Both the position numbers and the translations under genes were made by a program. Source: Candidatus Niyogibacteria bacterium (lineage in GTDB: Bacteria > Patescibacteriota > Minisyncoccia > HO2-45-28). From it: a DNA stretch of 64,000 nt. The stretch is from positions 63,961-127,960 of the forward strand of contig JACOYI010000002.1 in NCBI GenBank assembly GCA_016181935.1, read 5' to 3'. Positions within the stretch are counted from its first letter, which is position 1, and each line of letters starts with the position of its first letter. Below are positions 1-64,000 of this stretch, one piece after another. The notes under the pieces were generated by a model. It made no database searches and was not told the origin of the DNA. It worked only from the letters and a program-made list of their open reading frames with translations.

Positions 1-18
1 TTTTGGGCGGGGGTTTTG

Positions 19-414
19 TCAGGGCATTTGTTTTTTAGCGACTGTTTCGCGGATCTTCTTCACAACTTCGTCGATCAACACATTCGCCTTGATGAGATAG
101 CTTTCGGCGCCGAGCTTCAATCCCTTTTCGACTTCCTCGCGGCTACCGAGATTCGAAAGAATAACCACAGGGATCGCCTTGGTCTGTTCGTTTTCTTTGA
201 TCTTTGCCAAAATTTCAAACCCGCTCATTCCGGGGAGGATCAAATCCAGGAGAATGATGTCCGGCATTCCGCCATCTGGCGGATTTTCAAGTTCCTTCAT
301 TCCGGCCTCGCCGTCCACGGCAAGCTGGACTTGAAAATCGGCTTTGGCGAGCTTTTCCGCCAAAAGCCCCGCCATCAGCTGATCGTCCTCAATCACCAGC
401 ACTTTTGTTTGCAT
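19..414 (-). CDS. Stand-alone response regulator receiver (CheY-like) domain protein
   Basis: 131 aa with the acidic pocket (VIEDD), the phospho-acceptor Asp context (ILLDLILPGMSGFE) and a conserved Lys region (KANV). No output domain and no adjacent histidine kinase. Confidence 0.8.
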   Translation of the reverse strand: MQTKVLVIEDDQLMAGLLAEKLAKADFQVQLAVDGEAGMKELENPPDGGMPDIILLDLILPGMSGFEILAKIKENEQTKAIPVVILSNLGSREEVEKGLKLGAESYLIKANVLIDEVVKKIRETVAKKQMP

Positions 415-430
415 GAATGTATTCTACCCC

Positions 431-1087
431 CTAGAAATTCTTTAGCCAATCCGCAAGCTCATCCATGAACTCCGGATGCGCTACAAGCATGTCTGTTCCA
501 TGGCCGCCGGTATCGAAGATTTTAAGCTCTTTGCGGCATGTAAGCGCGCCGAAAATGCGCGCCGCCCGTTCGTGTGCGGCACCGCCCGCGCGCACGTTGT
601 CTTTGGCCGCCACGATATAAACGCCCTGCTCGTTCCGAACCTTTGCGATGACCGGAAGCGTTTCAACTCCTCGATAATTGATGCCAGGCGACAACAGAAT
701 CGCGGCGGATACGCGCTCGGATTCCGCCAACATCTGTAATGCGAGATTCGCGCCGATGGATGCGCCAACGATAAAAAACTTCGAATGCCCTTCGGCTTCT
801 TGAAATGCGAGCGCCGCGCGAACATCGGCGATCGATGCCTGATGCTCCCCGTCCGTAAAATCTTGGTATCCGTCCGGCCCGCCCTGCGATTCGCCGTGTC
901 CTCGCAAATCAATGGCGAGCGCGCCGAATCCCGCGGCATTCAGTTTTCCGGCAAATGCGTTCCACGATGCGCGGGTTGCGGGCATCATATGCAGCAAAAG
1001 AACCGCGGGAGAGCCCTGCGGTCCTTTGTAGTGGTCGCCGACGATCGCAACGCCGTCCTCGGTTTCAAGCGTTATTCGTTCAACCAT
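431..1087 (-). CDS. Alpha/beta hydrolase (dienelactone-hydrolase-like)
   Basis: 218 aa with a GxSxG nucleophile elbow (GASIG) and a His near the C-terminus (GGHG). The stop lies adjacent to the response regulator start. Confidence 0.65.
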   Translation of the reverse strand: MVERITLETEDGVAIVGDHYKGPQGSPAVLLLHMMPATRASWNAFAGKLNAAGFGALAIDLRGHGESQGGPDGYQDFTDGEHQASIADVRAALAFQEAEGHSKFFIVGASIGANLALQMLAESERVSAAILLSPGINYRGVETLPVIAKVRNEQGVYIVAAKDNVRAGGAAHERAARIFGALTCRKELKIFDTGGHGTDMLVAHPEFMDELADWLKNF

Positions 1088-1106
1088 TGCTTCATTAATT
1101 GCTTCA

Positions 1107-1925
1107 TTAATCGTCGATCTCGAATCCGAGATAAACCGTTACCGTAATTTCATTTTCTCCTGCGGGCGTTTGCGGCGGTTGAAAACCGTCGCCGCCTACG
1201 CCAAATTCCAAGCTCCTCGCATAAATCGGAATCGCGCCGCCGCCGGATTCGCTATACGAAACGATGTCATCAAGATCAACACGCAAATCGCGGGCAAGTT
1301 GTTTTGCTTTTGCTTTTGCGTCCGCGATGGCTTTCGCGCGCGCCTCGGCGCGAAGCGCTTCGATATTGTCCACATCGAACCGGAGCGAACCCACTTCATT
1401 CGCGCCGAGCCCTGCGATCTTCGTCAAATGAGAACCGACTTTCGCGAGGTCGCGGATTTTCAATTCAAAGGATTGTCGTATTTGATACCCGCGAAAAACG
1501 CTCCCGCTCCGTGTGTAATCATACATCGGTGTGATGTTGTACGAGGTCGTTTTCAGGTCCTTTTCCTCCACGCCCGCGCCCTTCAAATAATCCACAATGG
1601 CGTTGGTCGCCTTGGTCGCCTGTTCCTGCGCCGTTCCTACGTCCTTCGATTCGCGCCACACCGAGAACGTGACAATGCCGATATCCGGTTTTGCCAAAAC
1701 CTTGCCCTCGCCCGTCACCGTGATGGTCGGAACATTGGGATATACGCCCTTCAAGCCCTTGGCCTCACTCACGAACTTTGCGCCGATCCAGAGCGTCAAA
1801 ACCGCAAGGAGCGCAAGCATCAGCCAGCGCTTTCCCTGATGGCCGCACATGTGCATCCCCGCTCCGCCTTCGTGCTTCCCGTCCTCACACTTCCCGCAAC
1901 ACCCCTTGAATAGATGATGAAACAT
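1107..1925 (-). CDS. SIMPL/DUF541-family periplasmic protein with a Cys/His-rich N-terminal leader
   Basis: Single TM or signal segment followed by a SIMPL-like body (ITVTGEGKV...AKAKAIADAKAKAKQLA). The N-terminus (CCGKCEDGKHEGGAGMHMCGHQG) is Cys/His-rich; the true start could be an internal Met. Confidence 0.6.
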   Translation of the reverse strand: MFHHLFKGCCGKCEDGKHEGGAGMHMCGHQGKRWLMLALLAVLTLWIGAKFVSEAKGLKGVYPNVPTITVTGEGKVLAKPDIGIVTFSVWRESKDVGTAQEQATKATNAIVDYLKGAGVEEKDLKTTSYNITPMYDYTRSGSVFRGYQIRQSFELKIRDLAKVGSHLTKIAGLGANEVGSLRFDVDNIEALRAEARAKAIADAKAKAKQLARDLRVDLDDIVSYSESGGGAIPIYARSLEFGVGGDGFQPPQTPAGENEITVTVYLGFEIDD

Positions 1926-1974
1926 AGGTTTTTATACTATGCGCTTTTCCGCTGTTCCGCAAGCCGAACCACCC

Positions 1975-2472
1975 TCACGACCCATGACATTTCTTAAATT
2001 TTTTGCCGGAGCCGCACGGGCAATCGGCGGCGTTTTGAATATATGCCTTGAGCAACCACGAACTGGATTGGACCTTGCCGCCCTTGCCGATGTTGAAGAC
2101 CATTTTGCATCCGATCTGATTGCAAACCGCTACTTCGGGAATGTTGCCGAGCTTTCGGTCGCCGCCATTCACGAAAATATCGGGTTTTAAATGCGCGAGT
2201 TCGGCATTCACGCTCATGTCGGTCGGGTTCGCCGTATGGCGCGTCAGCACCACCTTATCAACGCCCGTGATGGATTCAAGCAATTCTTTCCGCTCATGCT
2301 GGGGCATGAACACGAATCCTTTTTTCTTCTGCAGCCAATTATCGTTATTCAAAATGACGATGAGCTTGTCGCCCAGTTTCTTGGCATTCTGGAACATCCG
2401 CACATGCCCCACGTGCACCGGATCGAATCCGCCGCTTACCGCGACCACGATATGCTTTCTGTCCGATTTCAT
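1975..2472 (-). CDS. Cytidylyltransferase-like nucleotidyltransferase fused to a C-terminal SEC-C metal-binding motif
   Basis: N-terminal HxGH motif (GGFDPVHVGHVRMF) typical of glycerol-3-P / heptose-1-P cytidylyl- or adenylyltransferases. The C-terminus ends CPCGSGKKFKKCHG, a SEC-C-type zinc motif. Confidence 0.65.
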   Translation of the reverse strand: MKSDRKHIVVAVSGGFDPVHVGHVRMFQNAKKLGDKLIVILNNDNWLQKKKGFVFMPQHERKELLESITGVDKVVLTRHTANPTDMSVNAELAHLKPDIFVNGGDRKLGNIPEVAVCNQIGCKMVFNIGKGGKVQSSSWLLKAYIQNAADCPCGSGKKFKKCHGS

Positions 2473-2481
2473 TCTTTTATT

Positions 2482-3759
2482 CTATACCGATTTGAGCGCC
2501 TTTCGCACAACTTCGCGGTCGTCCCATGCGGTGCGGGAGCCATGCGGACCCATGATCCACGGCTCGCATCCCTTGCCCGTGATGATGACGACATCTCCCG
2601 CTTTTGCGTCATGAATCGCGCGCTCGATTGCCGTGCCGCGATCTAAAATTTTCACCGCCTTCGTCCCCGCGCCGACGCCCGTTTCAATTTCAAGTAAGAT
2701 TTTTTGCGGGTCTTCATCGTAAGGGTCTTCGTTCGTCAAAATCACTTCCGAGCAAAATTCGGATGCGATCTTCCCGAATTCGGGGCGCTTCCATTTGTCT
2801 CTGCCGCCGCCCGCCGCACCGAGCACGCAAATCAATTTTTTGCCTTTGAGCGCCTCGTATACTTTGTGGAGTGCGTCAGGCGTATGTGCATAATCCACGA
2901 TGACCGCGAACGGCTCCTTCTGAATGTATTCCATCCGTCCCGCGACCACATCCACTTTTTCAATGCCGCGCTTGATCTCGTCCCAGCCAATATTCATCGC
3001 GCGCGCGAGCGCGACGGCCGCTGCGATGTTGGCGAGATTGAATGCGCCTACGAGTTTGGAGCGGATTTCCATCCCTTGCGGGGTCAGAATCCGCATCCCA
3101 TCGTCCTCGAACGCAACCTCGTATTCCTTTGCGGAGTAGGTGATTTTTTTGTCGGCGTCGTAGCGCAGGAACCGGTCGCGCGATGCGTCATCCGCATTCA
3201 CCACCATCACTTTCGGGATTTCGTTTTTGCGATAGGTTTTTGAAAGCAATTTAAAAAGTTTTTCCTTCGCTCGGCGATATTTTTCAAACGAGCCGTGCGA
3301 TTCGATGTGTTCGGGCGTCACGTTCGTGAGCACGAGCGCATCCCACGCGATGGCGCGGTGGCGCGATTGGCGGATGCCCTCGGAGGTCGCTTCGAGCACC
3401 GCATGCGTCGCGTGTTCGCGCTTGGCATCGCGCAAAAACTTCTGGAGCGCTCCGCGGCCGGGCATCGTCATTTTGAGCGTGTTCGGCCATTCCTTATCAC
3501 CGATTTTGAACCGCACGGACGACACGGACGCGACTTTGAACCCCGCCTCCTCCAAAATTTTCACGATGAGCTCCACGGTCGTGGATTTCCCATTCGTCCC
3601 CGTGACGCCGATCACCGTCATCCCCCGCGAGGGATGCCCGTACCAAGCGGCGGCGAGCGCCGAAAGCGCTCCGTGGTAAAACGGCTGGGCAAAACGGAAA
3701 AGGGGCGCGGGAATGACCGGCCGGATGAGATCCCGAACCCTTGACATAAATCCATTCAC
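2482..3759 (-). CDS. murE: Mur ligase family protein (MurE-like UDP-MurNAc-tripeptide synthetase)
   Basis: P-loop GVTGTNGKSTT, DYAHTPDAL motif and Mur ligase middle/C-terminal architecture. At 425 aa it is shorter than canonical MurE, which may be lineage-specific. Confidence 0.7.
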   Translation of the reverse strand: MNGFMSRVRDLIRPVIPAPLFRFAQPFYHGALSALAAAWYGHPSRGMTVIGVTGTNGKSTTVELIVKILEEAGFKVASVSSVRFKIGDKEWPNTLKMTMPGRGALQKFLRDAKREHATHAVLEATSEGIRQSRHRAIAWDALVLTNVTPEHIESHGSFEKYRRAKEKLFKLLSKTYRKNEIPKVMVVNADDASRDRFLRYDADKKITYSAKEYEVAFEDDGMRILTPQGMEIRSKLVGAFNLANIAAAVALARAMNIGWDEIKRGIEKVDVVAGRMEYIQKEPFAVIVDYAHTPDALHKVYEALKGKKLICVLGAAGGGRDKWKRPEFGKIASEFCSEVILTNEDPYDEDPQKILLEIETGVGAGTKAVKILDRGTAIERAIHDAKAGDVVIITGKGCEPWIMGPHGSRTAWDDREVVRKALKSV

Positions 3760-3822
3760 AGCGTAAAAATTAGCACAGCATTGGTTCGTTCACAATGAAA
3801 TGGCTCAAACCAAGGAGAAGCC

Positions 3823-4512
3823 ATGAAGCGACCGCTCACAATTCTTTTCGCGTTCGTGCTTATCGGATTTCCGATGACGGGGTTTGGGGATGGATATGCG
3901 CCGAAAGGTCCGTGGCGCGTAGTGGTGGCGGAACGAATTTCCTACGACGATTTGGGAAATTGGGAATACGAAGTGCCCGCGGAACTATGCGAGGAGGTCA
4001 TCCAGACAAACGTGCTGGAAAATTACCGTCGATGGTCTCATTCCTACGGTCCGTATGGCCCCTACACCGGAAGTTACAAATCATTTGCCGATTTTCTTTC
4101 GGACAAGATCTGGGGCCTCGACTATGATCATCTTCAAAGTCAAAATAGTCGGTATTACCACGTGGAAATGGTGGTGATCCTTGAAAACGCCGTGGTCAAT
4201 TCCGAGACCACCACCATCACATTGCCCATCGCCAATCCGGAAGAAGACGCGGAGATCCATCTATCGGTTTACTACGATGACCGGCGGTTTCCGATGCGGC
4301 TCGACATTACGGAAGGGGAGGTCCGTGGCGATGCTGCTTCCTCATCGACAGAAGCAAACCTGCTTGTCTGGGCGACCATGGAACAAAAGCCGGTCCTCAT
4401 TAAGGGGGTCGTTCGCATTCCCGAGAGCTACAACGGCATGGTCGAGCTCTTGGACGACATCCGCCATTCCCAGATCAAAATCTGCGCCGTAAGCGCGGTT
4501 TATTCCGAGTAG
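3823..4512 (+). CDS. Hypothetical secreted protein
   Basis: N-terminal signal peptide (MKRPLTILFAFVLIGFPMTGFG). An RBS-like GGAGAAGCC lies upstream. No recognizable domain. Confidence 0.5.
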   Translation: MKRPLTILFAFVLIGFPMTGFGDGYAPKGPWRVVVAERISYDDLGNWEYEVPAELCEEVIQTNVLENYRRWSHSYGPYGPYTGSYKSFADFLSDKIWGLDYDHLQSQNSRYYHVEMVVILENAVVNSETTTITLPIANPEEDAEIHLSVYYDDRRFPMRLDITEGEVRGDAASSSTEANLLVWATMEQKPVLIKGVVRIPESYNGMVELLDDIRHSQIKICAVSAVYSE

Positions 4513-4523
4513 CGCGACAGCTG

Positions 4524-4553
4524 AGGACGTAAGTCCTCGGCTTTTTTATTTTG
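4524..4553 (+). terminator. Rho-independent terminator
   Basis: GAGGAC-GTAA-GTCCTC hairpin followed by GGCTTTTTTATTTT. Confidence 0.6.
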
Positions 4554-4573
4554 ATAACACTGCGAGGGCGGCT

Positions 4574-4822
4574 TTAATAGGCCTTGCTCCGATGTTTTAT
4601 TCTATAAATTTTCACTTCCCTCCGCTTGTCGTCGATTTCGTAAATAACACGCAAATCGCCGATCCGAATCCGCCACGCATTCGGAGACCCGTGTAATTTC
4701 TTAGCGTTTGCGCGCGGGTTGTCGCGTAATTTCAAACAATAACGAATAACCCTCGAGCGCATCGACTTCTCGAGGGCATTCAAATCGCGCTCCGCGCGCC
4801 GCTCGATCAAAACTTTATACAC
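4574..4822 (-). CDS. Type II toxin, RelE/ParE family
   Basis: 82 aa basic protein (…KKLHGSPNAWRIRIGDLRVIYEIDD…) with RelE/ParE-like architecture. It overlaps the upstream antitoxin ORF by 8 nt. Confidence 0.65.
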   Translation of the reverse strand: MYKVLIERRAERDLNALEKSMRSRVIRYCLKLRDNPRANAKKLHGSPNAWRIRIGDLRVIYEIDDKRREVKIYRIKHRSKAY

Positions 4823-5027
4823 GCTCCCGGAGATACTCGCCTAGCGCGCGAAAAGAGGTTTTACCTCTCCGAATGCGGTGCAATTCCTGAAGGTCGCTTT
4901 TTTCTTCTGCCGCTCCTAACAACCGTTCATATTCTTTGATATCCAAAATGACGGATTTCGGCTTTCCGCCGCGAAGCACAATTTTAGGTTTTGCAATGAC
5001 ATTGGGCATAAACCAGTATGCTGGCAT
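4815..5027 (-). CDS. Type II antitoxin (Phd/YefM- or RelB-like)
   Basis: 70 aa ORF immediately upstream of and overlapping the RelE-like ORF. The KSVILDIKEYERLL segment resembles Phd/YefM antitoxins. Confidence 0.5.
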   Translation of the reverse strand: MPAYWFMPNVIAKPKIVLRGGKPKSVILDIKEYERLLGAAEEKSDLQELHRIRRGKTSFRALGEYLRERV

Positions 5028-5061
5028 TTCGACTAAAAATCAATCGTTTTTTAATTCCCGC

Positions 5062-5119
5062 CCACCGTCATCCCACGCGAGGGGTGGCCGTACCAATCCG
5101 CCAAGAGCTCGGCGAGAAG
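5062..5119 (-). pseudogene. Orphan duplicated fragment of the murE 5' coding end
   Basis: About 40 bp nearly identical to murE 3616-3659. On the minus strand it translates to LLAELLADWYGHPSRGMTVGGN*, compared with murE LSALAAAWYGHPSRGMTVIG. It is truncated by a stop and has no start. Confidence 0.55.
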
Positions 5120-5148
5120 GAGATGTGATGTCGATTTTAAAAACAAAA

Positions 5149-5439
5149 TCAAAAAGAATCGCTCCATCCTGTTGGCAAGGTCACTGGCGAAAGATTTATT
5201 GGGGGTTGAGGTAATACCGGAGTAGAAGGCGGCAACTTTGGTAATCTTGGGACCGGAGATACGGCAAACTGATTAAAGATGATGTATTTGCTGTTCCAAA
5301 TCTGGCCGCGAAAGTTTCCTCTCGAATCCCATACATAATTATTTTCAACCCACCCCCAATATTCGCCATCCCTCGAAAATAATGAGCCAGTAGAAATAAA
5401 GCCGATATAAACTCCGTTTGACTTAAAAATAAAATTCAT
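5149..5439 (-). CDS. Hypothetical small protein in a low-GC islet
   Basis: 96 aa ORF directly downstream of the protease gene on the same strand. It has a Pro-rich middle (PVPRLPKLPPSTPVLPQPP) and no homology I recognize. Confidence 0.3.
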   Translation of the reverse strand: MNFIFKSNGVYIGFISTGSLFSRDGEYWGWVENNYVWDSRGNFRGQIWNSKYIIFNQFAVSPVPRLPKLPPSTPVLPQPPINLSPVTLPTGWSDSF

Positions 5440-5446
5440 ATTGCTT

Positions 5447-6151
5447 TTATTTTTTACTTAACTCCGAATTTTCGGGTAATTCTGAAATTTCTTTGTGCTC
5501 TGGTATATAAGAGGCAGGTACGGCATAGCCAACACCCAACTGCATATTTTTCGTCAACGCCTGATACATTTCCACAAGATCAATACCGTGCAATGAAATT
5601 GCGCCGAGCGACATTTTTTCAACCTTGCTTAAAAGATCGGAGCGCTCTCGTCGAGTTGCATTCACTACCCCAATAACCTCGCCATGGGAGTTCATAAGCG
5701 GACAACCACTATTCCCAGGATTTACTGTTCCATCAATAAGATAAGTTGTAGTTCCAACGGCATCCTTTGTAATCGCTGACAAAATACCTTGATGGGTTGT
5801 CAGAGTTTCCAAATTGAGAGGAAATCCCGAAAAAATAACGGGTACTCCCGGTTTAATTTTTTCTCTTGCCCCAATTGGCAAAATAGACCGATCTCCGCTT
5901 TCTAATTTTAACAAGGCTAAATCGTGTTCGGAGTCGCGTATTGCAACTTTTGCGGCTATAAAATTTTCATCATCAGAAAATCGACACAATAACGACTGAC
6001 TGCCTTCGATAACATGATCACAGGTCACAAGAATCCCTTTTTTTGAAAACAAAAATCCGGATCCGGTGCTATCGACCTTATTTTTGGCATTGAGACAATA
6101 TATTTTAGCAATGCTCGGTGTAATTTTTTCGACTATATTCGCGTAATCCAT
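5447..6151 (-). CDS. Trypsin-like serine peptidase (S1 family, HtrA-like core without a PDZ domain)
   Basis: Catalytic triad context TCDHVI (His), DLALLKL (Asp) and GNSGCPL (Ser). Local GC is markedly lower than the flanking DNA. Confidence 0.7.
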   Translation of the reverse strand: MDYANIVEKITPSIAKIYCLNAKNKVDSTGSGFLFSKKGILVTCDHVIEGSQSLLCRFSDDENFIAAKVAIRDSEHDLALLKLESGDRSILPIGAREKIKPGVPVIFSGFPLNLETLTTHQGILSAITKDAVGTTTYLIDGTVNPGNSGCPLMNSHGEVIGVVNATRRERSDLLSKVEKMSLGAISLHGIDLVEMYQALTKNMQLGVGYAVPASYIPEHKEISELPENSELSKK

Positions 6152-6194
6152 AGGATAGGCGCATTTAACGTCCGTTTGTCTTTAGTTGATGAAA

Positions 6195-6761
6195 CTACCT
6201 CCCCAACACTGCGAGAGCGGCTTTGATGCGGGCTTCGGCGCCTACGACATCCGACGACACTTTCGCGAGCGCATCTCTAGCTTCACGCAAAGAATACCCC
6301 AGTGCAGCGAGCGCTTCAAGCGCGTCCTCCTCATGGCGGAACTCGTCGGACGCCATCGTTTTGCCCATTTTTTCGCGAAGTTCAATGATGATTTTCTCCG
6401 CGGTTTTCCTCCCGATGCCAGATACCTTCGTGAGATAGCTCGTCTCCCCTCCCGCGATGGCTTTTTTCAACATATCGAGCGATGCCACGCCGAGCACGGA
6501 GAGGGCTGTGCGCGGCCCCACGCCCGATACGCTGTTCAACAAATCGAACAGATCAAGCTCGCCGTAGGTCAAAAACCCATACAATTCCTGCGCGTCCTCC
6601 CGCTGGCGGTGTGCCGTGTAGATTTTGACGGTGTCCCTGTTGTGTGGTATGGTTCGGAGCGTTTCGGGTCCTACGAACACTTTGTAGCCCACGCCGCCCG
6701 CCTCCAATATCAGGAAGCGCTCTCCTCGGAAGACGATTTTACCCTCCAAGCTGGCTATCAT
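6195..6761 (-). CDS. ruvA: Holliday junction DNA helicase RuvA
   Basis: N-terminal OB fold (MIASLEGKIVF...GVGYKVFV), HhH motifs and a C-terminal RuvB-interaction domain. Confidence 0.85.
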   Translation of the reverse strand: MIASLEGKIVFRGERFLILEAGGVGYKVFVGPETLRTIPHNRDTVKIYTAHRQREDAQELYGFLTYGELDLFDLLNSVSGVGPRTALSVLGVASLDMLKKAIAGGETSYLTKVSGIGRKTAEKIIIELREKMGKTMASDEFRHEEDALEALAALGYSLREARDALAKVSSDVVGAEARIKAALAVLGR

Positions 6762-6807
6762 CTTACTATTATAGTATATGTATATTCAATTTGTAATCAA
6801 AATGTAC

Positions 6808-6849
6808 TTCTAACACATTCCTGACGGCCGTCAGGAATGTGTTAGAAGA
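6808..6849. promoter_or_regulatory. 42-bp perfect palindrome in the ruvA/uvrB divergent promoter region
   Basis: CTTCTAACACATTCCTGACGG|CCGTCAGGAATGTGTTAGAAG lies between divergent DNA-repair genes. It is a candidate operator. Confidence 0.4.
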
Positions 6850-6863
6850 CAAAACGCCATTTC

Positions 6864-8852
6864 ATGAACCGATTTAAACTCCACTCACCCTACCAGCCGA
6901 CCGGAGACCAGCCCGCCGCCATCGAAAAGCTCGCGGCGGGTATTCGCGCGGGCAAAAAGCACCAAACACTCTTGGGCGTGACGGGCTCCGGTAAGACCTT
7001 CACAATGGCCAATGTCATCGAGAAGCTCAATCGCCCTGCGCTCGTCATTTCGCATAACAAAACGCTCGCCCTCCAGCTGTATCAGGAGTTCAAGGAATTT
7101 TTCCCACTAAACGGCGTCCACTATTTCGTCTCGTATTACGACTACTACCAGCCCGAGGCCTACCTCCCCACCACCGACACCTATATCGAAAAAGACGCGA
7201 AAATCAACGACTTCATCGACCGCCTGCGCCACGCGACCACCGCCTCCGCGCTCACGCGGCGCGATTTTGTGATTTGCGCATCCGTGTCCTGCATTTACGG
7301 CTTGGGCGATCCGGAGGAATACGAAAATGTCGCGCTCGAATTGCGCGTCGGGCAAACGATGAAACGAAAGGATTTAACCGAGCGCCTCGCCGACCTGTAT
7401 TACGAACGCAATGACACCGAATCGCCTGCCTCGCCGTTTGGCGGGCGCTACGGCACCTTCAGCGCCAAAGGTGATGTGATTTCCATTGCGTCCCCCGACG
7501 GCGCCACCATCACCGAAATTGAACTCCTTGGCGACAAAATCGACGCGATGCGGGAATACAAAAACGACATCCACCGCTCGGGTGAACGCGCCATTGAATC
7601 CAAACACTTCTTCCCCGCCAAACATTTCGTCACGCCGAAGGATAAATTGAAAGTCGCGATGGCGAATATCCGCACCGAGCTCGCCACGCGCCTCACCGCG
7701 CTCAAAAAAGCGGGCAAAATCCTCGAGGCCGCGCGGTTGGAACAGCGCGTGAATTTTGACCTCGAAATGCTCGAGACCACGGGCTATGTGTCGGGCATCG
7801 AAAATTATTCGCGCCAGTTGTCGTTCCGCAACGCGGGCGAGCCGCCGTTCACATTATTGGATTATCTCCCCGACGATACGCTCGTCATCATCGACGAATC
7901 CCACATGACCGTCCCGCAGATCGGCGGAATGTACGCGGGCGACCAAGCGCGCAAAAATGTTCTTGTGGATTACGGGTTCCGTTTGCCCTCTGCGCTCGAC
8001 AACCGGCCGCTCAAATTCGCGGAGTTCGATGAAAAAGCGGGACAGCGCGTGTATGTGTCCGCCACGCCCGCGCAGTATGAAATTGACGCGTCAGGTCCGG
8101 ATGGAATCGCGGAACAGCTCATCCGCCCCACCGGACTCCTCGACCCCGTCATCGAAATCCGCCCCGCGCGAAATCAATTAAAAGATGTGGAACAGGAAAT
8201 CGCAAAATGCGTCGCCGCGGGCGAGCGCGCGCTCGTCGTGACGCTCACCAAGCGCCTCGCCGAGGATATCGCCGCGCATTTCAAGGACGCCGGCATCAAA
8301 GCCGAATACATGCACTCGGAAATCAAAACGCTTGAGCGCGGCAAAATTTTGGAAAAATTGCGCCGCGGCGAAATTGACGTCCTCATCGGCATCAACCTGC
8401 TCCGCGAAGGGCTCGATTTGCCGGAAGTGGCGCTCATCGCCATTCTCGACGCGGACAAAGAAGGATTTTTGCGCAATGAAACTTCATTGATTCAAACCAT
8501 CGGCCGCGGCGCGCGCCATCCGAAAGGCCGCGCGATTCTCTATGCCGATATTGTGACGGGCTCGATACAGCGCGCGCTCGATGAAACCAACCGTCGCCGC
8601 AAAATTCAGGAGGACTATAACCGCGAGCACGGCATCACGCCGACCGCGGTCATCAAGCCCATCCGCGCACCGTTGTTGGAAGAGGAAAAAGACAAGCGCG
8701 ACCCCGTCGGCGCGCTCGTGAAAGATTTGTACGAAACGCTTAAGGACCATGACGCGGTCAAAGCCGAACTCGAACGTCAAATGCTCATCGCCGCCGACGA
8801 ACTCCGCTTCGAAGACGCCGCGCGATTGCGGGATGTGCTGGGAACGCTATAA
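6864..8852 (+). CDS. uvrB: Excinuclease ABC subunit B
   Basis: 662 aa with Walker A GVTGSGKT, helicase motifs and the C-terminal UvrB/UvrC interaction helix (...ADELRFEDAARLRDVLGTL). Confidence 0.95.
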   Translation: MNRFKLHSPYQPTGDQPAAIEKLAAGIRAGKKHQTLLGVTGSGKTFTMANVIEKLNRPALVISHNKTLALQLYQEFKEFFPLNGVHYFVSYYDYYQPEAYLPTTDTYIEKDAKINDFIDRLRHATTASALTRRDFVICASVSCIYGLGDPEEYENVALELRVGQTMKRKDLTERLADLYYERNDTESPASPFGGRYGTFSAKGDVISIASPDGATITEIELLGDKIDAMREYKNDIHRSGERAIESKHFFPAKHFVTPKDKLKVAMANIRTELATRLTALKKAGKILEAARLEQRVNFDLEMLETTGYVSGIENYSRQLSFRNAGEPPFTLLDYLPDDTLVIIDESHMTVPQIGGMYAGDQARKNVLVDYGFRLPSALDNRPLKFAEFDEKAGQRVYVSATPAQYEIDASGPDGIAEQLIRPTGLLDPVIEIRPARNQLKDVEQEIAKCVAAGERALVVTLTKRLAEDIAAHFKDAGIKAEYMHSEIKTLERGKILEKLRRGEIDVLIGINLLREGLDLPEVALIAILDADKEGFLRNETSLIQTIGRGARHPKGRAILYADIVTGSIQRALDETNRRRKIQEDYNREHGITPTAVIKPIRAPLLEEEKDKRDPVGALVKDLYETLKDHDAVKAELERQMLIAADELRFEDAARLRDVLGTL

Positions 8853-8940
8853 TCCCGCCGCCAGCTTGACAATCCATCTCATCTTTGGTATTCACAAACA
8901 AGCAGCTCGTTAAAAATCGCCACGGAATAAGGAGATAAGC

Positions 8941-9513
8941 GTGGACCGGCAAAAAGCCCAAGAGATCGTGGATGCGGCTATTCGGTTGCCGCTGTCGGAA
9001 CTTCTATATACGGCGGAGGAGATCGAGGAGGCGGTCCGAGCGAACACGACGGAAGTTTTCAATCGAATTCCGGAAATTGAAAATGCGCAAAAAGAATACA
9101 GGGAATCACTTCTTCGCGAGGCAACAATACAGCACAAAATAAAGAGGCTTTTGCTACGGGCAGGATTTCGCCCCTATAACGGCTGGACTCTAAATGGTCT
9201 GGAAGTGATGTGTACCAAGACCGCGAGCGTAGGCGAAGACCCCAGATACGACAAACCAAAACACATAGCAATCGTAAGGCCGAGGCGCTTTGTTACAAGA
9301 CCTCGGGATAAATGGATTGGATTGATTCATCTCTCCGAAAAATCGAATGAAATTCTTATAGAAATATTCGGGTCAAGAAATATTGCCGCGATCGCCGATA
9401 TATCAGAAAAAATCAGGCAGCAAATGAACCTTTCGGTTCGTTGTGATCTGGTGCTGAGAAAAGAGAAGGAGCTCGATGGAGATTGGATTGATGTTTGTAA
9501 AACAGGCCCCTAA
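8941..9513 (+). CDS. Hypothetical protein, paralog A (shares an N-terminal ~40 aa module with the 10706 gene)
   Basis: GTG start after an AGGAGA RBS. The N-terminus MDRQKAQEIVDAAIRLPLSELLYTAEEIEEAVRANTTEVF is about 85% identical at the DNA level to the start of 10706..11050. The remainder is low-GC. Confidence 0.5.
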   Translation: MDRQKAQEIVDAAIRLPLSELLYTAEEIEEAVRANTTEVFNRIPEIENAQKEYRESLLREATIQHKIKRLLLRAGFRPYNGWTLNGLEVMCTKTASVGEDPRYDKPKHIAIVRPRRFVTRPRDKWIGLIHLSEKSNEILIEIFGSRNIAAIADISEKIRQQMNLSVRCDLVLRKEKELDGDWIDVCKTGP

Positions 9514-9540
9514 AAACAAGGCTTAGCCTGCGGAGCGCAC

Positions 9541-9834
9541 ATGAAAAAAGCTCTAAAATGGGCGACGATTTTCTTTGTTGCGGCAACGTTTTCGATCTGG
9601 CTTGCCGGATTCGTTGATCCACAGATCAGCGATTTCTACTCGCGTCATATAACAAAATTCGGTTTCCTGTTTAAATTCGAACTCTACGGCACGCGCCGTG
9701 ACGGCCGCGGGAAAGCAAAAGCGCAAAAATCACTACACCGCCGGAAGAACGATCGCCAGCATACGCCCTCTCACGATAGAGAGGGTATTTTTATTGGGCG
9801 ACACCGAAACATCGCACGCGCGCTTGACACATAG
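9541..9834 (+). CDS. Hypothetical small membrane protein
   Basis: 97 aa with one TM (WATIFFVAATFSIWLAGFV) between paralog A and pspA. Weak evidence. Confidence 0.25.
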   Translation: MKKALKWATIFFVAATFSIWLAGFVDPQISDFYSRHITKFGFLFKFELYGTRRDGRGKAKAQKSLHRRKNDRQHTPSHDREGIFIGRHRNIARALDT

Positions 9835-9975
9835 CGAGCCAATATGTTATTCAAGCGGTGTCCCTTAAAAACCATTCGGTCCAACCTTCCTAAAAGGAGT
9901 GCAGACGTGCTTACCACCATTCTGGTCATCGCCGGTCTCGCCCTATTCTTGGGCAGTACGTATCGGACCCGATTC

Positions 9976-10695
9976 ATGCGAGTCGTGCGTTCGCATATCG
10001 GCGCCTTGATACGCCGGGCGGAAAATCCGGAGAAAATGATCGAGCATGCGTTGACAGAGATGACCGGCGCCTATCACCAAGCGCGAGAGCAAACGGCGCT
10101 TGCGATCGCCGCACAGAAGAAGATGGCGCGCCAGCTCGAGGAAGAGCAAACCGAAACCCAGCGCTGGATGGAGCGGGCGCGTCTGGCTGTGAACAAAAAT
10201 GATGACGACCTGGCCCGCGAAGCGCTCCGGCGCAAGCAGGAACATGCGACCGTGGCCCTGCAAATCGAGAGCCAACTTGTGCATTACAGCGCCCACGTCG
10301 AAAGCTTGAAGAGCGCGCTGGACGATCTCGAGCGAAAGATCGAGGAAGCGAGGCGGCGGAAAAATCTTCTCGTCGCGAAACAACGGCGAGCCGAGGCGCA
10401 GGATCGGATCTACGCCACCATGAACGGCATCCAGAACGAAGGCGGCCTCGAGCTGATCGAACGGATGGAACAGAAGATCGATGAAATATGCGATGCCGCG
10501 GATGCGCGCATCGATCTGAAATCCGAAAAAGAAAAACTGGAGATCCGATTCCAGCAGCTCGAATCCGTGGATGTCGAAACGGAACTCTCCCTGCTCAAGA
10601 ACCGGCGCGCGATCGAGTACAAGCCGGTGGAATCGCCCGTTCCCGAGCTCGACATGATTCGGGAAAAGTCGCCGCTCGCGGTAAAGCCCGCCTAA
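9976..10695 (+). CDS. pspA: PspA/IM30 family protein
   Basis: Starts ...RRAENPEKMIEHALTEM, the canonical PspA N-terminus, and has a long coiled coil. The ORF could extend upstream to 9844 with an added TM segment, but the canonical start fits 9976. Confidence 0.75.
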   Translation: MRVVRSHIGALIRRAENPEKMIEHALTEMTGAYHQAREQTALAIAAQKKMARQLEEEQTETQRWMERARLAVNKNDDDLAREALRRKQEHATVALQIESQLVHYSAHVESLKSALDDLERKIEEARRRKNLLVAKQRRAEAQDRIYATMNGIQNEGGLELIERMEQKIDEICDAADARIDLKSEKEKLEIRFQQLESVDVETELSLLKNRRAIEYKPVESPVPELDMIREKSPLAVKPA

Positions 10696-10705
10696 GGAGA
10701 CCCTG

Positions 10706-11050
10706 ATGGACCTGCAAAAAGCCCAAGAGATTGTGGATGCGTGCGTCACGCTTCCGTTGTCGGAACTTCCGTATACGGCGGAGGAGATCGAGGCGGCGGT
10801 ACGAACAAACGCAACCAACAGTATCACCCGGAATACGCCGAAGAAAATAGGAGTTTTTGAATCCATGTTGGCACATATAATGCCAAAATTTCCGAAAATA
10901 TTTTTAGTCTGCGGTTTATTGGCCGGTTTCGGAGCTTTTTTGTCGCCAATCTCACCGCTCTTTTTTCTCGCGTTTGCTTTACCATACGTAGGGCTCATGG
11001 TGACAGTCATACTTCTTGGAATCTGTGAGGAAATGCTGCGCTGGTGGTAA
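10706..11050 (+). CDS. Hypothetical membrane protein, paralog B (shared N-terminal module)
   Basis: N-terminus MDLQKAQEIVDACVTLPLSELPYTAEEIEAAVRTN followed by 2-3 TM helices. It sits immediately after pspA and is a possible PspA membrane partner. Confidence 0.5.
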   Translation: MDLQKAQEIVDACVTLPLSELPYTAEEIEAAVRTNATNSITRNTPKKIGVFESMLAHIMPKFPKIFLVCGLLAGFGAFLSPISPLFFLAFALPYVGLMVTVILLGICEEMLRWW

Positions 11051-11123
11051 AACCAGGTATGAAATAATGCGATCATTCTTAACATAAAAACTGCGCAATG
11101 CCTATTGCGTGGTTTTTTAATTG

Positions 11124-11168
11124 TTCGGCCTCGAGGACGCCGCGCGGTTGAGGAATGTGCTGGGGACG
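11124..11168 (+). pseudogene. Orphan duplicated fragment of the uvrB 3' end
   Basis: Translates to EDAARLRNVLGTL*, compared with uvrB C-terminus EDAARLRDVLGTL*. It is about 85% identical to 8808-8852 and has no upstream ORF. Confidence 0.55.
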
Positions 11169-11184
11169 CTGTAAAAAAAGAAAA

Positions 11185-11219
11185 ACCGCCAAGCCGTTTT
11201 TTATTTTTGGCTTGGCGGT
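11185..11219. terminator. Stem-loop terminator after the orphan uvrB tail
   Basis: ACCGCCAAGCC-(T-rich loop)-GGCTTGGCGGT with an upstream A-tract. This is probably the ancestral uvrB terminator. The U-tract geometry fits minus-strand or bidirectional use. Confidence 0.45.
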
Positions 11220-11440
11220 ACTGTTGTGTCGCCCGCTTTGTTCTTTCCGGAGCTGTGGCGCGCCGCGTGCCCGGAAATATCCCTGTCGCTCATTCCCTAG
11301 ACCGGGAAACGTCTTTGGGAATGCCGGCTGTCTCGCCTTCCGCCAGGTTCCGCCGGAACGAACTCTGACAAGGGCAGTATAGCGCGTATCTGTAAACCCA
11401 AGGGCTTCGGTGATGACCCCAAAAGCGCCTTCAAAAGGCC

Positions 11441-11469
11441 TTGTGTTTAAATAAAAACTACCCTATAGT
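11441..11469 (+). promoter_or_regulatory. Sigma70-like promoter for rpsT (near-leaderless)
   Basis: TTGTGT, a 17 nt spacer, then TATAGT, ending about 9 nt before the rpsT ATG. Confidence 0.4.
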
Positions 11470-11478
11470 ACTGGAAAC

Positions 11479-11733
11479 ATGCCGATTACCACTTCAGCCA
11501 AAAAAGCCCTGCGACAGGCGGAGCGCCGCCGCGTCCGAAACCTTAAACGCAAGGATGCGATCGTTTCCGTTGTCCGCAAAATCAAAAAGTTCGTGATAGC
11601 CGGCAAAAAAGAGGAGGCACGCTCACTCCTCCCGCAGGCCTACAAAGCCCTCGACAAGGCGGCCCAGCGCAATGTCATCCACAAAAACGCCGCGGCCCGC
11701 AAAAAATCCCGCCTGACCCAGTTCGTCGGTTGA
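11479..11733 (+). CDS. rpsT: 30S ribosomal protein S20
   Basis: 84 aa basic protein MPITTSAKKALRQAERRRVRNLKRK..., typical bS20. Confidence 0.85.
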   Translation: MPITTSAKKALRQAERRRVRNLKRKDAIVSVVRKIKKFVIAGKKEEARSLLPQAYKALDKAAQRNVIHKNAAARKKSRLTQFVG

Positions 11734-11807
11734 CCCCATTGCTACCTTGACAAATACACCATCCGGTGTATTTTTATTTTGTCAGTGAACCTTGAAAAGG
11801 AGATGCC

Positions 11808-12083
11808 ATGAAATACGCGAACAGAAACCTGACCGCGGATTTCTCGGTCGCGACCGAAAATCCCCGCGTTCGAGAACACGCGGAAAAAATCACCCGCAGT
11901 TTTTTTGATCTGCTTGAGACCATCACGATGCCGCTCAACGGCACCATCGAGATCCTTCTTCTGGAAACGCTTCGTGAAAATCTCACATCAGCGGCCCTCG
12001 AGATGAATTCCATCGTCGAGAAAGAAATGGTCCGAATCGCAAAAGAATCGGCTGAACACGTTCCACCGCCGACGCTCAACTAG
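11808..12083 (+). CDS. Hypothetical small protein
   Basis: 91 aa with a good RBS (AAAGGAGATGCC ATG). No recognizable domain. Confidence 0.4.
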   Translation: MKYANRNLTADFSVATENPRVREHAEKITRSFFDLLETITMPLNGTIEILLLETLRENLTSAALEMNSIVEKEMVRIAKESAEHVPPPTLN

Positions 12084-12108
12084 CGCCCCCTTATGCAAGG
12101 GGGTGTTT

Positions 12109-12987
12109 TTACTGGCGGCCGAGCAAAATTTTTTCAAGGTGGAGCGATAGATCGCTGCCGCTCTCGGCGCGCGCGTCGCGCCATGCGGCGAACAGCGAAT
12201 CGAACAGGAGCTCGACTTTGTCCGCACCGAGAAGCGTTACGCCGCGAAGCGCTTTTCCGATAACAAACGGGTGCAAACCCGTTTTTTCTTTTATTTCGGC
12301 GGGTGATGCGCCGTTGAACGATGCAACCTGAACCAATGTTTTTGCCTGCCACCAGAGTTTCCAAAATAATTCCTGTGCCGAAACTCCGGCGGCCAAATGC
12401 CGGTGATAGACCGCGTATGCGCGCCGCAGATCCCCACTCGAAAGCGCATCCGCCAGTTCGAACGGACTCAGCTCGGCGTCCTTATCCGCAATCGAACCGC
12501 CGAGAGAGCGCGTCTCGAGCGCGCTATCGATCGCCCACGGGTCCCCCAATACCGCGAGCCCCTCGATCTCATTCGCGGAGAGCGCAAGATTCCGTGTAAG
12601 CGCCTCTTTTGCGATCCACCGCTGGAGCGCCGCGCCATCTTCCGGCAATTCAAATTTCCGGAGCGTTGCCGTCTTTTCAAATTTCCTCACCGTCGCCACA
12701 TCCAATTTTTTCTCAAAAAGAATATAAAGATTTTTGGATTCAGCGAGCGTCTCGCGATAGGTAAGAACAGTTTTTTCGAAATCGCCGCCCAGTAATCCGT
12801 CCAAAACGACAACGAGTTTTGTGCCGAACAGGTCGCGCTCGGACGCCAATAAATTCGCGAGCGTTTCTTCGGTCGCGCTGTCCGGCGTCAGGCGGTGCAG
12901 AGCGGCGCCCTCCTTTTTGGCCGCGACAATGGCGCGGAGGTTCCTCCGCGACAGGAAATCGTTCTCGCCATAGAGCACATACAGCAT
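12109..12987 (-). CDS. holA: DNA polymerase III delta subunit
   Basis: Starts MLYVLYGENDFLS..., the canonical HolA N-terminus. The start was chosen at the internal Met, 2 nt after the upstream gene's stop. Confidence 0.7.
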   Translation of the reverse strand: MLYVLYGENDFLSRRNLRAIVAAKKEGAALHRLTPDSATEETLANLLASERDLFGTKLVVVLDGLLGGDFEKTVLTYRETLAESKNLYILFEKKLDVATVRKFEKTATLRKFELPEDGAALQRWIAKEALTRNLALSANEIEGLAVLGDPWAIDSALETRSLGGSIADKDAELSPFELADALSSGDLRRAYAVYHRHLAAGVSAQELFWKLWWQAKTLVQVASFNGASPAEIKEKTGLHPFVIGKALRGVTLLGADKVELLFDSLFAAWRDARAESGSDLSLHLEKILLGRQ

Positions 12988-12989
12988 AC

Positions 12990-13553
12990 TTAAAAATTCT
13001 CCGTCAGATTTTTTAATGTTTCTGTGTGACCGTCCCGGTCTAAAATTTCCCATGCGCGAATATAGTGCGGATCACGAACTCTTTTCCTTACCTTTTCTAA
13101 CCGCTCCTTATCAAATAATTTTTCCAAAACGGCAACCTGAACAGCATAAACTGGAATATGGGCTTTGGTCATTTGTGGCTCTCCTCGATATCGCGCCATA
13201 AATTTCATCCATCCTTCTTTGATTTGACCCCAATTCTCGGTAAAAATTCGGTGAATCAATTCATGCGTGAGCGTATCAATGTCGCTTTTCAATGTAAGCG
13301 TGACCGGATCAGAAAAGTTAACGCTTCCGGCGATGATATAACAAACAATTTCTTTTTCCTGCCATTGCAGTTTCGTTGCTTCCGCAATTTCCTGAAGAAT
13401 TTCTTCGCCATCCTTCGCCCATCCCCCCTCTATCTCCTGAATTTTTTCGGCGAAAATATCCTCTGGCGGCATTTCAAAACCCTCTTTTTTTATAAGAGCG
13501 CGGTCATAGAGCAGCGATCTTCGAAAAAACAACACGGGTAAATTTTTTTTCAT
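12990..13553 (-). CDS. Hypothetical protein with an HExxH motif
   Basis: 187 aa containing LTHELIHRIF, a putative zinc-metallopeptidase-like motif. It lies in an operon between polA and holA. Confidence 0.45.
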   Translation of the reverse strand: MKKNLPVLFFRRSLLYDRALIKKEGFEMPPEDIFAEKIQEIEGGWAKDGEEILQEIAEATKLQWQEKEIVCYIIAGSVNFSDPVTLTLKSDIDTLTHELIHRIFTENWGQIKEGWMKFMARYRGEPQMTKAHIPVYAVQVAVLEKLFDKERLEKVRKRVRDPHYIRAWEILDRDGHTETLKNLTENF

Positions 13554-13562
13554 ATCTACTTA

Positions 13563-15962
13563 TTAGACGATCTTTTTTAATTCCGCCCAGTTCGGGCCCG
13601 CGCTCACCTCCACCGCGAGCGGAATATCGTCTTTGTAAACGCCTTCCATTTCCTGCTTAATGAGCGTCGCCGCCTCTTTTACGGCAGAATCCTCGATCTC
13701 GAACAAGAGTTCGTCGTGGATCTGCAGAACCATCCGCACTTTTTTACCAAGCCCCGCTTTCGCGAGCGCCGGATGCAGTCGTACCATCGCTTTTTTTATC
13801 ATATCCGCCGCACTCCCCTGAATGGGCGCATTGATGGCCATGCGCAGATATTCGTGATGCATGTATTCGGGCATGGTCTGCAATTCCGGAAAATACCGCC
13901 GCCGCCCGAAAAGCGTGGTCGTATATCCGTTTTCGGCCGCCTCGCGCTTCACCTCCTCGATATATTCTTTCACGCGCCCAAAATCGTGGAAATATTTATC
14001 ATAGAATTCGCGCGCCTTTTCCTGCGTCACACCCAAGCTCTCGGCAAGCGCGCGTACGCCCATACCGTACAAAATCCCGAAATTGATGGTCTTGGCGGCA
14101 TAGCGCATATCCTTGGTAACGTTTTTGATATCGACATGGAACATCGCGGCGGCGGTTGCCGTATGAATATCGCGCCCCGCGAGAAACGCCTCTTTCAGAA
14201 TCGGATCATCCGACAAAATCGCGGCGATGCGCAATTCGATCTGCGAATAATCCGCGGCAACGAGTGTCCAACCAATAGGGGCGACAAATGCCTTGCGGAC
14301 CTCGCGACCGAGCTCGGTTCGGATGGGAATATTTTGCAGATTCGGATTCTCGGACGAAAAACGGCCGGTCACGGTCCCCGCCTGATTGAGCGTCGTGTGC
14401 ACCCGTCCTTCCGCATCCGCAAGCGCGGGAAGCGCATCGATATAGGTGGATTTCAGTTTTGCGAGCTCGCGGTATTGCAATATCAGCTCCACAATCGGAT
14501 GCGCGCTCTTCAGTTTTTCAAGCTCTGAGGCATTCGTCGAGAGCGCGCCCTTGCCGGTTTTGCGGATGCCTTTCGCGCTCAACTTCAATTGATTGAACAA
14601 AATATCGGACAATTGCTTGGGCGAATTGATGGTGAATTCCGTCCCTGCGAGTTCCCAGATCTTTTTCTCGAGCTCCGCGATTTTCTTTTCGTAGATTTTC
14701 GACATCCCTCCGAGATAGTCGCGATCGATCATCGTGCCGGCGCGGTGCATCTCATCCAAAATACCGATGAGCGGCAATTCGGTTTTTTCAAAAAATTCCA
14801 GCAGGCCTTCTTTTGCGAGTTCCGCGCGAAAATGCCCGAGCGCCGCCTCCGGTGTACTCGCCCCGGCGATGCGCATCGCTTCGTCCGGCGCGATGCCGAC
14901 GCGCCGCGAATCGAGGAGCCATGCCGCAACGGCAAGCTCCCGCGCAATTTTAGGATCATGCGCTTCCGAAGGCGCGAATAATTCCTGTGTTCCGCTTTCC
15001 GGCCTGCCCGCCGACCCGCGCTCCGCCGTAGGCTCTGGCGAGGCGAGAGCTCCAGCGAAGGAGGGCAAACGTGCGATCAAACTCGTGAATCCAAGCGCGC
15101 GAAAAAGCGGCTCGACAGCGCCGCGCTCGAATTGCTTCCACTCGGCGTCTTTTAGATCGAATTCGACGGGCGCGTCGCGGCGGATGGTGCTAAGTGTTTT
15201 GGAAAATAGTGCATCCTCCGATCTCTCGCGGAGCAATCCCGCCATCCGGTCTTTGATGCCCGCCGCCTTCAGTTTTTCCGGTTTTGTTTTCGCGAGCTTT
15301 ACAATATCCTCCACCGAACCGAATTTTTGAACGAGGATTTCCGCGGTTTTTTCGCCAATGCCCTTCACCCCCGGAATGTTGTCCGACGGGTCGCCGCGCA
15401 ACCCTTTGTAATCCGGCAATAATTCGGGGCCGAATCCGAACCGTTCGCGCACCGCTTTTTCATCATAAATAAAACTTTCGTTCCCCTTTTTGAGCGTCCA
15501 GACGCGCACGCGCGTCGAATCCACCAATTGCAATGCATCGAGGTCGCCCGATGCGATGATGATGGAAAGATTTTTCTCTTTTTTCAGCTTTTCAACGATG
15601 GTGCCGACGATGTCATCCGCCTCGAATCCGGCCTTTTCCAGCAACGGAATATGGAATGTTTCGACGATCTCGCGCGAACGCGCGAATTGTGAAATGAGCG
15701 CGGGTTCGGCCTCCGGCCGCTGGGCTTTGTATTTTTCGTAAGCCGCATGGCGGAACGTGGGCTCCGGAAGATCGTTCGCCGCGACCAAATAGTCGGGTTT
15801 GAATTCCTTCGCGATGCGAAGGATCGTCGTCGTCAATCCGTAGAGCGCGCCGGTCGGCTCGCCCGACGGCGACGTGAACGGCGGCAATGCGTGATACGCG
15901 CGATGTAGGATCGCGTGCAGATCGAGAATGACGAGCGTTTTGTTTTTAGATTTAGAACTCAT
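13563..15962 (-). CDS. polA: DNA polymerase I
   Basis: 799 aa with an N-terminal 5'-3' exonuclease/FEN domain and C-terminal family A polymerase motifs (…RRYAAKTINFGILYGMG…, QIHDELLFE). Confidence 0.95.
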   Translation of the reverse strand: MSSKSKNKTLVILDLHAILHRAYHALPPFTSPSGEPTGALYGLTTTILRIAKEFKPDYLVAANDLPEPTFRHAAYEKYKAQRPEAEPALISQFARSREIVETFHIPLLEKAGFEADDIVGTIVEKLKKEKNLSIIIASGDLDALQLVDSTRVRVWTLKKGNESFIYDEKAVRERFGFGPELLPDYKGLRGDPSDNIPGVKGIGEKTAEILVQKFGSVEDIVKLAKTKPEKLKAAGIKDRMAGLLRERSEDALFSKTLSTIRRDAPVEFDLKDAEWKQFERGAVEPLFRALGFTSLIARLPSFAGALASPEPTAERGSAGRPESGTQELFAPSEAHDPKIARELAVAAWLLDSRRVGIAPDEAMRIAGASTPEAALGHFRAELAKEGLLEFFEKTELPLIGILDEMHRAGTMIDRDYLGGMSKIYEKKIAELEKKIWELAGTEFTINSPKQLSDILFNQLKLSAKGIRKTGKGALSTNASELEKLKSAHPIVELILQYRELAKLKSTYIDALPALADAEGRVHTTLNQAGTVTGRFSSENPNLQNIPIRTELGREVRKAFVAPIGWTLVAADYSQIELRIAAILSDDPILKEAFLAGRDIHTATAAAMFHVDIKNVTKDMRYAAKTINFGILYGMGVRALAESLGVTQEKAREFYDKYFHDFGRVKEYIEEVKREAAENGYTTTLFGRRRYFPELQTMPEYMHHEYLRMAINAPIQGSAADMIKKAMVRLHPALAKAGLGKKVRMVLQIHDELLFEIEDSAVKEAATLIKQEMEGVYKDDIPLAVEVSAGPNWAELKKIV

Positions 15963-16078
15963 TTCAAAAATGTTATGAACCGAGCGCGTGCCGTTAAAAA
16001 GGGCTTTCGGAGCGCGACGGCGCGAGAACGAGCCGATTTTTCAGCAGAAGCGGCATGCGGGAGGGTAATTTTTGAAAT
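15955..16078. repeat. IR-flanked intergenic repeat element, copy 1 (core shared with 35088-35150)
   Basis: 17-bp terminal inverted repeats GAACTCATTTCAAAAAT / ATTTTTGAAATGAGTTC. The core TCGGAGCGCGACGGCGCGAGA…GATTTTTCAGCAGAA…CGGCATGCG recurs at 35088-35150. Confidence 0.5.
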
Positions 16079-16083
16079 GAGTT

Positions 16084-16581
16084 CTAGATACCTTCAACAT
16101 GAATCGTGATGTCGCGTTCCGTATCCGAAATAAATTCAAAATGAATATCAAAATGGACCTTGGGCAATAATTTTTCGATGTTTTTCGCCCACTCGACGAG
16201 AATAACTGCGTGGCGGTCCTCTACCCATTCGTTCCAGCCCACGGTTTCGATCTCGCGCGCTCCGCCGGCTGGCGGACCAAGACGATACGCGTCCACATGA
16301 ATGAGTTTGGTGTATCCGCCGCGCGTAAACGCATAATTGCGCGCGATAAGAAAGGTGGGGCTCTGAACCGCATCGCGGATACCGAGTCCTTTCGCGAATC
16401 CCTGCACGAATGTAGTCTTGCCGCCGCCCAAGTCCCCCGAGAGCGCGACAACGAGCGCGTGGTCATGAAAAGAAACAGCCGCGAGGTCCTTGGCGAGAAG
16501 TCCGGCGATCCGCTGGGTTTCGCCGGCGCTTTTCGTTCGGAAACGCACTTGCCTCGCGGACGGGCGGGTGCGGCTGTCCAT
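16084..16581 (-). CDS. tsaE: tRNA t6A biosynthesis ATPase TsaE (YjeE)
   Basis: P-loop LSGDLGGGKTTFVQG and TsaE size and architecture. Confidence 0.8.
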   Translation of the reverse strand: MDSRTRPSARQVRFRTKSAGETQRIAGLLAKDLAAVSFHDHALVVALSGDLGGGKTTFVQGFAKGLGIRDAVQSPTFLIARNYAFTRGGYTKLIHVDAYRLGPPAGGAREIETVGWNEWVEDRHAVILVEWAKNIEKLLPKVHFDIHFEFISDTERDITIHVEGI

Positions 16582-16659
16582 AGCGCCATTCTATCGAAAA
16601 ATCAAGCAAAATGAAAGCCCCGGAACGGTTTTACCCGTCCCGGGGTTTTGCTGAAACTA

Positions 16660-17535
16660 TCAGTGAGCGCCGACTCCGGACGCAGGGGCGCCTGCGCGCG
16701 GCACGCCTCCCATTGAGCGCATGTTGTGGTACATGGCCCGGTAAGCGGCCTGCCGGAATGCCGTGTCCGCGTTGTCGATGCACGACCCGCCCTTCGCGAT
16801 ATATCTGTCTTGGTACCAACATGCCCGCGAACCGCGATAGTACCGCTGTTCGCCGGTTCCGGTGGCCACCAGACGCCCGCTGCCGATGAGCTCGACATTC
16901 ACGCGAGCGACATACTCGTCCACATATCCCTTGTTGTTCGGGAGTTCGATCGAGCCGTTCCGAACGTTGGACAAGCAGACGATGGCGATAAGATCCGCCT
17001 TGGGGTCCAATGAGATGCGGGCGCCGTGGTAATCAAACCCCCGCGCGACCGTCATTTTGACGGCCTCTTCTGCGCGGTAGTCCGGCCAATCCGAGCGCAG
17101 ACAGCCGCGCGAATTGTAATCGAACACCACGGTTTTGCCTCCGAGTCCGAGCGTCTGGGCCGCCGAAACCACCCGTTTCTTGGCCGCTGGCGGCTCCGAA
17201 GCCACGCTGGGCCGCTCGAAGAACTTCGCGAGCTCATCGTACAGAACGATGGGCTCGTGCGCGTTTTCCGGCCGATACGGCCGATTTTCCTGCGGCCACG
17301 GCTCGCCGTTGACGCTGACGTTGACTTCCACATTGACCGGCGGGTTCTGCGGTGGCTGTGACGGCTGCTGCGGAGCGCAGCCCGCGAACAGCAGGATAGC
17401 GATCATTCCGAGAATCCCCAGAAGCCGGATCGCGATCAGTTGCGGCGCCGCCTTTTCGATGAGCTCGCAAAACTTCACAGAACCCAACTGCCTCAAAAGA
17501 CGTTGGTGCATTTCACACCTCCTTGATGTATTCAC
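16660..17535 (-). CDS. Hypothetical lipoprotein/secreted protein
   Basis: N-terminal TM or signal with a lipobox-like LLFAGC and a Pro/Gln-rich linker. The C-terminal domain is unknown. Confidence 0.45.
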   Translation of the reverse strand: MNTSRRCEMHQRLLRQLGSVKFCELIEKAAPQLIAIRLLGILGMIAILLFAGCAPQQPSQPPQNPPVNVEVNVSVNGEPWPQENRPYRPENAHEPIVLYDELAKFFERPSVASEPPAAKKRVVSAAQTLGLGGKTVVFDYNSRGCLRSDWPDYRAEEAVKMTVARGFDYHGARISLDPKADLIAIVCLSNVRNGSIELPNNKGYVDEYVARVNVELIGSGRLVATGTGEQRYYRGSRACWYQDRYIAKGGSCIDNADTAFRQAAYRAMYHNMRSMGGVPRAGAPASGVGAH

Positions 17536-17674
17536 TTCTCGCTTTCAGGGTTCAGAATCTGCGAGTATTATATATCAAAACGATGAAAAAGTCAAGCTAA
17601 GCACGGTCTGAAGATCTTGACAAATCCGACGATCTAAAGTAAAAAAGGCTATCGCTCATTAAAAATCGGAGGCA

Positions 17675-18385
17675 TTGATGCTTTCAAATCAGGAGGCGTT
17701 TCCGCGCTCATCGTCGGCACATGTGGACGGCTGGACATTGACCGCATATTTCAGTGGCGTTTTTCCAGAATTTGTTCTTTGCCGCGCCCAAGCCGGAGAT
17801 CCGGCGGGATCCATCGTCCTTAAGGGCCCAAATAAGATCGCTATCGAAGTCACTAAAATGACGGATTCGCTCGGCACCGAGAAACCCAAGTCGCCGCTCA
17901 ATCTCGCGAAATGGGAGAAGCTTGCGAGGATTCTTCACAATGAGGTGATCAATCACGCAAATATCAAATTGAATCTATACGGGCTTTTCTGGCTGACACA
18001 CCAAGTCCTCAAACCCTACCTTCTTTCGTATAAACAAGGTTTTCAGGATCCCCCGCTAAAACCGATGATCGAAAAACAAGAGGCGTTTCCTATTGTTCAC
18101 AACGCAGAAAGCGACGGATATCGTGTCACGGTTCATTGTTCCGGCGTTTTTCCAGAATTTCGATTTGCTCTGGCATACCCCGGCAACCCCAAAGGTTGGG
18201 TTGAACTCAGGGGACCGGGCGTGAGGGTTGCCGCCAAAAAGTGGTGGCGCGACCTCGATTTACGCAAAGCAGACGAAATCATGTCGCTTCTTGCGAACGA
18301 GCTTCTCAATAAATACAATCGGCAACCGGACATGTCGGCGCTCGTCCCACTGGTTCACACCGCCTTGAAGCCGTATCGACTCTAA
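17675..18385 (+). CDS. Hypothetical protein made of two tandem ~115-aa repeats
   Basis: Repeat 1 (QEAFPRSS…SGVFPEFVLCRAQAGDP…ALKPYLL) and repeat 2 (QEAFPIVH…SGVFPEFRFALAYPGNP…ALKPYRL) align throughout. Confidence 0.5.
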   Translation: MMLSNQEAFPRSSSAHVDGWTLTAYFSGVFPEFVLCRAQAGDPAGSIVLKGPNKIAIEVTKMTDSLGTEKPKSPLNLAKWEKLARILHNEVINHANIKLNLYGLFWLTHQVLKPYLLSYKQGFQDPPLKPMIEKQEAFPIVHNAESDGYRVTVHCSGVFPEFRFALAYPGNPKGWVELRGPGVRVAAKKWWRDLDLRKADEIMSLLANELLNKYNRQPDMSALVPLVHTALKPYRL

Positions 18386-18386
18386 A

Positions 18387-18415
18387 AGGCACGCTCTGCG
18401 TGCTTTTTTTATTTT
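18387..18415 (+). terminator. Rho-independent terminator
   Basis: GCACGC-TCTG-CGTGC hairpin followed by TTTTTTTATTTT. Confidence 0.6.
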
Positions 18416-18480
18416 GACCACAATATTTTCCTTTGGTCACCATTGAATGTGGATAAGAAAATTGCTAGGAATGAGTCACT

Positions 18481-19554
18481 ATGCCGGACGCAAAAGAAAC
18501 CATCAAGGAATTCATTGCGGCGGGAAAACGATTTTTCATCGGGTCCGATCCCTCATTTGATGAAGCCGCGCTCTTTGCGTCATGCGCTCTTAAAAAAATC
18601 CTTGAGTCCGCCGGCAAAGAGGTTTTTTTCTGGCCGCCCGTTTCCGAAGCCCTTGCGGAGCGTTATGCGCCGCTCATCACCGCGAATCCCAATCCCGCGA
18701 TCCCGCGCAAAATAAAGATCAAGATCCCCAAATCCGTCTCTCTCGAGGAAATGCGTTACGACGACGAGCCCGATGCGGTTTCCATCGTCATCTCGCCCAA
18801 AACCCACCTCGATATCAAAGACCTCCTGATCGAACGCGTGCCCTACGAAATGGATGCGGCATTTTGCTTTTTCGATGACGAGGCGCGATTCGAAAAAATG
18901 GAGGCGCCGATCCTGCGCCCGCCCCGCGAAAAAACCATTTATCTCGTGCGTAATGTGCGCACGCTCGCGGAAAAAATTTCAGATATCGCGCAAAGCGTGG
19001 GCGTCTCCATCGCCGATCCGGATACCGCGACCCTTCTTTTTGTCTCGCTTCTTGCCGAAACCGATCATCTTCGCGCCGCCGAAAACGCAGCGGCATTTCA
19101 TTTGGCCGGCCGCCTGCTCGAAAGCGGCGCGCGCGCAACCGATGCACGACGACTGTTCGAGCGGGTACTCACGCTCCCCCAGCTGCAGCTCGCGGGCCGC
19201 GCGCTTGCGCGCACCACCGTCGACCTGCCGCTCAATGCAAGCTGGACATTTTTGGCGGGCCGCGATTTTGAAAAAACGGCTCTCACGCCGTCGCCGGAGA
19301 TATTTCGGATCCTTTTTAAACACGTTGCGTCCACCATCGGCCGGCAACCGCTTTTTATTTTTTGCTATGAGCATCACGGAATCCGGACGCTCTTTGCCGG
19401 AGATGCTAAGGCGCTTCGCCGGACAGCGGAACGGCTCAGCGTTCCCGTATCCGGACAATTTTTAACCGGACCTGTTTTTTCGACATTTTCCGAAGCCGAA
19501 ACCGCGATTCGCCGATTGTTAAAAGAGTCGGGCGACGTTAAAATGCAGTCATAG
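18481..19554 (+). CDS. NrnA-like DHH/DHHA1 family protein with degenerate catalytic motifs
   Basis: Size and linker region (LLAETDHLRAAENAAAFHLAGRLLESGA) resemble NrnA. The DHH motif I is degenerate (FFIGSDPSFDEAAL) and no GGGH motif is evident. Confidence 0.4.
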   Translation: MPDAKETIKEFIAAGKRFFIGSDPSFDEAALFASCALKKILESAGKEVFFWPPVSEALAERYAPLITANPNPAIPRKIKIKIPKSVSLEEMRYDDEPDAVSIVISPKTHLDIKDLLIERVPYEMDAAFCFFDDEARFEKMEAPILRPPREKTIYLVRNVRTLAEKISDIAQSVGVSIADPDTATLLFVSLLAETDHLRAAENAAAFHLAGRLLESGARATDARRLFERVLTLPQLQLAGRALARTTVDLPLNASWTFLAGRDFEKTALTPSPEIFRILFKHVASTIGRQPLFIFCYEHHGIRTLFAGDAKALRRTAERLSVPVSGQFLTGPVFSTFSEAETAIRRLLKESGDVKMQS

Positions 19555-19557
19555 TCC

Positions 19558-19719
19558 ATGCGGGTTATGAAATCTATTTTAGAAACCCCGCAGGCGCTTT
19601 GCATGGTGTTTTTTGGCTATCATGTACGCGAAGCGAGCCAAAAAACAAAGCGCCAAGGACGGAGTCAGAACATCGCTGGATGTTCTGATGTGTTCTAAAA
19701 TAGATTTCATAACCCGCAT
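19558..19719. repeat. Intergenic element bounded by a 27-bp perfect inverted repeat
   Basis: ATGCGGGTTATGAAATCTATTTTAGAA … TTCTAAAATAGATTTCATAACCCGCAT flanks about 107 bp that contain an internal hairpin (CAGAACATC-GCTG-GATGTTCTG). Confidence 0.5.
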
Positions 19720-19724
19720 TAATC

Positions 19725-21398
19725 GTGGCGAAAAATAACGACATCGAAAAAAAGCTCGAAGAATTTCGCGCCAAAGAGGCGGAGGATTTCGCCGAACTCA
19801 TGGCGCAGAAATACGGCGTTCCGTATCTCGACCTGTCGCGCACCACGATCGACCTCGACGCCTTAAAACTCGTGAGCCAGCCGGATGCCGAAGCCGGCAA
19901 AATGGCGGTCTTTCAAAAAACCGCGCGTCGGCTGCGCGTCGGCGCTTTCAATCCGACGCTCCCGAAAGCCAAAGAGATCCTTGAGAGCCTTGAACGCAAG
20001 GGGTATCAACTAGAACTTTCCGTTGTTTCCGAACCGAGCCTGAAACGCGCATGGTCGCGCTACGCCGAAATAGCGGCATTCGAGGAAATGACCGCGGGCA
20101 CGCTCGATATTTCCGCCTCTCGGCTTGAGGAATCCATTGCCAAGATCAAAGCCATCGCGGATTTTCAAGAACTGATACTCCCGTTTACGGGAGCGTCCAA
20201 GATCAAGAACGTGAGCGAGGTGCTGGAGTTCATTCTTGCGGGCGCATTGGCGCTGGACGCGTCGGATGTTCACCTGGAACCGCAGGAAAAAGCGGTTGCC
20301 ATGCGATTTCGTCTGGACGGCGTCCTTTCCGAGGTCGCCACATTCACTGCCGCGGCCTATGCGCTCCTGTTATCGCGCGTCAAATTGACGGCGGGGATGA
20401 AGCTCAACGTGAAAGACCGCGCGCAGGACGGCCGTTTTACGATCCGCACGACGCAAACGGAGATCGAGGTTCGCGTCTCATCGCTCCCCGGCCCGTACGG
20501 CGAGACCATCGTGATGCGCGTGTTGAATCCGAAAACCATCGCGCTGACGCTCGAGGATCTCGGACTGCATCCCGAACTCCAAAAAATCGTTAAAAAAGAA
20601 TTGAAAAAGCCGAACGGCATGATCCTGACCACCGGTCCCACGGGTTCGGGAAAAACCACGACGCTCTACGCGTTCGTCAAAGCCGTGAACGAACCGGGCG
20701 TCAAGATCATCACCATCGAGGACCCCATCGAATATCACATCCCGGGCATCAGCCAAACGCAGGTGGACGCATCCAAAGGATATACGTTCGCGAACGGCCT
20801 GCGCAGTATCTTGCGCCAAGACCCCGACACGATCTTGGTGGGCGAGATCCGAGACCTCGAAACCGCCGAGATCGCGATGCATGCGGCGCTGACCGGCCAT
20901 TTGGTATTTTCGACGCTCCACACCAACAGTGCGGCGGGCACCATCCCGCGGCTCATTGACCTTAAGGCCGATCCCGCGATCATCGCGCCCGCCATCAATA
21001 TCGCGATGGCCCAGCGCCTCGTGCGCAGACTTTGTCCGCATTGCAAAAAAGAAACTGCGCCGACAGCAGACGAAAAAAAACTGATCGAGGATGCGCTCAA
21101 AAAAATGCCGTCCAAATACAAAAAAGACGTGAAAACCAAAGATCTTCGCGTTTGGAAAGCCGGAGGATGCCCAAAATGCAGCACATTGGGCTACAAGGGC
21201 CGGATCGGCATCTATGAGGCGTTTTTGGTGGACGACGCGGTGGAACGGCTGATTCTGAAAAAGCCGGCGGAAGGCGACCTGCGCGAAGCCATGGAACGCC
21301 AAGAAATGATGACCATGATGCAGGACGGCATTCTGAAGGCGCTTGATGGATTGACTTCGATGGATGAGCTGATCCGCGTGGCCGGTTTACCCACCTAA
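19725..21398 (+). CDS. pilB: Type IV pilus / type II secretion assembly ATPase (PilB/GspE family)
   Basis: GTG start. N-terminal GSPII_E_N domain, Walker A LTTGPTGSGKTTTLYA, Asp/His boxes and a C-terminal CxxC…CxxC zinc motif (CPHC…CPKC). Confidence 0.9.
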   Translation: MAKNNDIEKKLEEFRAKEAEDFAELMAQKYGVPYLDLSRTTIDLDALKLVSQPDAEAGKMAVFQKTARRLRVGAFNPTLPKAKEILESLERKGYQLELSVVSEPSLKRAWSRYAEIAAFEEMTAGTLDISASRLEESIAKIKAIADFQELILPFTGASKIKNVSEVLEFILAGALALDASDVHLEPQEKAVAMRFRLDGVLSEVATFTAAAYALLLSRVKLTAGMKLNVKDRAQDGRFTIRTTQTEIEVRVSSLPGPYGETIVMRVLNPKTIALTLEDLGLHPELQKIVKKELKKPNGMILTTGPTGSGKTTTLYAFVKAVNEPGVKIITIEDPIEYHIPGISQTQVDASKGYTFANGLRSILRQDPDTILVGEIRDLETAEIAMHAALTGHLVFSTLHTNSAAGTIPRLIDLKADPAIIAPAINIAMAQRLVRRLCPHCKKETAPTADEKKLIEDALKKMPSKYKKDVKTKDLRVWKAGGCPKCSTLGYKGRIGIYEAFLVDDAVERLILKKPAEGDLREAMERQEMMTMMQDGILKALDGLTSMDELIRVAGLPT

Positions 21399-21501
21399 AT
21401 TTTGGCGGGCGGGGAGATTTAAGCTGGAGAGCTGGAGACTGGATTGCTGGAGGCTGGATTTCCCAGATTCCGGCTCTCTAGTCTCTAGAGCTCCAAGATT
21501 A

Positions 21502-21670
21502 AACGTCTTGCTGTCTCTAGGCAATTGCTTGCGGCATGGGAACCGCAAGAATAAGACGTTCCTTTAGCAACGGCTGCGTTTGGTCCTCAACAGGGAAGGA
21601 ACCCAACCGCCCTGAAAGAACGTCCCGATGAGAATAAATTCCCTTAATTGCCTAGAGACAAAAAGACGTT
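21502..21670. ncRNA. Candidate structured RNA (long closing helix around a ~115-nt interior)
   Basis: AAACGTCTTGCTGTCTCTAGGCAATTG (21502-21529) is complementary to CAATTGCCTAGAGACAAAAAGACGTTT (21645-21670). Internal hairpins include CTTGCGG-CATGGGAA-CCGCAAG. The RNA class is undetermined. Confidence 0.25.
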
Positions 21671-21785
21671 TACCCGTCCGTAGTTTCGCGAAGTAAAACG
21701 AAGGAGGGTTTCCGTGCCAGATAATAGCAAAATAATGTTCGCCTGTCAAGCGCGCGTGAAAGCAAGTTCCGATACTCATTTAGTG

Positions 21786-21826
21786 TAAAAAATCTAGCCC
21801 CATTCCGATCTTTCGGAATGGGGCTC
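21786..21826 (-). terminator. Minus-strand intrinsic terminator with no annotated upstream gene
   Basis: On the minus strand, AGCCCCATTCCGA-AAGA-TCGGAATGGGGCT is followed by AGATTTTTT. The upstream minus-strand region 21840-21990 is very GC-rich and hairpin-dense. Confidence 0.45.
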
Positions 21827-22062
21827 AGAACTATTGGGGCGACACGGCAAACGCGAACCCGCAGCCGCGAGTCCACCTGTTGCCAGGCTCGTCGCTGCAC
21901 GCGCTGAGCCAGCGACCATCGGCGCTACGGTCCGCGTAGAGCAAGCGCGGATCGCCGACGCTCCGGCCGTCTTGACGAATTCTAGAAAAAGTTGTAATTT
22001 CTACGAAGATTGACGGCGCTAAATAGCGCATCAGCGGCCGAGCAACCAAAGGAGACCAGAAT

Positions 22063-23247
22063 ATGCTTTTGCGGTTCTTTAAAAATTTATGGGGACGCAA
22101 ATCACCGAATCGCTTTCTGTCTACCCCTGCCAAGTCCGATGATCTGGAACAATGGATCCGAAAAGCGCTTCCAACGGCTCATCCGAACCGAAGGGATATT
22201 TTTCGGGCGTTAACTTCATGTATGCTTTGGCGCATCGGAAACCAAATCCGCGGACGGCCAACACCTCCTTGGGTGGTGTTATTGGGAAACACCCTTCTTG
22301 GATGGTTCCTCGCTTTTAGCCTAGTAGGATTTTTTGATGCGGTATTTGGTCTCATTGGTGGTTTCGTTTGTGGTCTTATAACACTCATACCCCTTGATCG
22401 ATATACGTACTGCTACGGAAAAAAAACTGGGGTGGAACGACACGCGGTTTTTTGCGATTTCCTCCTGAAAAGTTTCTTGATTGCGATCACCGGTTTTTGG
22501 TTTGGATGGCCGCTTATCTGGCCACTTATCTTTCCGCTTCTTTTTGCAGTAGGGTGGTGGATTACAGAAACAACGGTTGCTCACATTAGACAATCGCGCA
22601 AAACGCCTGCGAACACTGAAGGCTTTTCACCAAGCAACCAAAAAAGTCGGCTTATTCTCTATTTTCAAACCCTCATCGAATCTCACCGGGGGCGGATTTT
22701 AGGAGATCAATCGGAATTCAATCGGCTGCGGGTACGGCTGGAACAACTTCGGGAACAGACAAAAACAGAGCGGGAAATACAGGAAAACAAACATCACGCC
22801 GAAAATCCTATAACAATCGACCGGTTGCGCCTTCTGGATGAAATTGAAGAGGATTTGAAAGGCGCGCTTGCGTCGCTCGCCCAGCAAAAAGAATATGTCT
22901 TGAACTTTTTCCGCACATGCGAGGCCCAGCTCGCGCGGATTGATATGAGTATGAATGAGTTCCTTGCCGACCAACGACTGCAAAAGCTCTCGCGGGAAGC
23001 GGAAGAGTTGACACGGAAAACCCGATCGCTTGCGCTTTCTATTGCCGCCTCATTCATGGAAGACGCGGCGCATCTGCAATCCGCGCTCGAGCGTCTCCAC
23101 GAGAAAATTGTGTTTTCCGTGCCGTATGAAATTGAGGATGTCCCGGCGATCGCGACCGAAATTGCGAATTTTGAACTCGAGAATATTGCCGCATTGCAAG
23201 AGCTCGAGCAGGGACTCGTGCGGGAAGCGATTCCGGCACTAAACTAA
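22063..23247 (+). CDS. Hypothetical polytopic membrane protein with a C-terminal coiled-coil domain
   Basis: Promoter-like TTGACG-17-TAATTT at about 21975. Multiple TM helices, then a long charged coiled coil. It is downstream of pilB. Confidence 0.5.
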   Translation: MLLRFFKNLWGRKSPNRFLSTPAKSDDLEQWIRKALPTAHPNRRDIFRALTSCMLWRIGNQIRGRPTPPWVVLLGNTLLGWFLAFSLVGFFDAVFGLIGGFVCGLITLIPLDRYTYCYGKKTGVERHAVFCDFLLKSFLIAITGFWFGWPLIWPLIFPLLFAVGWWITETTVAHIRQSRKTPANTEGFSPSNQKSRLILYFQTLIESHRGRILGDQSEFNRLRVRLEQLREQTKTEREIQENKHHAENPITIDRLRLLDEIEEDLKGALASLAQQKEYVLNFFRTCEAQLARIDMSMNEFLADQRLQKLSREAEELTRKTRSLALSIAASFMEDAAHLQSALERLHEKIVFSVPYEIEDVPAIATEIANFELENIAALQELEQGLVREAIPALN

Positions 23248-23340
23248 CCATCGAACCAATACCAACTCAACAAATATGGGTTGGTGTTTTTTATGCGCCC
23301 GGAAATTGCCAAGCCCAAACCCATATGAAAAGATAACCCC

Positions 23341-24348
23341 ATGGATGCAACTGTGCGCAAACAAAAGAGTGACGATAAAAACCTGGAACTCACGCTCCGA
23401 CCCTCCGTGTGGGGCGAATATATCGGGCAGGAAGCCATCAAAAAGAATCTCTCGATCCTCATTCAGGCGGCCCAAGAGCGCAAGGACCCTCTGGAGCATA
23501 TTCTCTTGCATGGTCCGGCGGGCCTCGGTAAGACCACGCTCGCGTATCTGGTCGCCAAAGAGATGAGCGCGAACATCAAGATAACATCGGGCCCCGCCAT
23601 CGAGCGCGTCGGCGACCTCGCGTCGCTACTGACAAATCTTGCTTCGGGCGACGTCCTCTTCATCGACGAGATCCACCGGCTGAATAAAACCATCGAAGAG
23701 GTGCTCTACCCCGCTATGGAATCGCGCTCGCTCGATATCATCATCGGCAAGGGGCCGGGTGCGCGTTCGATCCAACTCGAACTCCCGCCATTCACGCTCG
23801 TTGCCGCCACGACCCGTATCGCGCTTCTGTCGAGTCCCTTGCGCAGCCGGTTTTCCGGCGGCACATTCAAGCTCGAATATTATACAATAGAGGAGATCGA
23901 AAAGATCCTCAGGCGTTCCGCCGCCATTTTGGGATTCGCGATAACGCCCGACGCGCTCCGCATGACCGCGTCGAGGGCGCGCTTTACGCCGCGCATCGCC
24001 AACCGCCTGCTCAAACGCGCGCGCGATTACGCCCAAGTGCACAAACAAGACACGATCGACGAGAATGTGGCGGAAAAAACATTGGAATTATTGGGTGTCG
24101 ATCATGAGGGGTTGGAAGAGGTTGACCGGCAGATCCTGAACGTACTGATCACCAAATTCGGAGGAGGGCCGGTCGGGTTGAATACGCTTGCGGCTGCGGC
24201 ATCCGAAGATATCCAAACCATCGAGGATGTGTATGAGCCCTATCTTCTGCGTCTCGGTTTTTTGGAGCGTACGCCGCGGGGGCGCGTAGCGACGCCGCGG
24301 GCATGGCAGCACTTCGGGAAAACCCCGCCGCAAATAAAACTTTTGTAA
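23341..24348 (+). CDS. ruvB: Holliday junction branch migration ATPase RuvB
   Basis: AAA+ Walker A GPAGLGKTTLA, Walker B DVLFIDEIHRL and a winged-helix C-terminal domain. Confidence 0.95.
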   Translation: MDATVRKQKSDDKNLELTLRPSVWGEYIGQEAIKKNLSILIQAAQERKDPLEHILLHGPAGLGKTTLAYLVAKEMSANIKITSGPAIERVGDLASLLTNLASGDVLFIDEIHRLNKTIEEVLYPAMESRSLDIIIGKGPGARSIQLELPPFTLVAATTRIALLSSPLRSRFSGGTFKLEYYTIEEIEKILRRSAAILGFAITPDALRMTASRARFTPRIANRLLKRARDYAQVHKQDTIDENVAEKTLELLGVDHEGLEEVDRQILNVLITKFGGGPVGLNTLAAAASEDIQTIEDVYEPYLLRLGFLERTPRGRVATPRAWQHFGKTPPQIKLL

Positions 24349-24375
24349 TACTAATCAACGTCCGTCAAAAAAATC

Positions 24376-24618
24376 ATGATCGCACTCCCGTTTCTTTTTC
24401 ACTTCGTATTTCTCAGCGTTTATGCGCTTCTGGTCTTCGCACTCTTGTGGCACTACCGCCGTTACAGTCTGCTGCACGATCCCGCGCGCTTCGTGATCGG
24501 GCCGTTCCTTTTCTTCTCTGTGATTTTTGCGCTCGGCGCATCGGCTCTTCTTTTCTATGCGCCGTGGGACGCGCTGGTGTCCGGTGCGCTGTTACAGCTA
24601 TCGGTTCCCTCGTATTGA
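24376..24618 (+). CDS. Hypothetical small membrane protein (2 TM)
   Basis: 80 aa hydrophobic ORF directly upstream of the bPH_2 gene. Confidence 0.35.
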   Translation: MIALPFLFHFVFLSVYALLVFALLWHYRRYSLLHDPARFVIGPFLFFSVIFALGASALLFYAPWDALVSGALLQLSVPSY

Positions 24619-24622
24619 TCGT

Positions 24623-25123
24623 ATGATCACGCTTCACGCCGACGAACGGGTCTTATGCGCTGTCCACCGTCATTGGATCGTGGTCGCGCAAAAAATGACC
24701 ATGGTGGTGTTTTTGCTTCTGGGTGCGCTTATATTTTTTTTGCTCCTGCCGTCCTTCAGCATTGGCCCCTCGCTTCTCCCCTTCATTTTTTATCTTTTCT
24801 TGATTTATCTTCTCATCGTCCTGCTCGTTGCCTTTGTTTTGTGGATGGACTACTATCTCGATGTTTGGATCGTGACAACGGAACGCGTCATCGACGTCGA
24901 ACAAATCGGCATGTTCCGCCGCGAAGCGTCTGAATTTCCGCTTTCAAACATTCAGGATGTCACGGTGGAAATCCCGGGGTTCATTGCAACGCTGTTACAT
25001 TACGGGACAATCCGGATCCAGACGGCAGGCAACCAGAGTTTTGTGGCGCATGAGATCCCGGATGTCGATCGCGTGAAAAACATCATTTTGGAGGAGGCGC
25101 GTAAACATCGAACTTTAAAATAA
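24623..25123 (+). CDS. Membrane-anchored bacterial PH domain (bPH_2/YdbT-like) protein
   Basis: Two TM helices followed by a domain resembling bPH_2/DUF304 (…YYLDVWIVTTERVIDVEQIGMFRREASEFPLSNIQDVTVEIPGFIATLLHYGTIRIQTAG…). Confidence 0.55.
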   Translation: MITLHADERVLCAVHRHWIVVAQKMTMVVFLLLGALIFFLLLPSFSIGPSLLPFIFYLFLIYLLIVLLVAFVLWMDYYLDVWIVTTERVIDVEQIGMFRREASEFPLSNIQDVTVEIPGFIATLLHYGTIRIQTAGNQSFVAHEIPDVDRVKNIILEEARKHRTLK

Positions 25124-25285
25124 TGTTGCTGCGATTGATTCTCGACACGCTCACCCCGCCCCGCGAGCAGGATTCGCTCTATCCTCGGCTCGCTCGTTTC
25201 GTTTAGCGCTTCGCGCAATTATAAACGAAACGCCGTGCCCGCTCGCCTGTGGACGGTCTCGAATTCAATCGCAGCAACATCATTT
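25124..25285. repeat. Inverted-repeat-bounded intergenic element with an internal hairpin
   Basis: AATGTTGCTGCGATTGATTCTCGAC … GTCTCGAATTCAATCGCAGCAACAT (about 25 bp IR). Internal hairpin CGTTTCGTTT…AAACGAAACG. Confidence 0.45.
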
Positions 25286-25439
25286 TAAGCGAAACGCGAA
25301 AATTAAAATAATAATCGCGAGCGGCGCCGAATTTGCTTCGCGCCGCGAGCACTAATGGATGGGGAGGCAGCGAGCGAAGCGAGCGTCGGAAGGGGAAACC
25401 CTTAAAGGCGCGAAGCGCGAGGGTTTCCCCTCCGAGATT

Positions 25440-25976
25440 ATGGCCGGACACTCCAAATGGGCGCAGATCAAACGCCAAAAGGCGGTGACGGACGCCCAAA
25501 AATCCAAAGAATTCGCAAAACTCCTCCGTAAAATAACGGTGGCGGTAAAAGAGGCGGGTAAAGATCCGAACGCGAACCGAGCGCTCTCCTCTGCGGTCGA
25601 AAAAGCGCGCGATGCGAATGTCCCCTCGTCCAACATCGAGCGCGCGATCGAGCGCGCTGGGGGTGCGGGCGCTCATACGTTGGAAAATGTTTTGTTTGAG
25701 GCCTACGGCCCCGCAGGGGCGGCGCTCCTCATCGAGGGCGTGACTGATAGTAAAAACAGGACGTCACAGGAGGTAAAACACATTCTTGCGGAGCATGGCG
25801 GGAAACTCGCCTCTCCGGGTTCGGCGCGTTTTCTTTTTCAAAAGACCGCGCGGGGCTGGGAACCGGTGACCCCGCTTCCGGTCGACGATGGAACAAAAGA
25901 AACGCTTACGAAGCTTTTTGAAGCGCTCGACGCGCATGATGACATCACCGACATCTATACGAATGCCGACCTCTGA
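25440..25976 (+). CDS. yebC: YebC/PmpR (TACO1) family regulator, short form
   Basis: Starts MAGHSKWAQIKRQKA, the canonical N-terminus, and ends …DAHDDITDIYTNADL. It is shorter than typical YebC. A GGGGAAACCC/GGGTTTCCCC hairpin lies in the leader. Confidence 0.8.
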   Translation: MAGHSKWAQIKRQKAVTDAQKSKEFAKLLRKITVAVKEAGKDPNANRALSSAVEKARDANVPSSNIERAIERAGGAGAHTLENVLFEAYGPAGAALLIEGVTDSKNRTSQEVKHILAEHGGKLASPGSARFLFQKTARGWEPVTPLPVDDGTKETLTKLFEALDAHDDITDIYTNADL

Positions 25977-25986
25977 ACCGTTCCGG

Positions 25987-26445
25987 ATGCTGGGCATCGA
26001 TCCGGGATACGGCCGTATGGGTTTTGCGGTGCTTGAACGCAGCAATAAAAAAGAAACGCTCATCGAGGCAGGCTGCATCGAAACCTCCGCGGCGTCGCCC
26101 CATGATGAACGCCTCGAGATCATCGGCGATTCTTTGAAAAAACTCATCTCCAAACACCGGCCGCACGGATTCGCCATTGAAAAACTTTTTTTAAGCGCGA
26201 ATCAAAAAACCGCGATGCGCGTCGCCGAAACCCGCGGCGTGGCGTTGTATCTCGCGTCAGGACTCCCGATCTATGAATTTTCGCCGCCGGAGATCAAATT
26301 GGCGGTTTGCGGCTACGGCAAGGCGGACAAAAAACAAGTCGAGGCCATGGTGCGCCTGATCTTTAAGCCCACCGGACCCTTGCTCGATGACGCAATGGAT
26401 GCGATCGCTGTTGCATTTACCGCATTAGGACGGATTTCGCATTAG
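25987..26445 (+). CDS. ruvC: Crossover junction endodeoxyribonuclease RuvC
   Basis: MLGIDPGYGRMGFAV… has the RuvC N-terminus with catalytic Asp; the ORF ends …DDAMDAIAVAFT. The start may lie upstream at 25963 and overlap yebC. Confidence 0.8.
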   Translation: MLGIDPGYGRMGFAVLERSNKKETLIEAGCIETSAASPHDERLEIIGDSLKKLISKHRPHGFAIEKLFLSANQKTAMRVAETRGVALYLASGLPIYEFSPPEIKLAVCGYGKADKKQVEAMVRLIFKPTGPLLDDAMDAIAVAFTALGRISH

Positions 26446-26568
26446 TCCAAACCTCCAGTCTCTAGCCTCTAGTTTCCAGTCTCTAGAAGTTATCCACACC
26501 GGCCTTTACAAAAATTATCGTTCGGGTATGAAAGAGAGAGGTCGCCCGCTTATCACTAACTTTTTAGT

Positions 26569-26706
26569 ATGACGTACGAAGAAGTCAACTTCACTGCCCG
26601 CCCCGGAGAAACGGGCGACGGCGAAGAGGAGCTGGAAGGGGGAAGCGAGGGGTACGAATCGGGGGATCCTTTTACCGAAGAAGACGCGGACGAAGCTAAG
26701 TATTAA
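26569..26706 (+). CDS. Possible small acidic protein (45 aa)
   Basis: ATG…TAA ORF MTYEEVNFTARPGETGDGEEELEGGSEGYESGDPFTEEDADEAKY, followed directly by a terminator hairpin. Weak evidence. Confidence 0.2.
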   Translation: MTYEEVNFTARPGETGDGEEELEGGSEGYESGDPFTEEDADEAKY

Positions 26707-26715
26707 ACGAATCAA

Positions 26716-26739
26716 CAACCCCGCCGCCGGCGGGGTTGT
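26716..26739. terminator. Bidirectional GC-rich terminator hairpin
   Basis: AACCCCGCCG-CCGG-CGGCGGGGTT flanked by a T-run. It lies 2 nt from the tyrS stop on the minus strand. Confidence 0.5.
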
Positions 26740-26741
26740 TT

Positions 26742-27908
26742 TCATTCGAGTTCGAGTTTTGCGAATTTCTTCTTGCCGACAATTAAAATGCCTGATTTAC
26801 GGACGCTAAAATTTGGATCACGAATCGTCTCACCATCAAACTCAACAGCATCTCCCCAAATCAGGCGCCGCGCTTCCATTCTCGATAAAGCAAAATTGAG
26901 ATCCATCATTACATCGATGACCTGCGGGAAACCGGAAATTTTTTTGATAGGCGCGTTTTCAAAATCTCTTTTTGAAAACATTTTTATAAAATTCGCTTTG
27001 GCTTTTTTTGCTTTTGCCTCCCCATGGCATTGTGCAACCACCTCGAACGCGAGACGTAATTTTGCGTCGCGCGGATTCTTTAAAATCTCCGCTTCATATT
27101 CGCCCCGCGGGATATCCGTTAACAACGGGTAATAAAAGTCTTGCATTGCGGCATCCGATATCGACATGATCTTTCCGAACACGTCGTCGGACGCATCCTC
27201 AAGACCGATGAAATTACCGAAGCTCTTGGACATTTTTTTTACGCCATCGGTTCCCACAAGTAATTTAATCGTCATGATATCCTGCTCTTTTTTCCCGAAT
27301 TTCCGTTGGATGCGCCGCCCCGCGAGCAGATTGAACTCTTGGTCCGAGCCCCCAACCTCAATATCCGCGTTGACCGCCACCGAATCATATCCCTGCAATA
27401 CCGGATACAGCGCTTCGAGCAGCGCGATCTCTTGCCCCGCATCCATGCGTTTTTTGAAATCCTGCCGTTCGAGCATTTGCTGAATCGATGCCAGCGACAT
27501 CAATTCCAGTAAAAGCTTGGCCCCGCCTTTTTTCAGCCATTCGCTGTTATGACGGATCTCCGCCTTTTTGATATCAATAAACTTCCCCGCCTGCTTTAGA
27601 TACCGTTTTTCATTCGCCCCCGCCTCTTTTTCCGAGAGCATCTTCCGTGTTTCCGAGCGTCCGGACGGATCGCCGATCTGGGCCGTAAAATCGCCGATGA
27701 TCAAAACAATGATATGCCCCGTATCCTGAAGCTTTTTTAAAATACGAAAAATAGCGGCGTGCCCCAAGTGTAGCTCGGGGGCCGTCGGGTCAATGCCGAA
27801 TTTTATCCTCTGCGGCCCGGAAGTTAAAGCGCGCAACAGATGATTTTTTTCTTCGAGGCGCGCAATAATGCCCCGCTCGCTCCATGATTCAAGAAATCCC
27901 GATTCCAT
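26742..27908 (-). CDS. tyrS: Tyrosine--tRNA ligase
   Basis: HIGH motif (HLGHAA), KMSKS motif (KKMSKSFGN) and a C-terminal S4 RNA-binding domain. Confidence 0.95.
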   Translation of the reverse strand: MESGFLESWSERGIIARLEEKNHLLRALTSGPQRIKFGIDPTAPELHLGHAAIFRILKKLQDTGHIIVLIIGDFTAQIGDPSGRSETRKMLSEKEAGANEKRYLKQAGKFIDIKKAEIRHNSEWLKKGGAKLLLELMSLASIQQMLERQDFKKRMDAGQEIALLEALYPVLQGYDSVAVNADIEVGGSDQEFNLLAGRRIQRKFGKKEQDIMTIKLLVGTDGVKKMSKSFGNFIGLEDASDDVFGKIMSISDAAMQDFYYPLLTDIPRGEYEAEILKNPRDAKLRLAFEVVAQCHGEAKAKKAKANFIKMFSKRDFENAPIKKISGFPQVIDVMMDLNFALSRMEARRLIWGDAVEFDGETIRDPNFSVRKSGILIVGKKKFAKLELE

Positions 27909-27950
27909 TGCTTCACCCTATCACGCGCATATCCGCGCTTCAACAAAGCC

Positions 27951-30551
27951 TTGAAAAAGCGGGGAAATGTGACATTATCAACCCTAATGACCAAAAAACT
28001 CCTGCGGCTCAAAAAAATAGGGCTGCGCGCCGGAATTGCCGCTATTGTTTTGGGCGGGATCCTTGCGCTTTGGATCCTGACCCTCGATATCCCGAATTTC
28101 GAGGGGTTTTCCGAGCGAAAGATCGTTGAATCCACCAAGATCTACGATCGGACGGGTTCGATCCTTCTCTACGATGTTCACCGCGACGTGCAAAGGACCG
28201 TCGTTCCTTTTGAAGAGATCCCGCGCCACGTAAAAAACGCGACCGTCATCATCGAGGACGCGAATTTCTACAATCACGGCGGTTTTGATGTTTCGGGATT
28301 TTTCAGAGCCGTTCTTGTGAATGTCCTTTCAGGCAACTTCACGCAGGGCGGCTCGACCATCACCCAGCAACTCGTCAAAAACGCGCTCTTAACACCCGAA
28401 AAAACCTTTGACCGCAAGCTGAAAGAGTTGATCCTTGCATTGCGGGTTGAACGCACGTATTCCAAGGAGCAGATCCTTGAATTTTATTTAAACGAGATCC
28501 CTTATGGGTCTTCGGCATACGGCGTTGCGGCGGCCGCCGAAATTTATTTCGGGAAGAAGCTTCCGGATATCACCCTTGCCGAATCGGCGTATCTAGCCGC
28601 GCTCCCCCGCGCACCGACCTATTATTCCCCCTATGGCGCGCATCGCGACACATTGGATAAGCGCAAGGATCTGGTTCTTTCGCGCCTTTTGAAAAATGAT
28701 TTTGTCACGCAAGAGGAATACGATGCCGCCGCCAAGGAAGAAGTGAAATTCGTCACGCGCGGCAATGAAACGCTCAAAGCGCCGCACTTCGTGCTCTACG
28801 TCAAAGAATACCTTGCCCAAAAATACGGCGAGGAAATGGTGGAGCGCGGCGGACTTAAAGTGACGACCACGCTCGATTGGGAATTGCAGCAAAAAGCCGA
28901 GGAGCTTACGAAAAAATTCGTCGAGGAGGAACAGGAAAAATTCAACGTGCATAATGCGGGCCTCGTTGCGGTTGATCCGCAAACCGGCGGTATTCGCGTG
29001 ATGGTCGGGTCGCGCGATTTTTTCGGCGAACCCCTGCCTGCGGGATGCACGCCGGGCGCAACGTGCCGGTTCGAGCCGCAAGTGAATGTGACGGCGTACT
29101 CTTTTGGCCGCCAGCCGGGTTCGGCGTTCAAGCCTTTTGTGTACGCAACCGCGTTCAAAAAAGGCTACGCTCCCGAGACCGCCATCTTCGATCTTCCTAC
29201 GGAATTCAATCCCGACTGCGACCCTGATGTCGCGAAACAGGAGCTTGAGCCGGAAGACGAAAACCGCCCCGATTCCCAAAATCCGTGCTACCATCCGAAA
29301 AACTATGACGAGGTCTTCCGCGGACCCATCACGTTCCGCGAAGCGCTCGCACAATCCATCAACGTACCCGCCGTTAAGGTTCTCTATCTTGCGGGCCTTA
29401 TTGATTCCTTGAAAACCGCGCGCGACCTCGGCATCACCACGCTCGCCGATCCCGCGCGATACGGTTTGACGCTGGTGCTGGGCGGCGGTGAAGTGAAGCT
29501 TTTGGAAATGGTTGCGGCCTACGGCGTTTTCGCGAACGACGGCCTTCGTAATCCCGTGACATCGATTGTGAAAGTCGAGGATGCGCGGGGAAACATTCTG
29601 GAAGAATGGAAATCGGGGCCAGTTCAGGTTTTGGACACCCAAGTCGCGCGCCAGATTTCAAGCGTGCTCGCCGACAACAAAGCGCGTTCTCCCGCATTCG
29701 GCGAACAATCCTATCTAGTGATCCCCGGACACACGGTCGCCGCCAAAACCGGAACGACCAATGACTATCGCGACGCATGGGTCATTGGATATGTCCCCAA
29801 TCTCGCGGTCGGCGTGTGGTTCGGCAACAACGACAACACCGCGATGGAAAAACGCGTTGCGGGGTTCATTGCCGCGCCGTTATGGAATGCGTTTTTTCAA
29901 ACGGCGCTTCTCAGTATCGAAAAAAAAGACCTGATCCCGCCGACGCCCGAAACCATCGAAAAACCGGTTCTCCGCGGCGATTGGAGGGGCGGCATCACCT
30001 ACACGATCGATACGATCTCCGGAAAACGCGCGACCGAATATACACCGCCGCAATACCGCAAAAATGTGCCTCTGACCCAGATCCACACAATTCTTCATTG
30101 GGTGGATAAAAATAATCCGTTGGGACCGAATCCCGCAGACCCCGGACGCGACCCTCAATATGAACAATGGGAATTCGCCGTTCGCCGATGGATTTCGTTT
30201 CAAGGGATCCGCGAGGAGACAGAAGCCGACATTCCGCAGGAATTCGATGATGTCCACCGGCCGGAATATGCGCCATCGATCTCTTTCAAACCCGCCCCTT
30301 CGGATTCCTTTCCCCGGACCGGTACACTGAGTTTCGGGCTTACGGTTTCCACAAGCCGCTATCCGGTGCAGGAGATCGCGGTGACGCTGGGCGGGCGCTT
30401 ATTGGGAACGATCAAAAGCGCGCCGTATACGTTCGTCTACAATCTCGGCACGCTCGCGAATTTGAATCCTACAGAAACCGTCGCGGTCATCGCGTATGAC
30501 AGCGTCGGCAACAGCACAACGATCGAACGCGTCATCCGGATCACGGATTAA
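27951..30551 (+). CDS. Class A penicillin-binding protein (PBP1A family)
   Basis: N-terminal TM, GT51 motifs (EDANFYNHGG, GGSTITQQLVKN) and transpeptidase SxxK (SAFKP), SxN and KTGTT motifs. It also has a ~180-aa C-terminal extension. Confidence 0.9.
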   Translation: MKKRGNVTLSTLMTKKLLRLKKIGLRAGIAAIVLGGILALWILTLDIPNFEGFSERKIVESTKIYDRTGSILLYDVHRDVQRTVVPFEEIPRHVKNATVIIEDANFYNHGGFDVSGFFRAVLVNVLSGNFTQGGSTITQQLVKNALLTPEKTFDRKLKELILALRVERTYSKEQILEFYLNEIPYGSSAYGVAAAAEIYFGKKLPDITLAESAYLAALPRAPTYYSPYGAHRDTLDKRKDLVLSRLLKNDFVTQEEYDAAAKEEVKFVTRGNETLKAPHFVLYVKEYLAQKYGEEMVERGGLKVTTTLDWELQQKAEELTKKFVEEEQEKFNVHNAGLVAVDPQTGGIRVMVGSRDFFGEPLPAGCTPGATCRFEPQVNVTAYSFGRQPGSAFKPFVYATAFKKGYAPETAIFDLPTEFNPDCDPDVAKQELEPEDENRPDSQNPCYHPKNYDEVFRGPITFREALAQSINVPAVKVLYLAGLIDSLKTARDLGITTLADPARYGLTLVLGGGEVKLLEMVAAYGVFANDGLRNPVTSIVKVEDARGNILEEWKSGPVQVLDTQVARQISSVLADNKARSPAFGEQSYLVIPGHTVAAKTGTTNDYRDAWVIGYVPNLAVGVWFGNNDNTAMEKRVAGFIAAPLWNAFFQTALLSIEKKDLIPPTPETIEKPVLRGDWRGGITYTIDTISGKRATEYTPPQYRKNVPLTQIHTILHWVDKNNPLGPNPADPGRDPQYEQWEFAVRRWISFQGIREETEADIPQEFDDVHRPEYAPSISFKPAPSDSFPRTGTLSFGLTVSTSRYPVQEIAVTLGGRLLGTIKSAPYTFVYNLGTLANLNPTETVAVIAYDSVGNSTTIERVIRITD

Positions 30552-31651
30552 ACGCTCTTCATCGGCATTACCAAGTAGATATACGAAACGTCTTGCGGAT
30601 TTTGGATGACGAGCGGCCGGCCGGAACCCGAAAAACGCAACAGAACGGTCTCCGACAAAAGAGGGTCCAGCCCCTCAACGACATACCGCTGGTTGAACGA
30701 CATTTCGAGCCCCGAGCCTGTGATATCCGCCTTCATGCGGCTCGAATGTTCCCCAATCTCGCTATCCGTTGTCCGGATCTCCAGCAACCCATCGGCTGGA
30801 TACACTTTAAAACGCATTTCTTTCATCTGCCCTGAAAAAATGCCGGCGAGTTTCGCGTGCTCCAAAAATTCCGTGCGGTTCGCCGTCACTTCCGTCGTGA
30901 ACGACCGGGGAATCACTTGTTCGTAATCCGGGAATTTTCCTTCAGTGAGACGCGTAAAATAAGAAAAGTTTTGGTGATCCACGAAAAATTGCTGGCTGTC
31001 AAAAACACAATCTAATGATCCGGAAAAATTCTCAAGGATCCGAATAAACTCTCCAAGCCTACGCCACGGAAAAAGAAAAGAGAATTGTTTTGCTGTTTTG
31101 TTTGTGAACGCGCGCTCCGCAAGCCGAAAAGAATCCGTTGCGGCGATCTTAATAAGTCCGTCGGAAAATCCCCGAATAAGGACACTTGCGATCTCCGGAC
31201 GGATATCGGAGCGCGCCGCCGCAAAAAGAACGGAGTGCGCCGCTTTTAAAAAACTTTCGATAGGGACCGATATATGTTCTCCGTTTTTTATTTTCGGCAT
31301 CGTCGGAAAATCATCTTTTGGATACCCTTTCAGTGTGGAGGTTGTCGTATGTGTTGCGAAGTGAACAATAGAATCCTCCGCTTCCACATGAACCGTGTCG
31401 CCTCCCGCCGACGAAACCAGCTGGATGGTTGGACGCACCGGGATCACCGCGCTTCCTTCGCGGCGCATTTCACGGACAGGAACGGTCATTTGAAATCCAG
31501 TATTCAAATCGGTCGATCGGATAATAACCGTGTTTTTATTGGTTTCCAATAGAATCCCTTGAAGAGCCGGAATGGTCGAAACGCGATCTGCCAGATGTTC
31601 GGCGAGTTTAAGTCCTTTAGCGAATTCTATACGTGAACAGATGAAATCCAT
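30548..31651 (-). CDS. dnaN: DNA polymerase III beta sliding clamp
   Basis: 367 aa with a three-domain clamp pattern. It is positioned directly downstream of dnaA. Confidence 0.9.
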   Translation of the reverse strand: MDFICSRIEFAKGLKLAEHLADRVSTIPALQGILLETNKNTVIIRSTDLNTGFQMTVPVREMRREGSAVIPVRPTIQLVSSAGGDTVHVEAEDSIVHFATHTTTSTLKGYPKDDFPTMPKIKNGEHISVPIESFLKAAHSVLFAAARSDIRPEIASVLIRGFSDGLIKIAATDSFRLAERAFTNKTAKQFSFLFPWRRLGEFIRILENFSGSLDCVFDSQQFFVDHQNFSYFTRLTEGKFPDYEQVIPRSFTTEVTANRTEFLEHAKLAGIFSGQMKEMRFKVYPADGLLEIRTTDSEIGEHSSRMKADITGSGLEMSFNQRYVVEGLDPLLSETVLLRFSGSGRPLVIQNPQDVSYIYLVMPMKSV

Positions 31652-31884
31652 GCTTCTTTTTATGTATTAGTTCAATAAATAAGTTGTAGTAAGTGTGTGT
31701 GAATAAGGGGATAAACAGAATTTTTCGAAATATATTCAAAAATTTTACACCCTAGTTTTTGTGTTTTATGTGGATATTGTTTGGATGAAAACAAGCGCGG
31801 AAAAAATTTTTTCCAAAATCCCATTGTTATCATCAGTAAATCCACAATGTTTTACACCCGATATCCCGTCCGTTATCTGTCCGG
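31652..31884. promoter_or_regulatory. Candidate oriC segment (AT-rich dnaA-dnaN intergenic region with DnaA-box-like 9-mers)
   Basis: TGTGGATAT at 31769-31777 and AAATCCACA at 31838-31846 are near-consensus TTATCCACA boxes. The region is AT-rich and sits in a conserved origin gene context. Confidence 0.4.
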
Positions 31885-33246
31885 TCAGGATTTATCGTCT
31901 TCATAAAGGTGTGACCGAATGGTTTTCATTTCCTCCCGAAGCCGCTCATCTTTTTTCAAATCATTCGAAATTTTCAAATATGCATGGATGGCGGTTGTAT
32001 GGTCGCGGCCGCCGAATTTCTGGCCGATATAGGGATATGAGCCGCTGAAATCCTCCCGAAGCAGATACATGGCGATCTGCCGCGGACGCACAACTTCTTT
32101 GCGCCGCGTTTTTTCGAACAAAAACCGCTCCGGAACATCATAGAATTGGGCGACCGATTTGATGATGTGCTGAGCGGAAAGGGATTTTCGGGGTTTTGTG
32201 TTTTTGGAGAGGATCTCCTTGACTTCTTCCGCGGAGAGCGGGCGGCGGCGTATCTTGGAGTTGGCGACGATCGTATTGAGCGCCCCCTCCAGTTCCCGGA
32301 TATTGGTTTGAATGACCGACGCGATGTACTCCAAAATATCGGCTGCCGGCCGATATTCCTCCTTTCCGGCCGTTTTCGCTTGTAAGATCGCAAGTCGTGT
32401 TTCGTAATCCGGCTCCACAACATCCGCCATCATCCCCCCTTCAAAACGGGAGCGAAGGCGGTCGTCCAGATTAATGATGGATTTTGGCGCCCGATCGGAT
32501 GAAAAAACGATCTGTTTCGAGGCCTCCGACATCGCGTTGAAAATATGGAACATTTCCTCTTGGGAGGCGGTCCGGTTCGCGATGAATTGAACGTCGTCCA
32601 AGATCAGGAGATCGAATGAGCGGTATTTTTCTTTGATCGCCTCTTTTTCAGATGGCGTTCGAATGGCGAACATAATGTCGTTCGCGAAACGTTCCGTGCT
32701 TACATAATAGACCCGCTTTGCAGGAAAAAGAGCGCGCGTTTGATTGCCGATCGATTGCAATAAATGGGTTTTTCCAAGCCCAACCCCCCCATAGATATAG
32801 AGAGGGTTATAGGCGAGCCCGGGTTTTTCGGTAACCGCAAGAGCGGCCGCATGCGCGATCTCATTGAAGCGCCCGACAATGAACGTATCGAATGTGTATC
32901 GAGGATTGAGGTTGGTGTCTTTGTCCACATATAGCTCACGGAAATCCATCTGCTCTTCGTGCGGCTTCGGCGGCGGCGTTTTTGAGGGCGGGAGCATGGA
33001 TTGGGAGAGGATCGAGAATTCGATCGAGCGCACTTCCGGCGCGTGCGTTCGCAGATGCTTCAAAACAAGTTTTAGATATTTATTTTCAAGCCACTCTTTG
33101 ACGAACGCGGACGGCGTTCCAACCATGATCTTGCCGTTCAACTGATCCAAGATCGCGGTTTGTGCGAACCACGTTGCAAAATTTGCGGGCGAAAGCTCGA
33201 TTTCGATGTCGTGGAGAGTTAGTTTCCAAAGCTCTTCATTGGTCAT
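31885..33246 (-). CDS. dnaA: Chromosomal replication initiator DnaA
   Basis: AAA+ Walker A GGVGLGKTHLLQ, DnaA signature and a C-terminal HTH domain. The start was chosen at MTNEELWKL; the ORF could extend to 33291. Confidence 0.9.
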   Translation of the reverse strand: MTNEELWKLTLHDIEIELSPANFATWFAQTAILDQLNGKIMVGTPSAFVKEWLENKYLKLVLKHLRTHAPEVRSIEFSILSQSMLPPSKTPPPKPHEEQMDFRELYVDKDTNLNPRYTFDTFIVGRFNEIAHAAALAVTEKPGLAYNPLYIYGGVGLGKTHLLQSIGNQTRALFPAKRVYYVSTERFANDIMFAIRTPSEKEAIKEKYRSFDLLILDDVQFIANRTASQEEMFHIFNAMSEASKQIVFSSDRAPKSIINLDDRLRSRFEGGMMADVVEPDYETRLAILQAKTAGKEEYRPAADILEYIASVIQTNIRELEGALNTIVANSKIRRRPLSAEEVKEILSKNTKPRKSLSAQHIIKSVAQFYDVPERFLFEKTRRKEVVRPRQIAMYLLREDFSGSYPYIGQKFGGRDHTTAIHAYLKISNDLKKDERLREEMKTIRSHLYEDDKS

Positions 33247-33384
33247 AGCGAGTTTATTATAAATTTTCCGTGTTCTGTTCCGAAATCGCAAAATCCCAAT
33301 TAAACCTTACTATATATGTTAATAACGTGTGGATACGGTGGAAAGATTGTGCAGTGCCCGAGCGTGTTGTAGAATGAAAAAACC

Positions 33385-33522
33385 ATGCCGAAACGAACCT
33401 ATCAGCCTAAAAACCGAAAACGTTCCCGTGTCCACGGTTTTCTTAAACGGACCCGGGTTGCGGGCGGACGGGCCATTCTTCTTCGCCGCCGCCGCAAAGG
33501 ACGCGCCCGTCTGACCGTTTGA
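33385..33522 (+). CDS. rpmH: 50S ribosomal protein L34
   Basis: [45 protein letters not shown]. It was missed by the ORF track because it is under 60 aa. Confidence 0.9.
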
Positions 33523-33526
33523 AAGC

Positions 33527-33865
33527 GTGGCGCTTTCCCGAATTCATCGGTTAAAGGACAGGACGCGCATCGGGCGCGTTCTTCGCTTCGGACGGCGCGC
33601 CTCTATTGCCGGTATGCGGATCTCGATGGCGAAATCCCCCGACATACATTCGCATCTTGCCATTACTGTCCCTAAAACGATCGACAAGCGTTCGACTGTC
33701 CGAAACGCGCTGCGCCGCCGCGCGGCCGAAATCCTGCGTCCGATACTTCCCCGCCTCTCGCCACCCGCCGATATTGTGATAACGTTGTCTCCCGGCGCGA
33801 AAGCGCTCGATTCTCGAGAATTTAAACAAAAACTCGAATCCTTGGTTTATGGCCGGAATTTTTAA
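33527..33865 (+). CDS. rnpA: Ribonuclease P protein component
   Basis: 112 aa basic protein in the conserved rpmH-rnpA-yidC context (…RLKDRTRIGRVLRFGRRA…). Confidence 0.8.
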   Translation: MALSRIHRLKDRTRIGRVLRFGRRASIAGMRISMAKSPDIHSHLAITVPKTIDKRSTVRNALRRRAAEILRPILPRLSPPADIVITLSPGAKALDSREFKQKLESLVYGRNF

Positions 33866-34628
33866 CGAAGTTTTTTATCGTCCCCTTCTGAACGCGCTGG
33901 TTGTGCTGACCGGAGTATTACCGTTCCATGATCTGGGGCTCGCGGTGATCCTTTTGACGATACTCGTCCGGTTCCTTATGTTCCCGTTCAGTCATCGCCC
34001 TATGGTCGCCCAGCATAAGATGAAGATGATCGAGCCCGAACTGCAGAAGATCCGCGAGCGGGTCAAGGAACGCGAAGCGCAGGCAAAAGAGACCATGGCG
34101 CTCTATAAACGCCATGGTATCAACCCGTTCGCCGGGATCGTTTCTGTTATTTTTCAAATCCCCTTATTCCTTGCGTTATACTGGGTTTTTTCAAAAAGCG
34201 GAGCGATCGATCCCCAGTCGCTCTATTCTTTTGTGGCGCTACCGGACGGGATCCATACGGAATTTTTAGGGATCTTCGAACTGACGGAGCGGAGCATTGT
34301 TTGGGCGGCGTTCGCCGGCCTTTCGCAGTTCATTCATATGAAACTGACGAACCACCCCACGAGCGCTACGGGAGCAAAAAGCGATTTTGGAAAAGCGTTC
34401 TCATTTCAGATGACGTATGGGATGCCGTTCATCATTTTTTTCGTTTCCTTGTCGTTTCCGGCCGCGGTGAGCGTCTATTGGACAGTAAGCAATATTTTTA
34501 GTACAGTGCACGAAGGATTTGTGCGGCGCAAACTCCGCACCCAAAACGCACATGAAGCCCGAGATCGAGAAAATCCGTCAAACGATCAAAACCCTGCTGG
34601 AACGGCTGGGATGCCCGGCGTCCATTGA
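33849..34628 (+). CDS. yidC: Membrane protein insertase YidC (short form)
   Basis: Five-TM Oxa1 core (…ILLTILVRFLMFPF…QKIRE…). It overlaps both rnpA and jag. Confidence 0.85.
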   Translation: MAGIFNEVFYRPLLNALVVLTGVLPFHDLGLAVILLTILVRFLMFPFSHRPMVAQHKMKMIEPELQKIRERVKEREAQAKETMALYKRHGINPFAGIVSVIFQIPLFLALYWVFSKSGAIDPQSLYSFVALPDGIHTEFLGIFELTERSIVWAAFAGLSQFIHMKLTNHPTSATGAKSDFGKAFSFQMTYGMPFIIFFVSLSFPAAVSVYWTVSNIFSTVHEGFVRRKLRTQNAHEARDRENPSNDQNPAGTAGMPGVH

Positions 34629-35007
34629 TCACATCGAGTACCCCGACACGATCTATTTCAGTATTCACACTAAAGAAAGCGGCCTCTTGATCGGGGAGGC
34701 GGGCGAACGTCTTCGGGCTCTGAATCACGTCATCCACAAAATGATCGAGCACGAAAATCCCGACGCACCAAAATTTTTCGTTGATGTCAACGACTATCAA
34801 AAGCAAAAAACCGAGGAGTTAAAGGACGCGGCGCGGCTTTCGGCCCAGCGCGTGCGGTATTTCAAAAAAGAGGTGGCGATGGCGCCGATGAGCGCCTACG
34901 AACGGCGGATCGTGCACGCGACCCTTGCCGAATATCCGGATATTGCAACCAAAAGCGAAGGCGAAGGCGGCGCGCGCCGCGTGATCATCCGGCCGCTCTC
35001 GGGATAG
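34552..35007 (+). CDS. jag: Jag/KhpB RNA-binding protein (KH + R3H)
   Basis: …SIHTKESGLLIGEAGERLRALNHV… (KH-like) and a C-terminal R3H domain (…YERRIVHATLAEYPDIATKSEGEG…). The start was chosen at MKPEIEKIR. Confidence 0.7.
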   Translation: MKPEIEKIRQTIKTLLERLGCPASIDHIEYPDTIYFSIHTKESGLLIGEAGERLRALNHVIHKMIEHENPDAPKFFVDVNDYQKQKTEELKDAARLSAQRVRYFKKEVAMAPMSAYERRIVHATLAEYPDIATKSEGEGGARRVIIRPLSG

Positions 35008-35029
35008 CCGGCAGCTTATCAGCTAGAAC

Positions 35030-35170
35030 CCACCCCAAAACCGTTGATCGGAACGAGCGCATGCCGCGAGTAGGATTCTCGGAGCGCGACGGCGCGAGAG
35101 TAAGCAGATTTTTCAGCAGAAAAATACGGCATGCCTACTCGCGGCATGCGCGAGTGAGGTTTTGGGATGG
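35030..35170. repeat. IR-flanked intergenic repeat element, copy 2 (same core as 16005-16070)
   Basis: 19-bp perfect IR GCGCATGCCGCGAGTAGG … CCTACTCGCGGCATGCGC enclosing TCGGAGCGCGACGGCGCGAGA…GATTTTTCAGCAGAA. An outer CCCCAAAACC/GGTTTTGGG pairing is also present. Confidence 0.5.
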
Positions 35171-35232
35171 ATTCTAGTTAGTTTGTAGGCGATAGCAGTT
35201 TTTTTACCAGCTACCGGCTAATCAGCTACAAG

Positions 35233-36411
35233 CTATTCCGTGAGCGCGTAACTCCACAGCGAGTGGTTTTCCTTTTCCATAAAATAAAGAAAAGCGTCGT
35301 CGTCGGAGATCTCGAGTTTTTCAATATCAAAGAACCGGCCGACGGGGAGAATGACGTTCTCCCTTGTTTTCGTATTGATCTTCCATATAAGATCGCGCAA
35401 CTCGATCACCCCTTGCAGCCATTCGTCGGGATAGATCCCGCGCGGCGGATTTGAGTCGTTCGCGCAATAAATGATATCGGCATCGCGTCGCGAAAATGCG
35501 CATTGCGAGGCCATAGCGGCAACGGACAGGTTTTGCGGCGTTCCCGTTTCCGGCGCGAAGAAAAGCTCGGGTTTGCGGTTTTGTTCGTTGTATGAAGAGT
35601 AGACGAATGAACGGCCGGCAGGCGAAAGTTTGATCTCGAGCCCCAAAACGCCGCCCAAACGCTTTATGAGCGCGCCGGTTCGCGTGTTATAGGCAAAGTA
35701 AAATCCTTCCGCGACCCCCGAAGGCCGGTTTACGAGCGCGAATGTGTCGTTTGTGGGCCACAACAGCGCAAAATCCTGAAAGGCGAAGTTCGCGATACGG
35801 CGCTGACCCGTGTTGTCGGCTTTTGCGGTTATGAGGTCGGCTCCATCGCCCGACGGCAGGAGATAAGCGAACTCGGCGCCCGCCGGAGAGAACGCGCTAT
35901 CCAATAGGAGCGACGAGAGTGGGATCGCTTGGGTCGAGCTTGCGGAAAAGGTTGCCGCAACCACGCGCAGCGCGTCGCCCTCGAAGTATTTAAGGATGGC
36001 GCGCGCGGCGCCCTGCGCCCACAACGCATCAAAAACTTTAGGGATCGTGGTATTGGAAATGCGCAATTTCGTTTCCCCCTGCGGACTCACATCGAATACA
36101 TGGCCGGTTTGGCGCTCGATATAGCGAACGCCCGTAGTGCCGGTGATACCGAACCCTGCGACCGCCTCTGCGGACAAAAGCGTAAGCGCCATGCGTGGTA
36201 CTCCTTCCGTTGGTGGAGCCGAGATTCCTCCTTCGGTTGGTGTTACCTCCTCGCCGCCAAGACCGAAGATGTTGAACGGGAATCGGCGCACAATGCCCCG
36301 TTCCGGTTCCGGAATTTCCGCGGGCAGAGGACGAAAAACAAGCCAAAATGCGCCTCCGGCGATCATGAGGATGAAAAAGATGATAAGTCCGAGCGCGAGT
36401 GGTTTATTCAT
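35233..36411 (-). CDS. Hypothetical secreted/membrane-anchored protein (possible beta-propeller, TolB-like)
   Basis: N-terminal TM (LALGLIIFFILMIAGGAFWLV). The C-terminal region is repetitive and beta-rich. It is the last gene of the T4SS-like operon. Confidence 0.4.
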   Translation of the reverse strand: MNKPLALGLIIFFILMIAGGAFWLVFRPLPAEIPEPERGIVRRFPFNIFGLGGEEVTPTEGGISAPPTEGVPRMALTLLSAEAVAGFGITGTTGVRYIERQTGHVFDVSPQGETKLRISNTTIPKVFDALWAQGAARAILKYFEGDALRVVAATFSASSTQAIPLSSLLLDSAFSPAGAEFAYLLPSGDGADLITAKADNTGQRRIANFAFQDFALLWPTNDTFALVNRPSGVAEGFYFAYNTRTGALIKRLGGVLGLEIKLSPAGRSFVYSSYNEQNRKPELFFAPETGTPQNLSVAAMASQCAFSRRDADIIYCANDSNPPRGIYPDEWLQGVIELRDLIWKINTKTRENVILPVGRFFDIEKLEISDDDAFLYFMEKENHSLWSYALTE

Positions 36412-36424
36412 TGATTATTTGTTT

Positions 36425-37072
36425 CTATTTCGGTAATCCGCAACAGCGAAATCCCACCGGTGGTATTGAAGAGCAAGCCCCGGGCGCCGACACCCACCCA
36501 CCGCCGATGCTTTCGCAGGTTTGGGTGCTGGGAACGGCATTCGTTTGTTGATAATTCCCAGGCGGGCTGGTTTCAGCGCATAGGCCCGGCGTTGGAAGGT
36601 CTGGGCTTCCGCAGTAGGAATTACACTCACTTTCTGTTGCAAAGCTTCTTTCCTCCCCCGTAGGGCACACCCATGTTGTTGTGTCTATTCCCAGCGGTTG
36701 CGGCGGGCGCAACGATACGAGTTCCGGATTAATGGTGTTGAGAATAAGGAACGAAAGAAACGCAAGGATCAATCCGCCGACCGCCGCGGTGATGCGCTTT
36801 TTTGCAGCCTCCACTTGCGGAGGAGAAATGGCTCCGGTCATCCATTGAAAGCCCGCAATAACAATGACAAATACGGAAAGCAGGGTCGCGGCCGCAAGCA
36901 TTAAACGGAAAAGCCACGGCAGAAATTCGATAAAATTATCAAATTGGGGAGCTGGGGGTTGGGCGATCTGGGTGATCGGTTGCGCCTGAACAATGGCGGT
37001 CAAGAGCGAAAAAATGCCCATGGCGGCAAGGATCGTAATAGCGATAAAACAGCGATTATTGAACCGCAACAT
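36425..37072 (-). CDS. Putative T4SS pilin-like protein (VirB2/TrbC-like topology) with a Cys-rich C-terminal extension
   Basis: Signal peptide (…AIVQAQP) followed by two hydrophobic helices, as in TrbC/VirB2 pilins. A ~90-aa tail holds 9 Cys (…CPTGEE…CNSYCGSPD…CAETS…CESIGG…CSSIPPVGFRCCGLPK). Confidence 0.4.
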   Translation of the reverse strand: MLRFNNRCFIAITILAAMGIFSLLTAIVQAQPITQIAQPPAPQFDNFIEFLPWLFRLMLAAATLLSVFVIVIAGFQWMTGAISPPQVEAAKKRITAAVGGLILAFLSFLILNTINPELVSLRPPQPLGIDTTTWVCPTGEERSFATESECNSYCGSPDLPTPGLCAETSPPGNYQQTNAVPSTQTCESIGGGWVSAPGACSSIPPVGFRCCGLPK

Positions 37073-38069
37073 AAAATGATGTTTGGATCTGCTGCAAAAT
37101 ATTCACCGTATTTTGGATTTCGGCGCGGACAGAAACCGTTCCTACTGTTCCCCCCCCGCTTTTCAAACGTAACACCCCGCCCGGAGCCGCTGCAGCCGCT
37201 TGCCCGTCCACAGACCACGAGAAATTCAGCGATTCGCGGTTGTTGAATGTTGAGAAGAAAAAAGGAACTGCGCGGAATTCTTTGTCGTCATTCCGATTCA
37301 TGGAGAACGGCCGCGCCGTGCTTAATGCGCGCGCCGCGCGCACCCCTTCGAGCGGGCGCTCTTCATAAAAAAGGACTTTCGGCGATTCGACGTCAATAAA
37401 AGATGTCTTTGCCGCTGTTATGCTGTTTGATGGAGTTGAGACCTCAACCGCCACTTCATGCACGATCGTGCTGGCCTCTCCCGCTTGGAACGCAAATGTC
37501 TGTCTGCCTGCGCCCGAAAGCGCCTTATTGAATTTTCCGTCGAGCGTCCACTCGTAGATAAGCTGGGAGGCGGGAATTTCCCGACCTCCGCTTACGAGAT
37601 GCGGAATGGCGCTCACGATAACACGGGAGCGCGGGGACGCCAAACGCTTTCCTGCGTACCACGGGGGCGCGGTGGTTTGGGCGCGCCAAAGAAGGTCAAT
37701 ATCGCCGATACGGAACGACAGAGAGGCCTCGCGCGTTTTGCCGTCGGGCGCCGTTGCGACCGCGCGAAGGGCCTCTTCCGAGCCAGTGCCGCGCGCGGAG
37801 AATGTATAGGTGCGGAGCCCTGCGCCGTCCGCGACGCGCTGCCCGTTCCGGAACCACTGGATGCGCGCGCTTTGCAGGTCAACGGAAAAGCCGGTGAGCG
37901 TAGCGGTTACGGATTGGTTGGGGCCCGGGTGCTCGGGGAATAGGTTGATCGTGAGCGTGTTGAATCCGGTTTGCTGGGGAAGCGCCAATTGCGCGTGCGC
38001 TGATGCGGCGGCCAACCAGAGACCGGCCATGATCACGACAGCATACAAAATAAATGGAAGACGGTTCAT
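37056..38069 (-). CDS. Hypothetical secreted protein
   Basis: Signal peptide (…LWLAAASAHAQ). 337 aa with no recognizable domain. Start and stop overlap the neighbouring genes. Confidence 0.4.
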   Translation of the reverse strand: MNRLPFILYAVVIMAGLWLAAASAHAQLALPQQTGFNTLTINLFPEHPGPNQSVTATLTGFSVDLQSARIQWFRNGQRVADGAGLRTYTFSARGTGSEEALRAVATAPDGKTREASLSFRIGDIDLLWRAQTTAPPWYAGKRLASPRSRVIVSAIPHLVSGGREIPASQLIYEWTLDGKFNKALSGAGRQTFAFQAGEASTIVHEVAVEVSTPSNSITAAKTSFIDVESPKVLFYEERPLEGVRAARALSTARPFSMNRNDDKEFRAVPFFFSTFNNRESLNFSWSVDGQAAAAAPGGVLRLKSGGGTVGTVSVRAEIQNTVNILQQIQTSFYVAVQ

Positions 38070-38482
38070 GATTTGCGGTTATCGTGAATGATCCAGAGAA
38101 CCATCAGCGTATAGGTGGGGATAAGATCGCCGAAGGGAATGATCTCTATAGCGCCCGTAAGACCCCAGAACGGCGGTCGGCGCAATCCTTGGGAATAGAC
38201 CCAAAGCAGGATGATCCCCCACGTGGCGCCATCCAGAATGTCGCCGACAACGGGAATGGAGCCGATAATAAAATAGTCCAGCGTATCGTTGATCATGGCG
38301 ACCGCGAGCACGAGGTTAGCGATGAACATGTTCATACTTACTTGGCGCGCGGGAGCGGTCTCGTCGCCGGCGTCTTCCGGTCCTTCTTCGGCCTCTTCTT
38401 CATTTGCGAGCTTCGCTTGCCGCGCTTGGGCAAGCTCGAAGGCGCGCATCTCTTCGTCGATCGCTATCGTTCCGTTTGGCAT
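38066..38482 (-). CDS. Hypothetical membrane protein
   Basis: 138 aa with an acidic N-terminus and 3 predicted TM helices. Overlapping stop/start junctions tie it into the operon. Confidence 0.4.
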   Translation of the reverse strand: MPNGTIAIDEEMRAFELAQARQAKLANEEEAEEGPEDAGDETAPARQVSMNMFIANLVLAVAMINDTLDYFIIGSIPVVGDILDGATWGIILLWVYSQGLRRPPFWGLTGAIEIIPFGDLIPTYTLMVLWIIHDNRKS

Positions 38483-38485
38483 GGT

Positions 38486-40306
38486 TTAAGGATTGGTCGC
38501 CGCATATTCTTCTTTTGCCTGCTTGATCGCCGCAAGCTGGCTCGGGTCGGATGTGATGATCTGGTCTTCGGTATACGAACCGATGATCTTGATGGCCACG
38601 TGTTTAAGGCCGGCAAAAAACAACCCCTCTCCCACATCGGATTCCAAGATCAGGAATTTTTCCTCGTCCGTCAGATTGAATGTTTTTTGCACCTCATCAA
38701 TGGTCGCGGGCGACTGTTTGAGCAGGAGTTGGATCGAGGAATTCGTGATGATGGGAATGCCGTAGGGTGATTTCAAAAAATCGCCGACGTCCTGCGTGAT
38801 GGTGCAGACACCCAAGAAATATTTGCGCGCGCGCTTTGCGATGCCAAAAAGGAATGACGCCCCGTCTTCGCGCTTCATGATCCACCATGCCTCGTCGATC
38901 ACCAACAGGCGTTTTTTGATCTCTTTGCGGATCGCCGCCCAGATGTAATTGATGATGAGATACATCGCGACGGGCCGCAGTTCGTCCTCCATGTCGCGCA
39001 CCGAGAATACGATGAATTTTTTATTGATATCCACGTTGGTCGGCTGGTTGATGAATCCGGCCCACGTGCCCGACGTGTATTTATGAAGCCGTCCCGCGAG
39101 CGATTCCCCGCCCTCCATGTTGGCGAGCACCAATTCCAGATCCGAAAGGATGGGCGGTATCTTGCCCGTAAAATCCGTATTCGGCGTGATGTCACGCGAT
39201 GCGTACGTTTCGGTAATGGCGCGGTCCAGAACCGCATCTTCTTCGGGTGTAAGGCCGCCCAACATGATGCGGAAGAGCCCCACCAGATTGATGATGGTGG
39301 AACGAAGCACGTCCGTCGGGTCTTCGTCCTCGCGCGGAACCGGAAGTTCGAACGGGTTGATGTGGTGCGGGGAATTCAACGAGATATTGAAATAGCGGCC
39401 GTCCACGGCTTCCGCCAAGTGTTCATATTCGCGCTCAGGATCAATGACGATGACCTCGGTGTCGAACATCAAACTTCGCAAAATTTCGAGCTTGGTCGTG
39501 TAACTTTTACCCGAACCGCTTTTCGCAAAGATCACCGAATTGTAGTTTTCGAGCGAGAATCTGTCGAACAGGACCAAGCTGTTATTATGGCGGTTGACGC
39601 CGTAGAGAATTCCTTTATTGGACGTGAGATCGAATGAAACGAACGGGAAAATAGAAGAAACCGGTGAGGAATTCAGGCGGTTGGTGACTCCCAAACGATC
39701 CCTGCCCAGCGGGAACACCGTTAAGAGCCCTTCGGATTGCTGAAAAAGCGCGGGTTTTGCATACACGAGTTTGGATTGGAGCATGGAACGGATCTCAGAT
39801 TCCTCGCGGTCGAGTTCTTCGATCGAATCCGAATAAATCGTGATGTAAAAACCGAACGAAAAAAGCCGTTCTTGCGCCTGTTGGAGTTTGTCGCGCAAGT
39901 CCTCCAGATTTTGATAGGCGGCGTCGAGCATCGGGTCGCGGACCAGCCCTTTTTCCTCGCGGTCATGGATCTGCGACTGGACCTCCGCCACCTTCTTTTG
40001 GAGCTGACGCAGGACGGTTGCCGTATCGATCGGGTGGATATAGAGCGAGATATCGAATACCTTATCGAGATTGATGACGGGACTGAACCAATTGATGGAT
40101 AAGAATCGCGGGTAGGAAAAAACAAAAAGCGTTCGCGCGACTTTTTCGCCGAGTTTGACGTGATTGGCCGTGATCTCAAGCGCGGAGGGCGCGATCACGT
40201 CTTTTAATTCAAGGCGCGCGGCCTCGTAAATTTGTTCGGGCTGGATGGAGATGATCTCCTCCTCCGTTCCCGTTTTTTTCTTTTTAAATAGATCGTGTAA
40301 TGCCAT
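38486..40306 (-). CDS. virB4: VirB4/TrbE/CagE-family type IV secretion ATPase (ATPase body)
   Basis: Walker A VIFAKSGSGKSYTTK, Walker B LLVIDEAWWIM and a DUF87/AAA-like fold. The start was chosen at MALHDLFKKKK so that the upstream ORF ends just before it. Confidence 0.8.
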   Translation of the reverse strand: MALHDLFKKKKTGTEEEIISIQPEQIYEAARLELKDVIAPSALEITANHVKLGEKVARTLFVFSYPRFLSINWFSPVINLDKVFDISLYIHPIDTATVLRQLQKKVAEVQSQIHDREEKGLVRDPMLDAAYQNLEDLRDKLQQAQERLFSFGFYITIYSDSIEELDREESEIRSMLQSKLVYAKPALFQQSEGLLTVFPLGRDRLGVTNRLNSSPVSSIFPFVSFDLTSNKGILYGVNRHNNSLVLFDRFSLENYNSVIFAKSGSGKSYTTKLEILRSLMFDTEVIVIDPEREYEHLAEAVDGRYFNISLNSPHHINPFELPVPREDEDPTDVLRSTIINLVGLFRIMLGGLTPEEDAVLDRAITETYASRDITPNTDFTGKIPPILSDLELVLANMEGGESLAGRLHKYTSGTWAGFINQPTNVDINKKFIVFSVRDMEDELRPVAMYLIINYIWAAIRKEIKKRLLVIDEAWWIMKREDGASFLFGIAKRARKYFLGVCTITQDVGDFLKSPYGIPIITNSSIQLLLKQSPATIDEVQKTFNLTDEEKFLILESDVGEGLFFAGLKHVAIKIIGSYTEDQIITSDPSQLAAIKQAKEEYAATNP

Positions 40307-40311
40307 AACGA

Positions 40312-40959
40312 CTATGTTCTCATTTGGGGCGCTCGCCCTTTTTCTAATTCTCCGGGATTGAAATAGCCGTAAAAAAGTTCGACCAATTCCTCGGTATTCA
40401 ACGGCACTGTGCGTACGCCCGTGGACGCGAGCGCACCCGAAACCGTCTCGACTCTCTGCCATAGCTGGGAGCGGTATTCCTCGAATTTTGCATCATCAAA
40501 GCGCTTGGCGTCCGCCGGTTTCCCCCCGAACATTCCGCGCACCCCCTTTCCGATCTCGATCGCCGGCGGCGCGAACGAGACCACGATATAGAAATTTTTC
40601 GTGACGATCTTGGTGGTTTGGACGAATGTGCGGACGAACTCGATATATTCGCGCGTCTGGATCTTTAAGAGATCATTCGACTGCGCCCGCTCGGCTTCGC
40701 GGAGAGTTTCAAGGTAGGGCTCGATGTTCAAGTGGCGCGATTGGATGATGATCTCGACCGAAAAATCAAGCGCGTTCAAAAAGTTCTGGTATTGCGCCGT
40801 GATCGCCTCCTGTTCGTCGGCCGAACGCAGGCCAAAATTGAGCGCAGAGGCCATCAGCACCATGTGCATGTGATGATCGTCCGTGATCATCACGCCGTCG
40901 CGGATCTCGCGAATCGGGACGAATTCCTGCGCCGCTTTTCCTTTGGTGGGATTGGGCAT
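40312..40959 (-). CDS. VirB4 N-terminal-domain-like protein (split VirB4?)
   Basis: EFVPIREIRDGVMITDDHHMHMVLMASALNFGLRSADEQEAITAQYQNFLNAL resembles the N-termini of Gram-positive conjugative VirB4 homologs. Summed with the ATPase ORF the length is about 820 aa. Confidence 0.45.
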   Translation of the reverse strand: MPNPTKGKAAQEFVPIREIRDGVMITDDHHMHMVLMASALNFGLRSADEQEAITAQYQNFLNALDFSVEIIIQSRHLNIEPYLETLREAERAQSNDLLKIQTREYIEFVRTFVQTTKIVTKNFYIVVSFAPPAIEIGKGVRGMFGGKPADAKRFDDAKFEEYRSQLWQRVETVSGALASTGVRTVPLNTEELVELFYGYFNPGELEKGRAPQMRT

Positions 40960-40962
40960 ACC

Positions 40963-41367
40963 CTATTTTACCTTTTCTTTAACATCCAAACTCCATGCCA
41001 GGTCTTTTAATTTGCCTCTCGTAACCTTGGGAACTTCAAGCTTTGGACCTTCGGTCTTCGCGCCCGCCGGTTTCTCCGATTCCGTCTCGCCTCTTTTCCA
41101 AATGTAGAGCCGAGAGCCGAGGTAATAAGAGATCGCATTGCCAACGACTTTGATGAAGGGTTGGTTGTTTATCTTGTAAAAGGCAAGCGCCAATGCGAAT
41201 CCCGCGACCGGAAGTCCGAACAAAATGACGAGAAAAAACGGGAGAAAAACATACAAAATGAATACGGACGCGGCACCCCCCAGCAGATACACGAACTGCT
41301 TGAGCGTAAGCGGCCCGAAAATTTTATCCTCGACATCAATGAATTGGGGAACGTCGAATTGTCTCAT
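40963..41367 (-). CDS. PrgI/VirB3-like small membrane protein
   Basis: MRQFDVPQFIDVEDKIFGPLTLKQFVYLLGG followed by 2 TM helices. This is the PrgI-family pattern and the gene sits immediately upstream of VirB4. Confidence 0.5.
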   Translation of the reverse strand: MRQFDVPQFIDVEDKIFGPLTLKQFVYLLGGAASVFILYVFLPFFLVILFGLPVAGFALALAFYKINNQPFIKVVGNAISYYLGSRLYIWKRGETESEKPAGAKTEGPKLEVPKVTRGKLKDLAWSLDVKEKVK

Positions 41368-41927
41368 GAAATAGGTTCGCGATATGGATCCTTATTGCCC
41401 GGATAGGTTTTTTGCTCGCGCGCTTCGGATAATTCTTTTTGGGCGGAAAACACTTTTTCCTGAAGTTTGGACTCGAAGGGTGATGGCATTGGCGCGGGTG
41501 CCGGTTGTCCCAAAGGGTAGTCCTTAGGAGCGCTCAAAGGACTACCCTTTGGGAGTTCTGCGGCTGGCGGTCTGCTGACCGGCGGAGGCACGGGAATCAC
41601 GTGATCTTCTTCCATTGTGTGGACGCGGCGCAAAGAAGCGCGGATTTTTGAGAAAATGCGAACGTTTAAATCCTCGGTAATACCTTTGGAGATTTCCTCG
41701 GAAACACCGAGATTGCGCTGAAGTTTTCCAATAAAATGTTCCGGCTTAGTAAAACCGAGCATGAAATAACCGGTTTCATCCGCAAGAACCCCAATTTTAT
41801 CAACCGCGAGCCGATGTTTTTTCCCGATCATCCGAATTGCTTCCGCGGTATCCATACTGAAAATGGCATCCTTTAATTCTTGCGGAAGCCGTTGGAAGCG
41901 CTGTTGGATTTCTGTTGGCGTTGGCAT
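41364..41927 (-). CDS. Hypothetical protein (Pro-rich C-terminal half)
   Basis: 187 aa within the operon and overlapping its neighbours. No recognizable domain. Confidence 0.4.
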   Translation of the reverse strand: MPTPTEIQQRFQRLPQELKDAIFSMDTAEAIRMIGKKHRLAVDKIGVLADETGYFMLGFTKPEHFIGKLQRNLGVSEEISKGITEDLNVRIFSKIRASLRRVHTMEEDHVIPVPPPVSRPPAAELPKGSPLSAPKDYPLGQPAPAPMPSPFESKLQEKVFSAQKELSEAREQKTYPGNKDPYREPIS

Positions 41928-41945
41928 GGTTATTTCATTATATCG

Positions 41946-44309
41946 CTATATGGCAGGTCCGCGGGGCGGAATGCGCGTGTACGGCCCCGCAATCTCAATG
42001 GTCGGTTTCTCGAGGGGCTGCTGTGACTCGGTCGAAATGCCGGCCTCTTTTAATTCATCGCGGTAGGCGCCGCCGCGAACGCTGGCCGCAAGCGCTGGAT
42101 TTCCTGCCCTAGCAATGGAATCTGCCAGCTCATCCGTGGTTTTCCCGAGCGTTTTAAACGCCTCAATCATTTTTTCTGCCGCATCCCCTCCTTCCTCAAA
42201 AACACCTTTCACTGTTTTTCGGCTCAACTGTTTTACGACTTCTTCGGCGCGCGCCGGGTTTTTCATATCCGCGACAGTTGCCGAGCTGAAAACAGTTTGT
42301 TTTTCAATAGAGATGCCCGCCGCTTCCAAAATCGGCCGGCCGGCATTGCTGCGGAACCATCCGGCAAGCGTTGTATTGCCGACCTCTTCCAGCCCGTTCG
42401 CAACGTCATCCATGGTTGTTCCCATAGAGCGCAATCCCGCCGCTAATGCTTTAGCCGCATCTCCGCCCTCGTTTATGATATCTACAAGGAGTTTCGGGCT
42501 GGTAACGCCCCTAAAGACCTCCTGCGCGTAGGCTTTGTTTTTCAAGTCTTCCGCCGTCGCGTATTGGAATTCGAGCGCATCTGCGTCTTTTGTGCTGATG
42601 CCGTAATCGCGCATGTATCTCTTGTTTTGTTCGATGGCGCTGCGTGTGAACCCAATGCTTTCATCGAGTTTCAAATCTCTTCGTTTAGCAAGAATGTCCA
42701 TGATAGCCGCTTTTGTGGCGGGATCGAATGACGAGCGAAGCATATCTTTTAATTCATCTGTCGAGCGCTTGTTCAATTTTTCTTCCCGATCCAGAACAGC
42801 TTTTTTGTGTTCATTAAGGACCACATTTGCGCCGCGCTGGACAAGGCCCCCGCCGAGCCATTTTGCTGCGGGCTTGCGAAGTTGTCGCGCGAGCCACGGG
42901 GCCTCGATTTTTTGCCCGCCGAACATCTTTTCCTTGCCAACCGCCTTTTCCGCGAGTAGGCTACTCCCCGCAAGCGTCACGCGGCGCAACCCGTGCCGCC
43001 ACGCAACTCCGGGGGCTGCGCGCGTATATCCGCGCAGGCGCCCGATCGCTTTATCTGCGATGGAAGCGGACACCCCGCCCATTTTTTTGGCAAATCCTAG
43101 GGCAAAGAGGAGCATCATCACGAGCAGGATGTAATACATGACGAGCTGGAAATTCGAAATGAAGGATTTGTTCACGGAAGGATCAGCTCCCATGGTAAGT
43201 CGAACAAAGGGGTTCGCGATCATATTGACGGTGATGGAGAAGAAAAAGAAAAACCCAACGGGCCAGAGCGCGTTCGATACGAGTTTTGAGAGCCATTCGC
43301 GCGCATAGCTCTGGAGCGCGGGCAGGGTCCAGAAGAAAAAGGCGATGGGAGAGGCGATCATCAAAAACCAGAGCATGACAATGCGGACAAGAAGCATGAT
43401 GGCGACCGTAAAGAGAACAAAGGTGGCGACCGCAAGAAAAATAATAACGCCGATCATGGAGACGATGACTTGGGTGAATAGGCCTTCGGCGCCCTTCTCG
43501 AGACCTTGTTGTTGGGCAAGGAGTTGATTTTCCACGCCTTTTAAAGTTTCCAAATAGCCTTGTTGTTCTGGGGTAAGATCTCCTCCAAATGCATGCGTTC
43601 CCGTTGTTTTCCCGATTTCCTCTTGAACCGCTTTTAGGCTCGCATTTACCGCCGCCAATGAATCCGCATTGTTGTTTTCAAACGACGCAAAAAGGATATT
43701 CGGATTGACGCCCGTCACGAATTTTGCGGAAAAGGACGGCGTTGTCGCGCCCGTTCCGATCCCCGGCACAAAAAGCCGCGCGAAAAGATTCGATGATATG
43801 ATGATGTATTGCGTGAGCGCAAAGGAAAAATTAATGAAAAGCGCAACGATGATGAGACGGGCGAGCAGCCGTTTTGCGCCGTATGCTTCGAATTGGAGAA
43901 TGGTCGCGATGGCAATGACCAAAAGAACGAAAATGAAAAAAAGATTGACGGTATCGCGCGCGACAACCCACCCGGCATAGATTGCCGGCACTTGATACAT
44001 ATCGGGATTGAGCGTGAAAGCAATGACCGTATCAATAAGATTGCCGGCCAAGATAAAAAGCTGACTGACGGCCTGAAGAACGAAATAAACGAGCCACGCG
44101 AGCCACGATCCGACGCAGATGCCAAAAATATTCTCGCAGTGCGTGATCTGCGTGATGATGTTCGTGGCATCCGAGCGCGTTCCCTGCGCCAGGGCGTCGG
44201 ATAGCGGCAATAACACAAATATGCCGAGCGCGAGCACGAACACCGCTATATACAGAAACGACAATCGGAGCGGAAAAAGCTTTTTCATGAATATTAGAGC
44301 GCCTGACAT
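41946..44309 (-). CDS. VirB6/TrbL-like polytopic membrane protein with a C-terminal repeat domain
   Basis: About 400 aa of multi-TM region, then a ~350-aa hydrophilic tail with reiterated motifs (EGGDAAKA…, EAAGISIEKQ, KEAGISTESQ, DYGISTKDAD). Confidence 0.5.
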   Translation of the reverse strand: MSGALIFMKKLFPLRLSFLYIAVFVLALGIFVLLPLSDALAQGTRSDATNIITQITHCENIFGICVGSWLAWLVYFVLQAVSQLFILAGNLIDTVIAFTLNPDMYQVPAIYAGWVVARDTVNLFFIFVLLVIAIATILQFEAYGAKRLLARLIIVALFINFSFALTQYIIISSNLFARLFVPGIGTGATTPSFSAKFVTGVNPNILFASFENNNADSLAAVNASLKAVQEEIGKTTGTHAFGGDLTPEQQGYLETLKGVENQLLAQQQGLEKGAEGLFTQVIVSMIGVIIFLAVATFVLFTVAIMLLVRIVMLWFLMIASPIAFFFWTLPALQSYAREWLSKLVSNALWPVGFFFFFSITVNMIANPFVRLTMGADPSVNKSFISNFQLVMYYILLVMMLLFALGFAKKMGGVSASIADKAIGRLRGYTRAAPGVAWRHGLRRVTLAGSSLLAEKAVGKEKMFGGQKIEAPWLARQLRKPAAKWLGGGLVQRGANVVLNEHKKAVLDREEKLNKRSTDELKDMLRSSFDPATKAAIMDILAKRRDLKLDESIGFTRSAIEQNKRYMRDYGISTKDADALEFQYATAEDLKNKAYAQEVFRGVTSPKLLVDIINEGGDAAKALAAGLRSMGTTMDDVANGLEEVGNTTLAGWFRSNAGRPILEAAGISIEKQTVFSSATVADMKNPARAEEVVKQLSRKTVKGVFEEGGDAAEKMIEAFKTLGKTTDELADSIARAGNPALAASVRGGAYRDELKEAGISTESQQPLEKPTIEIAGPYTRIPPRGPAI

Positions 44310-45805
44310 GCGGTAATGGATGCGTTGTAATCCGCAAGCGCCGCCTGTAGCGCTGTCGTTGCATTTTCGGCCTCGGCAAGCGCGTCTTCGCCGATCGAGC
44401 TCGCGATGGTCGTTGCGGTTTCGGCTTCAAGTTCATCCATATTGCTCAACTTGCTTTCCGTAAGGATCCGGCTTTGAAGCACGGTCAGAGCTTGCGTACG
44501 CGTTCGCGAGCGCTGAATATCAGCGACAACAATTTGCAATTGCGCCGTGTAGGTATCGGTATCCGTTTGGAGGTCTTGACCGCTACAGGCCTCGAGCGTC
44601 TCGATCTGCGTAAGGATCGTTTGAATGGTGTTGAGAGAGGTTTGCTTTTCGTTCCTGTAGTCATTTTCACGCGCCAGCACCGGATTGAGATCTGCGAGCA
44701 GAGTCGTGCGGCGCGCCTGTAATTCTTGGAAATTCGCCTGCTCTTCTTCAAAGCTCGGGGAATCGCTCAATCCCTCGATCAGCGGCTTTACGATCAATTG
44801 GCCGACCAAGGCGGATATAATGGCGTTGATGGATTCTGCGAGATACAGCTCATTCATTTGCGCCTGCGTATTCGCGTTAAACATACCGACAATGGCGGCG
44901 CCCGGCGTTTTGTTTTCGTATTTCGCGCAACCGAATTCCTCGCTACGCTCATAAATAGGGATTTGATTGAACGGATTATTGGGGTCGGGTTCCATGCCGA
45001 CGCGTCCCTTGTTGTATTCAACGCACTCTTTGAACGCGAAGAATCCTTGGCTTGCCTGTGCTTCGTCACGATTTGCTTCAAATGTCGAAAGCGCCTGCGC
45101 ATGGAGTTGGTCCCAACGTACAAGAAAACTTCCGAATGCGTTATTGTTCACGTTCGCCGTAATGGTGATAAAAGACGCCCATCCGCCGGTAAGGAAGTTT
45201 TGATACATTTCGGTTACGTTTTCGACGATATCGGAAATCGTACAGCGCGGCCGCGGCACGCGGAATTCAAAAAGGTTGAGAATGATTTCGATCCGGAATG
45301 GACTGCAAACGGCATCCAATTGATCCGGCGTGAGCAAGCTTTCCAAAAAATAGCCGGAGGCGGTGTCAGCCGCATTCAGGGCGGATGTTCGGAAATCCTG
45401 AACAAACAGCGGTCCGCCTTCCGGAAATCCTGAATTGATCCAATTCACAATGTCGCCGGTCATCTCGACAATAATTGCGCGAAGGATGCTTTTGCCAAGA
45501 ACCTCAAAAATGTCCTTTCTCGCGCATTCTTCCCAGTCGAAAAGGTTGTAAACACAAATCGCGAGCAACGCTCCGATCGCTGCGCCCGCGAATTCCTCGG
45601 GATGTTCGGCTATCGCGTCTGCGGCTTCATTGGCGATGGCGAAGGCAATATCCGGACTTCCGCCAAAAGGACTCATAATAGTGATAAGATCGCCGAGTCC
45701 GCCATCCCCGAGCTGCGCATAAGCGGTTTTTGGCGCAAAAGCGCTCGGGATGAGCCCCACGAGCATTGTGATCAAGAGAAGGGCGGCAATAAATTTTCGC
45801 GTCAT
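44294..45805 (-). CDS. Hypothetical secreted protein with a C-terminal coiled coil
   Basis: Signal peptide (…LIPSAFAPKTAYAQ). 503 aa; the C-terminal 150 aa are coiled-coil-like. Second gene of the operon. Confidence 0.4.
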   Translation of the reverse strand: MTRKFIAALLLITMLVGLIPSAFAPKTAYAQLGDGGLGDLITIMSPFGGSPDIAFAIANEAADAIAEHPEEFAGAAIGALLAICVYNLFDWEECARKDIFEVLGKSILRAIIVEMTGDIVNWINSGFPEGGPLFVQDFRTSALNAADTASGYFLESLLTPDQLDAVCSPFRIEIILNLFEFRVPRPRCTISDIVENVTEMYQNFLTGGWASFITITANVNNNAFGSFLVRWDQLHAQALSTFEANRDEAQASQGFFAFKECVEYNKGRVGMEPDPNNPFNQIPIYERSEEFGCAKYENKTPGAAIVGMFNANTQAQMNELYLAESINAIISALVGQLIVKPLIEGLSDSPSFEEEQANFQELQARRTTLLADLNPVLARENDYRNEKQTSLNTIQTILTQIETLEACSGQDLQTDTDTYTAQLQIVVADIQRSRTRTQALTVLQSRILTESKLSNMDELEAETATTIASSIGEDALAEAENATTALQAALADYNASITACQAL

Positions 45806-46776
45806 GGCATTTTGGCGGGTTTTACAGTTTTTGCGATAAAGACATAGGCAGGATCGCCAGATGCAATGGAAATACGGTCGCGCTTCAATTGCGCCGAAAC
45901 ACTTTCAAGCGAATGTTGCAATTGCCGGGCAATTTGAACATGCGCTTCGATCAATGACGGTGCCGCAAAGAAATCATTGGGCAGGGTTTGAAAACCCGCA
46001 TTCGTTTCGGACAAACCCTCGAACGCATTGATGATGGTTAAATGCAGGTCGCGATAGTGCGCGGGAACCGGCGTTTTGAGGAGTTTTTGAGCCGCATTAG
46101 CATACGCATAGCGGTATGCCCCAAAAGCGGAAAAATATTTGACTGTATTTTCGCGGTCCGTGGCGTTTAGGAGTTGAATAAGCAGGGCCAGCTCATTCGA
46201 CTTAAAACCGCTAAAAAAAGATGTCAGAATTGCGCCAAGCTCATTCGCATATTTTTTTACCGCTTCCGAAGAGGCATCCGGAGAAATCACAATATCCGCG
46301 CCTGTCCGCTTGGTTTTTTGGGAAAAAGTCGTTGCGGTCGGAGGCGGCATGGAAACGCTTAAATACTTTCGAATTTCATCATCCGACCACCCCTGTTGCT
46401 TTAGCGTGACGACATTGGTTAAAAAATCCCGCGCGAATGCGTCGGAGGGAGAAAGAGCCGCCGCGCTGCTTTCGGTCAACGATCGGGAAACGGCCGTCGT
46501 ATCTTTTACAGCGCTCTTTTTGATCGCTTCGCCGTCCGGAATCCCGTCGCCATCCGTATCGGGATTATTCGGGTCGGTTTTCCAAAGAAGCTCTTCCCAG
46601 TCCTTCAGGCCGTCGCCATCGGAATCCGACGCTTGCTGACGGGCGGCGGCAGGTACCGCTGTGACAATAGCCGCGGTTTGCGGTGTGGATCTCGAGAGCG
46701 AGCGAACATACCAAATACCGCCTCCGACCACGAAGACGCTCACAATTCCCAAAAGGATGAACTTTGGGTTCCTCAC
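45802..46776 (-). CDS. Membrane-anchored protein with calcium-binding-like Asp-rich repeats
   Basis: N-terminal TM helix, then DSDGDGLKDWEE and DTDGDGIPDGE (thrombospondin type 3 / EF-like motifs). First gene of the operon. Confidence 0.45.
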   Translation of the reverse strand: MRNPKFILLGIVSVFVVGGGIWYVRSLSRSTPQTAAIVTAVPAAARQQASDSDGDGLKDWEELLWKTDPNNPDTDGDGIPDGEAIKKSAVKDTTAVSRSLTESSAAALSPSDAFARDFLTNVVTLKQQGWSDDEIRKYLSVSMPPPTATTFSQKTKRTGADIVISPDASSEAVKKYANELGAILTSFFSGFKSNELALLIQLLNATDRENTVKYFSAFGAYRYAYANAAQKLLKTPVPAHYRDLHLTIINAFEGLSETNAGFQTLPNDFFAAPSLIEAHVQIARQLQHSLESVSAQLKRDRISIASGDPAYVFIAKTVKPAKMP

Positions 46777-46836
46777 TTACCTTATTATAGCGCTTGACTA
46801 TCATGACCTCTTGTGGACAACCCAATAAATGGTGAG

Positions 46837-47688
46837 TTATTTGTGTAAATTTTGGCGGGCAAGGCAGAGCCATTGTTCAAGCGAAATATTTTCTGCGCGG
46901 GCTGTTTTTGATATTTTGCATTTTCCCAAAAAGGAGCCCCAAGGTCCGCCAGTTGGCGGATTAGGAATCAGATAAGGACTACCCTTAAAAGCTCCCTTTT
47001 TGAGAACACTAAGCGCGATTTTCCGCTTTTGGCCGAATGCCGTTTTAATGAGCGCGAAGTAATATCGGGAAGTCGGACTTCCCGAGATCAAAAGTGGCCG
47101 GGAGCGGCGTTCGAGAACGAGAACCGCGGAATCCACTCCAGGAGGCGGCCGGAAATTGCCGCGGGACACCCGGAACGCAATGCGTGCGGTCATGAACGGC
47201 TGAATCGAAAGCCCCAGAAGATTGGTTTTGGATTGTATGAGGCTCGGCCTCGTACGATTAGCGATGCGCTCCGCCACTTCTTTCTGAACCATCAAAACTA
47301 TCAGACTTGGAGGCCTCGCTCTATCGGACACCAAGAGACGGAAAAGCTGACCCGAAAGATAGTATGGGATATTCGCAACCACCTTAATGGACGGCACATT
47401 TGTGTTGAATTTTCTAGGTTTTTTGAGAACGTCGCGGATATCGGCTTCGATAAGGACAAGGTTTTTGTTTTTGTCGAATTTTTCGCGAAGTTTTTCGATG
47501 AGTTCCGTGTCCTTTTCAACCGCAATAACGCGCTTCGCGCGTTTTAAAAGTTCTGCTGTCAGTATGCCGGTTCCGGGACCGATTTCGAGAACGGTATCGT
47601 TCGGCTGAATATCCGCGCTTTTGGCGATGCGCTCGGCGATCCTCGGAGACGTTAGAAAATGTTGCCCTAGGCGTGTTCCCATGATCAA
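46837..47688 (-). CDS. rsmA: 16S rRNA (adenine1518/1519-N6)-dimethyltransferase
   Basis: GQHFL motif and SAM-binding VLEIGPGTGILT, the KsgA signature. Confidence 0.9.
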   Translation of the reverse strand: MIMGTRLGQHFLTSPRIAERIAKSADIQPNDTVLEIGPGTGILTAELLKRAKRVIAVEKDTELIEKLREKFDKNKNLVLIEADIRDVLKKPRKFNTNVPSIKVVANIPYYLSGQLFRLLVSDRARPPSLIVLMVQKEVAERIANRTRPSLIQSKTNLLGLSIQPFMTARIAFRVSRGNFRPPPGVDSAVLVLERRSRPLLISGSPTSRYYFALIKTAFGQKRKIALSVLKKGAFKGSPYLIPNPPTGGPWGSFLGKCKISKTARAENISLEQWLCLARQNLHK

Positions 47689-49631
47689 AGCTCAATAATC
47701 GGTTCGTTATCGGCGGGCTCGATGAGTTCCGGCGGGATTTCATCCAAAAACCGTGATGGCATATTGACCTGACGCTCGCCGAACATGGTCCGGAAGAGCG
47801 CAAGCGAGAGATATGCACGCTTGCGCGCGCGGGTCAGGGCGACATAAAAAAGCCGCCGCTCTTCTTCGATGCGCAGTTTTTCTTCTTCACCGGAAAGCGC
47901 GGTGTGCGGGAACAGGCCGTCTTCGAGGCCCGCAATGAATACATGATCGAATTCAAGGCCTTTGGCCGCATGCACCGTGGAAAGCGGTATACTCGCCTCT
48001 TTTTTGTGGATCGTGTCGTCGCCAGTCATGAGCGCCGCTTCTTCCAAAAGCGCGAGAACTCCTTGGGGCGGCTCCAGCACGTCGAATCGCTTCACAAGGC
48101 CTGCAAGCTCTTTCAGGTTGGCAAGGCGCATGAGATCGTCCTCGACTTCCGGATCAAAAAGCTCGCGGTATCCGGTTGTTTTGAAAACACAATCGAGCGC
48201 AAATGACGCCGGATGCTCATGCGCCGCTTCCCGGATGGCGGCAAGTGTATTTTCAAACGCCGCGATCTTTTGCTGTTCCGAAGCGGAAAGCGGGAGGTTG
48301 CTGAAATACTTGGCGAGGAGCACTTTCCCGATCTCGCGCCTCGGCGTATTGATGACGCGTTTGATACTCAATAGGTCATTCGGGTTCGTTGCGGCGCGGA
48401 GATACGAGAGAATATCTTTGACCTCACGGCGGGCGTAAAATTTGACGCCCACGACGTGATACGGGATCTGATGAAGCAGGAATTTTTCTTCGAGCACGCG
48501 GGACTGGGCGTTCGTGCGGAAGAGGACAGCAATGGAAGCCGGTTTTGCGCCTTCCTCCACTAAGTTTTTGGCCTTTCCTGCGATCCACTCGGCCTCATTC
48601 GCCTCATTTTCCGTCACCCGAAGCTCGATTTTGGCAAAATCGCCGTCCAGCGTCGTATAGAGATTTTTAGGTTTCCGGAAAACATTTTTTGCGATAACGG
48701 CATTCGCCGCATCGAGAATAGGCTTGGTGGAGCGGTAATTTTCCTCGAGCGTTACTACCACAGCTTCGGGCCAGTCGATCTCGAATTGGAGGATGTTGCG
48801 GAAATCCGCACCTCGGAACGAATAAATGGCTTGGTCGATGTCCCCCACCACACAGAGATTGGAATGGGTGCGCGCCAGAAGATTGGCAAGCCGGTACTGG
48901 ACGGAATCCGTATCCTGATATTCGTCGATATGGACGTATTTCCAGAGATTTTGGTATTTCGCGAGTATTTCGGGGTGCTTGTCAAAAAGATCCACGGTCC
49001 GCACCAGCAGGTCATCAAAATCGAGCGTAAGTGATCGCACCTTTTTTGCTTCATAAAGCGCCCAAACCTCGCCGAATGCGCGTGAAAAGCCGTCCTTCGC
49101 ATCCGCCAATTGCCCATCCGGCGTCAAAAGTGAGGTTTTTTTGGAAGAGATCAGATGTTTGATGCGGCGCGGTTCGAATTGTTTGGGGTCGAGCCCGAAC
49201 TCTTTGATGCATTCTTTGATGAGCGCCGTGCGGTCTTCATCGTCCAAGATCGTAAAACGGGGGTCGATTCCCACCGCTTTCCCTTCTCGGCGCAAGATCC
49301 AAGCGCCTAGGGCGTGAAAAGTGCCGATCCATGGGGAGTCCTTTAAGGGGAGTCCTTTTCTGATTCCTATTCCTAAGGACTCCCCTTGGGGATTCCCCGT
49401 AAGGAGCTTGATGATGCGTTCTTTCATCTCACCCGCCGCCTTGTTGGTGAATGTGATGGCGAGAATGGATTCCGGCACTATGCCCGATGCAATGAGATTT
49501 GCGATGCGATAGGTTAAAACGCGGGTTTTGCCTGAGCCAGCTCCCGCCACGATCAAAAGCGGTCCCGAGCGGTGCAAAACCGCCTCTTTTTGGGCGTCAT
49601 TGAGGCCGGCGAGGAGATTGGGGGTTGACAT
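47685..49631 (-). CDS. pcrA: ATP-dependent DNA helicase PcrA/UvrD
   Basis: Walker A AGAGSGKTRVLT and UvrD helicase motifs throughout. 648 aa. Confidence 0.95.
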   Translation of the reverse strand: MSTPNLLAGLNDAQKEAVLHRSGPLLIVAGAGSGKTRVLTYRIANLIASGIVPESILAITFTNKAAGEMKERIIKLLTGNPQGESLGIGIRKGLPLKDSPWIGTFHALGAWILRREGKAVGIDPRFTILDDEDRTALIKECIKEFGLDPKQFEPRRIKHLISSKKTSLLTPDGQLADAKDGFSRAFGEVWALYEAKKVRSLTLDFDDLLVRTVDLFDKHPEILAKYQNLWKYVHIDEYQDTDSVQYRLANLLARTHSNLCVVGDIDQAIYSFRGADFRNILQFEIDWPEAVVVTLEENYRSTKPILDAANAVIAKNVFRKPKNLYTTLDGDFAKIELRVTENEANEAEWIAGKAKNLVEEGAKPASIAVLFRTNAQSRVLEEKFLLHQIPYHVVGVKFYARREVKDILSYLRAATNPNDLLSIKRVINTPRREIGKVLLAKYFSNLPLSASEQQKIAAFENTLAAIREAAHEHPASFALDCVFKTTGYRELFDPEVEDDLMRLANLKELAGLVKRFDVLEPPQGVLALLEEAALMTGDDTIHKKEASIPLSTVHAAKGLEFDHVFIAGLEDGLFPHTALSGEEEKLRIEEERRLFYVALTRARKRAYLSLALFRTMFGERQVNMPSRFLDEIPPELIEPADNEPIIEL

Positions 49632-49737
49632 AGTATACGGAGCGTAGCATTCGCGGCCATTCGTTTCAACGAATCTTTACAAAAGACGCATAGATTTATA
49701 GATTTTATAGAGATTTTTGTCTTGAAATGAGGTTCCG

Positions 49738-50202
49738 ATGATCACGCTGATGCCGCTTAAGGTTTTACGGGTCAATGAACGCCATGTCAGAGATATCCGG
49801 ACGCTCTGTGAAGCGTTGGCAGGGGTTTCGCTGGGCCAGAACTTCCGTACCGTGGAGGCGGTTCAGGTGATCCAGCGCCAGAGCGCTCTGGAGGTTTGGT
49901 GCGCTTTTGATGGGGATGCGCTTGTGGGTATGGCAGGCCTGATCGTCGCCGATCTTTTTATGGGAAAACGGGCGTTCATCGAGGAAGTCGCTGTCCATCC
50001 GGCCTACCAAGGGAAAGGCATTGGCCGCTCCTTGGTCGACCAGTTGATCGCCCTTGCGCGGCATGCAGGGTGCCTGTGTGTTGACCTAACCAGCAACCCT
50101 CAGCGGATAGCTGCAAACGCGCTCTACCAGCGGCTCGGCTTCAGGCGGCGAACGACCAATGTATACCGGCTGGATTTAAGCGAAAAACCCCCTCACTCGT
50201 GA
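49738..50202 (+). CDS. GNAT family N-acetyltransferase
   Basis: Acetyl-CoA binding motif VHPAYQGKGIGRSLV. Confidence 0.8.
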   Translation: MITLMPLKVLRVNERHVRDIRTLCEALAGVSLGQNFRTVEAVQVIQRQSALEVWCAFDGDALVGMAGLIVADLFMGKRAFIEEVAVHPAYQGKGIGRSLVDQLIALARHAGCLCVDLTSNPQRIAANALYQRLGFRRRTTNVYRLDLSEKPPHS

Positions 50203-50213
50203 GGGTTTTTTTG
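50186..50213 (+). terminator. Rho-independent terminator
   Basis: CCCCTCAC-TCG-TGAGGG hairpin followed by TTTTTTTG. It overlaps the GNAT stop codon. Confidence 0.6.
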
Positions 50214-50294
50214 TTCAAAAATTGGCGTTTTTCATGATTCGGCGCCTGTGGATAACTGATTGACTTTTGGCCATTCCGGCGGTAAGCTGGACGT

Positions 50295-50492
50295 GTATCC
50301 GGTAGCAATACCGGACTTTGATTGAAAAGACCGGAAAACGCTGATTTTACGGAGAAAACCGGGCTAACCTGGTTTTGAACTCGTATTATAGAAACCTCAA
50401 AACGCTCATCGGCCGCCCCCGCGAAACAGGACGCCGAGAGCCATAAAAACTCCTCAAAAGGACTTTCCGCGATTGCAAAGTCCTTTTTGGCT
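50295..50492 (+). promoter_or_regulatory. Structured 5' leader ending in an intrinsic terminator upstream of the LysM/M23 peptidase gene
   Basis: Promoter-like TTGACT at about 50260. Several hairpins (CCGGTAGCAATACCGG; AAACCGGGCTAACCTGGTTT). A terminator AAAGGACTTT-(10 nt)-AAAGTCCTTT plus a T-run ends exactly at the TTG start. Confidence 0.35.
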
Positions 50493-51473
50493 TTTTCCGC
50501 CTTTTTACTGCTTTCGCTCCCCTTTTTTGGCGCGGAGGCCGGCATCCTTTCTTTTTTTAAGAATATGTTCAAGGGTGAAACCGAAACCGAAACGGCTGCC
50601 ATTTTCAATTCGCAGACCATACCCCTCCTGGAAGCGCCGACGAACGTGGACCCGTTGGCCGGAACCGGCGGCGGCGACATCACGATCGTTCAGAATAACG
50701 CCCTTTTGGCGGCGACGGGCCCTTTGGGCAGTATCGCGGATATTGAGGAAAGCGCGAAAGCGAACGGGCAGATCTCGATTTACGTTGTCCGTGAAGGCGA
50801 TAGCTTGAGCGCTATTGCGAAAATGTTCGGTGTTTCCGTGAATACGATCGTTTGGGCGAATGATTTGAACCGGACAGACCTGATCAAAACGGGGCAGGTT
50901 TTGGTCATTTTGCCGATATCCGGAGTCCAGTACACCGTGGCGAAGGGAGATACGATCCAATCGATTGCGAAGAAATTCAAAGGCGATGCGGATGAGATCG
51001 CTCAATTCAACGACCTATCGGCTCCGGGAATACTCGCGATTGGTTCTACGGTCATCATCCCGAACGGCGAATCGTATCTGGTTTCGACGCCAACGAGTCG
51101 GTTGCGCTCTGCAGGCGGACCGGAGTATCCGGGGTATTATCTTCGCCCGATCGCTGGCGGCCGCCGGTCGCAAGGACTCCACGGGTATAATGGCATAGAC
51201 CTTGCGGCGAGTTGTGGTACGCCGGTGCTTGCATCGGCGTCCGGCGATGTGATCGTTGATCGTTCTTATGGCTGGAATGGCGGCTACGGCCTTTATACGG
51301 TCGTTCGCCATCCCAACAGCACGCAGACGCTCTACGCGCATTTGAGTTCGGTCATCGTGCAGGCCGGCTGGCCGGTGGTTCAGGGACAGGTCATCGGTTA
51401 TGTCGGAAGCACCGGCAACTCGACCGGATGTCACCTGCACTTTGAGGTCCGCGGAGCAAAGAATCCGTTTTAA
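50487..51473 (+). CDS. LysM-domain M23 family peptidase
   Basis: TTG start. Signal peptide, two LysM repeats (YVVREGDSLSAIAKMF; YTVAKGDTIQSIAKKF) and an M23 domain (HxxxD …GIDLAA… HLHFEV). Confidence 0.85.
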   Translation: MAFSAFLLLSLPFFGAEAGILSFFKNMFKGETETETAAIFNSQTIPLLEAPTNVDPLAGTGGGDITIVQNNALLAATGPLGSIADIEESAKANGQISIYVVREGDSLSAIAKMFGVSVNTIVWANDLNRTDLIKTGQVLVILPISGVQYTVAKGDTIQSIAKKFKGDADEIAQFNDLSAPGILAIGSTVIIPNGESYLVSTPTSRLRSAGGPEYPGYYLRPIAGGRRSQGLHGYNGIDLAASCGTPVLASASGDVIVDRSYGWNGGYGLYTVVRHPNSTQTLYAHLSSVIVQAGWPVVQGQVIGYVGSTGNSTGCHLHFEVRGAKNPF

Positions 51474-51583
51474 TTGGTTGACTTTTTCCGAAAACCGCGC
51501 TATGGTAGGCGCGGTTTTTGTTTTTTTTTGCAGTGCGCCTCGCCGCCAGCAGGCGGCGTTTGCTTACAAGAGGAGGTGTTTGT

Positions 51584-52211
51584 GATCCCCCCAGCATCGT
51601 TTACGCAGCATGCATTCGAACGTATGCGTGCGCGGCTGTCGCTAACGGCAGCCGAAGTGGCGAAACTTTTGGATTCGGATCGCGTTGTCTTAATCGGAAA
51701 GGAAACAGATTCATCCACGATTCATCGGCTCTTTTACAGCGCACCCGACAATTATTGCTTTGTCGCCATTCAGGATGAAATAACCGGCGAAGTCGTGACC
51801 GTCGTGCCCGTGGATTATCGCAAAGCATTCAGGGTGAGCGAAGAGGCGGCAGAAATGGCGAAACGGATCGTGGTGGGATTGCCGGCGCGTTCGGAGCCCA
51901 TCAAAGAGGAACCCAAAGGCGCGATAAAACAAGTTCATTTACATTTCAAGTGCATATTTTCTTATGATGGCATCCGGAAAGAAGTAAAGCTTGGTGTCTG
52001 CGCGATCAGAGCCGAAATATGGGTGGTCGAGAGTGATTTATTCCGTCTTACCCAAAAATCCGAAGTTCTGAATTGGCTAAGCGAAAAACTTGATCTCCGT
52101 GTGCCTGCGGAGGCGAATGAGAAACAATTGTACATTAAGTGGAGCGCGTATGGCGAACGTAAAACGCAGTGGATGTATATAAAAGGTTTTTTTGAAGAGG
52201 AATTTCTGTGA
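51584..52211 (+). CDS. Hypothetical protein (possible DUF4258-like N-terminus)
   Basis: GTG start after AGGAGG. The N-terminus IPPASFTQHAFERMRARLSLTAAEVAKLL resembles the H-A-x-E-R-M-x-x-R motif of DUF4258. The remainder is unknown. Confidence 0.4.
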
Positions 52212-52226
52212 TTCCTCTTTTTGTTT

Positions 52227-53753
52227 TTATAGAAGCACTTCCTTGGGCCGGTACTGGAGGGCTTCTGCGAGATGCTCTTCTTTTATCGGTTCGGAATGCT
52301 CGAGGTCCGCGATGGTGCGCGCGAGCTTGATGACGCGGTGATACGCGCGGGGCGACAGATCGAGGCGCTTGGCGGCGGCATCAAGCAGGAGGCGCGCATC
52401 ACCCGCAAGAGGCGCGAATTTTTCGAGATTCCGGATGCCAAGCTCGCAATTCATGCGGATCCCGATTTTTTTATATCGCCGTTCCTGAATGGCGCGCGCA
52501 GAGACGACGCGCTTTCGGATATCGGCGCCCGACGGAACGGAGCGGTCCACGCGCATGCCGAGCTCTTTATGATCCACCAGCCCGACTTCGGTCCAGAGGT
52601 CAATGCGGTCGGCAATGGGTCCCGAGATTTTGCGCTGATACCGGAAGAGTGCCGACGGCATGCAGACGCAGATCTTGGTTTTGGAGCCGAGGTTGCCGCA
52701 GGGACACGGGTTCATGGCGGCAACGAGCATGAAGCGCGCCGGAAATTGCATCGTACTTTTGGCGCGCGCGACCGTGATGACGCCGTCTTCGAGCGGTTGC
52801 CTCAATGCTTCAATGACGCGGCGGTCGAATTCCGGAAATTCATCGAGAAACAAAACGCCGCGGTGCGCGAGCGTGATCTCGCCCGGACGCGGCGATGTTC
52901 CACCGCCCGTGAGCGCAACATACGACGAGGTGTGGTGCGGACTGCGGAACGGGCGTTCGGTCGCGAGAGGTTCCCGCTTTGCGCCCGCAACGCTATGGAT
53001 CGTGGTCACTTCGAGCGCCTCCTCGCGCGAGAGCGGCGGCAGAATCGTTGGCAGGGCGCGCGCCAGCAGAGTTTTTCCGGTGCCGGGCGGGCCCGACATC
53101 AGCACATTGTGTCCGCCCGCAGCCGCGATTTCGAGCGCGCGCTTGGCAGTTTCCTGTCCGCGGATATCGAAGAAATTGTGGGGCGCCGCCACCGTTCCCC
53201 CTTTCCATGGCGTCGGCGGCAGAGCGGCCAATGGTTTTTCATTTGTGATGTGCAGGAGAACATCGGAAAGATTCGCGGCTTCATAGACGCGGATGCCGCG
53301 AACAAATGCGGCTTCAATGCCGTTGCCCTTGGGGACGATGACGGATTCAAAACGCGCATGTTCGGCGGTTTGGGAGAGGGAGAGCATTCCGGGAACGGGG
53401 CGTAAAGCGCCATCAAGCGCGAGTTCCCCCAAAAATAGCGTGCGTCGAGAATCGAATACGGCTTGTTTCGAAGCGAGAATGTATCCCAATGCGATCGCGA
53501 GATCGAATCCGGACCCCTCTTTTTTAATGTCGGCGGGTGCGAGCGATACGATGACCTTTTGATTCTGCTTGTGGGGCGGTTTCAACCCGATGTTTTTGAT
53601 GGCATAACTGATGCGCTCTTTTGCCTCGTCCACGGCTTTGTCTGCGAGCCCCACAATGGTGAACGAGCGCAGTCCTTTGGAAACATCCACTTCCACATCA
53701 ATGATGCGTCCGTCGAGGCCTACCGTTTCCGCGCTGAATAACCGGACCGCCAT
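52227..53753 (-). CDS. comM: Mg-chelatase-like AAA+ ATPase YifB/ComM
   Basis: N-terminal Lon-protease-like ChlI domain, Walker A MSGPPGTGKT, Walker B VLFLDEFPEF and a C-terminal Mg_chelatase_C domain. Confidence 0.9.
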   Translation of the reverse strand: MAVRLFSAETVGLDGRIIDVEVDVSKGLRSFTIVGLADKAVDEAKERISYAIKNIGLKPPHKQNQKVIVSLAPADIKKEGSGFDLAIALGYILASKQAVFDSRRTLFLGELALDGALRPVPGMLSLSQTAEHARFESVIVPKGNGIEAAFVRGIRVYEAANLSDVLLHITNEKPLAALPPTPWKGGTVAAPHNFFDIRGQETAKRALEIAAAGGHNVLMSGPPGTGKTLLARALPTILPPLSREEALEVTTIHSVAGAKREPLATERPFRSPHHTSSYVALTGGGTSPRPGEITLAHRGVLFLDEFPEFDRRVIEALRQPLEDGVITVARAKSTMQFPARFMLVAAMNPCPCGNLGSKTKICVCMPSALFRYQRKISGPIADRIDLWTEVGLVDHKELGMRVDRSVPSGADIRKRVVSARAIQERRYKKIGIRMNCELGIRNLEKFAPLAGDARLLLDAAAKRLDLSPRAYHRVIKLARTIADLEHSEPIKEEHLAEALQYRPKEVLL

Positions 53754-53865
53754 GATGTCCCTACTCTATCGGAGAGCGGAAGCGTGCTCAATGGATTTCG
53801 GTATTGACGGGAACGCGGCCATGCCGTACTCTGATTTCAGACTTTGATTTTTTCGAGGAGAGCGT

Positions 53866-54090
53866 ATGGCGCTTTACCATCCACCGGTCAAATGTTTCAA
53901 GTGCGGAGGAGTCATTCCGTGGGTCCCCAATCCGATGACCGAGTACCAGCGGATACACGGATTTATGGGAGATACCGGCGGGCATCACGATCACGAAGGG
54001 CACGTGTGTTCCGAAAAAAAGCCCGAGAAGCAACCGCCAGCAACCGGGAAAGCCGCTTTGCGGTCCGCAGAGGGGGAAGGCGACAAATAA
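53866..54090 (+). CDS. Hypothetical small Cys/His-rich protein
   Basis: 74 aa with RBS GAGGAG. Contains CFKCGG and GGHHDHEGHVC, putative metal ligands. Confidence 0.3.
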   Translation: MALYHPPVKCFKCGGVIPWVPNPMTEYQRIHGFMGDTGGHHDHEGHVCSEKKPEKQPPATGKAALRSAEGEGDK

Positions 54091-54123
54091 CAAAACACCG
54101 AGCATAGCGCTCGGTATTTTTTA

Positions 54124-54477
54124 TCAAACCGTATGCTCGACGCATCGCGCGGCCGCGGGATTGGCTTCGAGGCGTTCAGGGTCAATGGGCTTGCCGTCCT
54201 CGATGCATTTTCCGAATGTTCCCTCGTCGATGCGCTTGAGCGCCGCCTTAACCTCATTCAATTGGGTTTCGAGCGCGACCTCGATCGATGCGTCGGTCTG
54301 GAATTCTTCGAATACATCCGCCATTTCGTTTTCATCGGATGTTTGCGCGTTGAATTCGGGGCGCTGGGGTTCCCAGTCATCCGGCGTTCCGGGATGCGTT
54401 TGCCCCACACTTTTGAGCTGCGTTTCAAGCCGCGCCTTTTCCTCCTCCAATTTTTTGCGAAAATGCTCGATGTCCAT
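54124..54477 (-). CDS. DksA/TraR-family C4 zinc-finger protein
   Basis: Coiled-coil N-terminus and a C-terminal zinc finger (…EGTFGKCIEDGKPIDPERLEANPAAARCVEHT). No acidic DxxDxA tip is obvious. Confidence 0.65.
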   Translation of the reverse strand: MDIEHFRKKLEEEKARLETQLKSVGQTHPGTPDDWEPQRPEFNAQTSDENEMADVFEEFQTDASIEVALETQLNEVKAALKRIDEGTFGKCIEDGKPIDPERLEANPAAARCVEHTV

Positions 54478-54489
54478 GTTGAAACCGTA

Positions 54490-55464
54490 TCACGATGAGG
54501 GGAAAAACGAAAGCTGTCGAAGAACGACTTCAAGCGCCTCCTGCGATTGAACGATGATCAGGGTTTGGCGGTTAAAGATCGTATAAAGAAAGATCGGCTC
54601 CCCGGCCATATTTTTTAACAGTCGTACGTCATGATTGGAAATGATGCGATCTGTGAACGTCTCCGAACCCCGCTCGAGCGCAATATCGGGAGCAAGGAGG
54701 GGTGATAATGCATTCGGCAAACTGCGTTCCCATTCAAGCATGCCGGCAAGCGCCTCGCTGAATGAGCGCACGGCGACGATCACGACGGTTTCAATGCCGC
54801 GCGCCGTGCGGATCGTGCCCAAGGTCGCAGTGCCGCGGAGGCCATTGGTCAAAAGGGATGGCGCAGGAAGCTGAAGGAGCGAAAAAAGTTCCTGCGCGCT
54901 CAAAAATGCGGAGGTTTGAGTGTTTAGAACGCTGACGGCGCGGAATTCCGCCGGCAAGAGGGGCTTTTTGTAAAGCGCATTCCATTCGGTAAGAAATGCG
55001 GAGCGACTGGATTCCGCAAGCCGGACGATCTCGGATTGCGTTGCCGGAATTGCGGGCTTGGGCGCCGTGACAGCTGGCGCGCCCGGCGCGCTTTGAATGG
55101 TGAACCAAAAAAAGAGACCGCCGCCGATGATGACGAATGCCCCGACGCTAATAGAAAGCCACAAAGTCCAATGCCGCGTCCGCCAGCTGGCGGATTCGCC
55201 CGCGTATCCGCCTACGCGCCGCGCGGTTCCTTCGCGCGTGAGCATGCCGATCTCGGACACTCCGCCCGATTTCAATGTACGTTCCGTATCCCCCACCATC
55301 GTGCGGATGGACGAAGGTTTTTGCGCGCTCGCCGGCCCCGACGGCGTCATCAGAACCGGTCCCGAAGGCGCCGGCGGAGCCGGCGGAGGGGTCTGCGGTG
55401 GTTGGGGCGCAGGCGGTTGCGGTCGTGACGGTTCGCCCGTAGGCAAAATAATTTCGCCGTTCAT
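54490..55464 (-). CDS. Hypothetical membrane-anchored protein with a Pro-rich N-terminus
   Basis: PQPPAPQPPQTPPPAPPAP low-complexity region followed by a TM helix and a ~200-aa extracytoplasmic domain. Confidence 0.4.
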   Translation of the reverse strand: MNGEIILPTGEPSRPQPPAPQPPQTPPPAPPAPSGPVLMTPSGPASAQKPSSIRTMVGDTERTLKSGGVSEIGMLTREGTARRVGGYAGESASWRTRHWTLWLSISVGAFVIIGGGLFFWFTIQSAPGAPAVTAPKPAIPATQSEIVRLAESSRSAFLTEWNALYKKPLLPAEFRAVSVLNTQTSAFLSAQELFSLLQLPAPSLLTNGLRGTATLGTIRTARGIETVVIVAVRSFSEALAGMLEWERSLPNALSPLLAPDIALERGSETFTDRIISNHDVRLLKNMAGEPIFLYTIFNRQTLIIVQSQEALEVVLRQLSFFPSS

Positions 55465-55605
55465 TCATTCATTATACGGCGATATTCGGAGATTTGACAA
55501 AAAAAGCAATTCATTCTATTATGGCGACTTGTACTTTGAACTGGCCCGCCGAATATCCAAATGGTTTGGAATGCGACGACGCCGCAATTCAACCGAGGAC
55601 TTGCT

Positions 55606-56214
55606 ATGAAAACGGCAACCCAAGGGCAAGAGGATAAACTCCTCTCGATTTTCAAAAGAGTATCCAGCGAACGAGTTCAAAAACTTATTGAATCGGGGCT
55701 TCTTCTCGATCTTCGTGATTCCGATGTTTCTGATATCAATCGCGGCGAATTTCAGAAATTTGTCGGTCTTAAATTTCGAATCCCAACCCTTGCGATTTCG
55801 TTTATGGATTCGGCGTCGATGTCCCTCCGGCTACCGCGTGAAACAATGAGGATCGTGAGAAATGTTGACGGTTCGTCCGCGGTAGCAACCCTTGAACTGG
55901 CCGCGCTTCCGGATAGTGAATATTACGAGGAAGAGCGCTGGCAAAACGAAAAACACGTGATGGAAATAATCGAATGCGCACAAGAAATGGGGGGTCTCGG
56001 CGAGCATTCTCTTTGTGTGCTTTTGGAAAAGCAACACATGATTCCGGAAGCGTGGCGGGATTTTTATCTCATTTTTCCCGGATTCGTTTTGGAAGAAGGC
56101 GCTTATTACGTTCCTTATCTTTACTGGAATGGAGCGAAATGGGTTTATGATTTCTATTATCTTTCTATCCATGGTTGGCGATCGCGCGATCGTCTCGTTC
56201 GCAATCTGATTTAG
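55606..56214 (+). CDS. Hypothetical protein
   Basis: Start chosen at MKTATQGQE. About 200 aa, AT-richer than the surroundings, no recognizable domain. Confidence 0.4.
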   Translation: MKTATQGQEDKLLSIFKRVSSERVQKLIESGLLLDLRDSDVSDINRGEFQKFVGLKFRIPTLAISFMDSASMSLRLPRETMRIVRNVDGSSAVATLELAALPDSEYYEEERWQNEKHVMEIIECAQEMGGLGEHSLCVLLEKQHMIPEAWRDFYLIFPGFVLEEGAYYVPYLYWNGAKWVYDFYYLSIHGWRSRDRLVRNLI

Positions 56215-56245
56215 CAGTAAATCGCTGGTCACAAAAAAGCGTAAA

Positions 56246-56268
56246 CCCCACAGAGAATATCTGTGGGG
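56246..56268. terminator. Bidirectional terminator hairpin
   Basis: CCCCACAGAG-AATAT-CTGTGGGG with T-runs on both strands. It lies between the convergent hypothetical gene and pnp. Confidence 0.55.
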
Positions 56269-56287
56269 ATTTCATTTAATTTTCCAG

Positions 56288-58492
56288 TTACCGGCGGTCG
56301 TGGCGGGGACGGAAATGGTTGCCTTCTCCGGTGTCGGCAGGCGGCGGTCCGCCTCGGCTCGCATTCGGCGAGACGGGAGGATATTTCATATTCGCAGCGC
56401 CCGAGGATTGTTTGATGGAAAGATTCACGCGGCCCATTTCGTCAATCTCGATGATCTTGACCGGAACTTTGTCGCCGATATTGACGATGTCGCGCACTTT
56501 GCCCACGCGAAACGGAGCAAGCTCCGAAATATGCACGAGCCCTTCCTGTTTGGGCGCGATCTCCACCATGGCCCCGAATTCAAAAAGGCGCGATACCGTT
56601 CCGATGATTTCCTCCCCCACCTTGAATTCGCGGGTGATGGATTTGATGATCTCTTGCGCCTTTTCCGCCGCCTCTTTGGAGCGCGCGGTAATGAACACTT
56701 CGCCGGTCTGCTCGATGTCGATCTCGGCGCCCGTGTCCTCGATGATCTTGTTGATAACCTTGCCGCCGGGGCCGATGACATCGCGGATCTTGTCCGGATG
56801 GATCTGCATGGAAATGATACGCGGGGCGTAGATGGAAATGGAATCTCGATGTCGCGGAATGGCTTCGAGCATCACACTCATGATCTTCGTGCGCGCGGCG
56901 AGAGCATCTTTCAGTGTCGAGGCGAGCATTTTGAGCGTAATGCCCTCGACTTTCACATCCATTTGAATTGCCGTGATACCGTTTTTGGTTCCGGCGGCCT
57001 TGAAATCCATATCGCCGTGGTGGTCTTCCGGCCCCTGAATGTCGGTCAGCACCTTGAAATTATTTTCTCCGCCGGATTCCATCATCAAGCCCATGGCAAT
57101 TCCCGCAACGGGCTCTTTAATGGGTACGCCCGCGTCCATCAAGGCGAGCGTGGAGGCGCAGGTTGAACTCATGGATGTCGAACCGTTCGATGACATAGCC
57201 TCCGAAACCAACCGGATGGTGTACGGGAAAATTTCTTTCGGCGGTATTACCGGCAAAAGCGCGCGTTCCGCGAGAGCCCCATGCCCGATTTCACGCCGCC
57301 CCGGAGCGCCCATCCGGCCGGTCTCGCCGGTCGAGAACGGCGGGAAATTGTAATGGTGCATGAAGCGCTTTTTCATCTGCACTTCCATGCCTTCGATGAG
57401 CAGCACGTCCGACGGCGCGCCCAAGGTCGCAACCGTCAAAATGTGCGTTTCGCCGCGGTAAAAAATACCGGAGCCGTGCGTGCGCTCGATGGCGCCGGCT
57501 TTTGCATACAATGGACGAACCTCATTCATTTTGCGGCCATCCGGACGGCGGTCTCGCTCCAAGATATTTTTGTGGACGATCACGTCCACCGCGTCTTCAA
57601 AATAGGGTTCGGCCAGTCCGCCAGCTGGCGGACCAAATTGCTCTTCCACGGATTTTTTCCATTCTTTCAATAACTCGCCCACGCCACTACGCTCTTCGGA
57701 TTTGTCGCGAGCCCCGTAGATCGCGTCTTCCAAATGCGGCGCGATATGCTTTTTGAAAAGTTCCTCGGCTGCATCCGGGAGTTCGGGAACGGCAATTTCC
57801 ATTTTTGATTTCCCGACCTCCGCAATGATGTCTTTTTGAAAGCGTTCGAGCCGTTCGAATTCCGGCATCGCTTTTTCGATAGCGCGCACGATATCGTTTT
57901 CCGGAACTTCGGAAGCTCCCGCTTCGATCATATTGATCTTGCCGGATTTTACGCAGGCAATGAGGTCGAGTGTCGTGGTTTTGCGGTCTTCGTAGGCGGG
58001 GTTCAAAATGACCTCTCCGTCCTTGAGCGCGACGCGGAACGGGCTTACTGGTCCGTCCCACGGGATGGGCGAAGTCGCGACCGCAAGAGAGGCCGCAAGG
58101 ATCGCGGGAACATCCGGATCATTGTCGCCGTCGATCGCGAGCGTCATTACGACGACTTGGACGTCGTGGCGTATTTTATGGTTGAACAGCGGCCGCAGCG
58201 TGCGGTCGATGAGCCGTCCCGTAAGCACCGCTTCTTCGGATGGACGGCCTTCGCGGCGCATGAACCGCGAGCCCAAAATCTGGCCGGCCGCGTAAAATTT
58301 CTCTTCGTAATCAACGGAGAGCGGAAAATAGGATGCGGTTGATTTGGGCTCCCGCGCGATGGTCGCGGTCGCGAAAACAACCGTGCCGCCGTAGCGCACG
58401 AGTACCGAACCGGATGCTTGGGATGCCAAGTCCGAGAATTCCACATCGAGCGCCCGTCCGGCAACCTCTGTTTCGTACTTTTTGACTTTCAT
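56288..58492 (-). CDS. pnp: Polyribonucleotide nucleotidyltransferase (PNPase)
   Basis: Two RNase PH domains followed by KH and S1 domains (…GDKVPVKIIEIDEMGRVNLS). 734 aa. Confidence 0.95.
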   Translation of the reverse strand: MKVKKYETEVAGRALDVEFSDLASQASGSVLVRYGGTVVFATATIAREPKSTASYFPLSVDYEEKFYAAGQILGSRFMRREGRPSEEAVLTGRLIDRTLRPLFNHKIRHDVQVVVMTLAIDGDNDPDVPAILAASLAVATSPIPWDGPVSPFRVALKDGEVILNPAYEDRKTTTLDLIACVKSGKINMIEAGASEVPENDIVRAIEKAMPEFERLERFQKDIIAEVGKSKMEIAVPELPDAAEELFKKHIAPHLEDAIYGARDKSEERSGVGELLKEWKKSVEEQFGPPAGGLAEPYFEDAVDVIVHKNILERDRRPDGRKMNEVRPLYAKAGAIERTHGSGIFYRGETHILTVATLGAPSDVLLIEGMEVQMKKRFMHHYNFPPFSTGETGRMGAPGRREIGHGALAERALLPVIPPKEIFPYTIRLVSEAMSSNGSTSMSSTCASTLALMDAGVPIKEPVAGIAMGLMMESGGENNFKVLTDIQGPEDHHGDMDFKAAGTKNGITAIQMDVKVEGITLKMLASTLKDALAARTKIMSVMLEAIPRHRDSISIYAPRIISMQIHPDKIRDVIGPGGKVINKIIEDTGAEIDIEQTGEVFITARSKEAAEKAQEIIKSITREFKVGEEIIGTVSRLFEFGAMVEIAPKQEGLVHISELAPFRVGKVRDIVNIGDKVPVKIIEIDEMGRVNLSIKQSSGAANMKYPPVSPNASRGGPPPADTGEGNHFRPRHDRR

Positions 58493-58494
58493 GA

Positions 58495-59043
58495 TTATTC
58501 GTTCTCCGCGTCCCGTCCATCCCGTTTTCCGTGCGGAATACCGAGCAGGAATTTTGGATTTTCATCCAGATCCGTGAACGAATCCGTATGTTCGCGGAGT
58601 TTGGCGGATGCCGAACGGCCGAATGCCATCACTTCGACCTGAATGCCGAATTGGCCCTCTTTCAGATATTCCACGAGCGGCACGAAGTCGCCATCGCCCG
58701 TGACGAGTACGATCGTGTCCACGCGGGGCGCCAAACGCACCGCATCAATGGTAAGACCCACATCCCAATCCGCTTTTTTTACGCCGCCCGCAAAGATCTG
58801 GATGTCCTTGTTTTTGGGTTCGATCCCGATCTTTTCGAGCGCCTCAAAAAACGCCGCTTCCTCTCCGGAGGGCGTTTTGATCACATAACCGATCGCGCGC
58901 ACCAATTTCCGGTTCGCGACCGCCTGCTTCAGGATTTCTTTGAAATTGACGCGCTTTCCGTAGAGGTTGCGCGCCGAGTGGTACATGTTTTGAACGTCGA
59001 TCAAAACCGCAACTCGCTGTTCTTTGTGTCGGATGACGGGCAT
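58495..59043 (-). CDS. NYN-domain (LabA/PIN-like) protein
   Basis: VAVLIDVQNMYHS…VLVTGDGDFVPLV has the acidic residue pattern of NYN/LabA nucleases. It is inserted between rpsO and pnp. Confidence 0.7.
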   Translation of the reverse strand: MPVIRHKEQRVAVLIDVQNMYHSARNLYGKRVNFKEILKQAVANRKLVRAIGYVIKTPSGEEAAFFEALEKIGIEPKNKDIQIFAGGVKKADWDVGLTIDAVRLAPRVDTIVLVTGDGDFVPLVEYLKEGQFGIQVEVMAFGRSASAKLREHTDSFTDLDENPKFLLGIPHGKRDGRDAENE

Positions 59044-59044
59044 T

Positions 59045-59308
59045 TTATGATTTTAAACCGATTTTTTTGGCAATATCCGAATAGCGCTTCTCGTCTTCTT
59101 TTTTCAGATAGTTCAGGAGCGATTTTCGCTTGGCCACCATGCGCAAAAGCCCGCGGCGAGAGTGGGTGTCTTTCGGGTTTGTCTTCAAATGCTGGGTCAG
59201 GGACTTCATTTCCTCGGTCAGGAGCGCGATCTGAACCTCGGATGAGCCGGTATCGCGCTCGTCCAGCTTGAATTTTTCGATGACTTTTTGCTTGGTTTTA
59301 GTGCTTAA
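59045..59308 (-). CDS. rpsO: 30S ribosomal protein S15
   Basis: MLSTKTKQKVIEKFKLDERDTGSSEVQIALLTEEMKSLTQHLKTNPKDTHSRRGLL…, canonical uS15. Confidence 0.9.
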   Translation of the reverse strand, partial: LSTKTKQKVIEKFKLDERDTGSSEVQIALLTEEMKSLTQHLKTNPKDTHSRRGLLRMVAKRKSLLNYLKKEDEKRYSDIAKKIGLKS

Positions 59309-59410
59309 CATCGCTTCCAGCGTAGCACGGGGGCTTGATTTAAGCAAGGCTTTATGCTATCCTGTCGTGGGGTTCTTCTAATCATTCCTTTAACCATGAG
59401 AGGAAACATA

Positions 59411-59626
59411 ATGCCGCGCAACAAGAAGATGGAGAGAAAAAAAATAAGAGGGAAAATATCCTCCCTGAACCTAGAAATAGGAAATTTAAGGAGGATGGCT
59501 GCATATTGGGGGTCTGATTTTGCGGTGTATGCTCCGGAAAGGGCCATAAAATGTCGTGATGAACGAATTCAGCTTGAACATAAGCGAGAACAATTGAGCA
59601 TGAAGCTGAAATCTCTTCCTTCGTAG
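59411..59626 (+). CDS. Hypothetical small basic protein
   Basis: 71 aa (MPRNKKMERKKIRGK…) with RBS AGGAAAC and a following terminator. Weak evidence. Confidence 0.3.
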   Translation: MPRNKKMERKKIRGKISSLNLEIGNLRRMAAYWGSDFAVYAPERAIKCRDERIQLEHKREQLSMKLKSLPS

Positions 59627-59648
59627 CACGGCTGCAGGATTTGTTCAA

Positions 59649-59675
59649 CCCCGGCTTCGGCCGGGGATTTTTTTA
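59649..59675. terminator. Bidirectional terminator
   Basis: CCCCGGC-TTCG-GCCGGGG followed by ATTTTTTTA. It overlaps the stop of the Cys-rich gene on the opposite strand. Confidence 0.55.
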
Positions 59676-61430
59676 TCCGACCGATTCGAGATAACACTTT
59701 TCGCAATAGACAATACGCGGATCGGATGGCGGGTAAACGGTTTGGAACGAGCAGCCGCACTTCGGGCAGGTGCGGGTATAAAATTGCGTCCGGATCGAAC
59801 CGAATGCCTTCCGCATTTTTTCAATGAGAGTGATCGGGTTTTCCTGCGGCAACGGGAGCGAATGCATCCGATAAAAATCAAGCTCCGTTTTCGTGACGCG
59901 GAATTTTTTGTTATCCCGACCGAGAATGATCGTTCGCAGAATATCATCATGAATATCGCGTATATCGTCCGGAAGGGTATCGGCGCGGACGATTTCGCCG
60001 TCCGCTGATCCGTCGGTTTCCGGAATGATTTCCACGGGGTAGCCGAGTTTTCGCGCTTCTTCCACATTGTCATAGCCGATATACGATGTTGCGAAAGAAA
60101 TATTATATGGGAAGGGCGACAGATGCGGCGGATAGAATTCGCCGTATTCCCCGCGCTCGAGCATCGCGGTTTTAAGCGTGTCCACGAGCGGCCAATACTC
60201 ATCTTCCATATATTGTTTGTTGAAAATGCAGAATTTTTTCTTAGACAATGCGACACAGCCGAAACAGTCTTCACACGCATTGCAATCCCACGAGTATTCG
60301 AGATTTTGCCCGTTCTTATCGAAGTAGCAGAATTTGCAATTTGCCGAGTTGAGCGATGTTAAGCTTTCGTAGCACCGTTCAACATTGAGGCCGCCAAAGT
60401 TATGATAGGAGTCGCGGGCGTTGAATCCGCCCATGGAGTACGCGACATTTTGGGCGCCTTCCATGAAGGACGACTCGTAGCAATTTGTTGAATTGACCAG
60501 CCGGTCGCCGATACTGTCTTTGGTGTTTTCATTATGGTTCGGGCGGTGAATTGCGCGTTTTTTCAATTCCTCGAATTGCTTTTTGTAGCGCTCCACGACG
60601 TCGCGGCTTCCGAAATTGATTTCCTTGATGCGCGCCGCATACGCTTCTTTACTTAACGGTTCGTTCAAAAAATAGTGTTTTTTATGGCGGAGATTTACAG
60701 AACCGAAACAGGAGTCGCAGCTGCGGCAGTCGTAAAGGAAATAAGAATCTTGGCAGTCGCGCGACTGTTCGCACCAAAACGAGCGATACATATTCTTGCA
60801 ATCCAAAAGGCCGTAGCAGGAATCGCTCGAATATAATCCGCAGGAATTCCCGGAATTCGTTGAATAAATATAGCCCGCGCCGTTCCAGCAGTTTTCCGCT
60901 CCCACGGAATCGAAAATGAGATAGCAGTTTTTTACGCCGAGGACGACATTCGCATATTCCGTACCAACGCTCGCGGGATCGATGAACAAGTTGAAGCGCG
61001 GAACATCGAGCGTGAGTTTTTTGAACTGCTCGAAAAAGGGCGCGTTCATGTCTATGGCGCGGCCATAATCCATCGGGTTCCATTGGTCGCCGAACCACGC
61101 CTTGTGTTCGTAAATTTTGTAGGGCGTATTCGGCGGATACATCGCTACGATGGTTTTACCAGAAAATGCGGATTTGACTTTGAAAAGATTGTAAATGTTG
61201 GTGAACGCAAATTTTTGCCGGTGGCGTTCGTCCGGTGAAACGGTCGGCAAAGGCACGCGGATGTTCTTGTAAAATGCAATGTCTTCGGGACGGATATAGA
61301 AGGGCTCTCCCGAAATACGGCAGGTGCGCGTTTGCCCGCCTTTTTCGTCGAGTTCGAGCTTTGAGTAGTAGGCATCGAGCGCGGCGTCGAACCGCGGGGT
61401 TTTGGATTTCATATCGCCATCATGCCCCAT
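59673..61430 (-). CDS. Large cysteine-rich repeat protein with a C-terminal zinc ribbon (unknown function)
   Basis: 585 aa with about 40 Cys. Reiterated short units (NCYLIFDS…NCWNGAG…NSCGLYSSDSCYGLLDCKN…DCQDSYFLYDCRSCDSCFG…; later CKFCYFDKNG…DCNACEDCFGC). The C-terminus has TCPKCGC…CEKC. Confidence 0.5.
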   Translation of the reverse strand: MGHDGDMKSKTPRFDAALDAYYSKLELDEKGGQTRTCRISGEPFYIRPEDIAFYKNIRVPLPTVSPDERHRQKFAFTNIYNLFKVKSAFSGKTIVAMYPPNTPYKIYEHKAWFGDQWNPMDYGRAIDMNAPFFEQFKKLTLDVPRFNLFIDPASVGTEYANVVLGVKNCYLIFDSVGAENCWNGAGYIYSTNSGNSCGLYSSDSCYGLLDCKNMYRSFWCEQSRDCQDSYFLYDCRSCDSCFGSVNLRHKKHYFLNEPLSKEAYAARIKEINFGSRDVVERYKKQFEELKKRAIHRPNHNENTKDSIGDRLVNSTNCYESSFMEGAQNVAYSMGGFNARDSYHNFGGLNVERCYESLTSLNSANCKFCYFDKNGQNLEYSWDCNACEDCFGCVALSKKKFCIFNKQYMEDEYWPLVDTLKTAMLERGEYGEFYPPHLSPFPYNISFATSYIGYDNVEEARKLGYPVEIIPETDGSADGEIVRADTLPDDIRDIHDDILRTIILGRDNKKFRVTKTELDFYRMHSLPLPQENPITLIEKMRKAFGSIRTQFYTRTCPKCGCSFQTVYPPSDPRIVYCEKCYLESVG

Positions 61431-61456
61431 TTATGGATGTTTGATAAGATAAGATT

Positions 61457-62368
61457 GTGCGACGCATAGATATACAAGCCCTCTATAGAAATTACCTCGA
61501 ATACTTGGAGATCGAGCGGGGGCGGAGCTTGAAAACGCTCGATAATTACGGGCACTATATTTCGGCGTTTCTTGAATTTGCGAAGGCGAAGACGCCAGAC
61601 GATATCACCGAGGACGGCGTGCGGGAGTTTCGGATGCGGCTCAACCGCGCGAATCTCAAGCGCCGGACGCAAAACTACTATCTTATAGCACTCCGCGGAT
61701 TCCTGAAGTATCTGGCCAAGCGCGGGGTTCCGAGTTTGGCGCCCGAAAAGATCGAACTGGCCAAGGTGCCGGAGCGCGAATTCGACTTGATTAGTGACGA
61801 CGAATTGGGGCGTCTGCTCGCCTCCCCCAACGGGTCGGACGCGAAAAGCATGCGCGACCGCGCACTCTTTGAATTGTTGTTTTCGACGGGATTACGGGTT
61901 TCGGAGCTCTGTTCGCTCAATCGGGATTCGATCAATCTCTCGCGCGGCGAGTTCAGTGTGCGCGGAAAAGGCGAAAAAGTGCGCGTGGTATTTTTGTCGG
62001 ACAGCGCGCGCGATGCTCTTAAGGGGTGGCTCGATAAGCGGAAGGATATGAGCGAAGCATTGTTTACGAATTTCCGGCGCGGCGCAAAAGACGAACTGGA
62101 TGAAAAAGCGCGGCTTACCTCCCGCTCGGTGGAGCGCATCATCAAGTTTTATGCGGTAAAGGCGGGCATCTCGAAAAAGGTCACGCCGCACGTATTGCGG
62201 CATTGTTTTGCGACCGATCTTTTGCAAAACGGCGCGGATTTGCGTTCGGTGCAGATGCTCTTGGGCCATGCGAATGTGGCGACGACGCAAATTTATACGC
62301 ACATCACGAACCGGCAGTTAAAAGATATTCATCAAGCGTTCCATGGGAAAAAAAGAAGGGCGAATTGA
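61457..62368 (+). CDS. Tyrosine recombinase (XerC/XerD family)
   Basis: GTG start. N-terminal core-binding domain and catalytic R…HxxR…Y pattern (VLRHCFATDLL…LLGHANVATTQIYTH). It is divergent from the Cys-rich gene across about 26 bp. Confidence 0.85.
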   Translation: MRRIDIQALYRNYLEYLEIERGRSLKTLDNYGHYISAFLEFAKAKTPDDITEDGVREFRMRLNRANLKRRTQNYYLIALRGFLKYLAKRGVPSLAPEKIELAKVPEREFDLISDDELGRLLASPNGSDAKSMRDRALFELLFSTGLRVSELCSLNRDSINLSRGEFSVRGKGEKVRVVFLSDSARDALKGWLDKRKDMSEALFTNFRRGAKDELDEKARLTSRSVERIIKFYAVKAGISKKVTPHVLRHCFATDLLQNGADLRSVQMLLGHANVATTQIYTHITNRQLKDIHQAFHGKKRRAN

Positions 62369-62386
62369 ATTCGCCCCCCAAATGTA

Positions 62387-62677
62387 TTAAGCATATGCGC
62401 CTGATTTCATTTGCTCGATAATCTCCTCAACCGCTTCGATGTCTCCTCGTTCGATGCGCTCTCGGGGCGTATCGCCGCCCAATAGTTTGTTGGGCAAACT
62501 GATCCATCGTAACGCTTCTTCCCTTGAATATAGCTTGTTGAGTAGCCACAAGATCCGTTCCACATCAGACGACACGGCGTTCTTTCTCCGCGGAAATCCG
62601 CGCCTTTTCTTCCGTTGTCGGGAGCCAGATGAAGGGCATGGCGAATAGTGCGATGGCGACGATAATCTTTGCGACAA
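62387..62677 (-). pseudogene. Possible remnant of a DUF2384 (Xre/MbcA/ParS-type) antitoxin C-terminal domain
   Basis: The C-terminal 55 aa (…EALRWISLPNKLLGGDTPRERIERGDIEAVEEIIEQM) match the DUF2384 pattern. The N-terminal part is low-complexity and there is no HTH and no RES/ART toxin partner. It overlaps a 71-aa membrane ORF (62565..62780). Confidence 0.3.
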
Positions 62678-62780
62678 AAAATCCTACCTCTTCTCCCACG
62701 CCGACCGCGGCGAGTGCAAAAACGGCGGAGATTCCCGCGATCTCGAGCGAGCGCCTGACCTTGTCATTCCGGTTTTTCAT
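62565..62780 (-). CDS. Hypothetical small membrane protein
   Basis: 71 aa with a strong RBS (GGGAGAGAAAA ATG) and one or two TM helices. It conflicts with the DUF2384-like reading frame. Confidence 0.3.
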   Translation of the reverse strand: MKNRNDKVRRSLEIAGISAVFALAAVGVGEEVGFFVAKIIVAIALFAMPFIWLPTTEEKARISAEKERRVV

Positions 62781-62905
62781 TTTTCTCTCCCGATGAAGTT
62801 GTCAAACCGTTGTTTGCGAGTTGTTCAAAACTACGGCCATATTACATACAAACACCAACTATGTCAAGCGCGAAAGAGAATCCCGATGCCAAGCATCGGG
62901 TTTTG

Positions 62906-63529
62906 TTAGAATCGTTCGATTGCGTCCTCACATTTTTCAATGCCGGTTTGGGTGCAGTCATACCAGCAGGTTTTGCCGCCCTGCGCCGCAAATGCGTCGA
63001 GATAGGGGCGGACGTCATCAATGTACAGGATGTTTGATGGGTGGGCGCCGGAGCGCGCAATAGCCGTAAGAAAGATTTTTTCCTCGGGTTTGCGGGCGCC
63101 GACCTCAAAAGACAGGATGCGGCGTTCGGGATTTGAAAAATATTTTTGAATCACCGGAAGCCGCTGAACGTATTCCCATTGGATCTCATCGATGTTGGAC
63201 AGGAGAAACATCGAAATATCCATTTCGTGAATGATTTCGAGAGTGTTGGCGATGCCGTGGTTTTCCCGAAAAATATCACCCCACAGGCGCCGGAATGCCG
63301 CAAAGGATATTTTTTTGTTGAGAGAAAAGCGGTTTCGAAATTCTTCGAAAAATTCTTTTGCGCTCACTTCCCCCCGTTCGCGCCGATCCAGAGAGGAATC
63401 CGAAAAGGTCGCTTGCATGATTTCTTCCGGCGCTGCCGCAGAAAGCAGGGCGAGTTTTTTACACGCCATTTCGCGGTCAAATGTCACGAGCACATTTCCG
63501 ACATCTAACAACACGGCTTTGGGGACTGT
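62906..63529 (-). CDS. HAD-superfamily hydrolase
   Basis: Motif I LLDVGNVLV (DxG/DxV); the ORF ends …ILYIDDVRPYLDAFAAQG… (motif IV Asp). The start was chosen at MTVPKAV. Confidence 0.7.
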   Translation of the reverse strand, partial: TVPKAVLLDVGNVLVTFDREMACKKLALLSAAAPEEIMQATFSDSSLDRRERGEVSAKEFFEEFRNRFSLNKKISFAAFRRLWGDIFRENHGIANTLEIIHEMDISMFLLSNIDEIQWEYVQRLPVIQKYFSNPERRILSFEVGARKPEEKIFLTAIARSGAHPSNILYIDDVRPYLDAFAAQGGKTCWYDCTQTGIEKCEDAIERF

Positions 63530-63654
63530 CATTCCCGTACCCCTCGCGAAAGAGTTTTGCTTGTTTTTTAAGAGAGCAGGTGAGAACTTCACAGAAAATA
63601 ACGTATTTTTTTATATTTGTCAAGTGGGCGGAATGATGGTATTTTTAATGCGTT

Positions 63655-63726
63655 GCTCTCGTGGTGAAATGGATATCACGGCTGCCTTCGAAGCAGTTAT
63701 TGGGGGTTCGAATCCCTCCGAGAGCA
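63655..63726 (+). tRNA. tRNA-Arg (anticodon TCG)
   Basis: Cloverleaf: acceptor GCTCTCG/CGAGAGC, D-arm GTGA…TCAC with a GG loop, anticodon stem GCTGC/GCAGT with loop CTTCGAA, T-arm GGGGG-TTCGAAT-CCCTC. Discriminator A; CCA is not encoded. Confidence 0.85.
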
Positions 63727-63840
63727 CAAAATTGCTATAGTAATTTTGTGCTCGAAGAGCGAGCCAACTGCTTGGCTCGCGCGAGGATTCGAAGGGTTGA
63801 GCGATGCGCGAGGCGCCGCGAAACTCCGGATTTTGCGTAG

Positions 63841-63868
63841 GGGGCAAAATCGAATCCTGGCGAGAGCA
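63841..63868 (+). repeat. Partial direct repeat of the tRNA-Arg 3' end (att-like)
   Basis: GGGGCAAAATCGAATCCTGGCGAGAGCACA compared with the tRNA 3' end GGGGGTTCGAATCCCTCCGAGAGCACA. A 12-bp inverted repeat (GAGCACAAAATT…AATTTTGTGCTC) directly abuts the tRNA. Confidence 0.4.
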
Positions 63869-63876
63869 CATAAAAA

Positions 63877-64000
63877 TGGAGCAACTTATCTTTAGAGAAA
63901 CAAGCGGACCATTGCCGACATCCGAGTACGATTTTGTTGTGGATGGAGAGAAAGTAGGGTTTTTGCAAATTCGGCATAAGCTATCTCATGCTCCCGATGT
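63877..64000 (+). CDS. Start of a hypothetical CDS running off the window
   Basis: ATG at 63877 opens MEQLIFRETSGPLPTSEYDFVVDGEKVGFLQIRHKLSHAPD…, which reaches the window edge. Confidence 0.3.

Follow-up and report, generated by a model that had tools for sequence, protein, structure and literature searches.

A truncated second copy of the murE 5' end at the ruvA-murE junction of a Candidatus Niyogibacteria genome, a probable relic of recombination

A fragment of the murE 5' coding end is located upstream of the intact gene in the analyzed stretch of DNA, a window of 64,000 nucleotides from a metagenome-assembled genome (MAG) of Candidatus Niyogibacteria. This orphan is a scar of ancient recombination and does not mark one end of a cassette that moves by itself. 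With a probability of roughly 60%, it represents the dead relic of an alternative murE 5' allele, which remained after recombination by the host's own machinery at the ruvA-murE hotspot. The type of event is ordinary and the example is tidy.

The murE repeat and its two alleles

In the searched collections the clade consists of three genomes only: the window, the independent MAG GCA_016177385.1 (L161) and an independent Logan contig (L162). The features of the segment are as follows:

2482-3747, minus strand: functional murE, Mur ligase (Pfam Mur_ligase_M and Mur_ligase_C; 100% to NCBI protein P0001 of Candidatus Niyogibacteria, 421 aa)
3608-3658, minus strand: repeat copy within functional murE, codons about 34-50, AAAWYGHPSRGMTVIG (repeat search, alignments)
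3659-3747, minus strand: c-type murE N-terminal coding segment, MSRVRDLIRPVIPAPLFRFAQPFYHGALSAL (sequence comparisons)
3748-3822, no strand: divergent promoter region of murE and sec229 (conservation in relatives)
3823-4512, plus strand: sec229, 229-aa protein of no known family (no Pfam match)
4519-4542, no strand: bidirectional intrinsic terminator, in origin that of ruvA, at which sec229 also ends (terminator scan)
4556-4578, minus strand: ruvA 3'-end orphan copy (..KAALAV..), which abuts the ParE stop codon and runs into the ancestral terminator (21/23 nt to 6205-6227)
4574-4822, minus strand: ParE/RelE-family toxin, 82 aa (PF05016, E = 3e-10, 40.9 bits against a cut-off of 23)
4815-5027, minus strand: Phd/YefM-like antitoxin, 70 aa (PF02604, 24.7 bits, below the cut-off of 29.8)
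5051-5125, minus strand: orphan murE 5' fragment, f-type allele, SHLLLAELLADWYGHPSRGMTV, then GGN and the stop at 5051-5053 (repeat, alignment, 84% to L161 over 68 nt)
5149-5439, minus strand: Bflower-family small protein gene (PF21784, E = 1e-10)
5447-6151, minus strand: trypsin-like serine peptidase gene, within the insert between ruvA and the orphan (PF13365, E = 1e-23)
6195-6761, minus strand: ruvA (matches RuvA of L161 at 97% and of L162 at 95% aa identity; Pfam RuvA domains in both relatives)

A repeat search of the window revealed a pair of direct repeats at 3608-3658 and 5058-5108, which are 51 nt long, 80% identical and spaced by 1450, with a core of 34 nt at 91% (3613-3646 and 5063-5096, blastn-short). 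Local alignment of the first 200 nt of murE with the 2.4 kb spacer upstream gives a score of 53, compared with 21.1 +/- 2.3 (maximum 31) for 500 dinucleotide shuffles, none of which reaches this score (z = 14). When the murE 5' end of L161 is used instead, the match of the orphan lengthens to 68 nt (5058-5125, 84%, E = 1e-14). The repeat put forward in the original prediction is thus real and far beyond chance. However, the copies are 80-91% identical rather than nearly identical, and the spans that had been quoted (5062-5100 and 3616-3659, 39 versus 44 nt) are slightly off.

Translation of 5058-5108 gives ...SHLLLAELLADWYGHPSRGMTVGGN followed by a stop, and the minus-strand reading of the orphan copy (...MERFFLILFLKSTSHLLLAELLADWYGHPSRGMTVGGN) ends with the stop codon 5051-5053. 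The predicted WYGHPSRGMTV in front of a premature stop is borne out by this reading and corresponds exactly to MurE residues 38-48, numbered from GTG 3759, which immediately precede the P-loop GVTGTNGKST. This GTG is a possible in-frame start; the start shared with P0001 is ATG 3747. Since the orphan frame ends three codons past ..MTV, in front of the P-loop, and the Mur_ligase_M and Mur_ligase_C domains are absent, the fragment is non-functional as MurE. It is a genuine murE 5' coding end, as had been claimed, but its end is 1.3 kb and not 1.4 kb upstream of the murE start (ATG 3747).

A decayed Mur-ligase paralogue was considered and rejected: the orphan equals the murE 5' end of relatives, and the conserved upstream neighbor is ruvA, not a ligase. 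No second Mur ligase was found upstream of murE in the 162 loci compared.

The two copies belong to different alleles. Homology to murE of L161 and L162 begins at position 3658, so that the allele breakpoint coincides exactly with the upstream edge of the repeat. The segment beyond it (3659-3747) has the canonical Paceibacteria form, termed c-type, and shows no homology at the DNA level to the equivalent stretch of the L161 and L162 murE genes. In these two closest relatives the functional allele starts with the f-type sequence (YHLLLAEL..WYG.PSR.MTV). Conversely, the c-type start is functional in the window and its first codons persist as orphans in both L161 and L162. When codons were counted by hand, the c and f segments agreed at roughly half of the positions, versus about 86% for the remaining gene. 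A replacement of c by f or of f by c costs an equal number of events. Sliding-window identity of murE and ruvA in the three close genomes shows no clear break along the gene bodies, and no donor segment is marked in murE. Programmed switching of the MurE 5' end in the style of silent cassettes was rejected as unsupported and as implausible for a cytoplasmic ligase.

Two ruvA-murE intervals in tandem

The 3' end of ruvA is duplicated as well. Its functional tail (6205-6227) has an orphan partner at 4556-4578 (z = 8, 0/500 shuffles), which is interleaved with the murE orphan and had been missed in the original prediction. From 4578 to 4534 the window aligns with positions 934-981 of L162 (81%), and the terminator at 4519-4542 aligns with one situated directly 3' of ruvA in L162 and with positions 8590-8630 of L161.

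The window contains two unlike intervals, each reaching from a ruvA 3' end to a murE 5' end, arranged in tandem and joined via the Phd-ParE pair. The overall order is ruvA tail, murE 5' orphan, Phd-ParE, ruvA-tail orphan, terminator, sec229, promoter and murE, with the repeats interleaved as ruvA tail, murE 5', ruvA tail, murE 5'. The first version of the interval runs from the ruvA tail through the trypsin-like and the Bflower genes to an f-type murE start truncated after ..MTV. The second comprises the ruvA-tail orphan, the ancestral terminator, sec229, the promoter and a c-type murE start that continues into the gene. The claim that the murE copies bracket a discrete cassette is not supported, since the repeats are interleaved and the ruvA-tail orphan together with the terminator (4578-4519) separates the toxin-antitoxin (TA) pair from sec229.

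The protein encoded by sec229 begins with a sequence that by eye resembles a Sec-type signal peptide (MKRPLTILFAFVLIGFPMTGFG, followed by DG). A search of 5.8 billion clusters recovered two proteins only, itself and the one of L161 (78%), and an AlphaFold2 model was unusable (pLDDT 37). The gene occupies the equivalent position in L161, where the block 4551-3738, comprising sec229, the divergent promoter and the first murE codons, is kept in place at 86% nucleotide identity. L161 shares the promoter and the first about 7 murE codons (22/22 nt), and in L162 their conservation is partial (19/20 nt). Because of this conservation in place in L161, sec229, a lineage-restricted gene, and the promoter are residents and not cargo. 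Of the predicted cargo, a signal-peptide protein plus a TA pair, only the latter is retained.

The interleaved order is exactly what an in-situ tandem duplication would produce. Such a duplication would have spanned the DNA between the ruvA tail and murE codon about 50; the inner genes of one copy would then have diverged, been lost or been replaced, and the TA pair would have entered at the duplication joint. The orphan of L161, identical to its own murE at 22/22 positions, is consistent with such a course. However, the inner content of the two intervals is unrelated (trypsin and Bflower genes versus terminator and sec229), and the low identity of the murE starts upstream of codon 34 (roughly half by hand codon count) contrasts with about 86% for the gene body between species. 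The half-identical starts look like alleles of different lineages, not like diverged duplicates. Several additional replacement steps would be required as well, and a tandem duplication is considered unlikely.

As the structure resembles two haplotypes of one interval in tandem and the contig comes from a MAG, it has to be weighed whether haplotypes of two strains were fused into a chimera during metagenome assembly. The repeats, however, are short and, at 80-91% identity, too diverged to mislead an assembler. Moreover, the independent MAG L161 has the same overall layout including an orthologous orphan, and the L162 contig carries orphans of its own. An assembly artefact can hardly account for the arrangement.

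The junction in related genomes and the toxin-antitoxin pair

Comparison of 102 related Paceibacteria loci revealed that ruvA abuts or overlaps murE in about 65 of them (gap <= 104 nt). In the remaining loci inserts of 0.3-7 kb are found between the two genes, and the junction is therefore a recurrent insertion site, or hotspot, in Paceibacteria. A trypsin-like peptidase between ruvA and murE is absent in all 162 compared loci. To the left, the orphan borders on the 3' end of the Bflower gene, and a remnant of this gene adjoins the L161 orphan. Self-blastn of 80 GTDB-representative loci for second murE 5' copies yielded noise only, so that the orphans are confined to the clade of the window. 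A MurE scan of genome and metagenome contigs gave best matches of 62% and 57% identity, and exact-sequence look-ups of MurE (from the GTG), ParE, sec229 and UvrB gave no match; closer relatives were recovered by protein search only.

In L161, ruvA is followed by a 152-aa gene, an f-type orphan (22/22 nt to its own murE), an antitoxin with a ParE-like toxin, a terminator, sec229, the promoter, the first 7 murE codons, HicB-HicA and finally murE, 17 nt after HicA. In L162 the order is ruvA, terminator, a 239-aa gene, promoter, the first about 6 murE codons, Phd-ParE, a murE orphan of 23-26 nt, a second TA pair and murE, which is located 2 nt after the toxin. Thus, the relatives hold other TA pairs (HicBA, a second ParE pair) in addition to the same Phd-ParE, at other murE 5' breakpoints and with orphans of their own. 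The breakpoint lies after MTV in the window and after MTVIG in L162, and those of HicBA and Phd-ParE in L161 and L162 follow codons 3-6, counted from ATG 3747. All three close genomes display differing TA insertions inside the same about 150 nt of murE.

To its left, the orphan has a flank that the window and L161 hold in common (1/1000 shuffles locally, 8/1000 over the whole spacer; 13/1000 when the left side of the TA pair was tested). L161 carries a shorter ortholog of the orphan next to this flank, which implies that the scar would predate the species split, that is, the separation from the L161 lineage. With the clade represented by three genomes, the order and direction of the events cannot be reconstructed. 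In L162, homology to the TA cassette of the window continues 12 nt past the ParE stop into ruvA-tail-like sequence and then switches to murE. At this joint, between GACCGCCTTCGC and GGGGGATG, the motif CCYTCGC is common to the ruvA tail and murE; in the window, the joint TAA/AGCC overlaps AAAGCC of ruvA. Both are too short for statistics. The switch at CCYTCGC resembles a microhomology join, but microhomologies of 4-9 nt are only suggestive.

The TA pair itself is of the predicted RelE/Phd type, with a PF05016 toxin and an overlapping Phd-like antitoxin that scores below the PF02604 cut-off. In homologous toxins of three further loci (L163, L166 and L168) the partners carry PF02604. Features shared with type II ParE/RelE-Phd/YefM modules are the match to Pfam ParE_toxin and an antitoxin-first two-gene operon with an overlap of 8 nt between the genes, whereas the sub-threshold antitoxin and the seeming absence of an own promoter differ from them; the pair is regarded as a putative TA module. 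The ParE copy in L162 is 90% identical at the amino acid level and stands at a different junction, while the antitoxin there shows 54% identity. ParE relatives of 60-74% are found between unrelated core genes in other Paceibacteria. The claim of a mobile cassette accordingly stands insofar as the pair has been mobile on an evolutionary time scale, but not in the sense of a discrete cassette.

A promoter scan found no sigma-70-like promoter for the TA pair in the window, where the TTGATT-17-TAGCAT promoter of L162 is truncated, leaving the pair seemingly without a promoter of its own. Transcription of the predicted pair probably reads through from the ruvA operon and would stop at the old ruvA terminator. 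As an alternative to a mere relic, the orphan could be retained for a function, either as a leader ORF (MERFF...GGN*, 38 codons, 5051-5167) or as part of a transcript by which the TA pair is linked to the ruvA operon. Besides the lack of a detected promoter, the open frame of 69 codons, which contains an ATG, and the antitoxin start only about 24 nt downstream of the orphan would fit. Nevertheless, the L161 counterpart is truncated far more severely and precedes a cassette that possesses a promoter of its own, L162 has no leader-ORF orphan, and constraint beyond descent is not evident. A retained function is therefore very unlikely.

Recombination at the junction and comparison with known systems

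Neither integrase nor transposase genes were detected in or beside the segment by Pfam scans of the long ORFs across the 64-kb window, among which the sole recombinase is a Xer-like tyrosine recombinase (61457-62368) at a distance of 56 kb. The cassettes of the window, L161 and L162 hold no mobility genes, only TA pairs, peptidase, Bflower protein and ORFans, and their ends lack a common core or inverted repeat. Neither the segment nor ParE matched phage, plasmid or viral sequences. A tRNA-gene integration site was rejected, since tRNA and Rfam scans give only tRNA-Arg at 63655 and none at the repeats.

Integrase-mediated islands and prophages that insert at the end of a gene bring a substitute for that end, which results in the duplication of the att site. 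The murE locus resembles such islands in having a gene-end direct repeat on each side of acquired DNA and an intact target gene. It differs from them by the missing integrase, by variable breakpoints, by interleaved repeats and by the partly resident nature of the bracketed DNA. A related possibility is a miniature integrative cassette served in trans by a site-specific recombinase such as the Xer-like protein, with the 51-nt murE segment as attachment site and a replacement gene end brought in by the element. The TA-containing DNA is bracketed by direct repeats, two parallel cases exist in the window (uvrB tail and ruvA tail), the murE 5' end has repeatedly received insertions within about 150 nt in three genomes, and a tyrosine recombinase is encoded. 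Against this, no recombinase was detected among the long ORFs scanned in and around the segment, the breakpoints vary among the three genomes and no common core or inverted repeat marks the cassette ends. Furthermore, the DNA between the repeats includes sec229 and the promoter, which are in place in L161, the ruvA-tail pair is interleaved, and copies of just 80% identity together with a scar common to L161 argue against recent mobility. Recombination in trans at an attachment site is thus quite unlikely.

In rhs and cdiA loci, incoming DNA recombines via a conserved stretch and adds a new gene end, while the old end is displaced, becomes promoterless and gives rise to arrays of relics; these consist of toxin tips and immunity genes at 3' ends that serve competition. 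As in these orphan modules, a new gene end would have been supplied at murE and the old one pushed aside as a relic. Here, however, ends of housekeeping genes were displaced (murE 5', ruvA 3', uvrB 3') and the cargo consists of type II TA pairs and small ORFans.

For the favored explanation, host-mediated recombination, the following course is proposed. DNA of a sibling lineage would be taken up, probably by natural transformation, and anchored in murE or ruvA by RecA-type homologous recombination, while its other end is joined illegitimately. Such a process would represent homology-facilitated illegitimate recombination (HFIR) or an equivalent unequal exchange. Any event that leaves murE and ruvA intact would survive, and the displaced gene end would therefore stay as a scar. 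Rewriting would be tolerated in front of the P-loop, over the first about 45 codons of MurE, and TA pairs would accumulate because they are resistant to loss. The TA pair has no fewer than two new joints at its sides, which calls for several illegitimate events or for a donor structure formed beforehand. The window also encodes a PilB-type ATPase (19725-21398), RuvABC and other recombination and repair genes; for Patescibacteria in general, comEC and pili, recombination genes and competence have been reported (PMC12455944).

Insertions within the same about 150 nt of murE in three genomes could reflect a sequence-specific mechanism rather than mere tolerance. Tentatively, and with low probability, the TA pairs may be viewed as recombinase-free 'knock-in' cassettes that use scraps of the ruvA 3' and murE 5' ends as homology arms, repeatedly enter the dispensable first about 45 murE codons and supply a new start codon or gene end. 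If true, murE would be the downstream gene of a TA operon in L161 and L162, and loss of the cassette would harm cell-wall synthesis.

Host-mediated exchange between conserved neighbors has a precedent in the minimal mobile elements of Neisseria (Saunders & Snyder 2002), for which, according to the account in PMC1538595, exchange was attributed to transformation and homologous recombination in the flanks. Judged by that account, the likeness lies in an interval between two conserved genes, here ruvA and murE, with strain-variable whole-gene cassettes devoid of mobility genes. In the present case, however, the joins are inside the flanking coding ends and displaced gene-end fragments remain; in addition, the organism is an uncultured Patescibacterium, for which transformation is inferred. 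HFIR in transformable bacteria needs a one-sided homologous anchor and 3-10 bp of microhomology, as summarized in PMC6382021 from de Vries & Wackernagel 2002, Prudhomme 2002 and Meier & Wackernagel 2003. Entry of foreign DNA in the manner outlined there would explain an intact hybrid gene beside a truncated resident end. Whereas HFIR as summarized was defined experimentally, the window provides end products with short, uncertain microhomologies, and at least two joins are required.

The locus offers a base-level example of how streamlined, ultra-small Patescibacteria may acquire or exchange small accessory genes in the absence of specialized mobile-element machinery. The insertions are concentrated at core-gene junctions, cut into gene ends and leave the displaced ends as datable scars. 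Independent TA insertions in the murE 5' end of three genomes suggest that the N-terminal about 45 residues of MurE may be expendable, and further suggest that addiction modules accumulate where their removal is risky. A practical consequence for annotation is that a short duplication of a gene end in a MAG is not necessarily an att site or an assembly error.

The same logic applies to a further duplication in the window, that of the uvrB tail (8803-8852 and 11125-11174, z = 16), for which the predicted parallel to murE was confirmed: as with the murE and ruvA orphans, a displaced gene end persists, in this case adjoining an ancestral terminator and rpsT.

The murE fragment and the DNA it brackets

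A repeat search of the window revealed a direct repeat of 51 nt (3608-3658 and 5058-5108; 80% identity, spacing 1450) with a 34-nt core of 91% identity; the 51-nt repeat spans codons about 34-50 of murE and lies immediately before the P-loop GVTGTNGKST. Local alignment of the 5′ 200 nt of murE with the entire upstream spacer gave a score of 53 against 21.1 ± 2.3 for dinucleotide shuffles, none of 500 reaching 53. Translated from the minus strand, the upstream copy gives ...MERFFLILFLKSTSHLLLAELLADWYGHPSRGMTVGGN*, ended by a stop codon at 5051-5053, and it cannot encode a ligase. The original prediction of an orphaned murE 5′ end was hence correct, the fragment being real and its pairwise similarity to murE genuine. 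Retention of this orphan for a function of its own finds no support and is highly improbable.

Features of murE and of the DNA between the two repeat copies
2482-3747/3759, minus strand: murE, with Mur_ligase_M and Mur_ligase_C domains
3823-4512, strand opposite to murE: sec229, a 229-aa ORFan with a signal-peptide-like start
4519-4542: terminator
4574-4822: ParE toxin (PF05016)
4815-5027: Phd-like antitoxin (PF02604, under the cut-off)

The toxin-antitoxin (TA) pair and the signal-peptide-like protein expected between the copies are thus both present, but the latter is not cassette cargo. The block 4551-3738, comprising sec229, a divergent promoter and the first murE codons, is 86% identical to positions 8600-9420 of L161 (MAG GCA_016177385.1), where it occupies the equivalent relative position. 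Among 5.8 billion protein clusters the only homologue of sec229 is that of L161; sec229 is a resident gene.

The ruvA-murE junction and its closest relatives

An NCBI protein from a 130-kb contig of a Candidatus Niyogibacteria MAG matches MurE of the window at 100% identity. In a comparison set of 162 MurE-bearing loci, drawn from species-representative genomes and metagenomes, the conserved gene order places holA, rpsT and uvrB on one strand and ruvA and murE on the other. Upstream of murE, ruvA lies in the same orientation in 102 loci; the gap is at most 104 nt, often with overlap, in about 65 of these and 0.3-7 kb in the others. This marks the ruvA-murE junction as ancestral and as a place where insertions recur. 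The gap in the window measures 2.4 kb.

Directly after the ParE stop codon, AAAGCCGCCCTCGCAGTGTT (4578-4556, minus strand) is a copy of the ruvA end, matching 6205-6227 at 21 of 23 nt (z = 8, 0/500 shuffles). This ruvA-tail orphan continues into a terminator which aligns with the one placed right behind ruvA in L162 (a Logan contig) and also with its L161 equivalent. Read in murE orientation, the locus runs from ruvA with its tail through a trypsin-like gene, a Bflower gene, the murE 5′ orphan and Phd-ParE to the ruvA-tail orphan with the ancestral terminator, sec229 on the opposite strand, the divergent promoter and murE, so that the murE-5′ and ruvA-tail repeat pairs interleave. It consists of two unlike intervals from ruvA 3′ end to murE 5′ end in tandem, with the TA pair as joint. 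Tandem duplication in situ would account for the interleaved repeats but leaves the unrelated inner genes and the highly divergent murE starts unexplained, and is considered unlikely.

L161 (MurE 86%, RuvA 97%, UvrB 96% identity to the window) and L162 (MurE 90%) are the only two close genomes. Their functional MurE N-termini, M(NFLRAL)YHLLLAELAAAWYGHPSRRMTV.. and M(KFLLQPFLT)MYHLLLAELAAIWYRNPSRGMTV.., represent the f-type allele of the murE 5′ coding end, which is the allele carried by the orphan of the window (84% identity to L161 over 68 nt). The functional start of the window, MSRVRDLIRPVIPAPLFRFAQPFYHGALSAL.., is c-type, the canonical form also found in more distant relatives. Beyond the upstream repeat edge at 3658 it shares no DNA homology with murE of L161 or L162; by codon count by hand, c- and f-type starts are ~48% identical there, compared with about 86% in the gene body. 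The murE 5′ end has therefore been replaced in one lineage, with the repeat edge as breakpoint, and either lineage may be the changed one.

L161 retains the first 22 nt of a c-type start (GTGAATGGATTTATGTCAAGGG), followed by HicB-HicA with its own promoter, and its f-type murE begins 17 nt past HicA. In L162, about the first six codons of the c-type start precede the Phd-ParE cassette that the window also carries (ParE 90%, Phd 54% aa identity), then 12 nt alignable with the ruvA-tail orphan of the window and a murE orphan of 23-26 nt, which reads ..SRGMTVIG and matches its own murE at 22 of 23 nt. Past this orphan lies a second antitoxin/ParE-like pair, and f-type murE starts 2 nt beyond the toxin stop. 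The joint between GACCGCCTTCGC and GGGGGATGACGG falls at CCYTCGC, common to ruvA tail and murE, which suggests a microhomology join. In both relatives (L161 9756-10001, L162 2795-2802) the murE start thus lies downstream of a toxin gene, HicA in L161 and the ParE-like toxin in L162; the essential ligase gene has apparently come to close a TA operon, its new start codon arising at the joint.

L161 has an f-type orphan as well (8095-8135; 22/22 nt to its own murE), with a further antitoxin/ParE-like pair and then the terminator-sec229 block downstream of it. On the left this orphan adjoins sequence homologous to the left flank of the window orphan, which is formed by the Bflower 3′ end; shuffles reached the similarity in 1/1000 cases locally and in 8/1000 over the spacer. 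The orphan thus probably predates the divergence of L161 and the window species. An assembly chimera is very unlikely, since a layout of the same kind appears in independent assemblies and the repeat copies differ too much to confuse an assembler.

Origin of the locus

No integrase or transposase was found in or beside the repeat segment, and among the long ORFs scanned in the 64 kb the only recombinase is an Xer-like tyrosine recombinase (61457-62368; Phage_integrase and SAM_1), 1.3 kb from tRNA-Arg TCG (63655-63727), the sole tRNA gene of the window. The cassette ends of the window, L161 and L162 share neither a common core nor an inverted repeat, and the insertion breakpoints vary among the three. 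The repeats coincide with no tRNA or Rfam element, and searches against phage, plasmid and viral sequences gave no match. Lack of a local recombinase, differing breakpoints and the partly resident nature of the bracketed DNA speak against the orphan as the boundary of a self-mobile cassette. An att-flanked cassette mobilised in trans is also unlikely: breakpoints vary, part of the content is resident and the scar is old.

General recombination is the simplest account: the orphan is the trace of an old rewriting of the murE 5′ end by recombination, at a hotspot where TA pairs collect. DNA from a sibling lineage, probably entering by transformation, would integrate via a homologous anchor in murE or ruvA, its other end being joined illegitimately. 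Only products with both genes intact would survive, so that the displaced gene end would persist as a scar. Homology-facilitated illegitimate recombination in transformable bacteria likewise combines a homologous anchor on one side with an illegitimate join on the other, and the locus resembles its outcome in the displaced end left as a scar and the intact genes kept (PMC6382021). In its behaviour it also resembles the minimal mobile elements of Neisseria (as cited in PMC1538595). DNA-uptake and recombination genes have been reported in Patescibacteria (PMC12455944); the window encodes a PilB-type ATPase and RuvABC. TA pairs may accumulate because they resist loss. A promoter scan found none for the TA pair of the window, which could be transcribed by read-through from the ruvA operon.

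In other Paceibacteria, relatives of this ParE are found amid unrelated core genes, as in dnaJ-TA and htrA-TA-clpB. In L166, another such contig, a TA insertion is flanked by a 90-nt direct repeat (920-1008 and 2081-2170, 90%). This repeat comprises a toxin gene 3′ end and its downstream flank, and the copies enclose an insert of a 101-aa ORF and a Phd-ParE pair; as in the window, a gene end stands on both sides of the insert. The orphan is a well-resolved example of an already known kind of genome dynamics, of note mainly because TA pairs have repeatedly entered the 5′ end of an essential gene, and this in a phylum of streamlined genomes.

The uvrB tail and other elements

The proposed parallel with uvrB is supported. 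The last 50 nt of uvrB (16 codons, 8803-8852) recur 2.3 kb downstream at 11125-11174 (84%, z = 16), both copies ending in TAA. The downstream copy directly precedes a strong hairpin terminator (about 11181-11215) and the rpsT promoter region; in relatives uvrB ends at this place. Behind the functional tail come a promoter-like TTGACA-17-TATTCA (read by eye) and 2.3 kb of accessory genes. By the same logic as at murE, this orphan marks the ancestral position. Nested within the uvrB-tail repeat is a 123-nt direct repeat (8928-9050 and 10693-10815, 79-86%), through which ORFs of 190 aa (8941-9513) and 114 aa (10706-11050) have their first about 37 residues in common, with different remainders, and the 123-nt copies flank a PspA/IM30 gene (9844-10695).

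Elsewhere, an intergenic 50-nt core (AGGNNTYTCGGAGCGCGACGGCGCGAGA...TTTTTCAGCAGAA) occurs twice at 86% identity (15950-16089, between polA and tsaE; about 35020-35170, after yidC), each copy within its own long inverted repeat. It has no Rfam match and could represent either a miniature repeat element or a small structured RNA. A type IV secretion-like cluster (36425-46776), with a pilin-like protein, a 787-aa TrbL/VirB6-like protein, a TSP3-repeat protein and a VirB4/TraC-like ATPase apparently divided between two overlapping ORFs (38486-40462 and 40312-40959), adjoins the replication-origin genes dnaA and dnaN (30.5-33.3 kb). Three intergenic, near-perfect inverted-repeat pairs of 24-27 nt (19558-19719, 21500-21672, 25115-25288) have arms 108-126 nt apart and mutually unrelated sequences.

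Follow-up and report, generated by a model that had tools for sequence, protein, structure and literature searches.

Variable cassettes lying between conserved core genes are accounted for in a hot-spot model by two homologous exchanges, which leave no scar (PMC5635113; 2017). In its classical form, homology-facilitated illegitimate recombination mostly removes recipient DNA and does not leave a second copy, and when a circle bearing a fragment of a gene end is inserted by a single crossover, duplications of 109–950 bp have been seen experimentally (PMC3240628). Integrative elements that target gene ends or tRNAs form a further group, together with CIMEs, which by definition have lost their integration genes and kept attL and attR (PMC5704250). 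As to the entry of DNA, the CPR phyla share conserved com genes, and Saccharibacteria can take up DNA by natural transformation (PMC10633639). The window analysed here, a stretch of 64,000 nucleotides, comes from a small-genome groundwater bacterium of the Patescibacteria and is Candidatus Niyogibacteria-like; in it, small cassettes adjoin the termini of a tRNA and of conserved housekeeping genes, each with a leftover second copy of the gene end beside it. Tentatively, and at a little under an even chance, we read these orphan gene ends as scars of recombination between lineages differing in hot-spot content, in which a homologous exchange within a core gene is combined with a single illegitimate joint.

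Hot-spot junctions and duplicated gene ends in the window

The order murE←ruvA / uvrB→rpsT is kept across 160 related loci, the junctions being mostly without an insert. The ruvA–murE gap is below 50 nt, with the genes directly adjoining, in 21 related loci, and the uvrB–rpsT gap is below 250 nt in 75 of 122 (39/65 and 36/57). Because related junctions are usually empty, the inserts of the window are true insertions into hot spots. A sequence-only reading had seen a gene terminus duplicated at the murE 5′ end, the uvrB 3′ end and the tRNA-Arg 3′ end; each of these duplicates is real, if displaced by a few bases from the positions it gave, and two more were found: an orphan of the ruvA 3′ end and a duplicate of the 5′ ends of ORF190 and ORF114 that is nested in the uvrB insert (Table 1). 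Self-comparison of the whole window yields only four significant direct repeats, among them the murE and uvrB pairs (window-wide E-values of about 1e-5 to 1e-7; 9e-8 for uvrB). The duplicates are between 24 and 150 nt long, and the working gene is intact in all cases examined.

Table 1. Features of the hot-spot junctions and the tRNA-Arg locus (positions in the window)
Feature	Position	Strand	Remarks
murE-type Mur ligase, intact working gene	2482..3759	-	425-aa ORF; likely ATG start 3747; Pfam Mur_ligase_M, Mur_ligase_C
Working copy of duplicated murE 5′ segment	3607..3702	-	LFRFAQPFYHGALSALAAAWYGHPSRGMTVIG
229-aa protein, cargo between ruvA orphan and murE	3823..4512	+	Signal-peptide-like N-terminus (judged by eye)
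Orphan ruvA 3′ end	4546..4578	-	IKAALAVLSK, then stop; overlaps ParE stop codon
Type II toxin-antitoxin pair	4574..5027	-	ParE/RelE-like toxin 4574-4822; Phd/YefM-like antitoxin 4815-5027
Orphan murE 5′ fragment	5057..5152	-	...HLLLAELLADWYGHPSRGMTVGGN, then stop
Low-GC (about 40%) cargo	5149..6151	-	Bflower-domain protein 5149-5439; trypsin-like peptidase 5447-6151
ruvA, intact	6195..6761	-	Pfam RuvA_N, HHH_5, RuvA_C; working duplicate copy, 3′ end 6195-6227
uvrB, intact	6864..8852	+	Pfam; working duplicate copy, 3′ end 8803-8852
Insert, uvrB stop codon to orphan	8853..11124	+	ORF190 8941-9513; ORF97 9541-9834; PspA/IM30 (9844 or 9907)-10695; ORF114 10706-11050; terminator 11086-11117
5′ end of ORF190, duplicated as 5′ end of ORF114	8942..9045	+	Second copy 10707-10810
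Orphan uvrB 3′ end	11125..11174	+	GLEDAARLRNVLGTL, then stop
XerC/XerD-type tyrosine recombinase	61457..62368	+	Pfam; outside the inserts
tRNA-Arg(TCG), working gene	63655..63727	+	ARAGORN; Rfam 66.5 bits
Non-coding spacer, 122 nt	63728..63849	+	Two hairpins: 63722-63753, 63760-63784
Orphan tRNA-Arg 3′ end	63850..63878	+	T loop to 3′ end plus trailer; type that of sister genomes

At the ruvA–murE junction, the N-terminus of the working murE product aligns from residue 1–12 with MurE of other Parcubacteria, and the gene shares 86% amino acid identity with that of the related genome L001. The two murE 5′ segments are 80% identical over 51 nt (3608–3658 and 5058–5108) and 91% identical in their core (3613–3646 and 5063–5096). 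At the protein level, the orphan (5152–5057, minus strand) reads LILFLKSTSHLLLAELLADWYGHPSRGMTVGG and matches MurE residues 20–51 with E = 2e-7; it also matches the murE 5′ end of L001 at 84%, and L001 has a murE orphan in the same position (5014–5055). The ruvA orphan is 91% identical over 23 nt to 6205–6227 and, read in frame, differs from the working terminus, IKAALAVLGR and stop, by four synonymous and two non-synonymous codon changes, the stop being kept with a switch from TAG to TAA. Between the two orphans lies the toxin-antitoxin pair (Pfam ParE_toxin, E = 3e-10, and PhdYeFM, E = 2e-5; PHROG RelE-like toxin, E = 2e-19), thus flanked ‘inside-out’ by a murE 5′ end on one side and a ruvA 3′ end on the other. 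Pfam and PHROG searches gave no match for the 229-aa protein, which has a 78% identical homologue (amino acids) at the same place in L001 and is surrounded by a promoter-like site (3741–3770) and a terminator (4519–4542). The Bflower/trypsin cargo is missing from L001, a different 152-aa ORF taking its place.

At the uvrB–rpsT junction, both copies of the 3′ end finish with TAA and are 84% identical over 50 nt, with five synonymous and three non-synonymous codon changes. After the orphan, a long hairpin with a T-rich loop can be read from the sequence (11178–11222; ACCGCCAAGCC...GGCTTGGCGGT). The insert between the copies contains no recombinase. Its stretch 8863–8892, containing TTGACA, is conserved in L001, which retains of this insert only that stretch and a PspA-N-like remnant; PspA beside uvrB was not seen among the first 80 related loci. 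The nested ORF190/ORF114 pair is 85% identical over 105 nt (71% over 42 aa) and spans 1.66 kb.

The tRNA-Arg pair (63708–63731 and 63850–63873) matches at 20/24 positions, which is not significant window-wide. The orphan is 90% identical over 29 nt to the tRNA 3′ end and trailer of the sister genome L163 (4008–4036), and is nearer to it than the working copy is. In a by-eye comparison with L163 and L162, positions 1–30 of the working gene agree with the sister genome at 97% and those from 31 onward at only 74%, with compensated stems. An Rfam search of the spacer gave no family. The neighbouring xerC-like gene, which the sequence-only reading had pointed out as the only recombinase in the window, counts over 8000 homologues (E < 1e-40), shows an identity of 65–75% across Parcubacteria, like that of a core gene, and lies next to tRNA-Arg also in the two relatives; it is a conserved housekeeping Xer.

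Recurrence and foreign nature of the copies

The cases in the window might have proved isolated, as the first reading allowed, but in other Parcubacteria the same scar has arisen independently at the uvrB 3′ end in at least eight lineages, at the uvrB 5′ end in L027, at the murE 3′ end in L001 (the window being the corresponding empty site) and at five tRNAs. At the uvrB 3′ end, the cargo is a MazF/PemK pair in L013 (duplicate 94% identical over 47 nt) and solely a GIY-YIG gene in L019 (Pfam E = 1e-15); the duplicate of L152 is 85% identical over 149 nt, and L160 and L077 are further independent instances. L060 and L112 have tandem gene ends without any cargo, as has L020. The uvrB 5′ scar of L027 comprises 60 nt at 100% identity; a homologue of its toxin-antitoxin pair stands upstream of uvrB in L046 without an orphan, so that a donor-type allele exists, and the site is empty in L111. 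In L073, the tRNA-Arg 5′ half is duplicated (36 nt at 100%), again with a GIY-YIG gene as sole cargo. Overall, toxin-antitoxin pairs and GIY-YIG genes are frequent among the hot-spot cargo, and small operons occur too. Such independent recurrence is better explained by recombination with DNA of foreign origin than by the single recombinase of the window.

The copies themselves are foreign. Between orphans and working copies, about 54 codon changes are synonymous and 32 non-synonymous (~63% synonymous, against a chance expectation of 14–25%; for the L001 pair the count was repeated by hand). Every 3′ orphan that was examined in frame has kept its frame and retains a stop codon no more than two codons from the original one, in 5/7 at precisely the same position; switches from TGA or TAG to TAA occur among them. 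Differences that are mostly synonymous, together with the retained frame and stop, indicate that each orphan formerly served as a functional gene terminus in a different lineage. Where the boundaries were inspected base by base, similarity breaks off precisely at the start or stop codon, as expected if different flanking DNA is attached to each copy. The earlier idea that the gene end is regenerated holds only in part: the second copy exists, but with its synonymous-biased differences it is a foreign or older allele and was not made on insertion.

Homologous recombination between diverged lineages acts at these same genes. The uvrB gene of L112 is a mosaic that passes from 93–97% identity to L159 to 90–95% identity to L060 and back, and the identity between the murE genes of the window and L001 falls from about 93% to about 80% beside the L001 insert. 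Toward the insert-bearing 3′ end of uvrB, dS rises from 0.24 to 0.73, values near saturation and from short segments; such gradients and identity drops could in part reflect uneven constraint.

A possible mechanism and its alternatives

In the mechanism that we favour, the setting is the ruvA–murE and uvrB–rpsT junctions and the tRNA-Arg flank, where small cassettes between core genes differ by lineage. Foreign-lineage DNA, entering presumably by natural transformation (no com genes lie within the window), would pair by homology with one conserved core gene serving as anchor. Its far end would lack a matching partner, hot-spot contents being different, and would be sealed by an illegitimate joint. 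The event could be homology-facilitated illegitimate recombination or, equally, the single crossover of a circularised fragment; since the former in its classical form usually deletes recipient DNA, the geometry seen here would need a variant leaving a donor scrap, or a circular intermediate. Depending on the position of the joint, either the recipient's gene end would stay behind the imported cassette, or a scrap of the donor's opposite core gene would be dropped beside the resident cassette; in both outcomes the working gene would remain whole and a foreign second terminus would mark the seam. The duplicate always includes a start or stop codon, presumably because only events sparing the essential gene survive in a gene-dense genome. 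Repeated events would stack hot-spot alleles, giving in the window ruvA – trypsin/Bflower – murE 5′ scrap – Phd/ParE – ruvA 3′ scrap – ORF229 – murE, and toxin-antitoxin cargo may favour persistence, deletion between the repeats being penalised.

The main rival, possible but on balance rather unlikely, invokes integrase-less, CIME-like circular satellites with the target gene end in their attachment site, moved by a recombinase of the tyrosine or serine type whose gene lies elsewhere, the copies being attL and attR. Gene-end targeting with regeneration is a hallmark of such elements, and the inside-out order around the toxin-antitoxin pair is the exact product of a circle integrating at ruvA–murE. 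Satellites moved in trans are most plausible for the tRNA cases: the anticodon loop and the T loop are reportedly the canonical crossover places of tyrosine integrases, among the tRNA duplicates, those of L020 and L073 start at the anticodon loop and those of the window and L002 at the T loop, and L040 carries an array of partial tRNA 3′ ends. In recent pairs, the two copies also share long stretches without a mismatch (L027, 60 nt; L073, 36 nt; L013, 32 nt), and repeated use of the uvrB 3′ end could reflect an integrase family with that target. Against this, no integrase was recognised in any insert inspected, no Phage_integrase family is among the best 25 of 43 Pfam families in 149 hot-spot ORFs, and the three youngest inserts (repeats 94–100% identical) are clean minimal cassettes without gene debris. 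The conserved junction motifs that the sequence-only reading had thought to look for did not appear when insert ends were compared, nor did common arm or core sequences; terminal inverted repeats were likewise absent, save for 9-nt ones in the L019 insert. At least six unrelated targets would need as many specificities, cargo-less tandems fit satellites poorly, and the sole recombinase of the window is the housekeeping Xer. Of the common site-specific mechanism first suggested, what holds is that the three loci do not coincide by chance; one site-specific system behind them all is unlikely, given the lack of shared junction motifs and terminal inverted repeats, the unrelated targets, the variable lengths, and an inner boundary of the uvrB orphan that shifts with the lineage, lying between 0 and 36 codons upstream of FE.AA.

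Capture driven by a homing endonuclease or another source of breaks, in which a double-strand break near the gene end would be repaired with one-sided homology from a diverged template that copies gene end and cassette together, would be a special case of the favoured recombination between lineages, with a defined trigger. The sole-cargo GIY-YIG genes of L019 and L073, free-standing enzymes that might be the source of breaks, and the inverted repeats in L019 speak for it; we nevertheless judge it improbable, as most inserts, including every one in the window, contain no nuclease and the 80-aa GIY-YIG proteins have no recognisable DNA-binding domain. Just as improbable is target duplication in situ, whereby staggered breaks or template switching would copy 24–150 nt of recipient sequence around the insert, the orphan then drifting. 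It would explain the identity of young pairs (60/60 in L027, 36/36 in L073) and, through template switching, the variable lengths, but one-copy neutral drift should give roughly 39% synonymous changes by a rough estimate, well below the proportion observed, and it accords badly with retained and switched stop codons, with duplicates that end at stop or start codons and not in the spacer, and with a tRNA orphan resembling the sister genome. Unrelated coincidences or assembly chimeras are very improbable: every sequence is metagenome-assembled, the tRNA match is weak and a Logan contig (L161) stops inside the tRNA T loop at 63711, but the murE and uvrB repeats are significant window-wide, direct repeats outnumber inverted ones by 65 to 22 in 1.33 Mb, tRNA end orphans have the same orientation in four cases and the opposite in none, and an assembly artefact is contradicted by the murE orphan shared with the independently assembled L001 and by the architecture common to the two diverged genomes L060 and L112 (87% identical).

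Comparison with known systems

Transposon target-site duplications resemble these scars in that a direct repeat of the target flanks the insert, but they are short and fixed in length, and here the repeats are variable foreign copies, not made by insertion, without terminal inverted repeats or a transposase. Gene-end- and tRNA-targeting integrative elements and CIMEs (PMC5704250) differ in that no gene for a recombinase could be recognised within or next to the inspected inserts, element ends are not conserved, targets are many and unrelated, and some ‘elements’ measure 0–0.6 kb. Campbell-type single-crossover insertion-duplication gives an identical product topology, with the homologous segment on both sides of the insert; here, however, it would require a circular double-stranded intermediate of only 0.3–2.3 kb, without replication or transfer functions, and homology of 24–150 nt. 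Homology-facilitated illegitimate recombination, known from Acinetobacter, Streptococcus pneumoniae and Pseudomonas stutzeri (PMC3240628), shares the single homologous anchor and the illegitimate joint, works without an element enzyme and fits the variable boundaries and unrelated targets, but laboratory events usually delete about as much as they insert, whereas here the second copy persists. The hot-spot model (PMC5635113) is matched by variable cassettes between conserved core genes, by inspected inserts in which no integrase or transposase was recognised, by recombination mosaics in the flanking core genes and by conserved competence genes in the lineage's group (PMC10633639); in contrast to its two scarless exchanges, one side here is apparently non-homologous and leaves an orphan terminus, and the alleles are stacked instead of swapped.

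Terminal duplications and conserved junctions in the window

Gene ends are duplicated across small inserts at the three loci where the sequence-only reading had placed them, namely the murE 5′ end, the uvrB 3′ end and the tRNA-Arg 3′ end. In a self-comparison of the 64 kb, the murE pair (3608-3658 and 5058-5108) and the uvrB pair (8803-8852 and 11125-11174) are two of the four significant direct repeats, and at the protein level the murE orphan, that is the leftover second copy beside the inserted cassette, spans 5152-5057 (E = 2e-7). The tRNA-Arg pair, with 20 matches over 24 positions within the window, is weak taken alone; the orphan with its trailer (63850-63878) shows 90% identity to the tRNA-Arg 3′ end of the sister genome. 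Two cases had been overlooked: an orphan ruvA 3′ end of 33 nt (4546-4578, encoding IKAALAVLSK and the stop codon), situated directly behind the ParE stop codon, and a nested 5′-end duplicate inside the uvrB insert, where ORF190 and ORF114 have their first 42 codons in common. A protein-level search for further orphan termini over the whole window found none beyond the known pairs. The Phd/ParE pair is bracketed 'inside-out', with a murE 5′ scrap on one side and a ruvA 3′ scrap on the other, and the foreign content differs on each side.

Gene layout around the duplicated ends (nucleotide positions in the window)
Feature	Position	Strand	Remark
murE	2482-3759	-	
229-aa gene	3823-4512	+	function unassigned; signal-peptide-like N-terminus by eye
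ParE/Phd toxin-antitoxin pair	4574-5027	-	
Bflower-domain gene	5149-5439	-	low GC
Trypsin-like peptidase gene	5447-6151	-	low GC
ruvA	6195-6761	-	
uvrB	6864-8852	+	
Four small genes including PspA	8853-11124	+	
rpsT	11479 onward	+	
holA, then polA	past rpsT	-	
xerC-like gene	61457-62368	+	1.3 kb upstream of tRNA-Arg(TCG)
tRNA-Arg(TCG)	63655-63727	+	

The order murE←ruvA, uvrB→rpsT, holA←polA is conserved across 160 loci retrieved around uvrB from Parcubacteria. The rpsT gene lies at most 250 nt behind uvrB in 39 of 65 and in 36 of 57 loci, and the ruvA-murE gap is shorter than 50 nt in 21 loci; in other loci the gaps reach about 5 kb and their content is highly varied, including FemAB, ParE, PemK, HicA, PIN and DNA methylase families and one IS1595 transposase. 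The inserts of the window are real insertions, made at junctions that are hot spots. The window belongs to a Patescibacteria (CPR) genome of the Candidatus Niyogibacteria type, and the nearest genome found was JACOVJ01 (loci L001 and L163), with UvrB 96% identical in amino acids and about 90% in nucleotides; the window is the matching empty site for the murE 3′ insert of L001. In a metagenome scan the best relative reached only 69% amino acid identity, and strain-level presence/absence alleles of the window inserts were not found there.

Several features of the same region were recorded besides. The toxin of the pair found in L001 (4564-4990) at the position equivalent to window 4574-5027 is only about 35% identical to that of the window, against 78-97% for the adjoining genes; one cassette appears to have replaced another at this site. 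The HicB-like/HicA pair of L001 (3158-3695), of which the HicB-like member was called from sequence and has no Pfam match, adjoins murE upstream, and in L001 the start of MurE lies about 25 residues further in than it does in the window and other Parcubacteria, with its first seven residues different. The short divergent ruvA/uvrB spacer of the window holds a perfect 42-nt palindrome at 6807-6848 (CTTCTAACACATTCCTGACGG and CCGTCAGGAATGTGTTAGAAG) that could be a repair-regulon operator or a hairpin element; the ruvA-uvrB spacer of L001 is about 400 nt longer. Five intergenic stretches of about 140-175 nt (15950-16089, 19558-19719, 21500-21672, 25115-25288 and 35023-35177) are bounded by 22-52-nt inverted repeats, and comparable spacers are present in L001, L002 and L053; a single family was rejected, as just 15953-16049 and 35024-35121 are alike (77%). 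A 799-aa neighbour protein considered as ComEC proved to be DNA polymerase I by Pfam.

Recurrence in other lineages and the tRNA-Arg locus

That one common process underlies the loci, as had been proposed, is supported by the independent recurrence of the same scar in other Parcubacteria, most often at the uvrB 3′ end. At other termini, L027 carries two 100% identical copies of the 60 nt that begin uvrB, separated by an RHH/RelE-like pair plus a small ORF, and in L001 a peptidase-C15 gene and a YdjM gene lie between two copies of the murE 3′ end. Several toxin-antitoxin modules lie directly against an orphan gene end. Among 50 tRNAs in 2.3 Mb, four terminal orphans have the same orientation as their tRNA and none the opposite one (the window's own case falls below the scan threshold), and short direct repeats outnumber inverted repeats by 65 to 22 in 1.33 Mb.

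Orphan uvrB 3′ ends in related Parcubacteria loci
Locus	Cargo	Orphan compared with working copy
L013	promoter, RHH antitoxin and MazF/PemK toxin	94% over 47 nt
L019	GIY-YIG gene	protein-level match, differences mostly synonymous
L152	MerR-type gene and DUF4325-like gene	85% over 149 nt
L160		74% over 87 nt
L077		69% over 86 nt, and protein-level match
L060, L112	none; orphan directly behind the stop codon	protein-level match only
L001	HicAB pair	short remnant

Within the orphan uvrB ends of L112 (2735-2805) and L060 (4355-4425) sits a 65-nt hairpin element flanked by a TTCG duplication, which looks like a miniature inserted palindromic element.

In L020 and L073 the tRNA duplicate begins at the anticodon loop, in the window and L002 at the T loop; L040 carries an array of partial tRNA 3′ ends. 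The tRNA-Arg orphan of the window belongs to the type carried by the sister genome, and the working tRNA diverges from position 31 on; an Rfam search of the spacer between tRNA-Arg and orphan returned no RNA family. This case fits either a recombination scar or an integrase-less satellite. In L073 (6535-6936), a GIY-YIG gene is enclosed by the complete tRNA-Arg(CCG) and a 36-nt copy of its 5′ half that is 100% identical; this orphan half is interrupted in the anticodon loop by a 31-nt hairpin.

The surroundings of tRNA-Arg vary as well. An HAD-family hydrolase gene with its flanks (window 62791-63611) is missing from the sister genome, a further insertion/deletion difference with no visible repeat; there (L163), the tRNA-Arg promoter region comes within about 50 nt of the small gene behind xerC, and tRNA-Arg is only 7 nt from cca. 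In L162, whose XerC is 91% identical, an RHH/YafQ-RelE-like toxin-antitoxin pair (4524-5045) lies between tRNA-Arg and cca. A 96-aa ORF of the window (62387-62677, minus strand) matches an Xre/MbcA/ParS-type antitoxin C-terminal domain (E = 4e-6). L161, a 1.2-kb Logan contig from an independent assembly that corresponds to window 62545-63711, breaks inside the tRNA T loop precisely at the start of the duplicate, a possible sign that strains differ there.

History of the copies and search for an enzyme

In the cases read base by base, the two copies cease to resemble each other exactly at the stop or start codon, beyond which one copy abuts the cassette and the other the ordinary flank. The 3′ orphans examined in frame have kept their reading frame, with the stop codon within two codons of its original position (exact in five of seven), and in some cases the stop codon has switched from TGA or TAG to TAA. 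Codon differences between working and orphan copies are about 54 synonymous and 32 non-synonymous (63% synonymous, compared with a random expectation of 14-25%); the comparison for the L001 murE 3′ end was counted by hand, and in L152 alone 16 of the 18 changed codons are synonymous. This excess implies that most of the divergence accrued while both copies were coding. The orphan once served another lineage as its working gene end, or else the working end has since been replaced by such a foreign one. A fresh copy drifting after its formation is rejected by the synonymous excess, and duplication of the target in situ fails as the main explanation in view of the same bias and of edges that coincide with stop or start codons. 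The 100% identical pairs (L027, L073) are young events, and copies can be identical where donor and recipient are closely related. Identical runs measure 60 nt in L027, 36 nt in L073 and 32 nt in L013, and only 11-12 nt in the uvrB and murE pairs of the window; older shared cores may have decayed.

Neither Pfam nor PHROGs scans recognised an integrase or transposase in the inserts of the window, L001, L013, L019, L027 and L152, and the L073 insert, judged from its sequence alone, contains a hairpin and one GIY-YIG-like ORF. Among the top 25 of 43 families found in 149 hot-spot ORFs, neither Phage_integrase nor any other integrase family occurs. Insert ends have no motif in common. The junction motif that a shared system had been expected to leave was sought there, and the only common 8-mers are A/T-rich; terminal inverted repeats are absent except for a 9-nt pair (GTCCCGATT ... 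AATCGGGAC) that bounds the L019 insert (12044-12375), which carries the GIY-YIG gene behind uvrB. Duplicates range from 24 to about 150 nt, their target sequences are unrelated, and the inner edge of the uvrB orphan differs by lineage, lying about 47, 50, 66, 72, about 75-87 or about 150 nt before the stop codon.

The idea of one site-specific system that depends on the xerC gene finds no support. The gene carries Pfam Phage_int_SAM_1 and Phage_integrase domains and keeps its position upstream of tRNA-Arg in L162 and L163; over 8000 homologues reach E < 1e-40, and identity across Parcubacteria is 65-75%, on a par with UvrB. It behaves as a core, apparently vertically inherited gene for a putative XerC/XerD chromosome-dimer resolvase, and XerC is rejected as the enzyme behind the duplicates on account of this conservation as a core gene and of targets that have no sequence in common.

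The core genes at these junctions show signs of recombination between diverged lineages. In L112, uvrB is 93-97% identical to L159 from 849 to 1748; past that point, up to 2855, it is 90-95% identical to L060 and 75-88% to L159, before turning back toward L159 in rpsT. In murE, identity between window and L001 falls from about 93% to about 80%, being 89-95% over the 5′ 500 nt and 72-87% over the 650 nt adjoining the insert of L001. Toward the 3′ end of uvrB, where each of the two has an insert, dS rises from 0.24 to 0.73. These patterns are supportive but indirect indications of a donor tract in the core gene beside the insert. A donor-type allele for the L027 event exists in L046, where a homologue (70% amino acid identity) of the L027 toxin-antitoxin pair, a terminator and a small ORF lie upstream of uvrB with no orphan, and L111 represents the empty allele.

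Possible route and relation to known systems

The explanation tentatively favoured here, with slightly more doubt than confidence, is the arrival of DNA from a lineage with another hot-spot allele, anchored at one end by homology in a core gene and sealed illegitimately at the far end. Incoming DNA, which may have entered by transformation, would pair homologously at one conserved core gene, and its opposite end would be closed by an illegitimate joint. Depending on the position of that joint, either the recipient's gene end would be stranded behind the imported cassette, or a scrap of the donor's opposite core gene would be left beside the resident cassette; toxin-antitoxin cargo may then stabilise the structure. 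An identical product could be reached by single crossover of a circularised fragment, which in the laboratory gave gene-end duplications of 109-950 bp (PMC3240628). Anchored recombination with an illegitimate joint would account for duplicates that include the terminus, for the sharp boundary at stop or start codons and for the foreign origin of copies, as well as for variable lengths, many targets, the absence of an enzyme gene and the layered ruvA-murE region with its inside-out Phd/ParE pair. Competence genes are conserved in CPR phyla, and Saccharibacteria are transformable (PMC10633639).

In the main rival reading, which is less likely, a recombinase whose gene lies elsewhere would move the cassettes, and these would be satellites lacking an integrase or remnants that resemble CIMEs (PMC5704250). 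The tRNA duplicates starting at the anticodon or T loop, together with the L040 array, are its best support; also in its favour, young pairs have extended stretches of identity and the uvrB 3′ end has been used repeatedly. Against it, the youngest and cleanest inserts also lack an integrase, no conservation is seen at the element ends, a large number of specificities would have to be assumed and tandems without cargo exist. More improbable still is a dedicated route in Patescibacteria for minimal cassettes without a co-located integrase, in which toxin-antitoxin pairs, GIY-YIG genes and small operons would each carry a short conserved gene-end copy as a portable homology arm or attachment site. 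If such a route were real, cassettes would insert harmlessly in any lineage having the gene, and it would offer a general answer to how toxin-antitoxin pairs move between chromosomes.

Patescibacteria have tiny, gene-dense genomes with few recognised mobile elements. The scars bear on how these bacteria gain genes, as a readable record of single acquisitions at defined hot spots, and suggest that conserved housekeeping genes serve as landing pads for foreign cassettes. They also bear on the old question of how toxin-antitoxin modules move between chromosomes without a vehicle, and in uncultivated bacteria orphan termini may provide a genome-wide marker by which recent horizontal transfers can be traced, along with their donors. 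Ordinary recombination would make them a natural example of a process known chiefly from the laboratory; a trans-acting recombinase would make the cassettes a new class of minimal satellites.

Compared with known systems, site-specific integrative elements (islands, prophages, ICEs, IMEs) are expected to have their own recombinase next to att, a fixed target position and conserved ends, whereas no such enzyme was recognised in the inserts inspected and neither of the other hallmarks is seen. DNA transposons and insertion sequences are expected to have a transposase and a short target duplication of fixed length, whereas the flanked inserts lack a transposase and the duplicates measure 24-150 nt. 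A CIME or integrase-less satellite would keep its att repeats, would have lost its integration genes and would be mobilised by a related element, resident or incoming; repeats are present here and an integrase is absent. Classical homology-facilitated illegitimate recombination usually yields deletions of recipient DNA at the joint (PMC3240628), whereas a second gene-end copy is seen here, so that only its donor-scrap or upstream-joint variants fit. The illegitimate joint of such an event would be expected at a microhomology of 3-10 bp. Campbell-type insertion-duplication would pass through a circular intermediate and place a homologous segment on both sides of the inserted DNA, and a segment duplicated in this manner is seen here. 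Hot-spot recombination, homology-anchored capture and att-type duplication are already known, and what is described here is a variant of these in an understudied group.

Follow-up and report, generated by a model that had tools for sequence, protein, structure and literature searches.

Diverged copies of the uvrB gene end flank a pspA cassette in a genome of the Patescibacteria

Insertion with long target duplication (Nobusato/Furuta/Kobayashi, PMC2853133) is characterized by small blocks without mobility genes that lie between direct repeats some tens to hundreds of bp in length. In a relative with an empty site the repeat has a single-copy counterpart, and it sometimes overlaps the 3' end of a gene; the hosts are mostly naturally competent bacteria and the cargo is of the addiction type, the same process having been proposed for restriction-modification gene complexes (PMC2853133). 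Insertion within the 3' end of a protein-coding gene is known also from e14 and phage 21 in icd, in which a replacement end is supplied and the displaced icdC fragment remains at the far junction (PMC13626634). The CIMEs of streptococci occupy the 3' ends of fda and of genes for tRNAs or ribosomal proteins. They are integrase-less, possess att repeats that hold the gene end and undergo tandem accretion; they represent decayed ICEs or IMEs, and integrase-bearing kin use the same site in other strains (PMC5704250). In T4-type phages, short repeats lying by promoters and terminators flank small non-essential genes, and homologous recombination moves the modules in what is called PeSL-mediated shuffling, with the formation of mini-circles (PMC2839356). 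Hotspots of horizontal gene transfer devoid of mobile elements, finally, occur between core genes, where gene turnover is tied to homologous recombination and natural transformation (PMC5635113).

The locus presented here lies in a stretch of 64,000 nucleotides from a Candidatus Niyogibacteria genome, hereafter called the window, the relevant features of which are listed in table 1. The uvrB gene of the window ends with ...RFEDAARLRDVLGTL*, and its last codons are found again 2.3 kb downstream, in register, as ...GLEDAARLRNVLGTL* with the stop codon at 11172-11174. This second copy, the orphan tail, is outside any longer open reading frame because another stop lies 17 codons upstream. The two copies form a direct repeat of 50 nt with 84% identity (blastn E = 3e-9 against the 64-kb window), so that the 3' end of the target gene is present at both junctions of the cassette, and the proximal copy keeps the uvrB frame complete. 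The preliminary description of this DNA had placed the orphan at 11124-11168 with about 85% nucleotide identity; formal alignment establishes that the duplication is real and of nearly that identity, but the coordinates were a few bases short.

The genomes considered are metagenome bins, and Logan contigs break at 8798 and 11277-11306, implying strain heterogeneity around the cassette; both points would fit an artefact, either a misassembled mixture of strains or a chance similarity. This we find scarcely credible, because several samples, assembled independently, have both tails on one contig: the Logan contig L161 shows this for the window type, being 100% identical to positions 8798-11306, and L163 and L164 show it for a type with three tails (see below). 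Of the two tails, one is present on each of the window-type contigs L162, L178 and L179, and the distal part of the three-tail type is covered by L176. Besides the low E value of the repeat and the 0 matches obtained with controls, analogous cases (L013, L019, L008 and L077) come from other studies and assemblers.

Table 1. Position and basis of the features at the uvrB-rpsT locus, in window coordinates
Feature	Position	Strand	Basis or remark
uvrB, target gene, 662 aa	6864-8852	+	ORF; Pfam UvrB, Helicase_C, UvrB_inter, UVR
Functional uvrB tail, proximal 50-nt repeat copy, last ~16 codons and stop	8803-8852	+	Repeat search
P1, promoter-like site at left cassette edge	8866-8894	+	TTGACA (8866-8871), 17 nt, TATTCA (8889-8894)
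parA, 190 aa, function unassigned	8941-9513	+	ORF
orf97, possible small membrane protein	9541-9834	+	ORF; gene call also in Logan contig
P2, promoter-like site before pspA, putative start of second transcription unit	9824-9853	+	TTGACA, 18 nt, TATTCA
pspA, PspA/IM30 family, 262 aa, start GTG at 9907	9907-10695	+	Pfam PF04012; Logan gene call
parB, 114 aa	10706-11050	+	ORF
Intrinsic-terminator-like hairpin with T-run, cassette end	11086-11117	+	14 pairs, then TTTTT; -14.7 kcal/mol
Orphan uvrB tail, distal repeat copy, ...LEDAARLRNVLGTL*, non-coding	11125-11174	+	Repeat search
12-bp GC-rich hairpin 3' of orphan	11185-11220	.	Folding, -23.1 / -21.1 kcal/mol
rpsT, ribosomal protein S20, conserved right-hand neighbour of uvrB	11479-11733	+	Pfam PF01649, 4e-23; synteny

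The block between the tail copies (8853-11124, 2.3 kb) holds two transcription units, parA-orf97 and pspA-parB. The cargo had been described as two paralogs flanking pspA, which is confirmed for parA, pspA and parB; the additional frame orf97 also lies there, although its 3' half is doubtful because it contains a terminator-like hairpin (9765-9786 plus T-run). PspA, a membrane-stress protein correctly recognized in the preliminary description, is the sole one among the four proteins encoded by the cassette with a match in Pfam, to PF04012 (2e-36; 125.9 bits, the gathering score being 33.9; profile positions 5-216 of 220). It has a hydrophobic N-terminal extension, and its nearest homologue is that of the co-occurring strain L163 (57%), followed by matches of 48-52%, among which the two with names given by their source are not from Patescibacteria. 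The parA protein has no match in Pfam, PADLOC or PHROG, and two matches in 5.8 billion proteins, namely itself and a 77% homologue in L163. The N-terminal part of parB, which has a hydrophobic C-terminus, is paralogous to parA (BLASTP 6e-18), the similarity being limited to the first ~37 residues; the corresponding DNA repeat (8928-9050 / 10693-10815) is 79% identical. The GC skew changes sign across the cassette.

As previously noted, no terminator follows the uvrB stop; instead, promoter-like P1 begins 13 nt past it. Consensus scanning missed P1, which is therefore proposed from its conservation, since it recurs ahead of the pspA cassette of both L163 (80-110) and L001 (9308-9337); the hexamers of P2 are identical to those of P1. 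The hairpin 3' of the orphan (stem about 11185-11196 / 11209-11220), which has no Rfam family at gathering score, had been considered a stem-loop terminator. It is indeed a strong hairpin, but no U-run is present on the plus strand and the run UUUUUCUUUUUUU is on the minus strand, so that it is questionable whether it terminates uvrB. Where the site is empty, genomes usually have no terminator at all, and the -35 box of rpsT overlaps the uvrB stop; of the order once expected in relatives (uvrB tail, terminator, rpsT), the adjacency is common and the terminator usually missing.

Comparison with about 160 uvrB loci included a scan of 158 loci for second copies of their own tail and a survey of gap sizes in 66. 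The order ruvA(-)/uvrB/rpsT/holA(-) is conserved, and the gap between uvrB and rpsT is <150 nt in 32/66 loci and at least 400 nt in 29/66, with cargo that is unrelated; pspA, parA and parB are absent from all 80 loci of GTDB species representatives. The closest available relative, L001, has a UvrB 96% identical to that of the window and only 90% identity in DNA. It carries other cargo at the uvrB end: behind a single tail come HicAB-like genes, a truncated fragment resembling uvrB, a P1-type promoter and a pspA remnant. In L163, three tails bracket pspA-parA, HicAB-like genes and then three small ORFs before rpsT, and this type was found in three samples (L163, L164 and, for its distal part, L176) with a cassette order unlike that of L001. 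The L163 tail preceding HicAB best matches the functional tail of L001 (48/54 nt), which also precedes HicAB. Tails are single-copy in relatives, and neither a circular intermediate nor an empty-site haplotype was recovered from the samples of the window.

The scan returned four second copies with at least 8/14 identical residues and the stop in register, against none in a control 3.3-fold larger, and tblastn added the orphan of L077 (36 bits versus 25 for the best control). Own-tail orphans in other Patescibacteria thus occur in L013, with PemK/MazF and RHH (MazEF) as cargo, in L019, with a GIY-YIG gene, and without cargo in L008 and L077. Taken together, these comparisons support the putative insertion of a cassette at the uvrB end. 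In Patescibacteria, insertions recur at the junction of uvrB and rpsT, and serial events build arrays in which a tail copy stands between one cassette and the next. The original proposal of an insertion into the uvrB 3' end that brought a replacement tail has therefore held up, considering the frequent adjacency of uvrB and rpsT, the different cargo of L001, the tail-bracketed cassettes elsewhere and the mainly synonymous differences presented below. As in the HGT hotspots mentioned earlier, a single interval between core genes concentrates turnover with no recognizable mobile elements; duplicated core-gene ends between the acquired genes, however, are not described in those hotspots (PMC5635113).

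Differences between the tail copies are mostly synonymous. The last 14 codons of the window copies show five synonymous versus one non-synonymous codon differences (P=0.07 over 48 nt), the latter being specific to the orphan. The corresponding values are 4 and 0 in L013 (P=2e-4), 11 and 6 in L019 (26 nt differences, P<5e-5; 16/22 residues kept) and 6 and 5 in L008 (P=0.005), while the orphan of L077 keeps 17/18 residues with 15/54 nt different. Moreover, the L013 orphan shows at 5/5 variant sites the states found in functional tails of other Giovannonibacteria. It follows from the synonymous bias that the copies would be alleles of different uvrB genes, not decayed local duplicates. Divergence between the copies had previously been read as the sign of an old event, but this bias places most of it before the insertion, in separate lineages with working gene ends, and the intact frame and stop of the orphan argue for a fairly recent event.

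The same data bear upon a true target duplication, according to which some 50 nt of target would be copied in place by the insertion process, the copies then diverging locally. Such a process would agree with the published class, which has repeats of 30-420 bp, lacks mobility genes and is found for the most part in species with natural competence (PMC2853133). It would also agree with L027, where a small cassette stands between two copies of the uvrB 5' end that are 100% identical over 60 nt. Yet a neutral orphan should gain mostly non-synonymous changes, which is not the case for L019, L013 and L077, and the L013 variants that are alleles of other species suggest xenologous tails; we thus regard in-place copying as improbable. 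Slightly more improbable still is a spread by homing, in which a nuclease would cut cassette-free uvrB ends and repair would copy the cassette along with a recoded, cleavage-immune tail. The free-standing GIY-YIG gene of L019 does lie between two heavily recoded tails, and an immunity copy would be expected to show recoded, synonymous-only differences; nevertheless, neither the window cassette nor most others contain a nuclease, and double-strand-break repair alone leaves no second copy of the target end.

More serious consideration is due to site-specific integration, by which the tails would be the attL and attR of small CIME-like cis-mobilizable elements whose integrase was lost or never existed, with a tyrosine or serine recombinase supplied in trans (e.g. 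by a related full-size element or the host Xer) and arrays formed by tandem accretion. The architecture is identical to that of integration at gene 3' ends, such as e14 in icd with icdC (PMC13626634), and to that of CIME accretion (PMC5704250). In addition, every orphan has its left boundary 14-33 codons before the stop, a clustering that a fixed recombinase target could explain equally well, and one gene for an Xer-type tyrosine recombinase lies in the window, 50 kb from the cassette with no motif nearer. At variant sites on the left-hand side the functional tail of the window agrees with relatives, whereas the orphan does so on the right-hand side; this mosaic would fit a reciprocal crossover here as well as under the host recombination preferred below, and is suggestive, though only suggestive, of an exchange near repeat position 23-27.

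Against this possibility, a regular-expression search of about 158 loci found no tyrosine-recombinase motif up to about 4.8 kb away from uvrB, and motif scanning combined with ORF reading found no integrase-bearing element in their uvrB-rpsT gaps, nor an integrase in or near any tail-bracketed cassette. Inspection of the gap ORFs by eye, with Pfam applied to a subset, revealed no recombinase-like ORF besides the IS1595 transposase of L033, which has no flanking tails. The screen, consisting of motif and ORF reading, has limited sensitivity, and its motif is that of tyrosine recombinases. No viral contig matches the tail pattern, the cassettes share no edge motif apart from the tail itself, and the cargo-less L008 and L077 resemble allele replacement. 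Furthermore, the phenomenon extends to other gene ends: the 5' end of a Mur ligase gene is duplicated in the window and in L001 with a ParE/Phd pair, and the 5' end of uvrB is duplicated not only in L027 but also in L090, with a methylase and a MutH-like nuclease (a putative R-M pair). Duplication at such unrelated ends argues against an integrase specific for uvrB. We consequently deem site-specific integration unlikely, and the earlier analogy with integrative elements is not supported for a cassette devoid of integrase or any other recombinase, the motif scan having found none in or beside comparable cassettes of about 158 loci either.

Our preferred reading, held with moderate confidence, is that an accessory cassette lacking an integrase was inserted exactly at the uvrB stop by host recombination in the conserved gene end, its tail being imported and the resident one displaced. 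The two units of the cassette, P1-parA-orf97 and P2-pspA-parB, would each have their own promoter-like site as well as a terminator-like hairpin, and the incoming DNA would bring its own copy of the last ~15-17 uvrB codons. A crossover inside the conserved stretch would complete uvrB with a partly foreign tail and leave the other recombinant copy downstream as a non-coding orphan; joining would most likely be accomplished by the host machinery, not by a dedicated site-specific recombinase. Three routes could lead to this outcome: (a) a single Campbell-type crossover in the tail of a circular molecule made of tail and cassette; (b) a double crossover with linear donor DNA already so arranged, the uvrB body forming the left arm and the orphan tail a short right arm; or (c) a founding event that combined a homologous crossover in uvrB with illegitimate joining shortly before the resident stop. 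The duplicated piece would always reach the stop because only such events keep uvrB intact under selection, which in many lineages may also retain the rpsT -35 box. The cargo, PspA here and toxin-antitoxin (TA) pairs or GIY-YIG nuclease elsewhere, would represent small self-stabilizing or stress modules that hitch-hike in such sites. A tail homology of 45-100 nt with 80-90% identity is short for RecA-dependent exchange, which counts against host recombination, as do the negative results for a circular intermediate and an empty-site haplotype.

Among the known systems, long target duplication and gene-end replacement of the e14/icd type come nearest to the proposed insertion. The locus agrees with the long-target-duplication class in several features: it is a block below 20 kb without mobility gene between direct repeats longer than 30 bp, the repeat corresponds to the single-copy tail of relatives, and the R-M pair of L090 recalls the cargo of that class (PMC2853133). 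It departs from it in having PspA with unassigned partners, or TA pairs or GIY-YIG elsewhere, as cargo, in having repeats that are diverged alleles, up to three of them arrayed at one gene end, and in its Patescibacteria host. An origin of the repeat as duplicated sequence of the recipient itself is ruled against by the synonymous-biased divergence and the orphan variants matching other species. As in e14, a conserved gene end is replaced, the old end is left as a fragment and the ends differ largely by synonymous changes; e14, however, is a prophage of 15 kb that encodes an integrase and excises upon SOS induction, unlike the 2.3-kb cassette in which no recombinase was found. An integrase-encoding island or prophage would fit the repeats and the empty site, but not the absence of an integrase gene from the cassette. 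Similarly, CIMEs share with this site arrays having one repeat between successive blocks (three tails and three blocks in L163, L164 and L176), whereas motif and ORF reading found no counterpart of their integrase-bearing kin at the same site in about 158 loci. PeSL modules of single genes are inserted, deleted and circularized without dedicated recombinase, comparable to the recombinase-free insertion proposed here, but their repeat is a regulatory unit in a phage genome, whereas the present one is coding sequence from the end of a core gene on the chromosome of the bacterial host. An integron array can be discarded, given that there is no intI, the repeats are a coding end rather than attC-like palindromes and the cassettes have their own promoters and terminators.

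Bacteria of the Candidate Phyla Radiation have tiny genomes with few recognizable mobile elements, lack genetic tools and differ between strains by many small accessory genes. The uvrB locus offers a concrete entry route for such genes, which insert where a conserved core gene ends and bring a copy of that end along. Several lineages appear to have used it repeatedly: TA, nuclease and PspA modules entered at the 3' end of uvrB, and a putative R-M pair at its 5' end. For insertion with long target duplication, the synonymous divergence indicates that the 'duplication' may have been imported and not copied in place. It is possible, though we propose this only tentatively, that Patescibacteria own a recombinase-free cassette system in which addiction, defence and stress modules travel with a gene-end copy as portable homology arm and are inserted by RecA after DNA uptake in related genomes, giving integron-like arrays spaced by gene-end alleles. 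If true, such a system would also explain how long target duplications come about, for which a mechanism has been missing. Duplicated gene ends would also provide a cheap marker of recent horizontal acquisition in metagenome bins, and they point to a way of designing targeted insertions for uncultivated lineages with natural competence.

The uvrB gene of the window, which encodes every domain expected of it, the C-terminal UVR motif among them, is followed by a second, non-coding copy of its own 3' end, hereafter the orphan tail, on the far side of a 2.3-kb cassette. The source is a Candidatus Niyogibacteria (Patescibacteria) genome bin, in which parA is NCBI HYT22_00645 on a 130-kb contig. 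A repeat search of the window returned the two tails as a 50-nt direct repeat with 84% identity, and blastn against the whole window gave E = 3e-9; the similarity pointed out in the preliminary description thus survives formal alignment. The orphan tail is in register with the functional one through the stop codon (ending in LEDAARLRNVLGTL and stop), and reading-frame inspection found no longer ORF that contains it. Between the copies lie parA, the doubtful orf97, pspA and parB, and the previously proposed identity of PspA is borne out by a match to PF04012 (2e-36). The part shared by parA and parB is limited to the ribosome-binding region and the first ~37 codons, and parA, orf97 and parB have no match in PADLOC or PHROGs. 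From its promoter-like sites and hairpins, the block is organized as two predicted transcription units, parA-orf97 and pspA-parB. An origin by tandem duplication was rejected on the order of the elements (tail-parA...parB-tail) and the differing spacings of the two repeat families (1765 vs 2322 nt).

Positions of features in the window and in compared loci
Feature	Sequence	Position	Remark
Palindrome	window	6807-6848	ruvA/uvrB intergenic region
uvrB	window	6864-8852	plus strand
Functional tail	window	8803-8852	
Unit 1 promoter	window	8866-8894	TTGACA-17-TATTCA
parA	window	8941-9513	unit 1
orf97	window	9541-9834	unit 1
Hairpin and T-run	window	9765-9795	end of unit 1
Unit 2 promoter	window	9824-9853	TTGACA-18-TATTCA
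pspA	window	9907-10695	unit 2
parB	window	10706-11050	unit 2
Terminator	window	11086-11117	end of unit 2
Orphan tail	window	11125-11174	stop 11172-11174
GC-rich stretch	window	11175-11436	
Orphan hairpin	window	about 11185-11220	
187-aa ORF	window	12990-13553	missing from L001
Mur-ligase duplication	window	3608-3658 and 5058-5125	with 2482-3759, 3823-4512, 4574-5027
Xer-type recombinase	window	61448-62365	
tRNA-Arg (TCG)	window	63655-63727	
Mur-ligase start, doubled	L001	3095-3137 / 5014-5055	
Gene-sized indels	L001	548-1864, 3176-3679	
uvrB start, doubled	L090	2521-2595 / 4942-5016	
uvrB start, doubled	L027	5157-5216 / 6152-6211	
-35 box in orphan tail	L013	10560-10610	TTGCGT
Direct repeat	L165 (also L166)	4297-4335 / 5106-5143	39 nt
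Direct repeat	L059	15458-15578 / 15868-15988	121 nt

Both tails are also present on one Logan contig that was assembled independently and matches 8798-11306 without a difference. In several runs, unitig-style contigs (L161, L162, L177, L178 and L179) begin or end at shared positions, namely 8798, in the functional tail (its left half), and 11277-11306, ~100 nt past the orphan hairpin; these common ends indicate co-existing haplotypes that diverge at the two places. Run SRR12113383 holds the window type together with a type having three tails (L163, see below), and the aquifer samples containing the two types comprise this run, SRR12113384, SRR12113430 and SRR12113422. Look-ups with rpsT and parB for an empty-site haplotype or a circular junction recovered only the window arrangement, with contig breaks at these same positions.

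The structure 3' of the orphan tail, earlier described as a stem-loop terminator, is indeed a strong hairpin (-23 kcal/mol), but the plus strand has no U-run, whereas that on the minus strand is perfect. It opens a 260-nt GC-rich stretch reaching to the rpsT promoter, which is unmatched in all fetched loci and in Rfam families and may represent either a small RNA on the minus strand or a cassette in decay. The minus-strand fold of 11175-11445 is not convincing (z = -1.96), and Rfam, run on the whole window and on 11050-11500, returned only one distant tRNA and one sub-threshold chance match. The region between the divergent ruvA and uvrB genes holds, right before the uvrB start, a perfect 42-nt palindrome (21-nt arms, spacer-free) that may serve as an operator or as a terminator in both directions.

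We compared the uvrB-rpsT junction in a GTDB scan with one genome per species, which gave 80 uvrB loci, all Patescibacteria-like. The order ruvA(-), uvrB(+), rpsT(+), holA(-) is kept in most of these; among the 66 loci in which rpsT follows uvrB, the gap is below 150 nt in 32 and at least 400 nt, with unrelated genes inside, in 29. Adjacency of the two genes without the cassette, as had been anticipated, is thus common, but the terminator expected between them is as a rule absent from short-gap genomes, in which the rpsT promoter reaches with its -35 box into the final uvrB codons or the stop. None of the 80 loci contains pspA, parA or parB; moreover, the sign of the GC skew flips across the cassette and the nearest PspA homologue outside the lineage is ~50% identical, the two such matches with a named source being non-Patescibacteria. 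These results and the variable filling of the gap mark the cassette as an acquired insert and the junction as a hot spot of repeated insertion. A metagenome scan with the C-terminal half of UvrB yielded only generic UvrB matches of ~55% (the patterns being universal motifs) and no close relatives, and an exact look-up of the window UvrB in the assembly index gave no record. The gap measures 3-45 nt in L003, L009, L011, L014, L016, L022, L028 and other loci with the -35 box overlapping the uvrB end, one example reading CTTGCGTAA-17 nt-TAAGAT with the ATG 6-8 nt further on; such a promoter would imply a near-leaderless rpsT mRNA.

The closest relative, L001, has a UvrB 96% identical to that of the window in amino acids (90% in nucleotides) and a single functional tail, 3' of which lie a minus-strand HicA/HicB-like pair and a ~25-nt fragment resembling uvrB 8757-8780, followed by the same promoter as that before parA, a 101-aa remnant that has the N-terminal helix of PspA, and rpsT. 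The single homologue of parA among 5.8 billion proteins is on L163, a contig found in three sequencing runs (L163, L164 and L176), in which every block is bracketed by uvrB-tail copies: the uvrB end (ELRFEDAARLRDALKTL and stop), a promoter, pspA, the parA homologue and a terminator precede a second tail (ELRFEDAAQLRDVMKML and stop), HicA/HicB-like genes, a third tail (LAADELRFEDTARLRDVVKMF and stop), three small ORFs and rpsT. The pspA and HicAB blocks are thus in reversed order in L001 and L163. Since the L163 tail before HicAB finds its best match in the L001 functional tail before HicAB (48/54 nt), the mobile unit would seem to be a tail plus the cassette to its right. Sliding third-codon-position identity between the window and L001 uvrB shows no clear recombination breakpoint: the last ~400 nt score 0.66 vs ~0.80, and another internal stretch is equally low. 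The genes common to the window and L001 are 80-90% identical in nucleotides, and many small indels of gene size lie between conserved genes; several of these indels are toxin-antitoxin pairs (HicAB, ParE/RelE-like), and a 187-aa ORF of the window is also missing from L001.

To extend the comparison, 158 loci were searched downstream of uvrB, each for a second copy of its own tail. At the nucleotide level (at least 32/45), L013, of the Giovannonibacteria, has a 40/45 copy, with none in a 3.3-fold larger control; at the peptide level (last 14 residues, stop in register, at least 8/14), the window, L013, L008 and L019 were retrieved and the control gave zero. L077 was added by tblastn (36 bits, best control 25). 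The tails enclose an RHH antitoxin and PemK/MazF toxin (2e-30) with their own promoter in L013, a 79-aa GIY-YIG nuclease (1e-15) in L019, and only 41 nt (L008) or ~100 nt (L077), each including a hairpin. In all cases the left edge of the orphan lies 14-33 codons before the stop and its right edge is the stop. Insertion with a replacement tail is therefore supported as recurrent in multiple lineages.

The differences between tail copies are biased toward synonymous changes, as judged from the chance P that random mutation keeps as many residues. Synonymous and non-synonymous codons number 4 and 0 in L013 (P = 2e-4), 11 and 6 in L019 (26 nt differences, 16/22 residues kept, P <5e-5), 6 and 5 in L008 (P = 0.005), and 5 and 1 in the last 14 codons of the window (P = 0.07 over 48 nt); in L077, 17/18 residues are kept with 15/54 nt different. 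Furthermore, each orphan-specific base of L013 also occurs in functional tails of other Giovannonibacteria. Judging from these patterns, the copies must be alleles that diverged mostly as working gene ends in different lineages, and the foreign tail came in with the insert. The divergence, previously taken as the sign of an old event, does not date the insertion; an orphan whose frame and stop are still intact rather suggests that it is fairly recent. In the window core, the sole non-synonymous change (D to N) is orphan-specific, and at variant sites the functional tail agrees with relatives on the left and the orphan on the right. A reciprocal crossover around repeat position 23-27 would give such a mosaic, yet seven informative sites make this no more than suggestive. 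In a comparison meant to tell the resident tail from the foreign one, the two copies were equally distant, within 1-3 nt, from the tails of sister genomes.

The same signature appears at other gene ends. The minus-strand Mur-ligase gene of the window has 51 nt of its 5' coding region repeated as an orphan (5058-5108) 1.45 kb away, with a ParE/Phd toxin-antitoxin pair and a 229-aa ORF in between; the 33-aa N-terminus of the window protein is missing in the L001 orthologue, the N-terminus of the latter runs on into the window orphan flank, and L001 has its own orphan of this gene start. In L090, two copies of the first 75 nt of uvrB (84% identical) enclose a LexA-fused N6/N4 methylase and a MutH-like nuclease, and directly upstream lie an HTH gene and a reverse transcriptase; in L027, two copies of the first 60 nt (100% identical) enclose ~1 kb that encodes an RHH protein and includes small ORFs. 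On an unrelated metagenome contig (L165, L166), direct repeats 85% identical and outside any evident coding region flank a HicB/HicA pair, and neighbouring genes are bracketed by other short repeats. One copy of the L059 direct repeat (88% identical) forms the 3' end of a 232-aa gene on the minus strand, and the other is an orphan ~290 nt past the stop of this gene; the pair may be another cargo-free gene-end duplication.

The architecture matches the integrative element initially proposed, but a search for the corresponding machinery was negative. The cassette has no recombinase gene (Pfam), no tyrosine-recombinase motif occurs within ~4.8 kb of uvrB in ~158 loci, and no integrase was seen among ORFs of the uvrB-rpsT gap (read by eye, with Pfam on a subset), which include one IS1595 transposase (L033) without tail repeats. 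The only tyrosine recombinase of the window is Xer-type (Phage_int_SAM_1 plus Phage_integrase), 50 kb from the cassette. Apart from the tail, no motif is common to the cassette edges, and a degenerate tail pattern, meant to detect an attP-like copy on a phage or plasmid, gave 0 matches in viral contigs. Integron and Xer/dif-type readings were rejected, since attC-like palindromes are absent and the tail, judged by eye, does not resemble dif sequences. The single tRNA gene of the window, tRNA-Arg (TCG), is 1.3 kb away from the Xer-type gene.

A serious rival is an integrase acting in trans, as in the CIME model, whose accretion the arrays resemble; however, no integrase-bearing occupant was found in the ~158 loci by motif scan and reading of ORFs, and the signature is spread over unrelated gene ends. 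A mechanism tied to one att site would not account for this spread, while host recombination would. Given the duplications at the Mur-ligase and uvrB 5' ends and the recombinase not found, we favour insertion by the host recombination machinery at conserved gene ends. It could proceed by a Campbell-type single crossover with a circular tail-plus-cassette molecule, or by a double crossover with linear donor DNA, the nested arms being the uvrB body and the orphan tail. In founding events, a crossover in uvrB by homology would probably be accompanied by an illegitimate join shortly before the resident stop, and the cargo-free L008 and L077 look like such events. Selection would retain only insertions that leave uvrB complete and the rpsT promoter in place; in L013, the TTGCGT -35 box is kept by the orphan tail only, the functional tail having lost it.

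Among known systems, e14 in icd, which leaves icdC behind, has the same architecture of gene-end integration with a replacement end (PMC13626634), and CIME accretion gives similar arrays (PMC5704250), but both are defined by a recombinase or a related integrase-bearing occupant, and neither turned up in the search made here. Of the published classes, the best fit is "insertion with long target duplication", comprising gene blocks without mobility genes between 30-420-bp flanking repeats that sometimes overlap a gene 3' end, mostly in naturally competent species (PMC2853133). Our case is set apart by its cargo, its host phylum, arrays with multiple repeats, and repeats that on the evidence were imported as alleles and not duplicated in place. 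The PeSL mini-circles of T4-type phages offer a mechanistic analogue of recombinase-free module shuffling (PMC2839356), and MGE-free hot spots between recombining core genes provide the genomic context (PMC5635113); a literature search for uvrB as integration site returned nothing relevant. Insertion with a replacement tail, as first suggested, is supported by empty uvrB-rpsT sites, tail-bracketed arrays and allelic tail copies. If true, a recombinase-free "portable homology arm" mechanism would raise the importance of the cassette beyond moderate.
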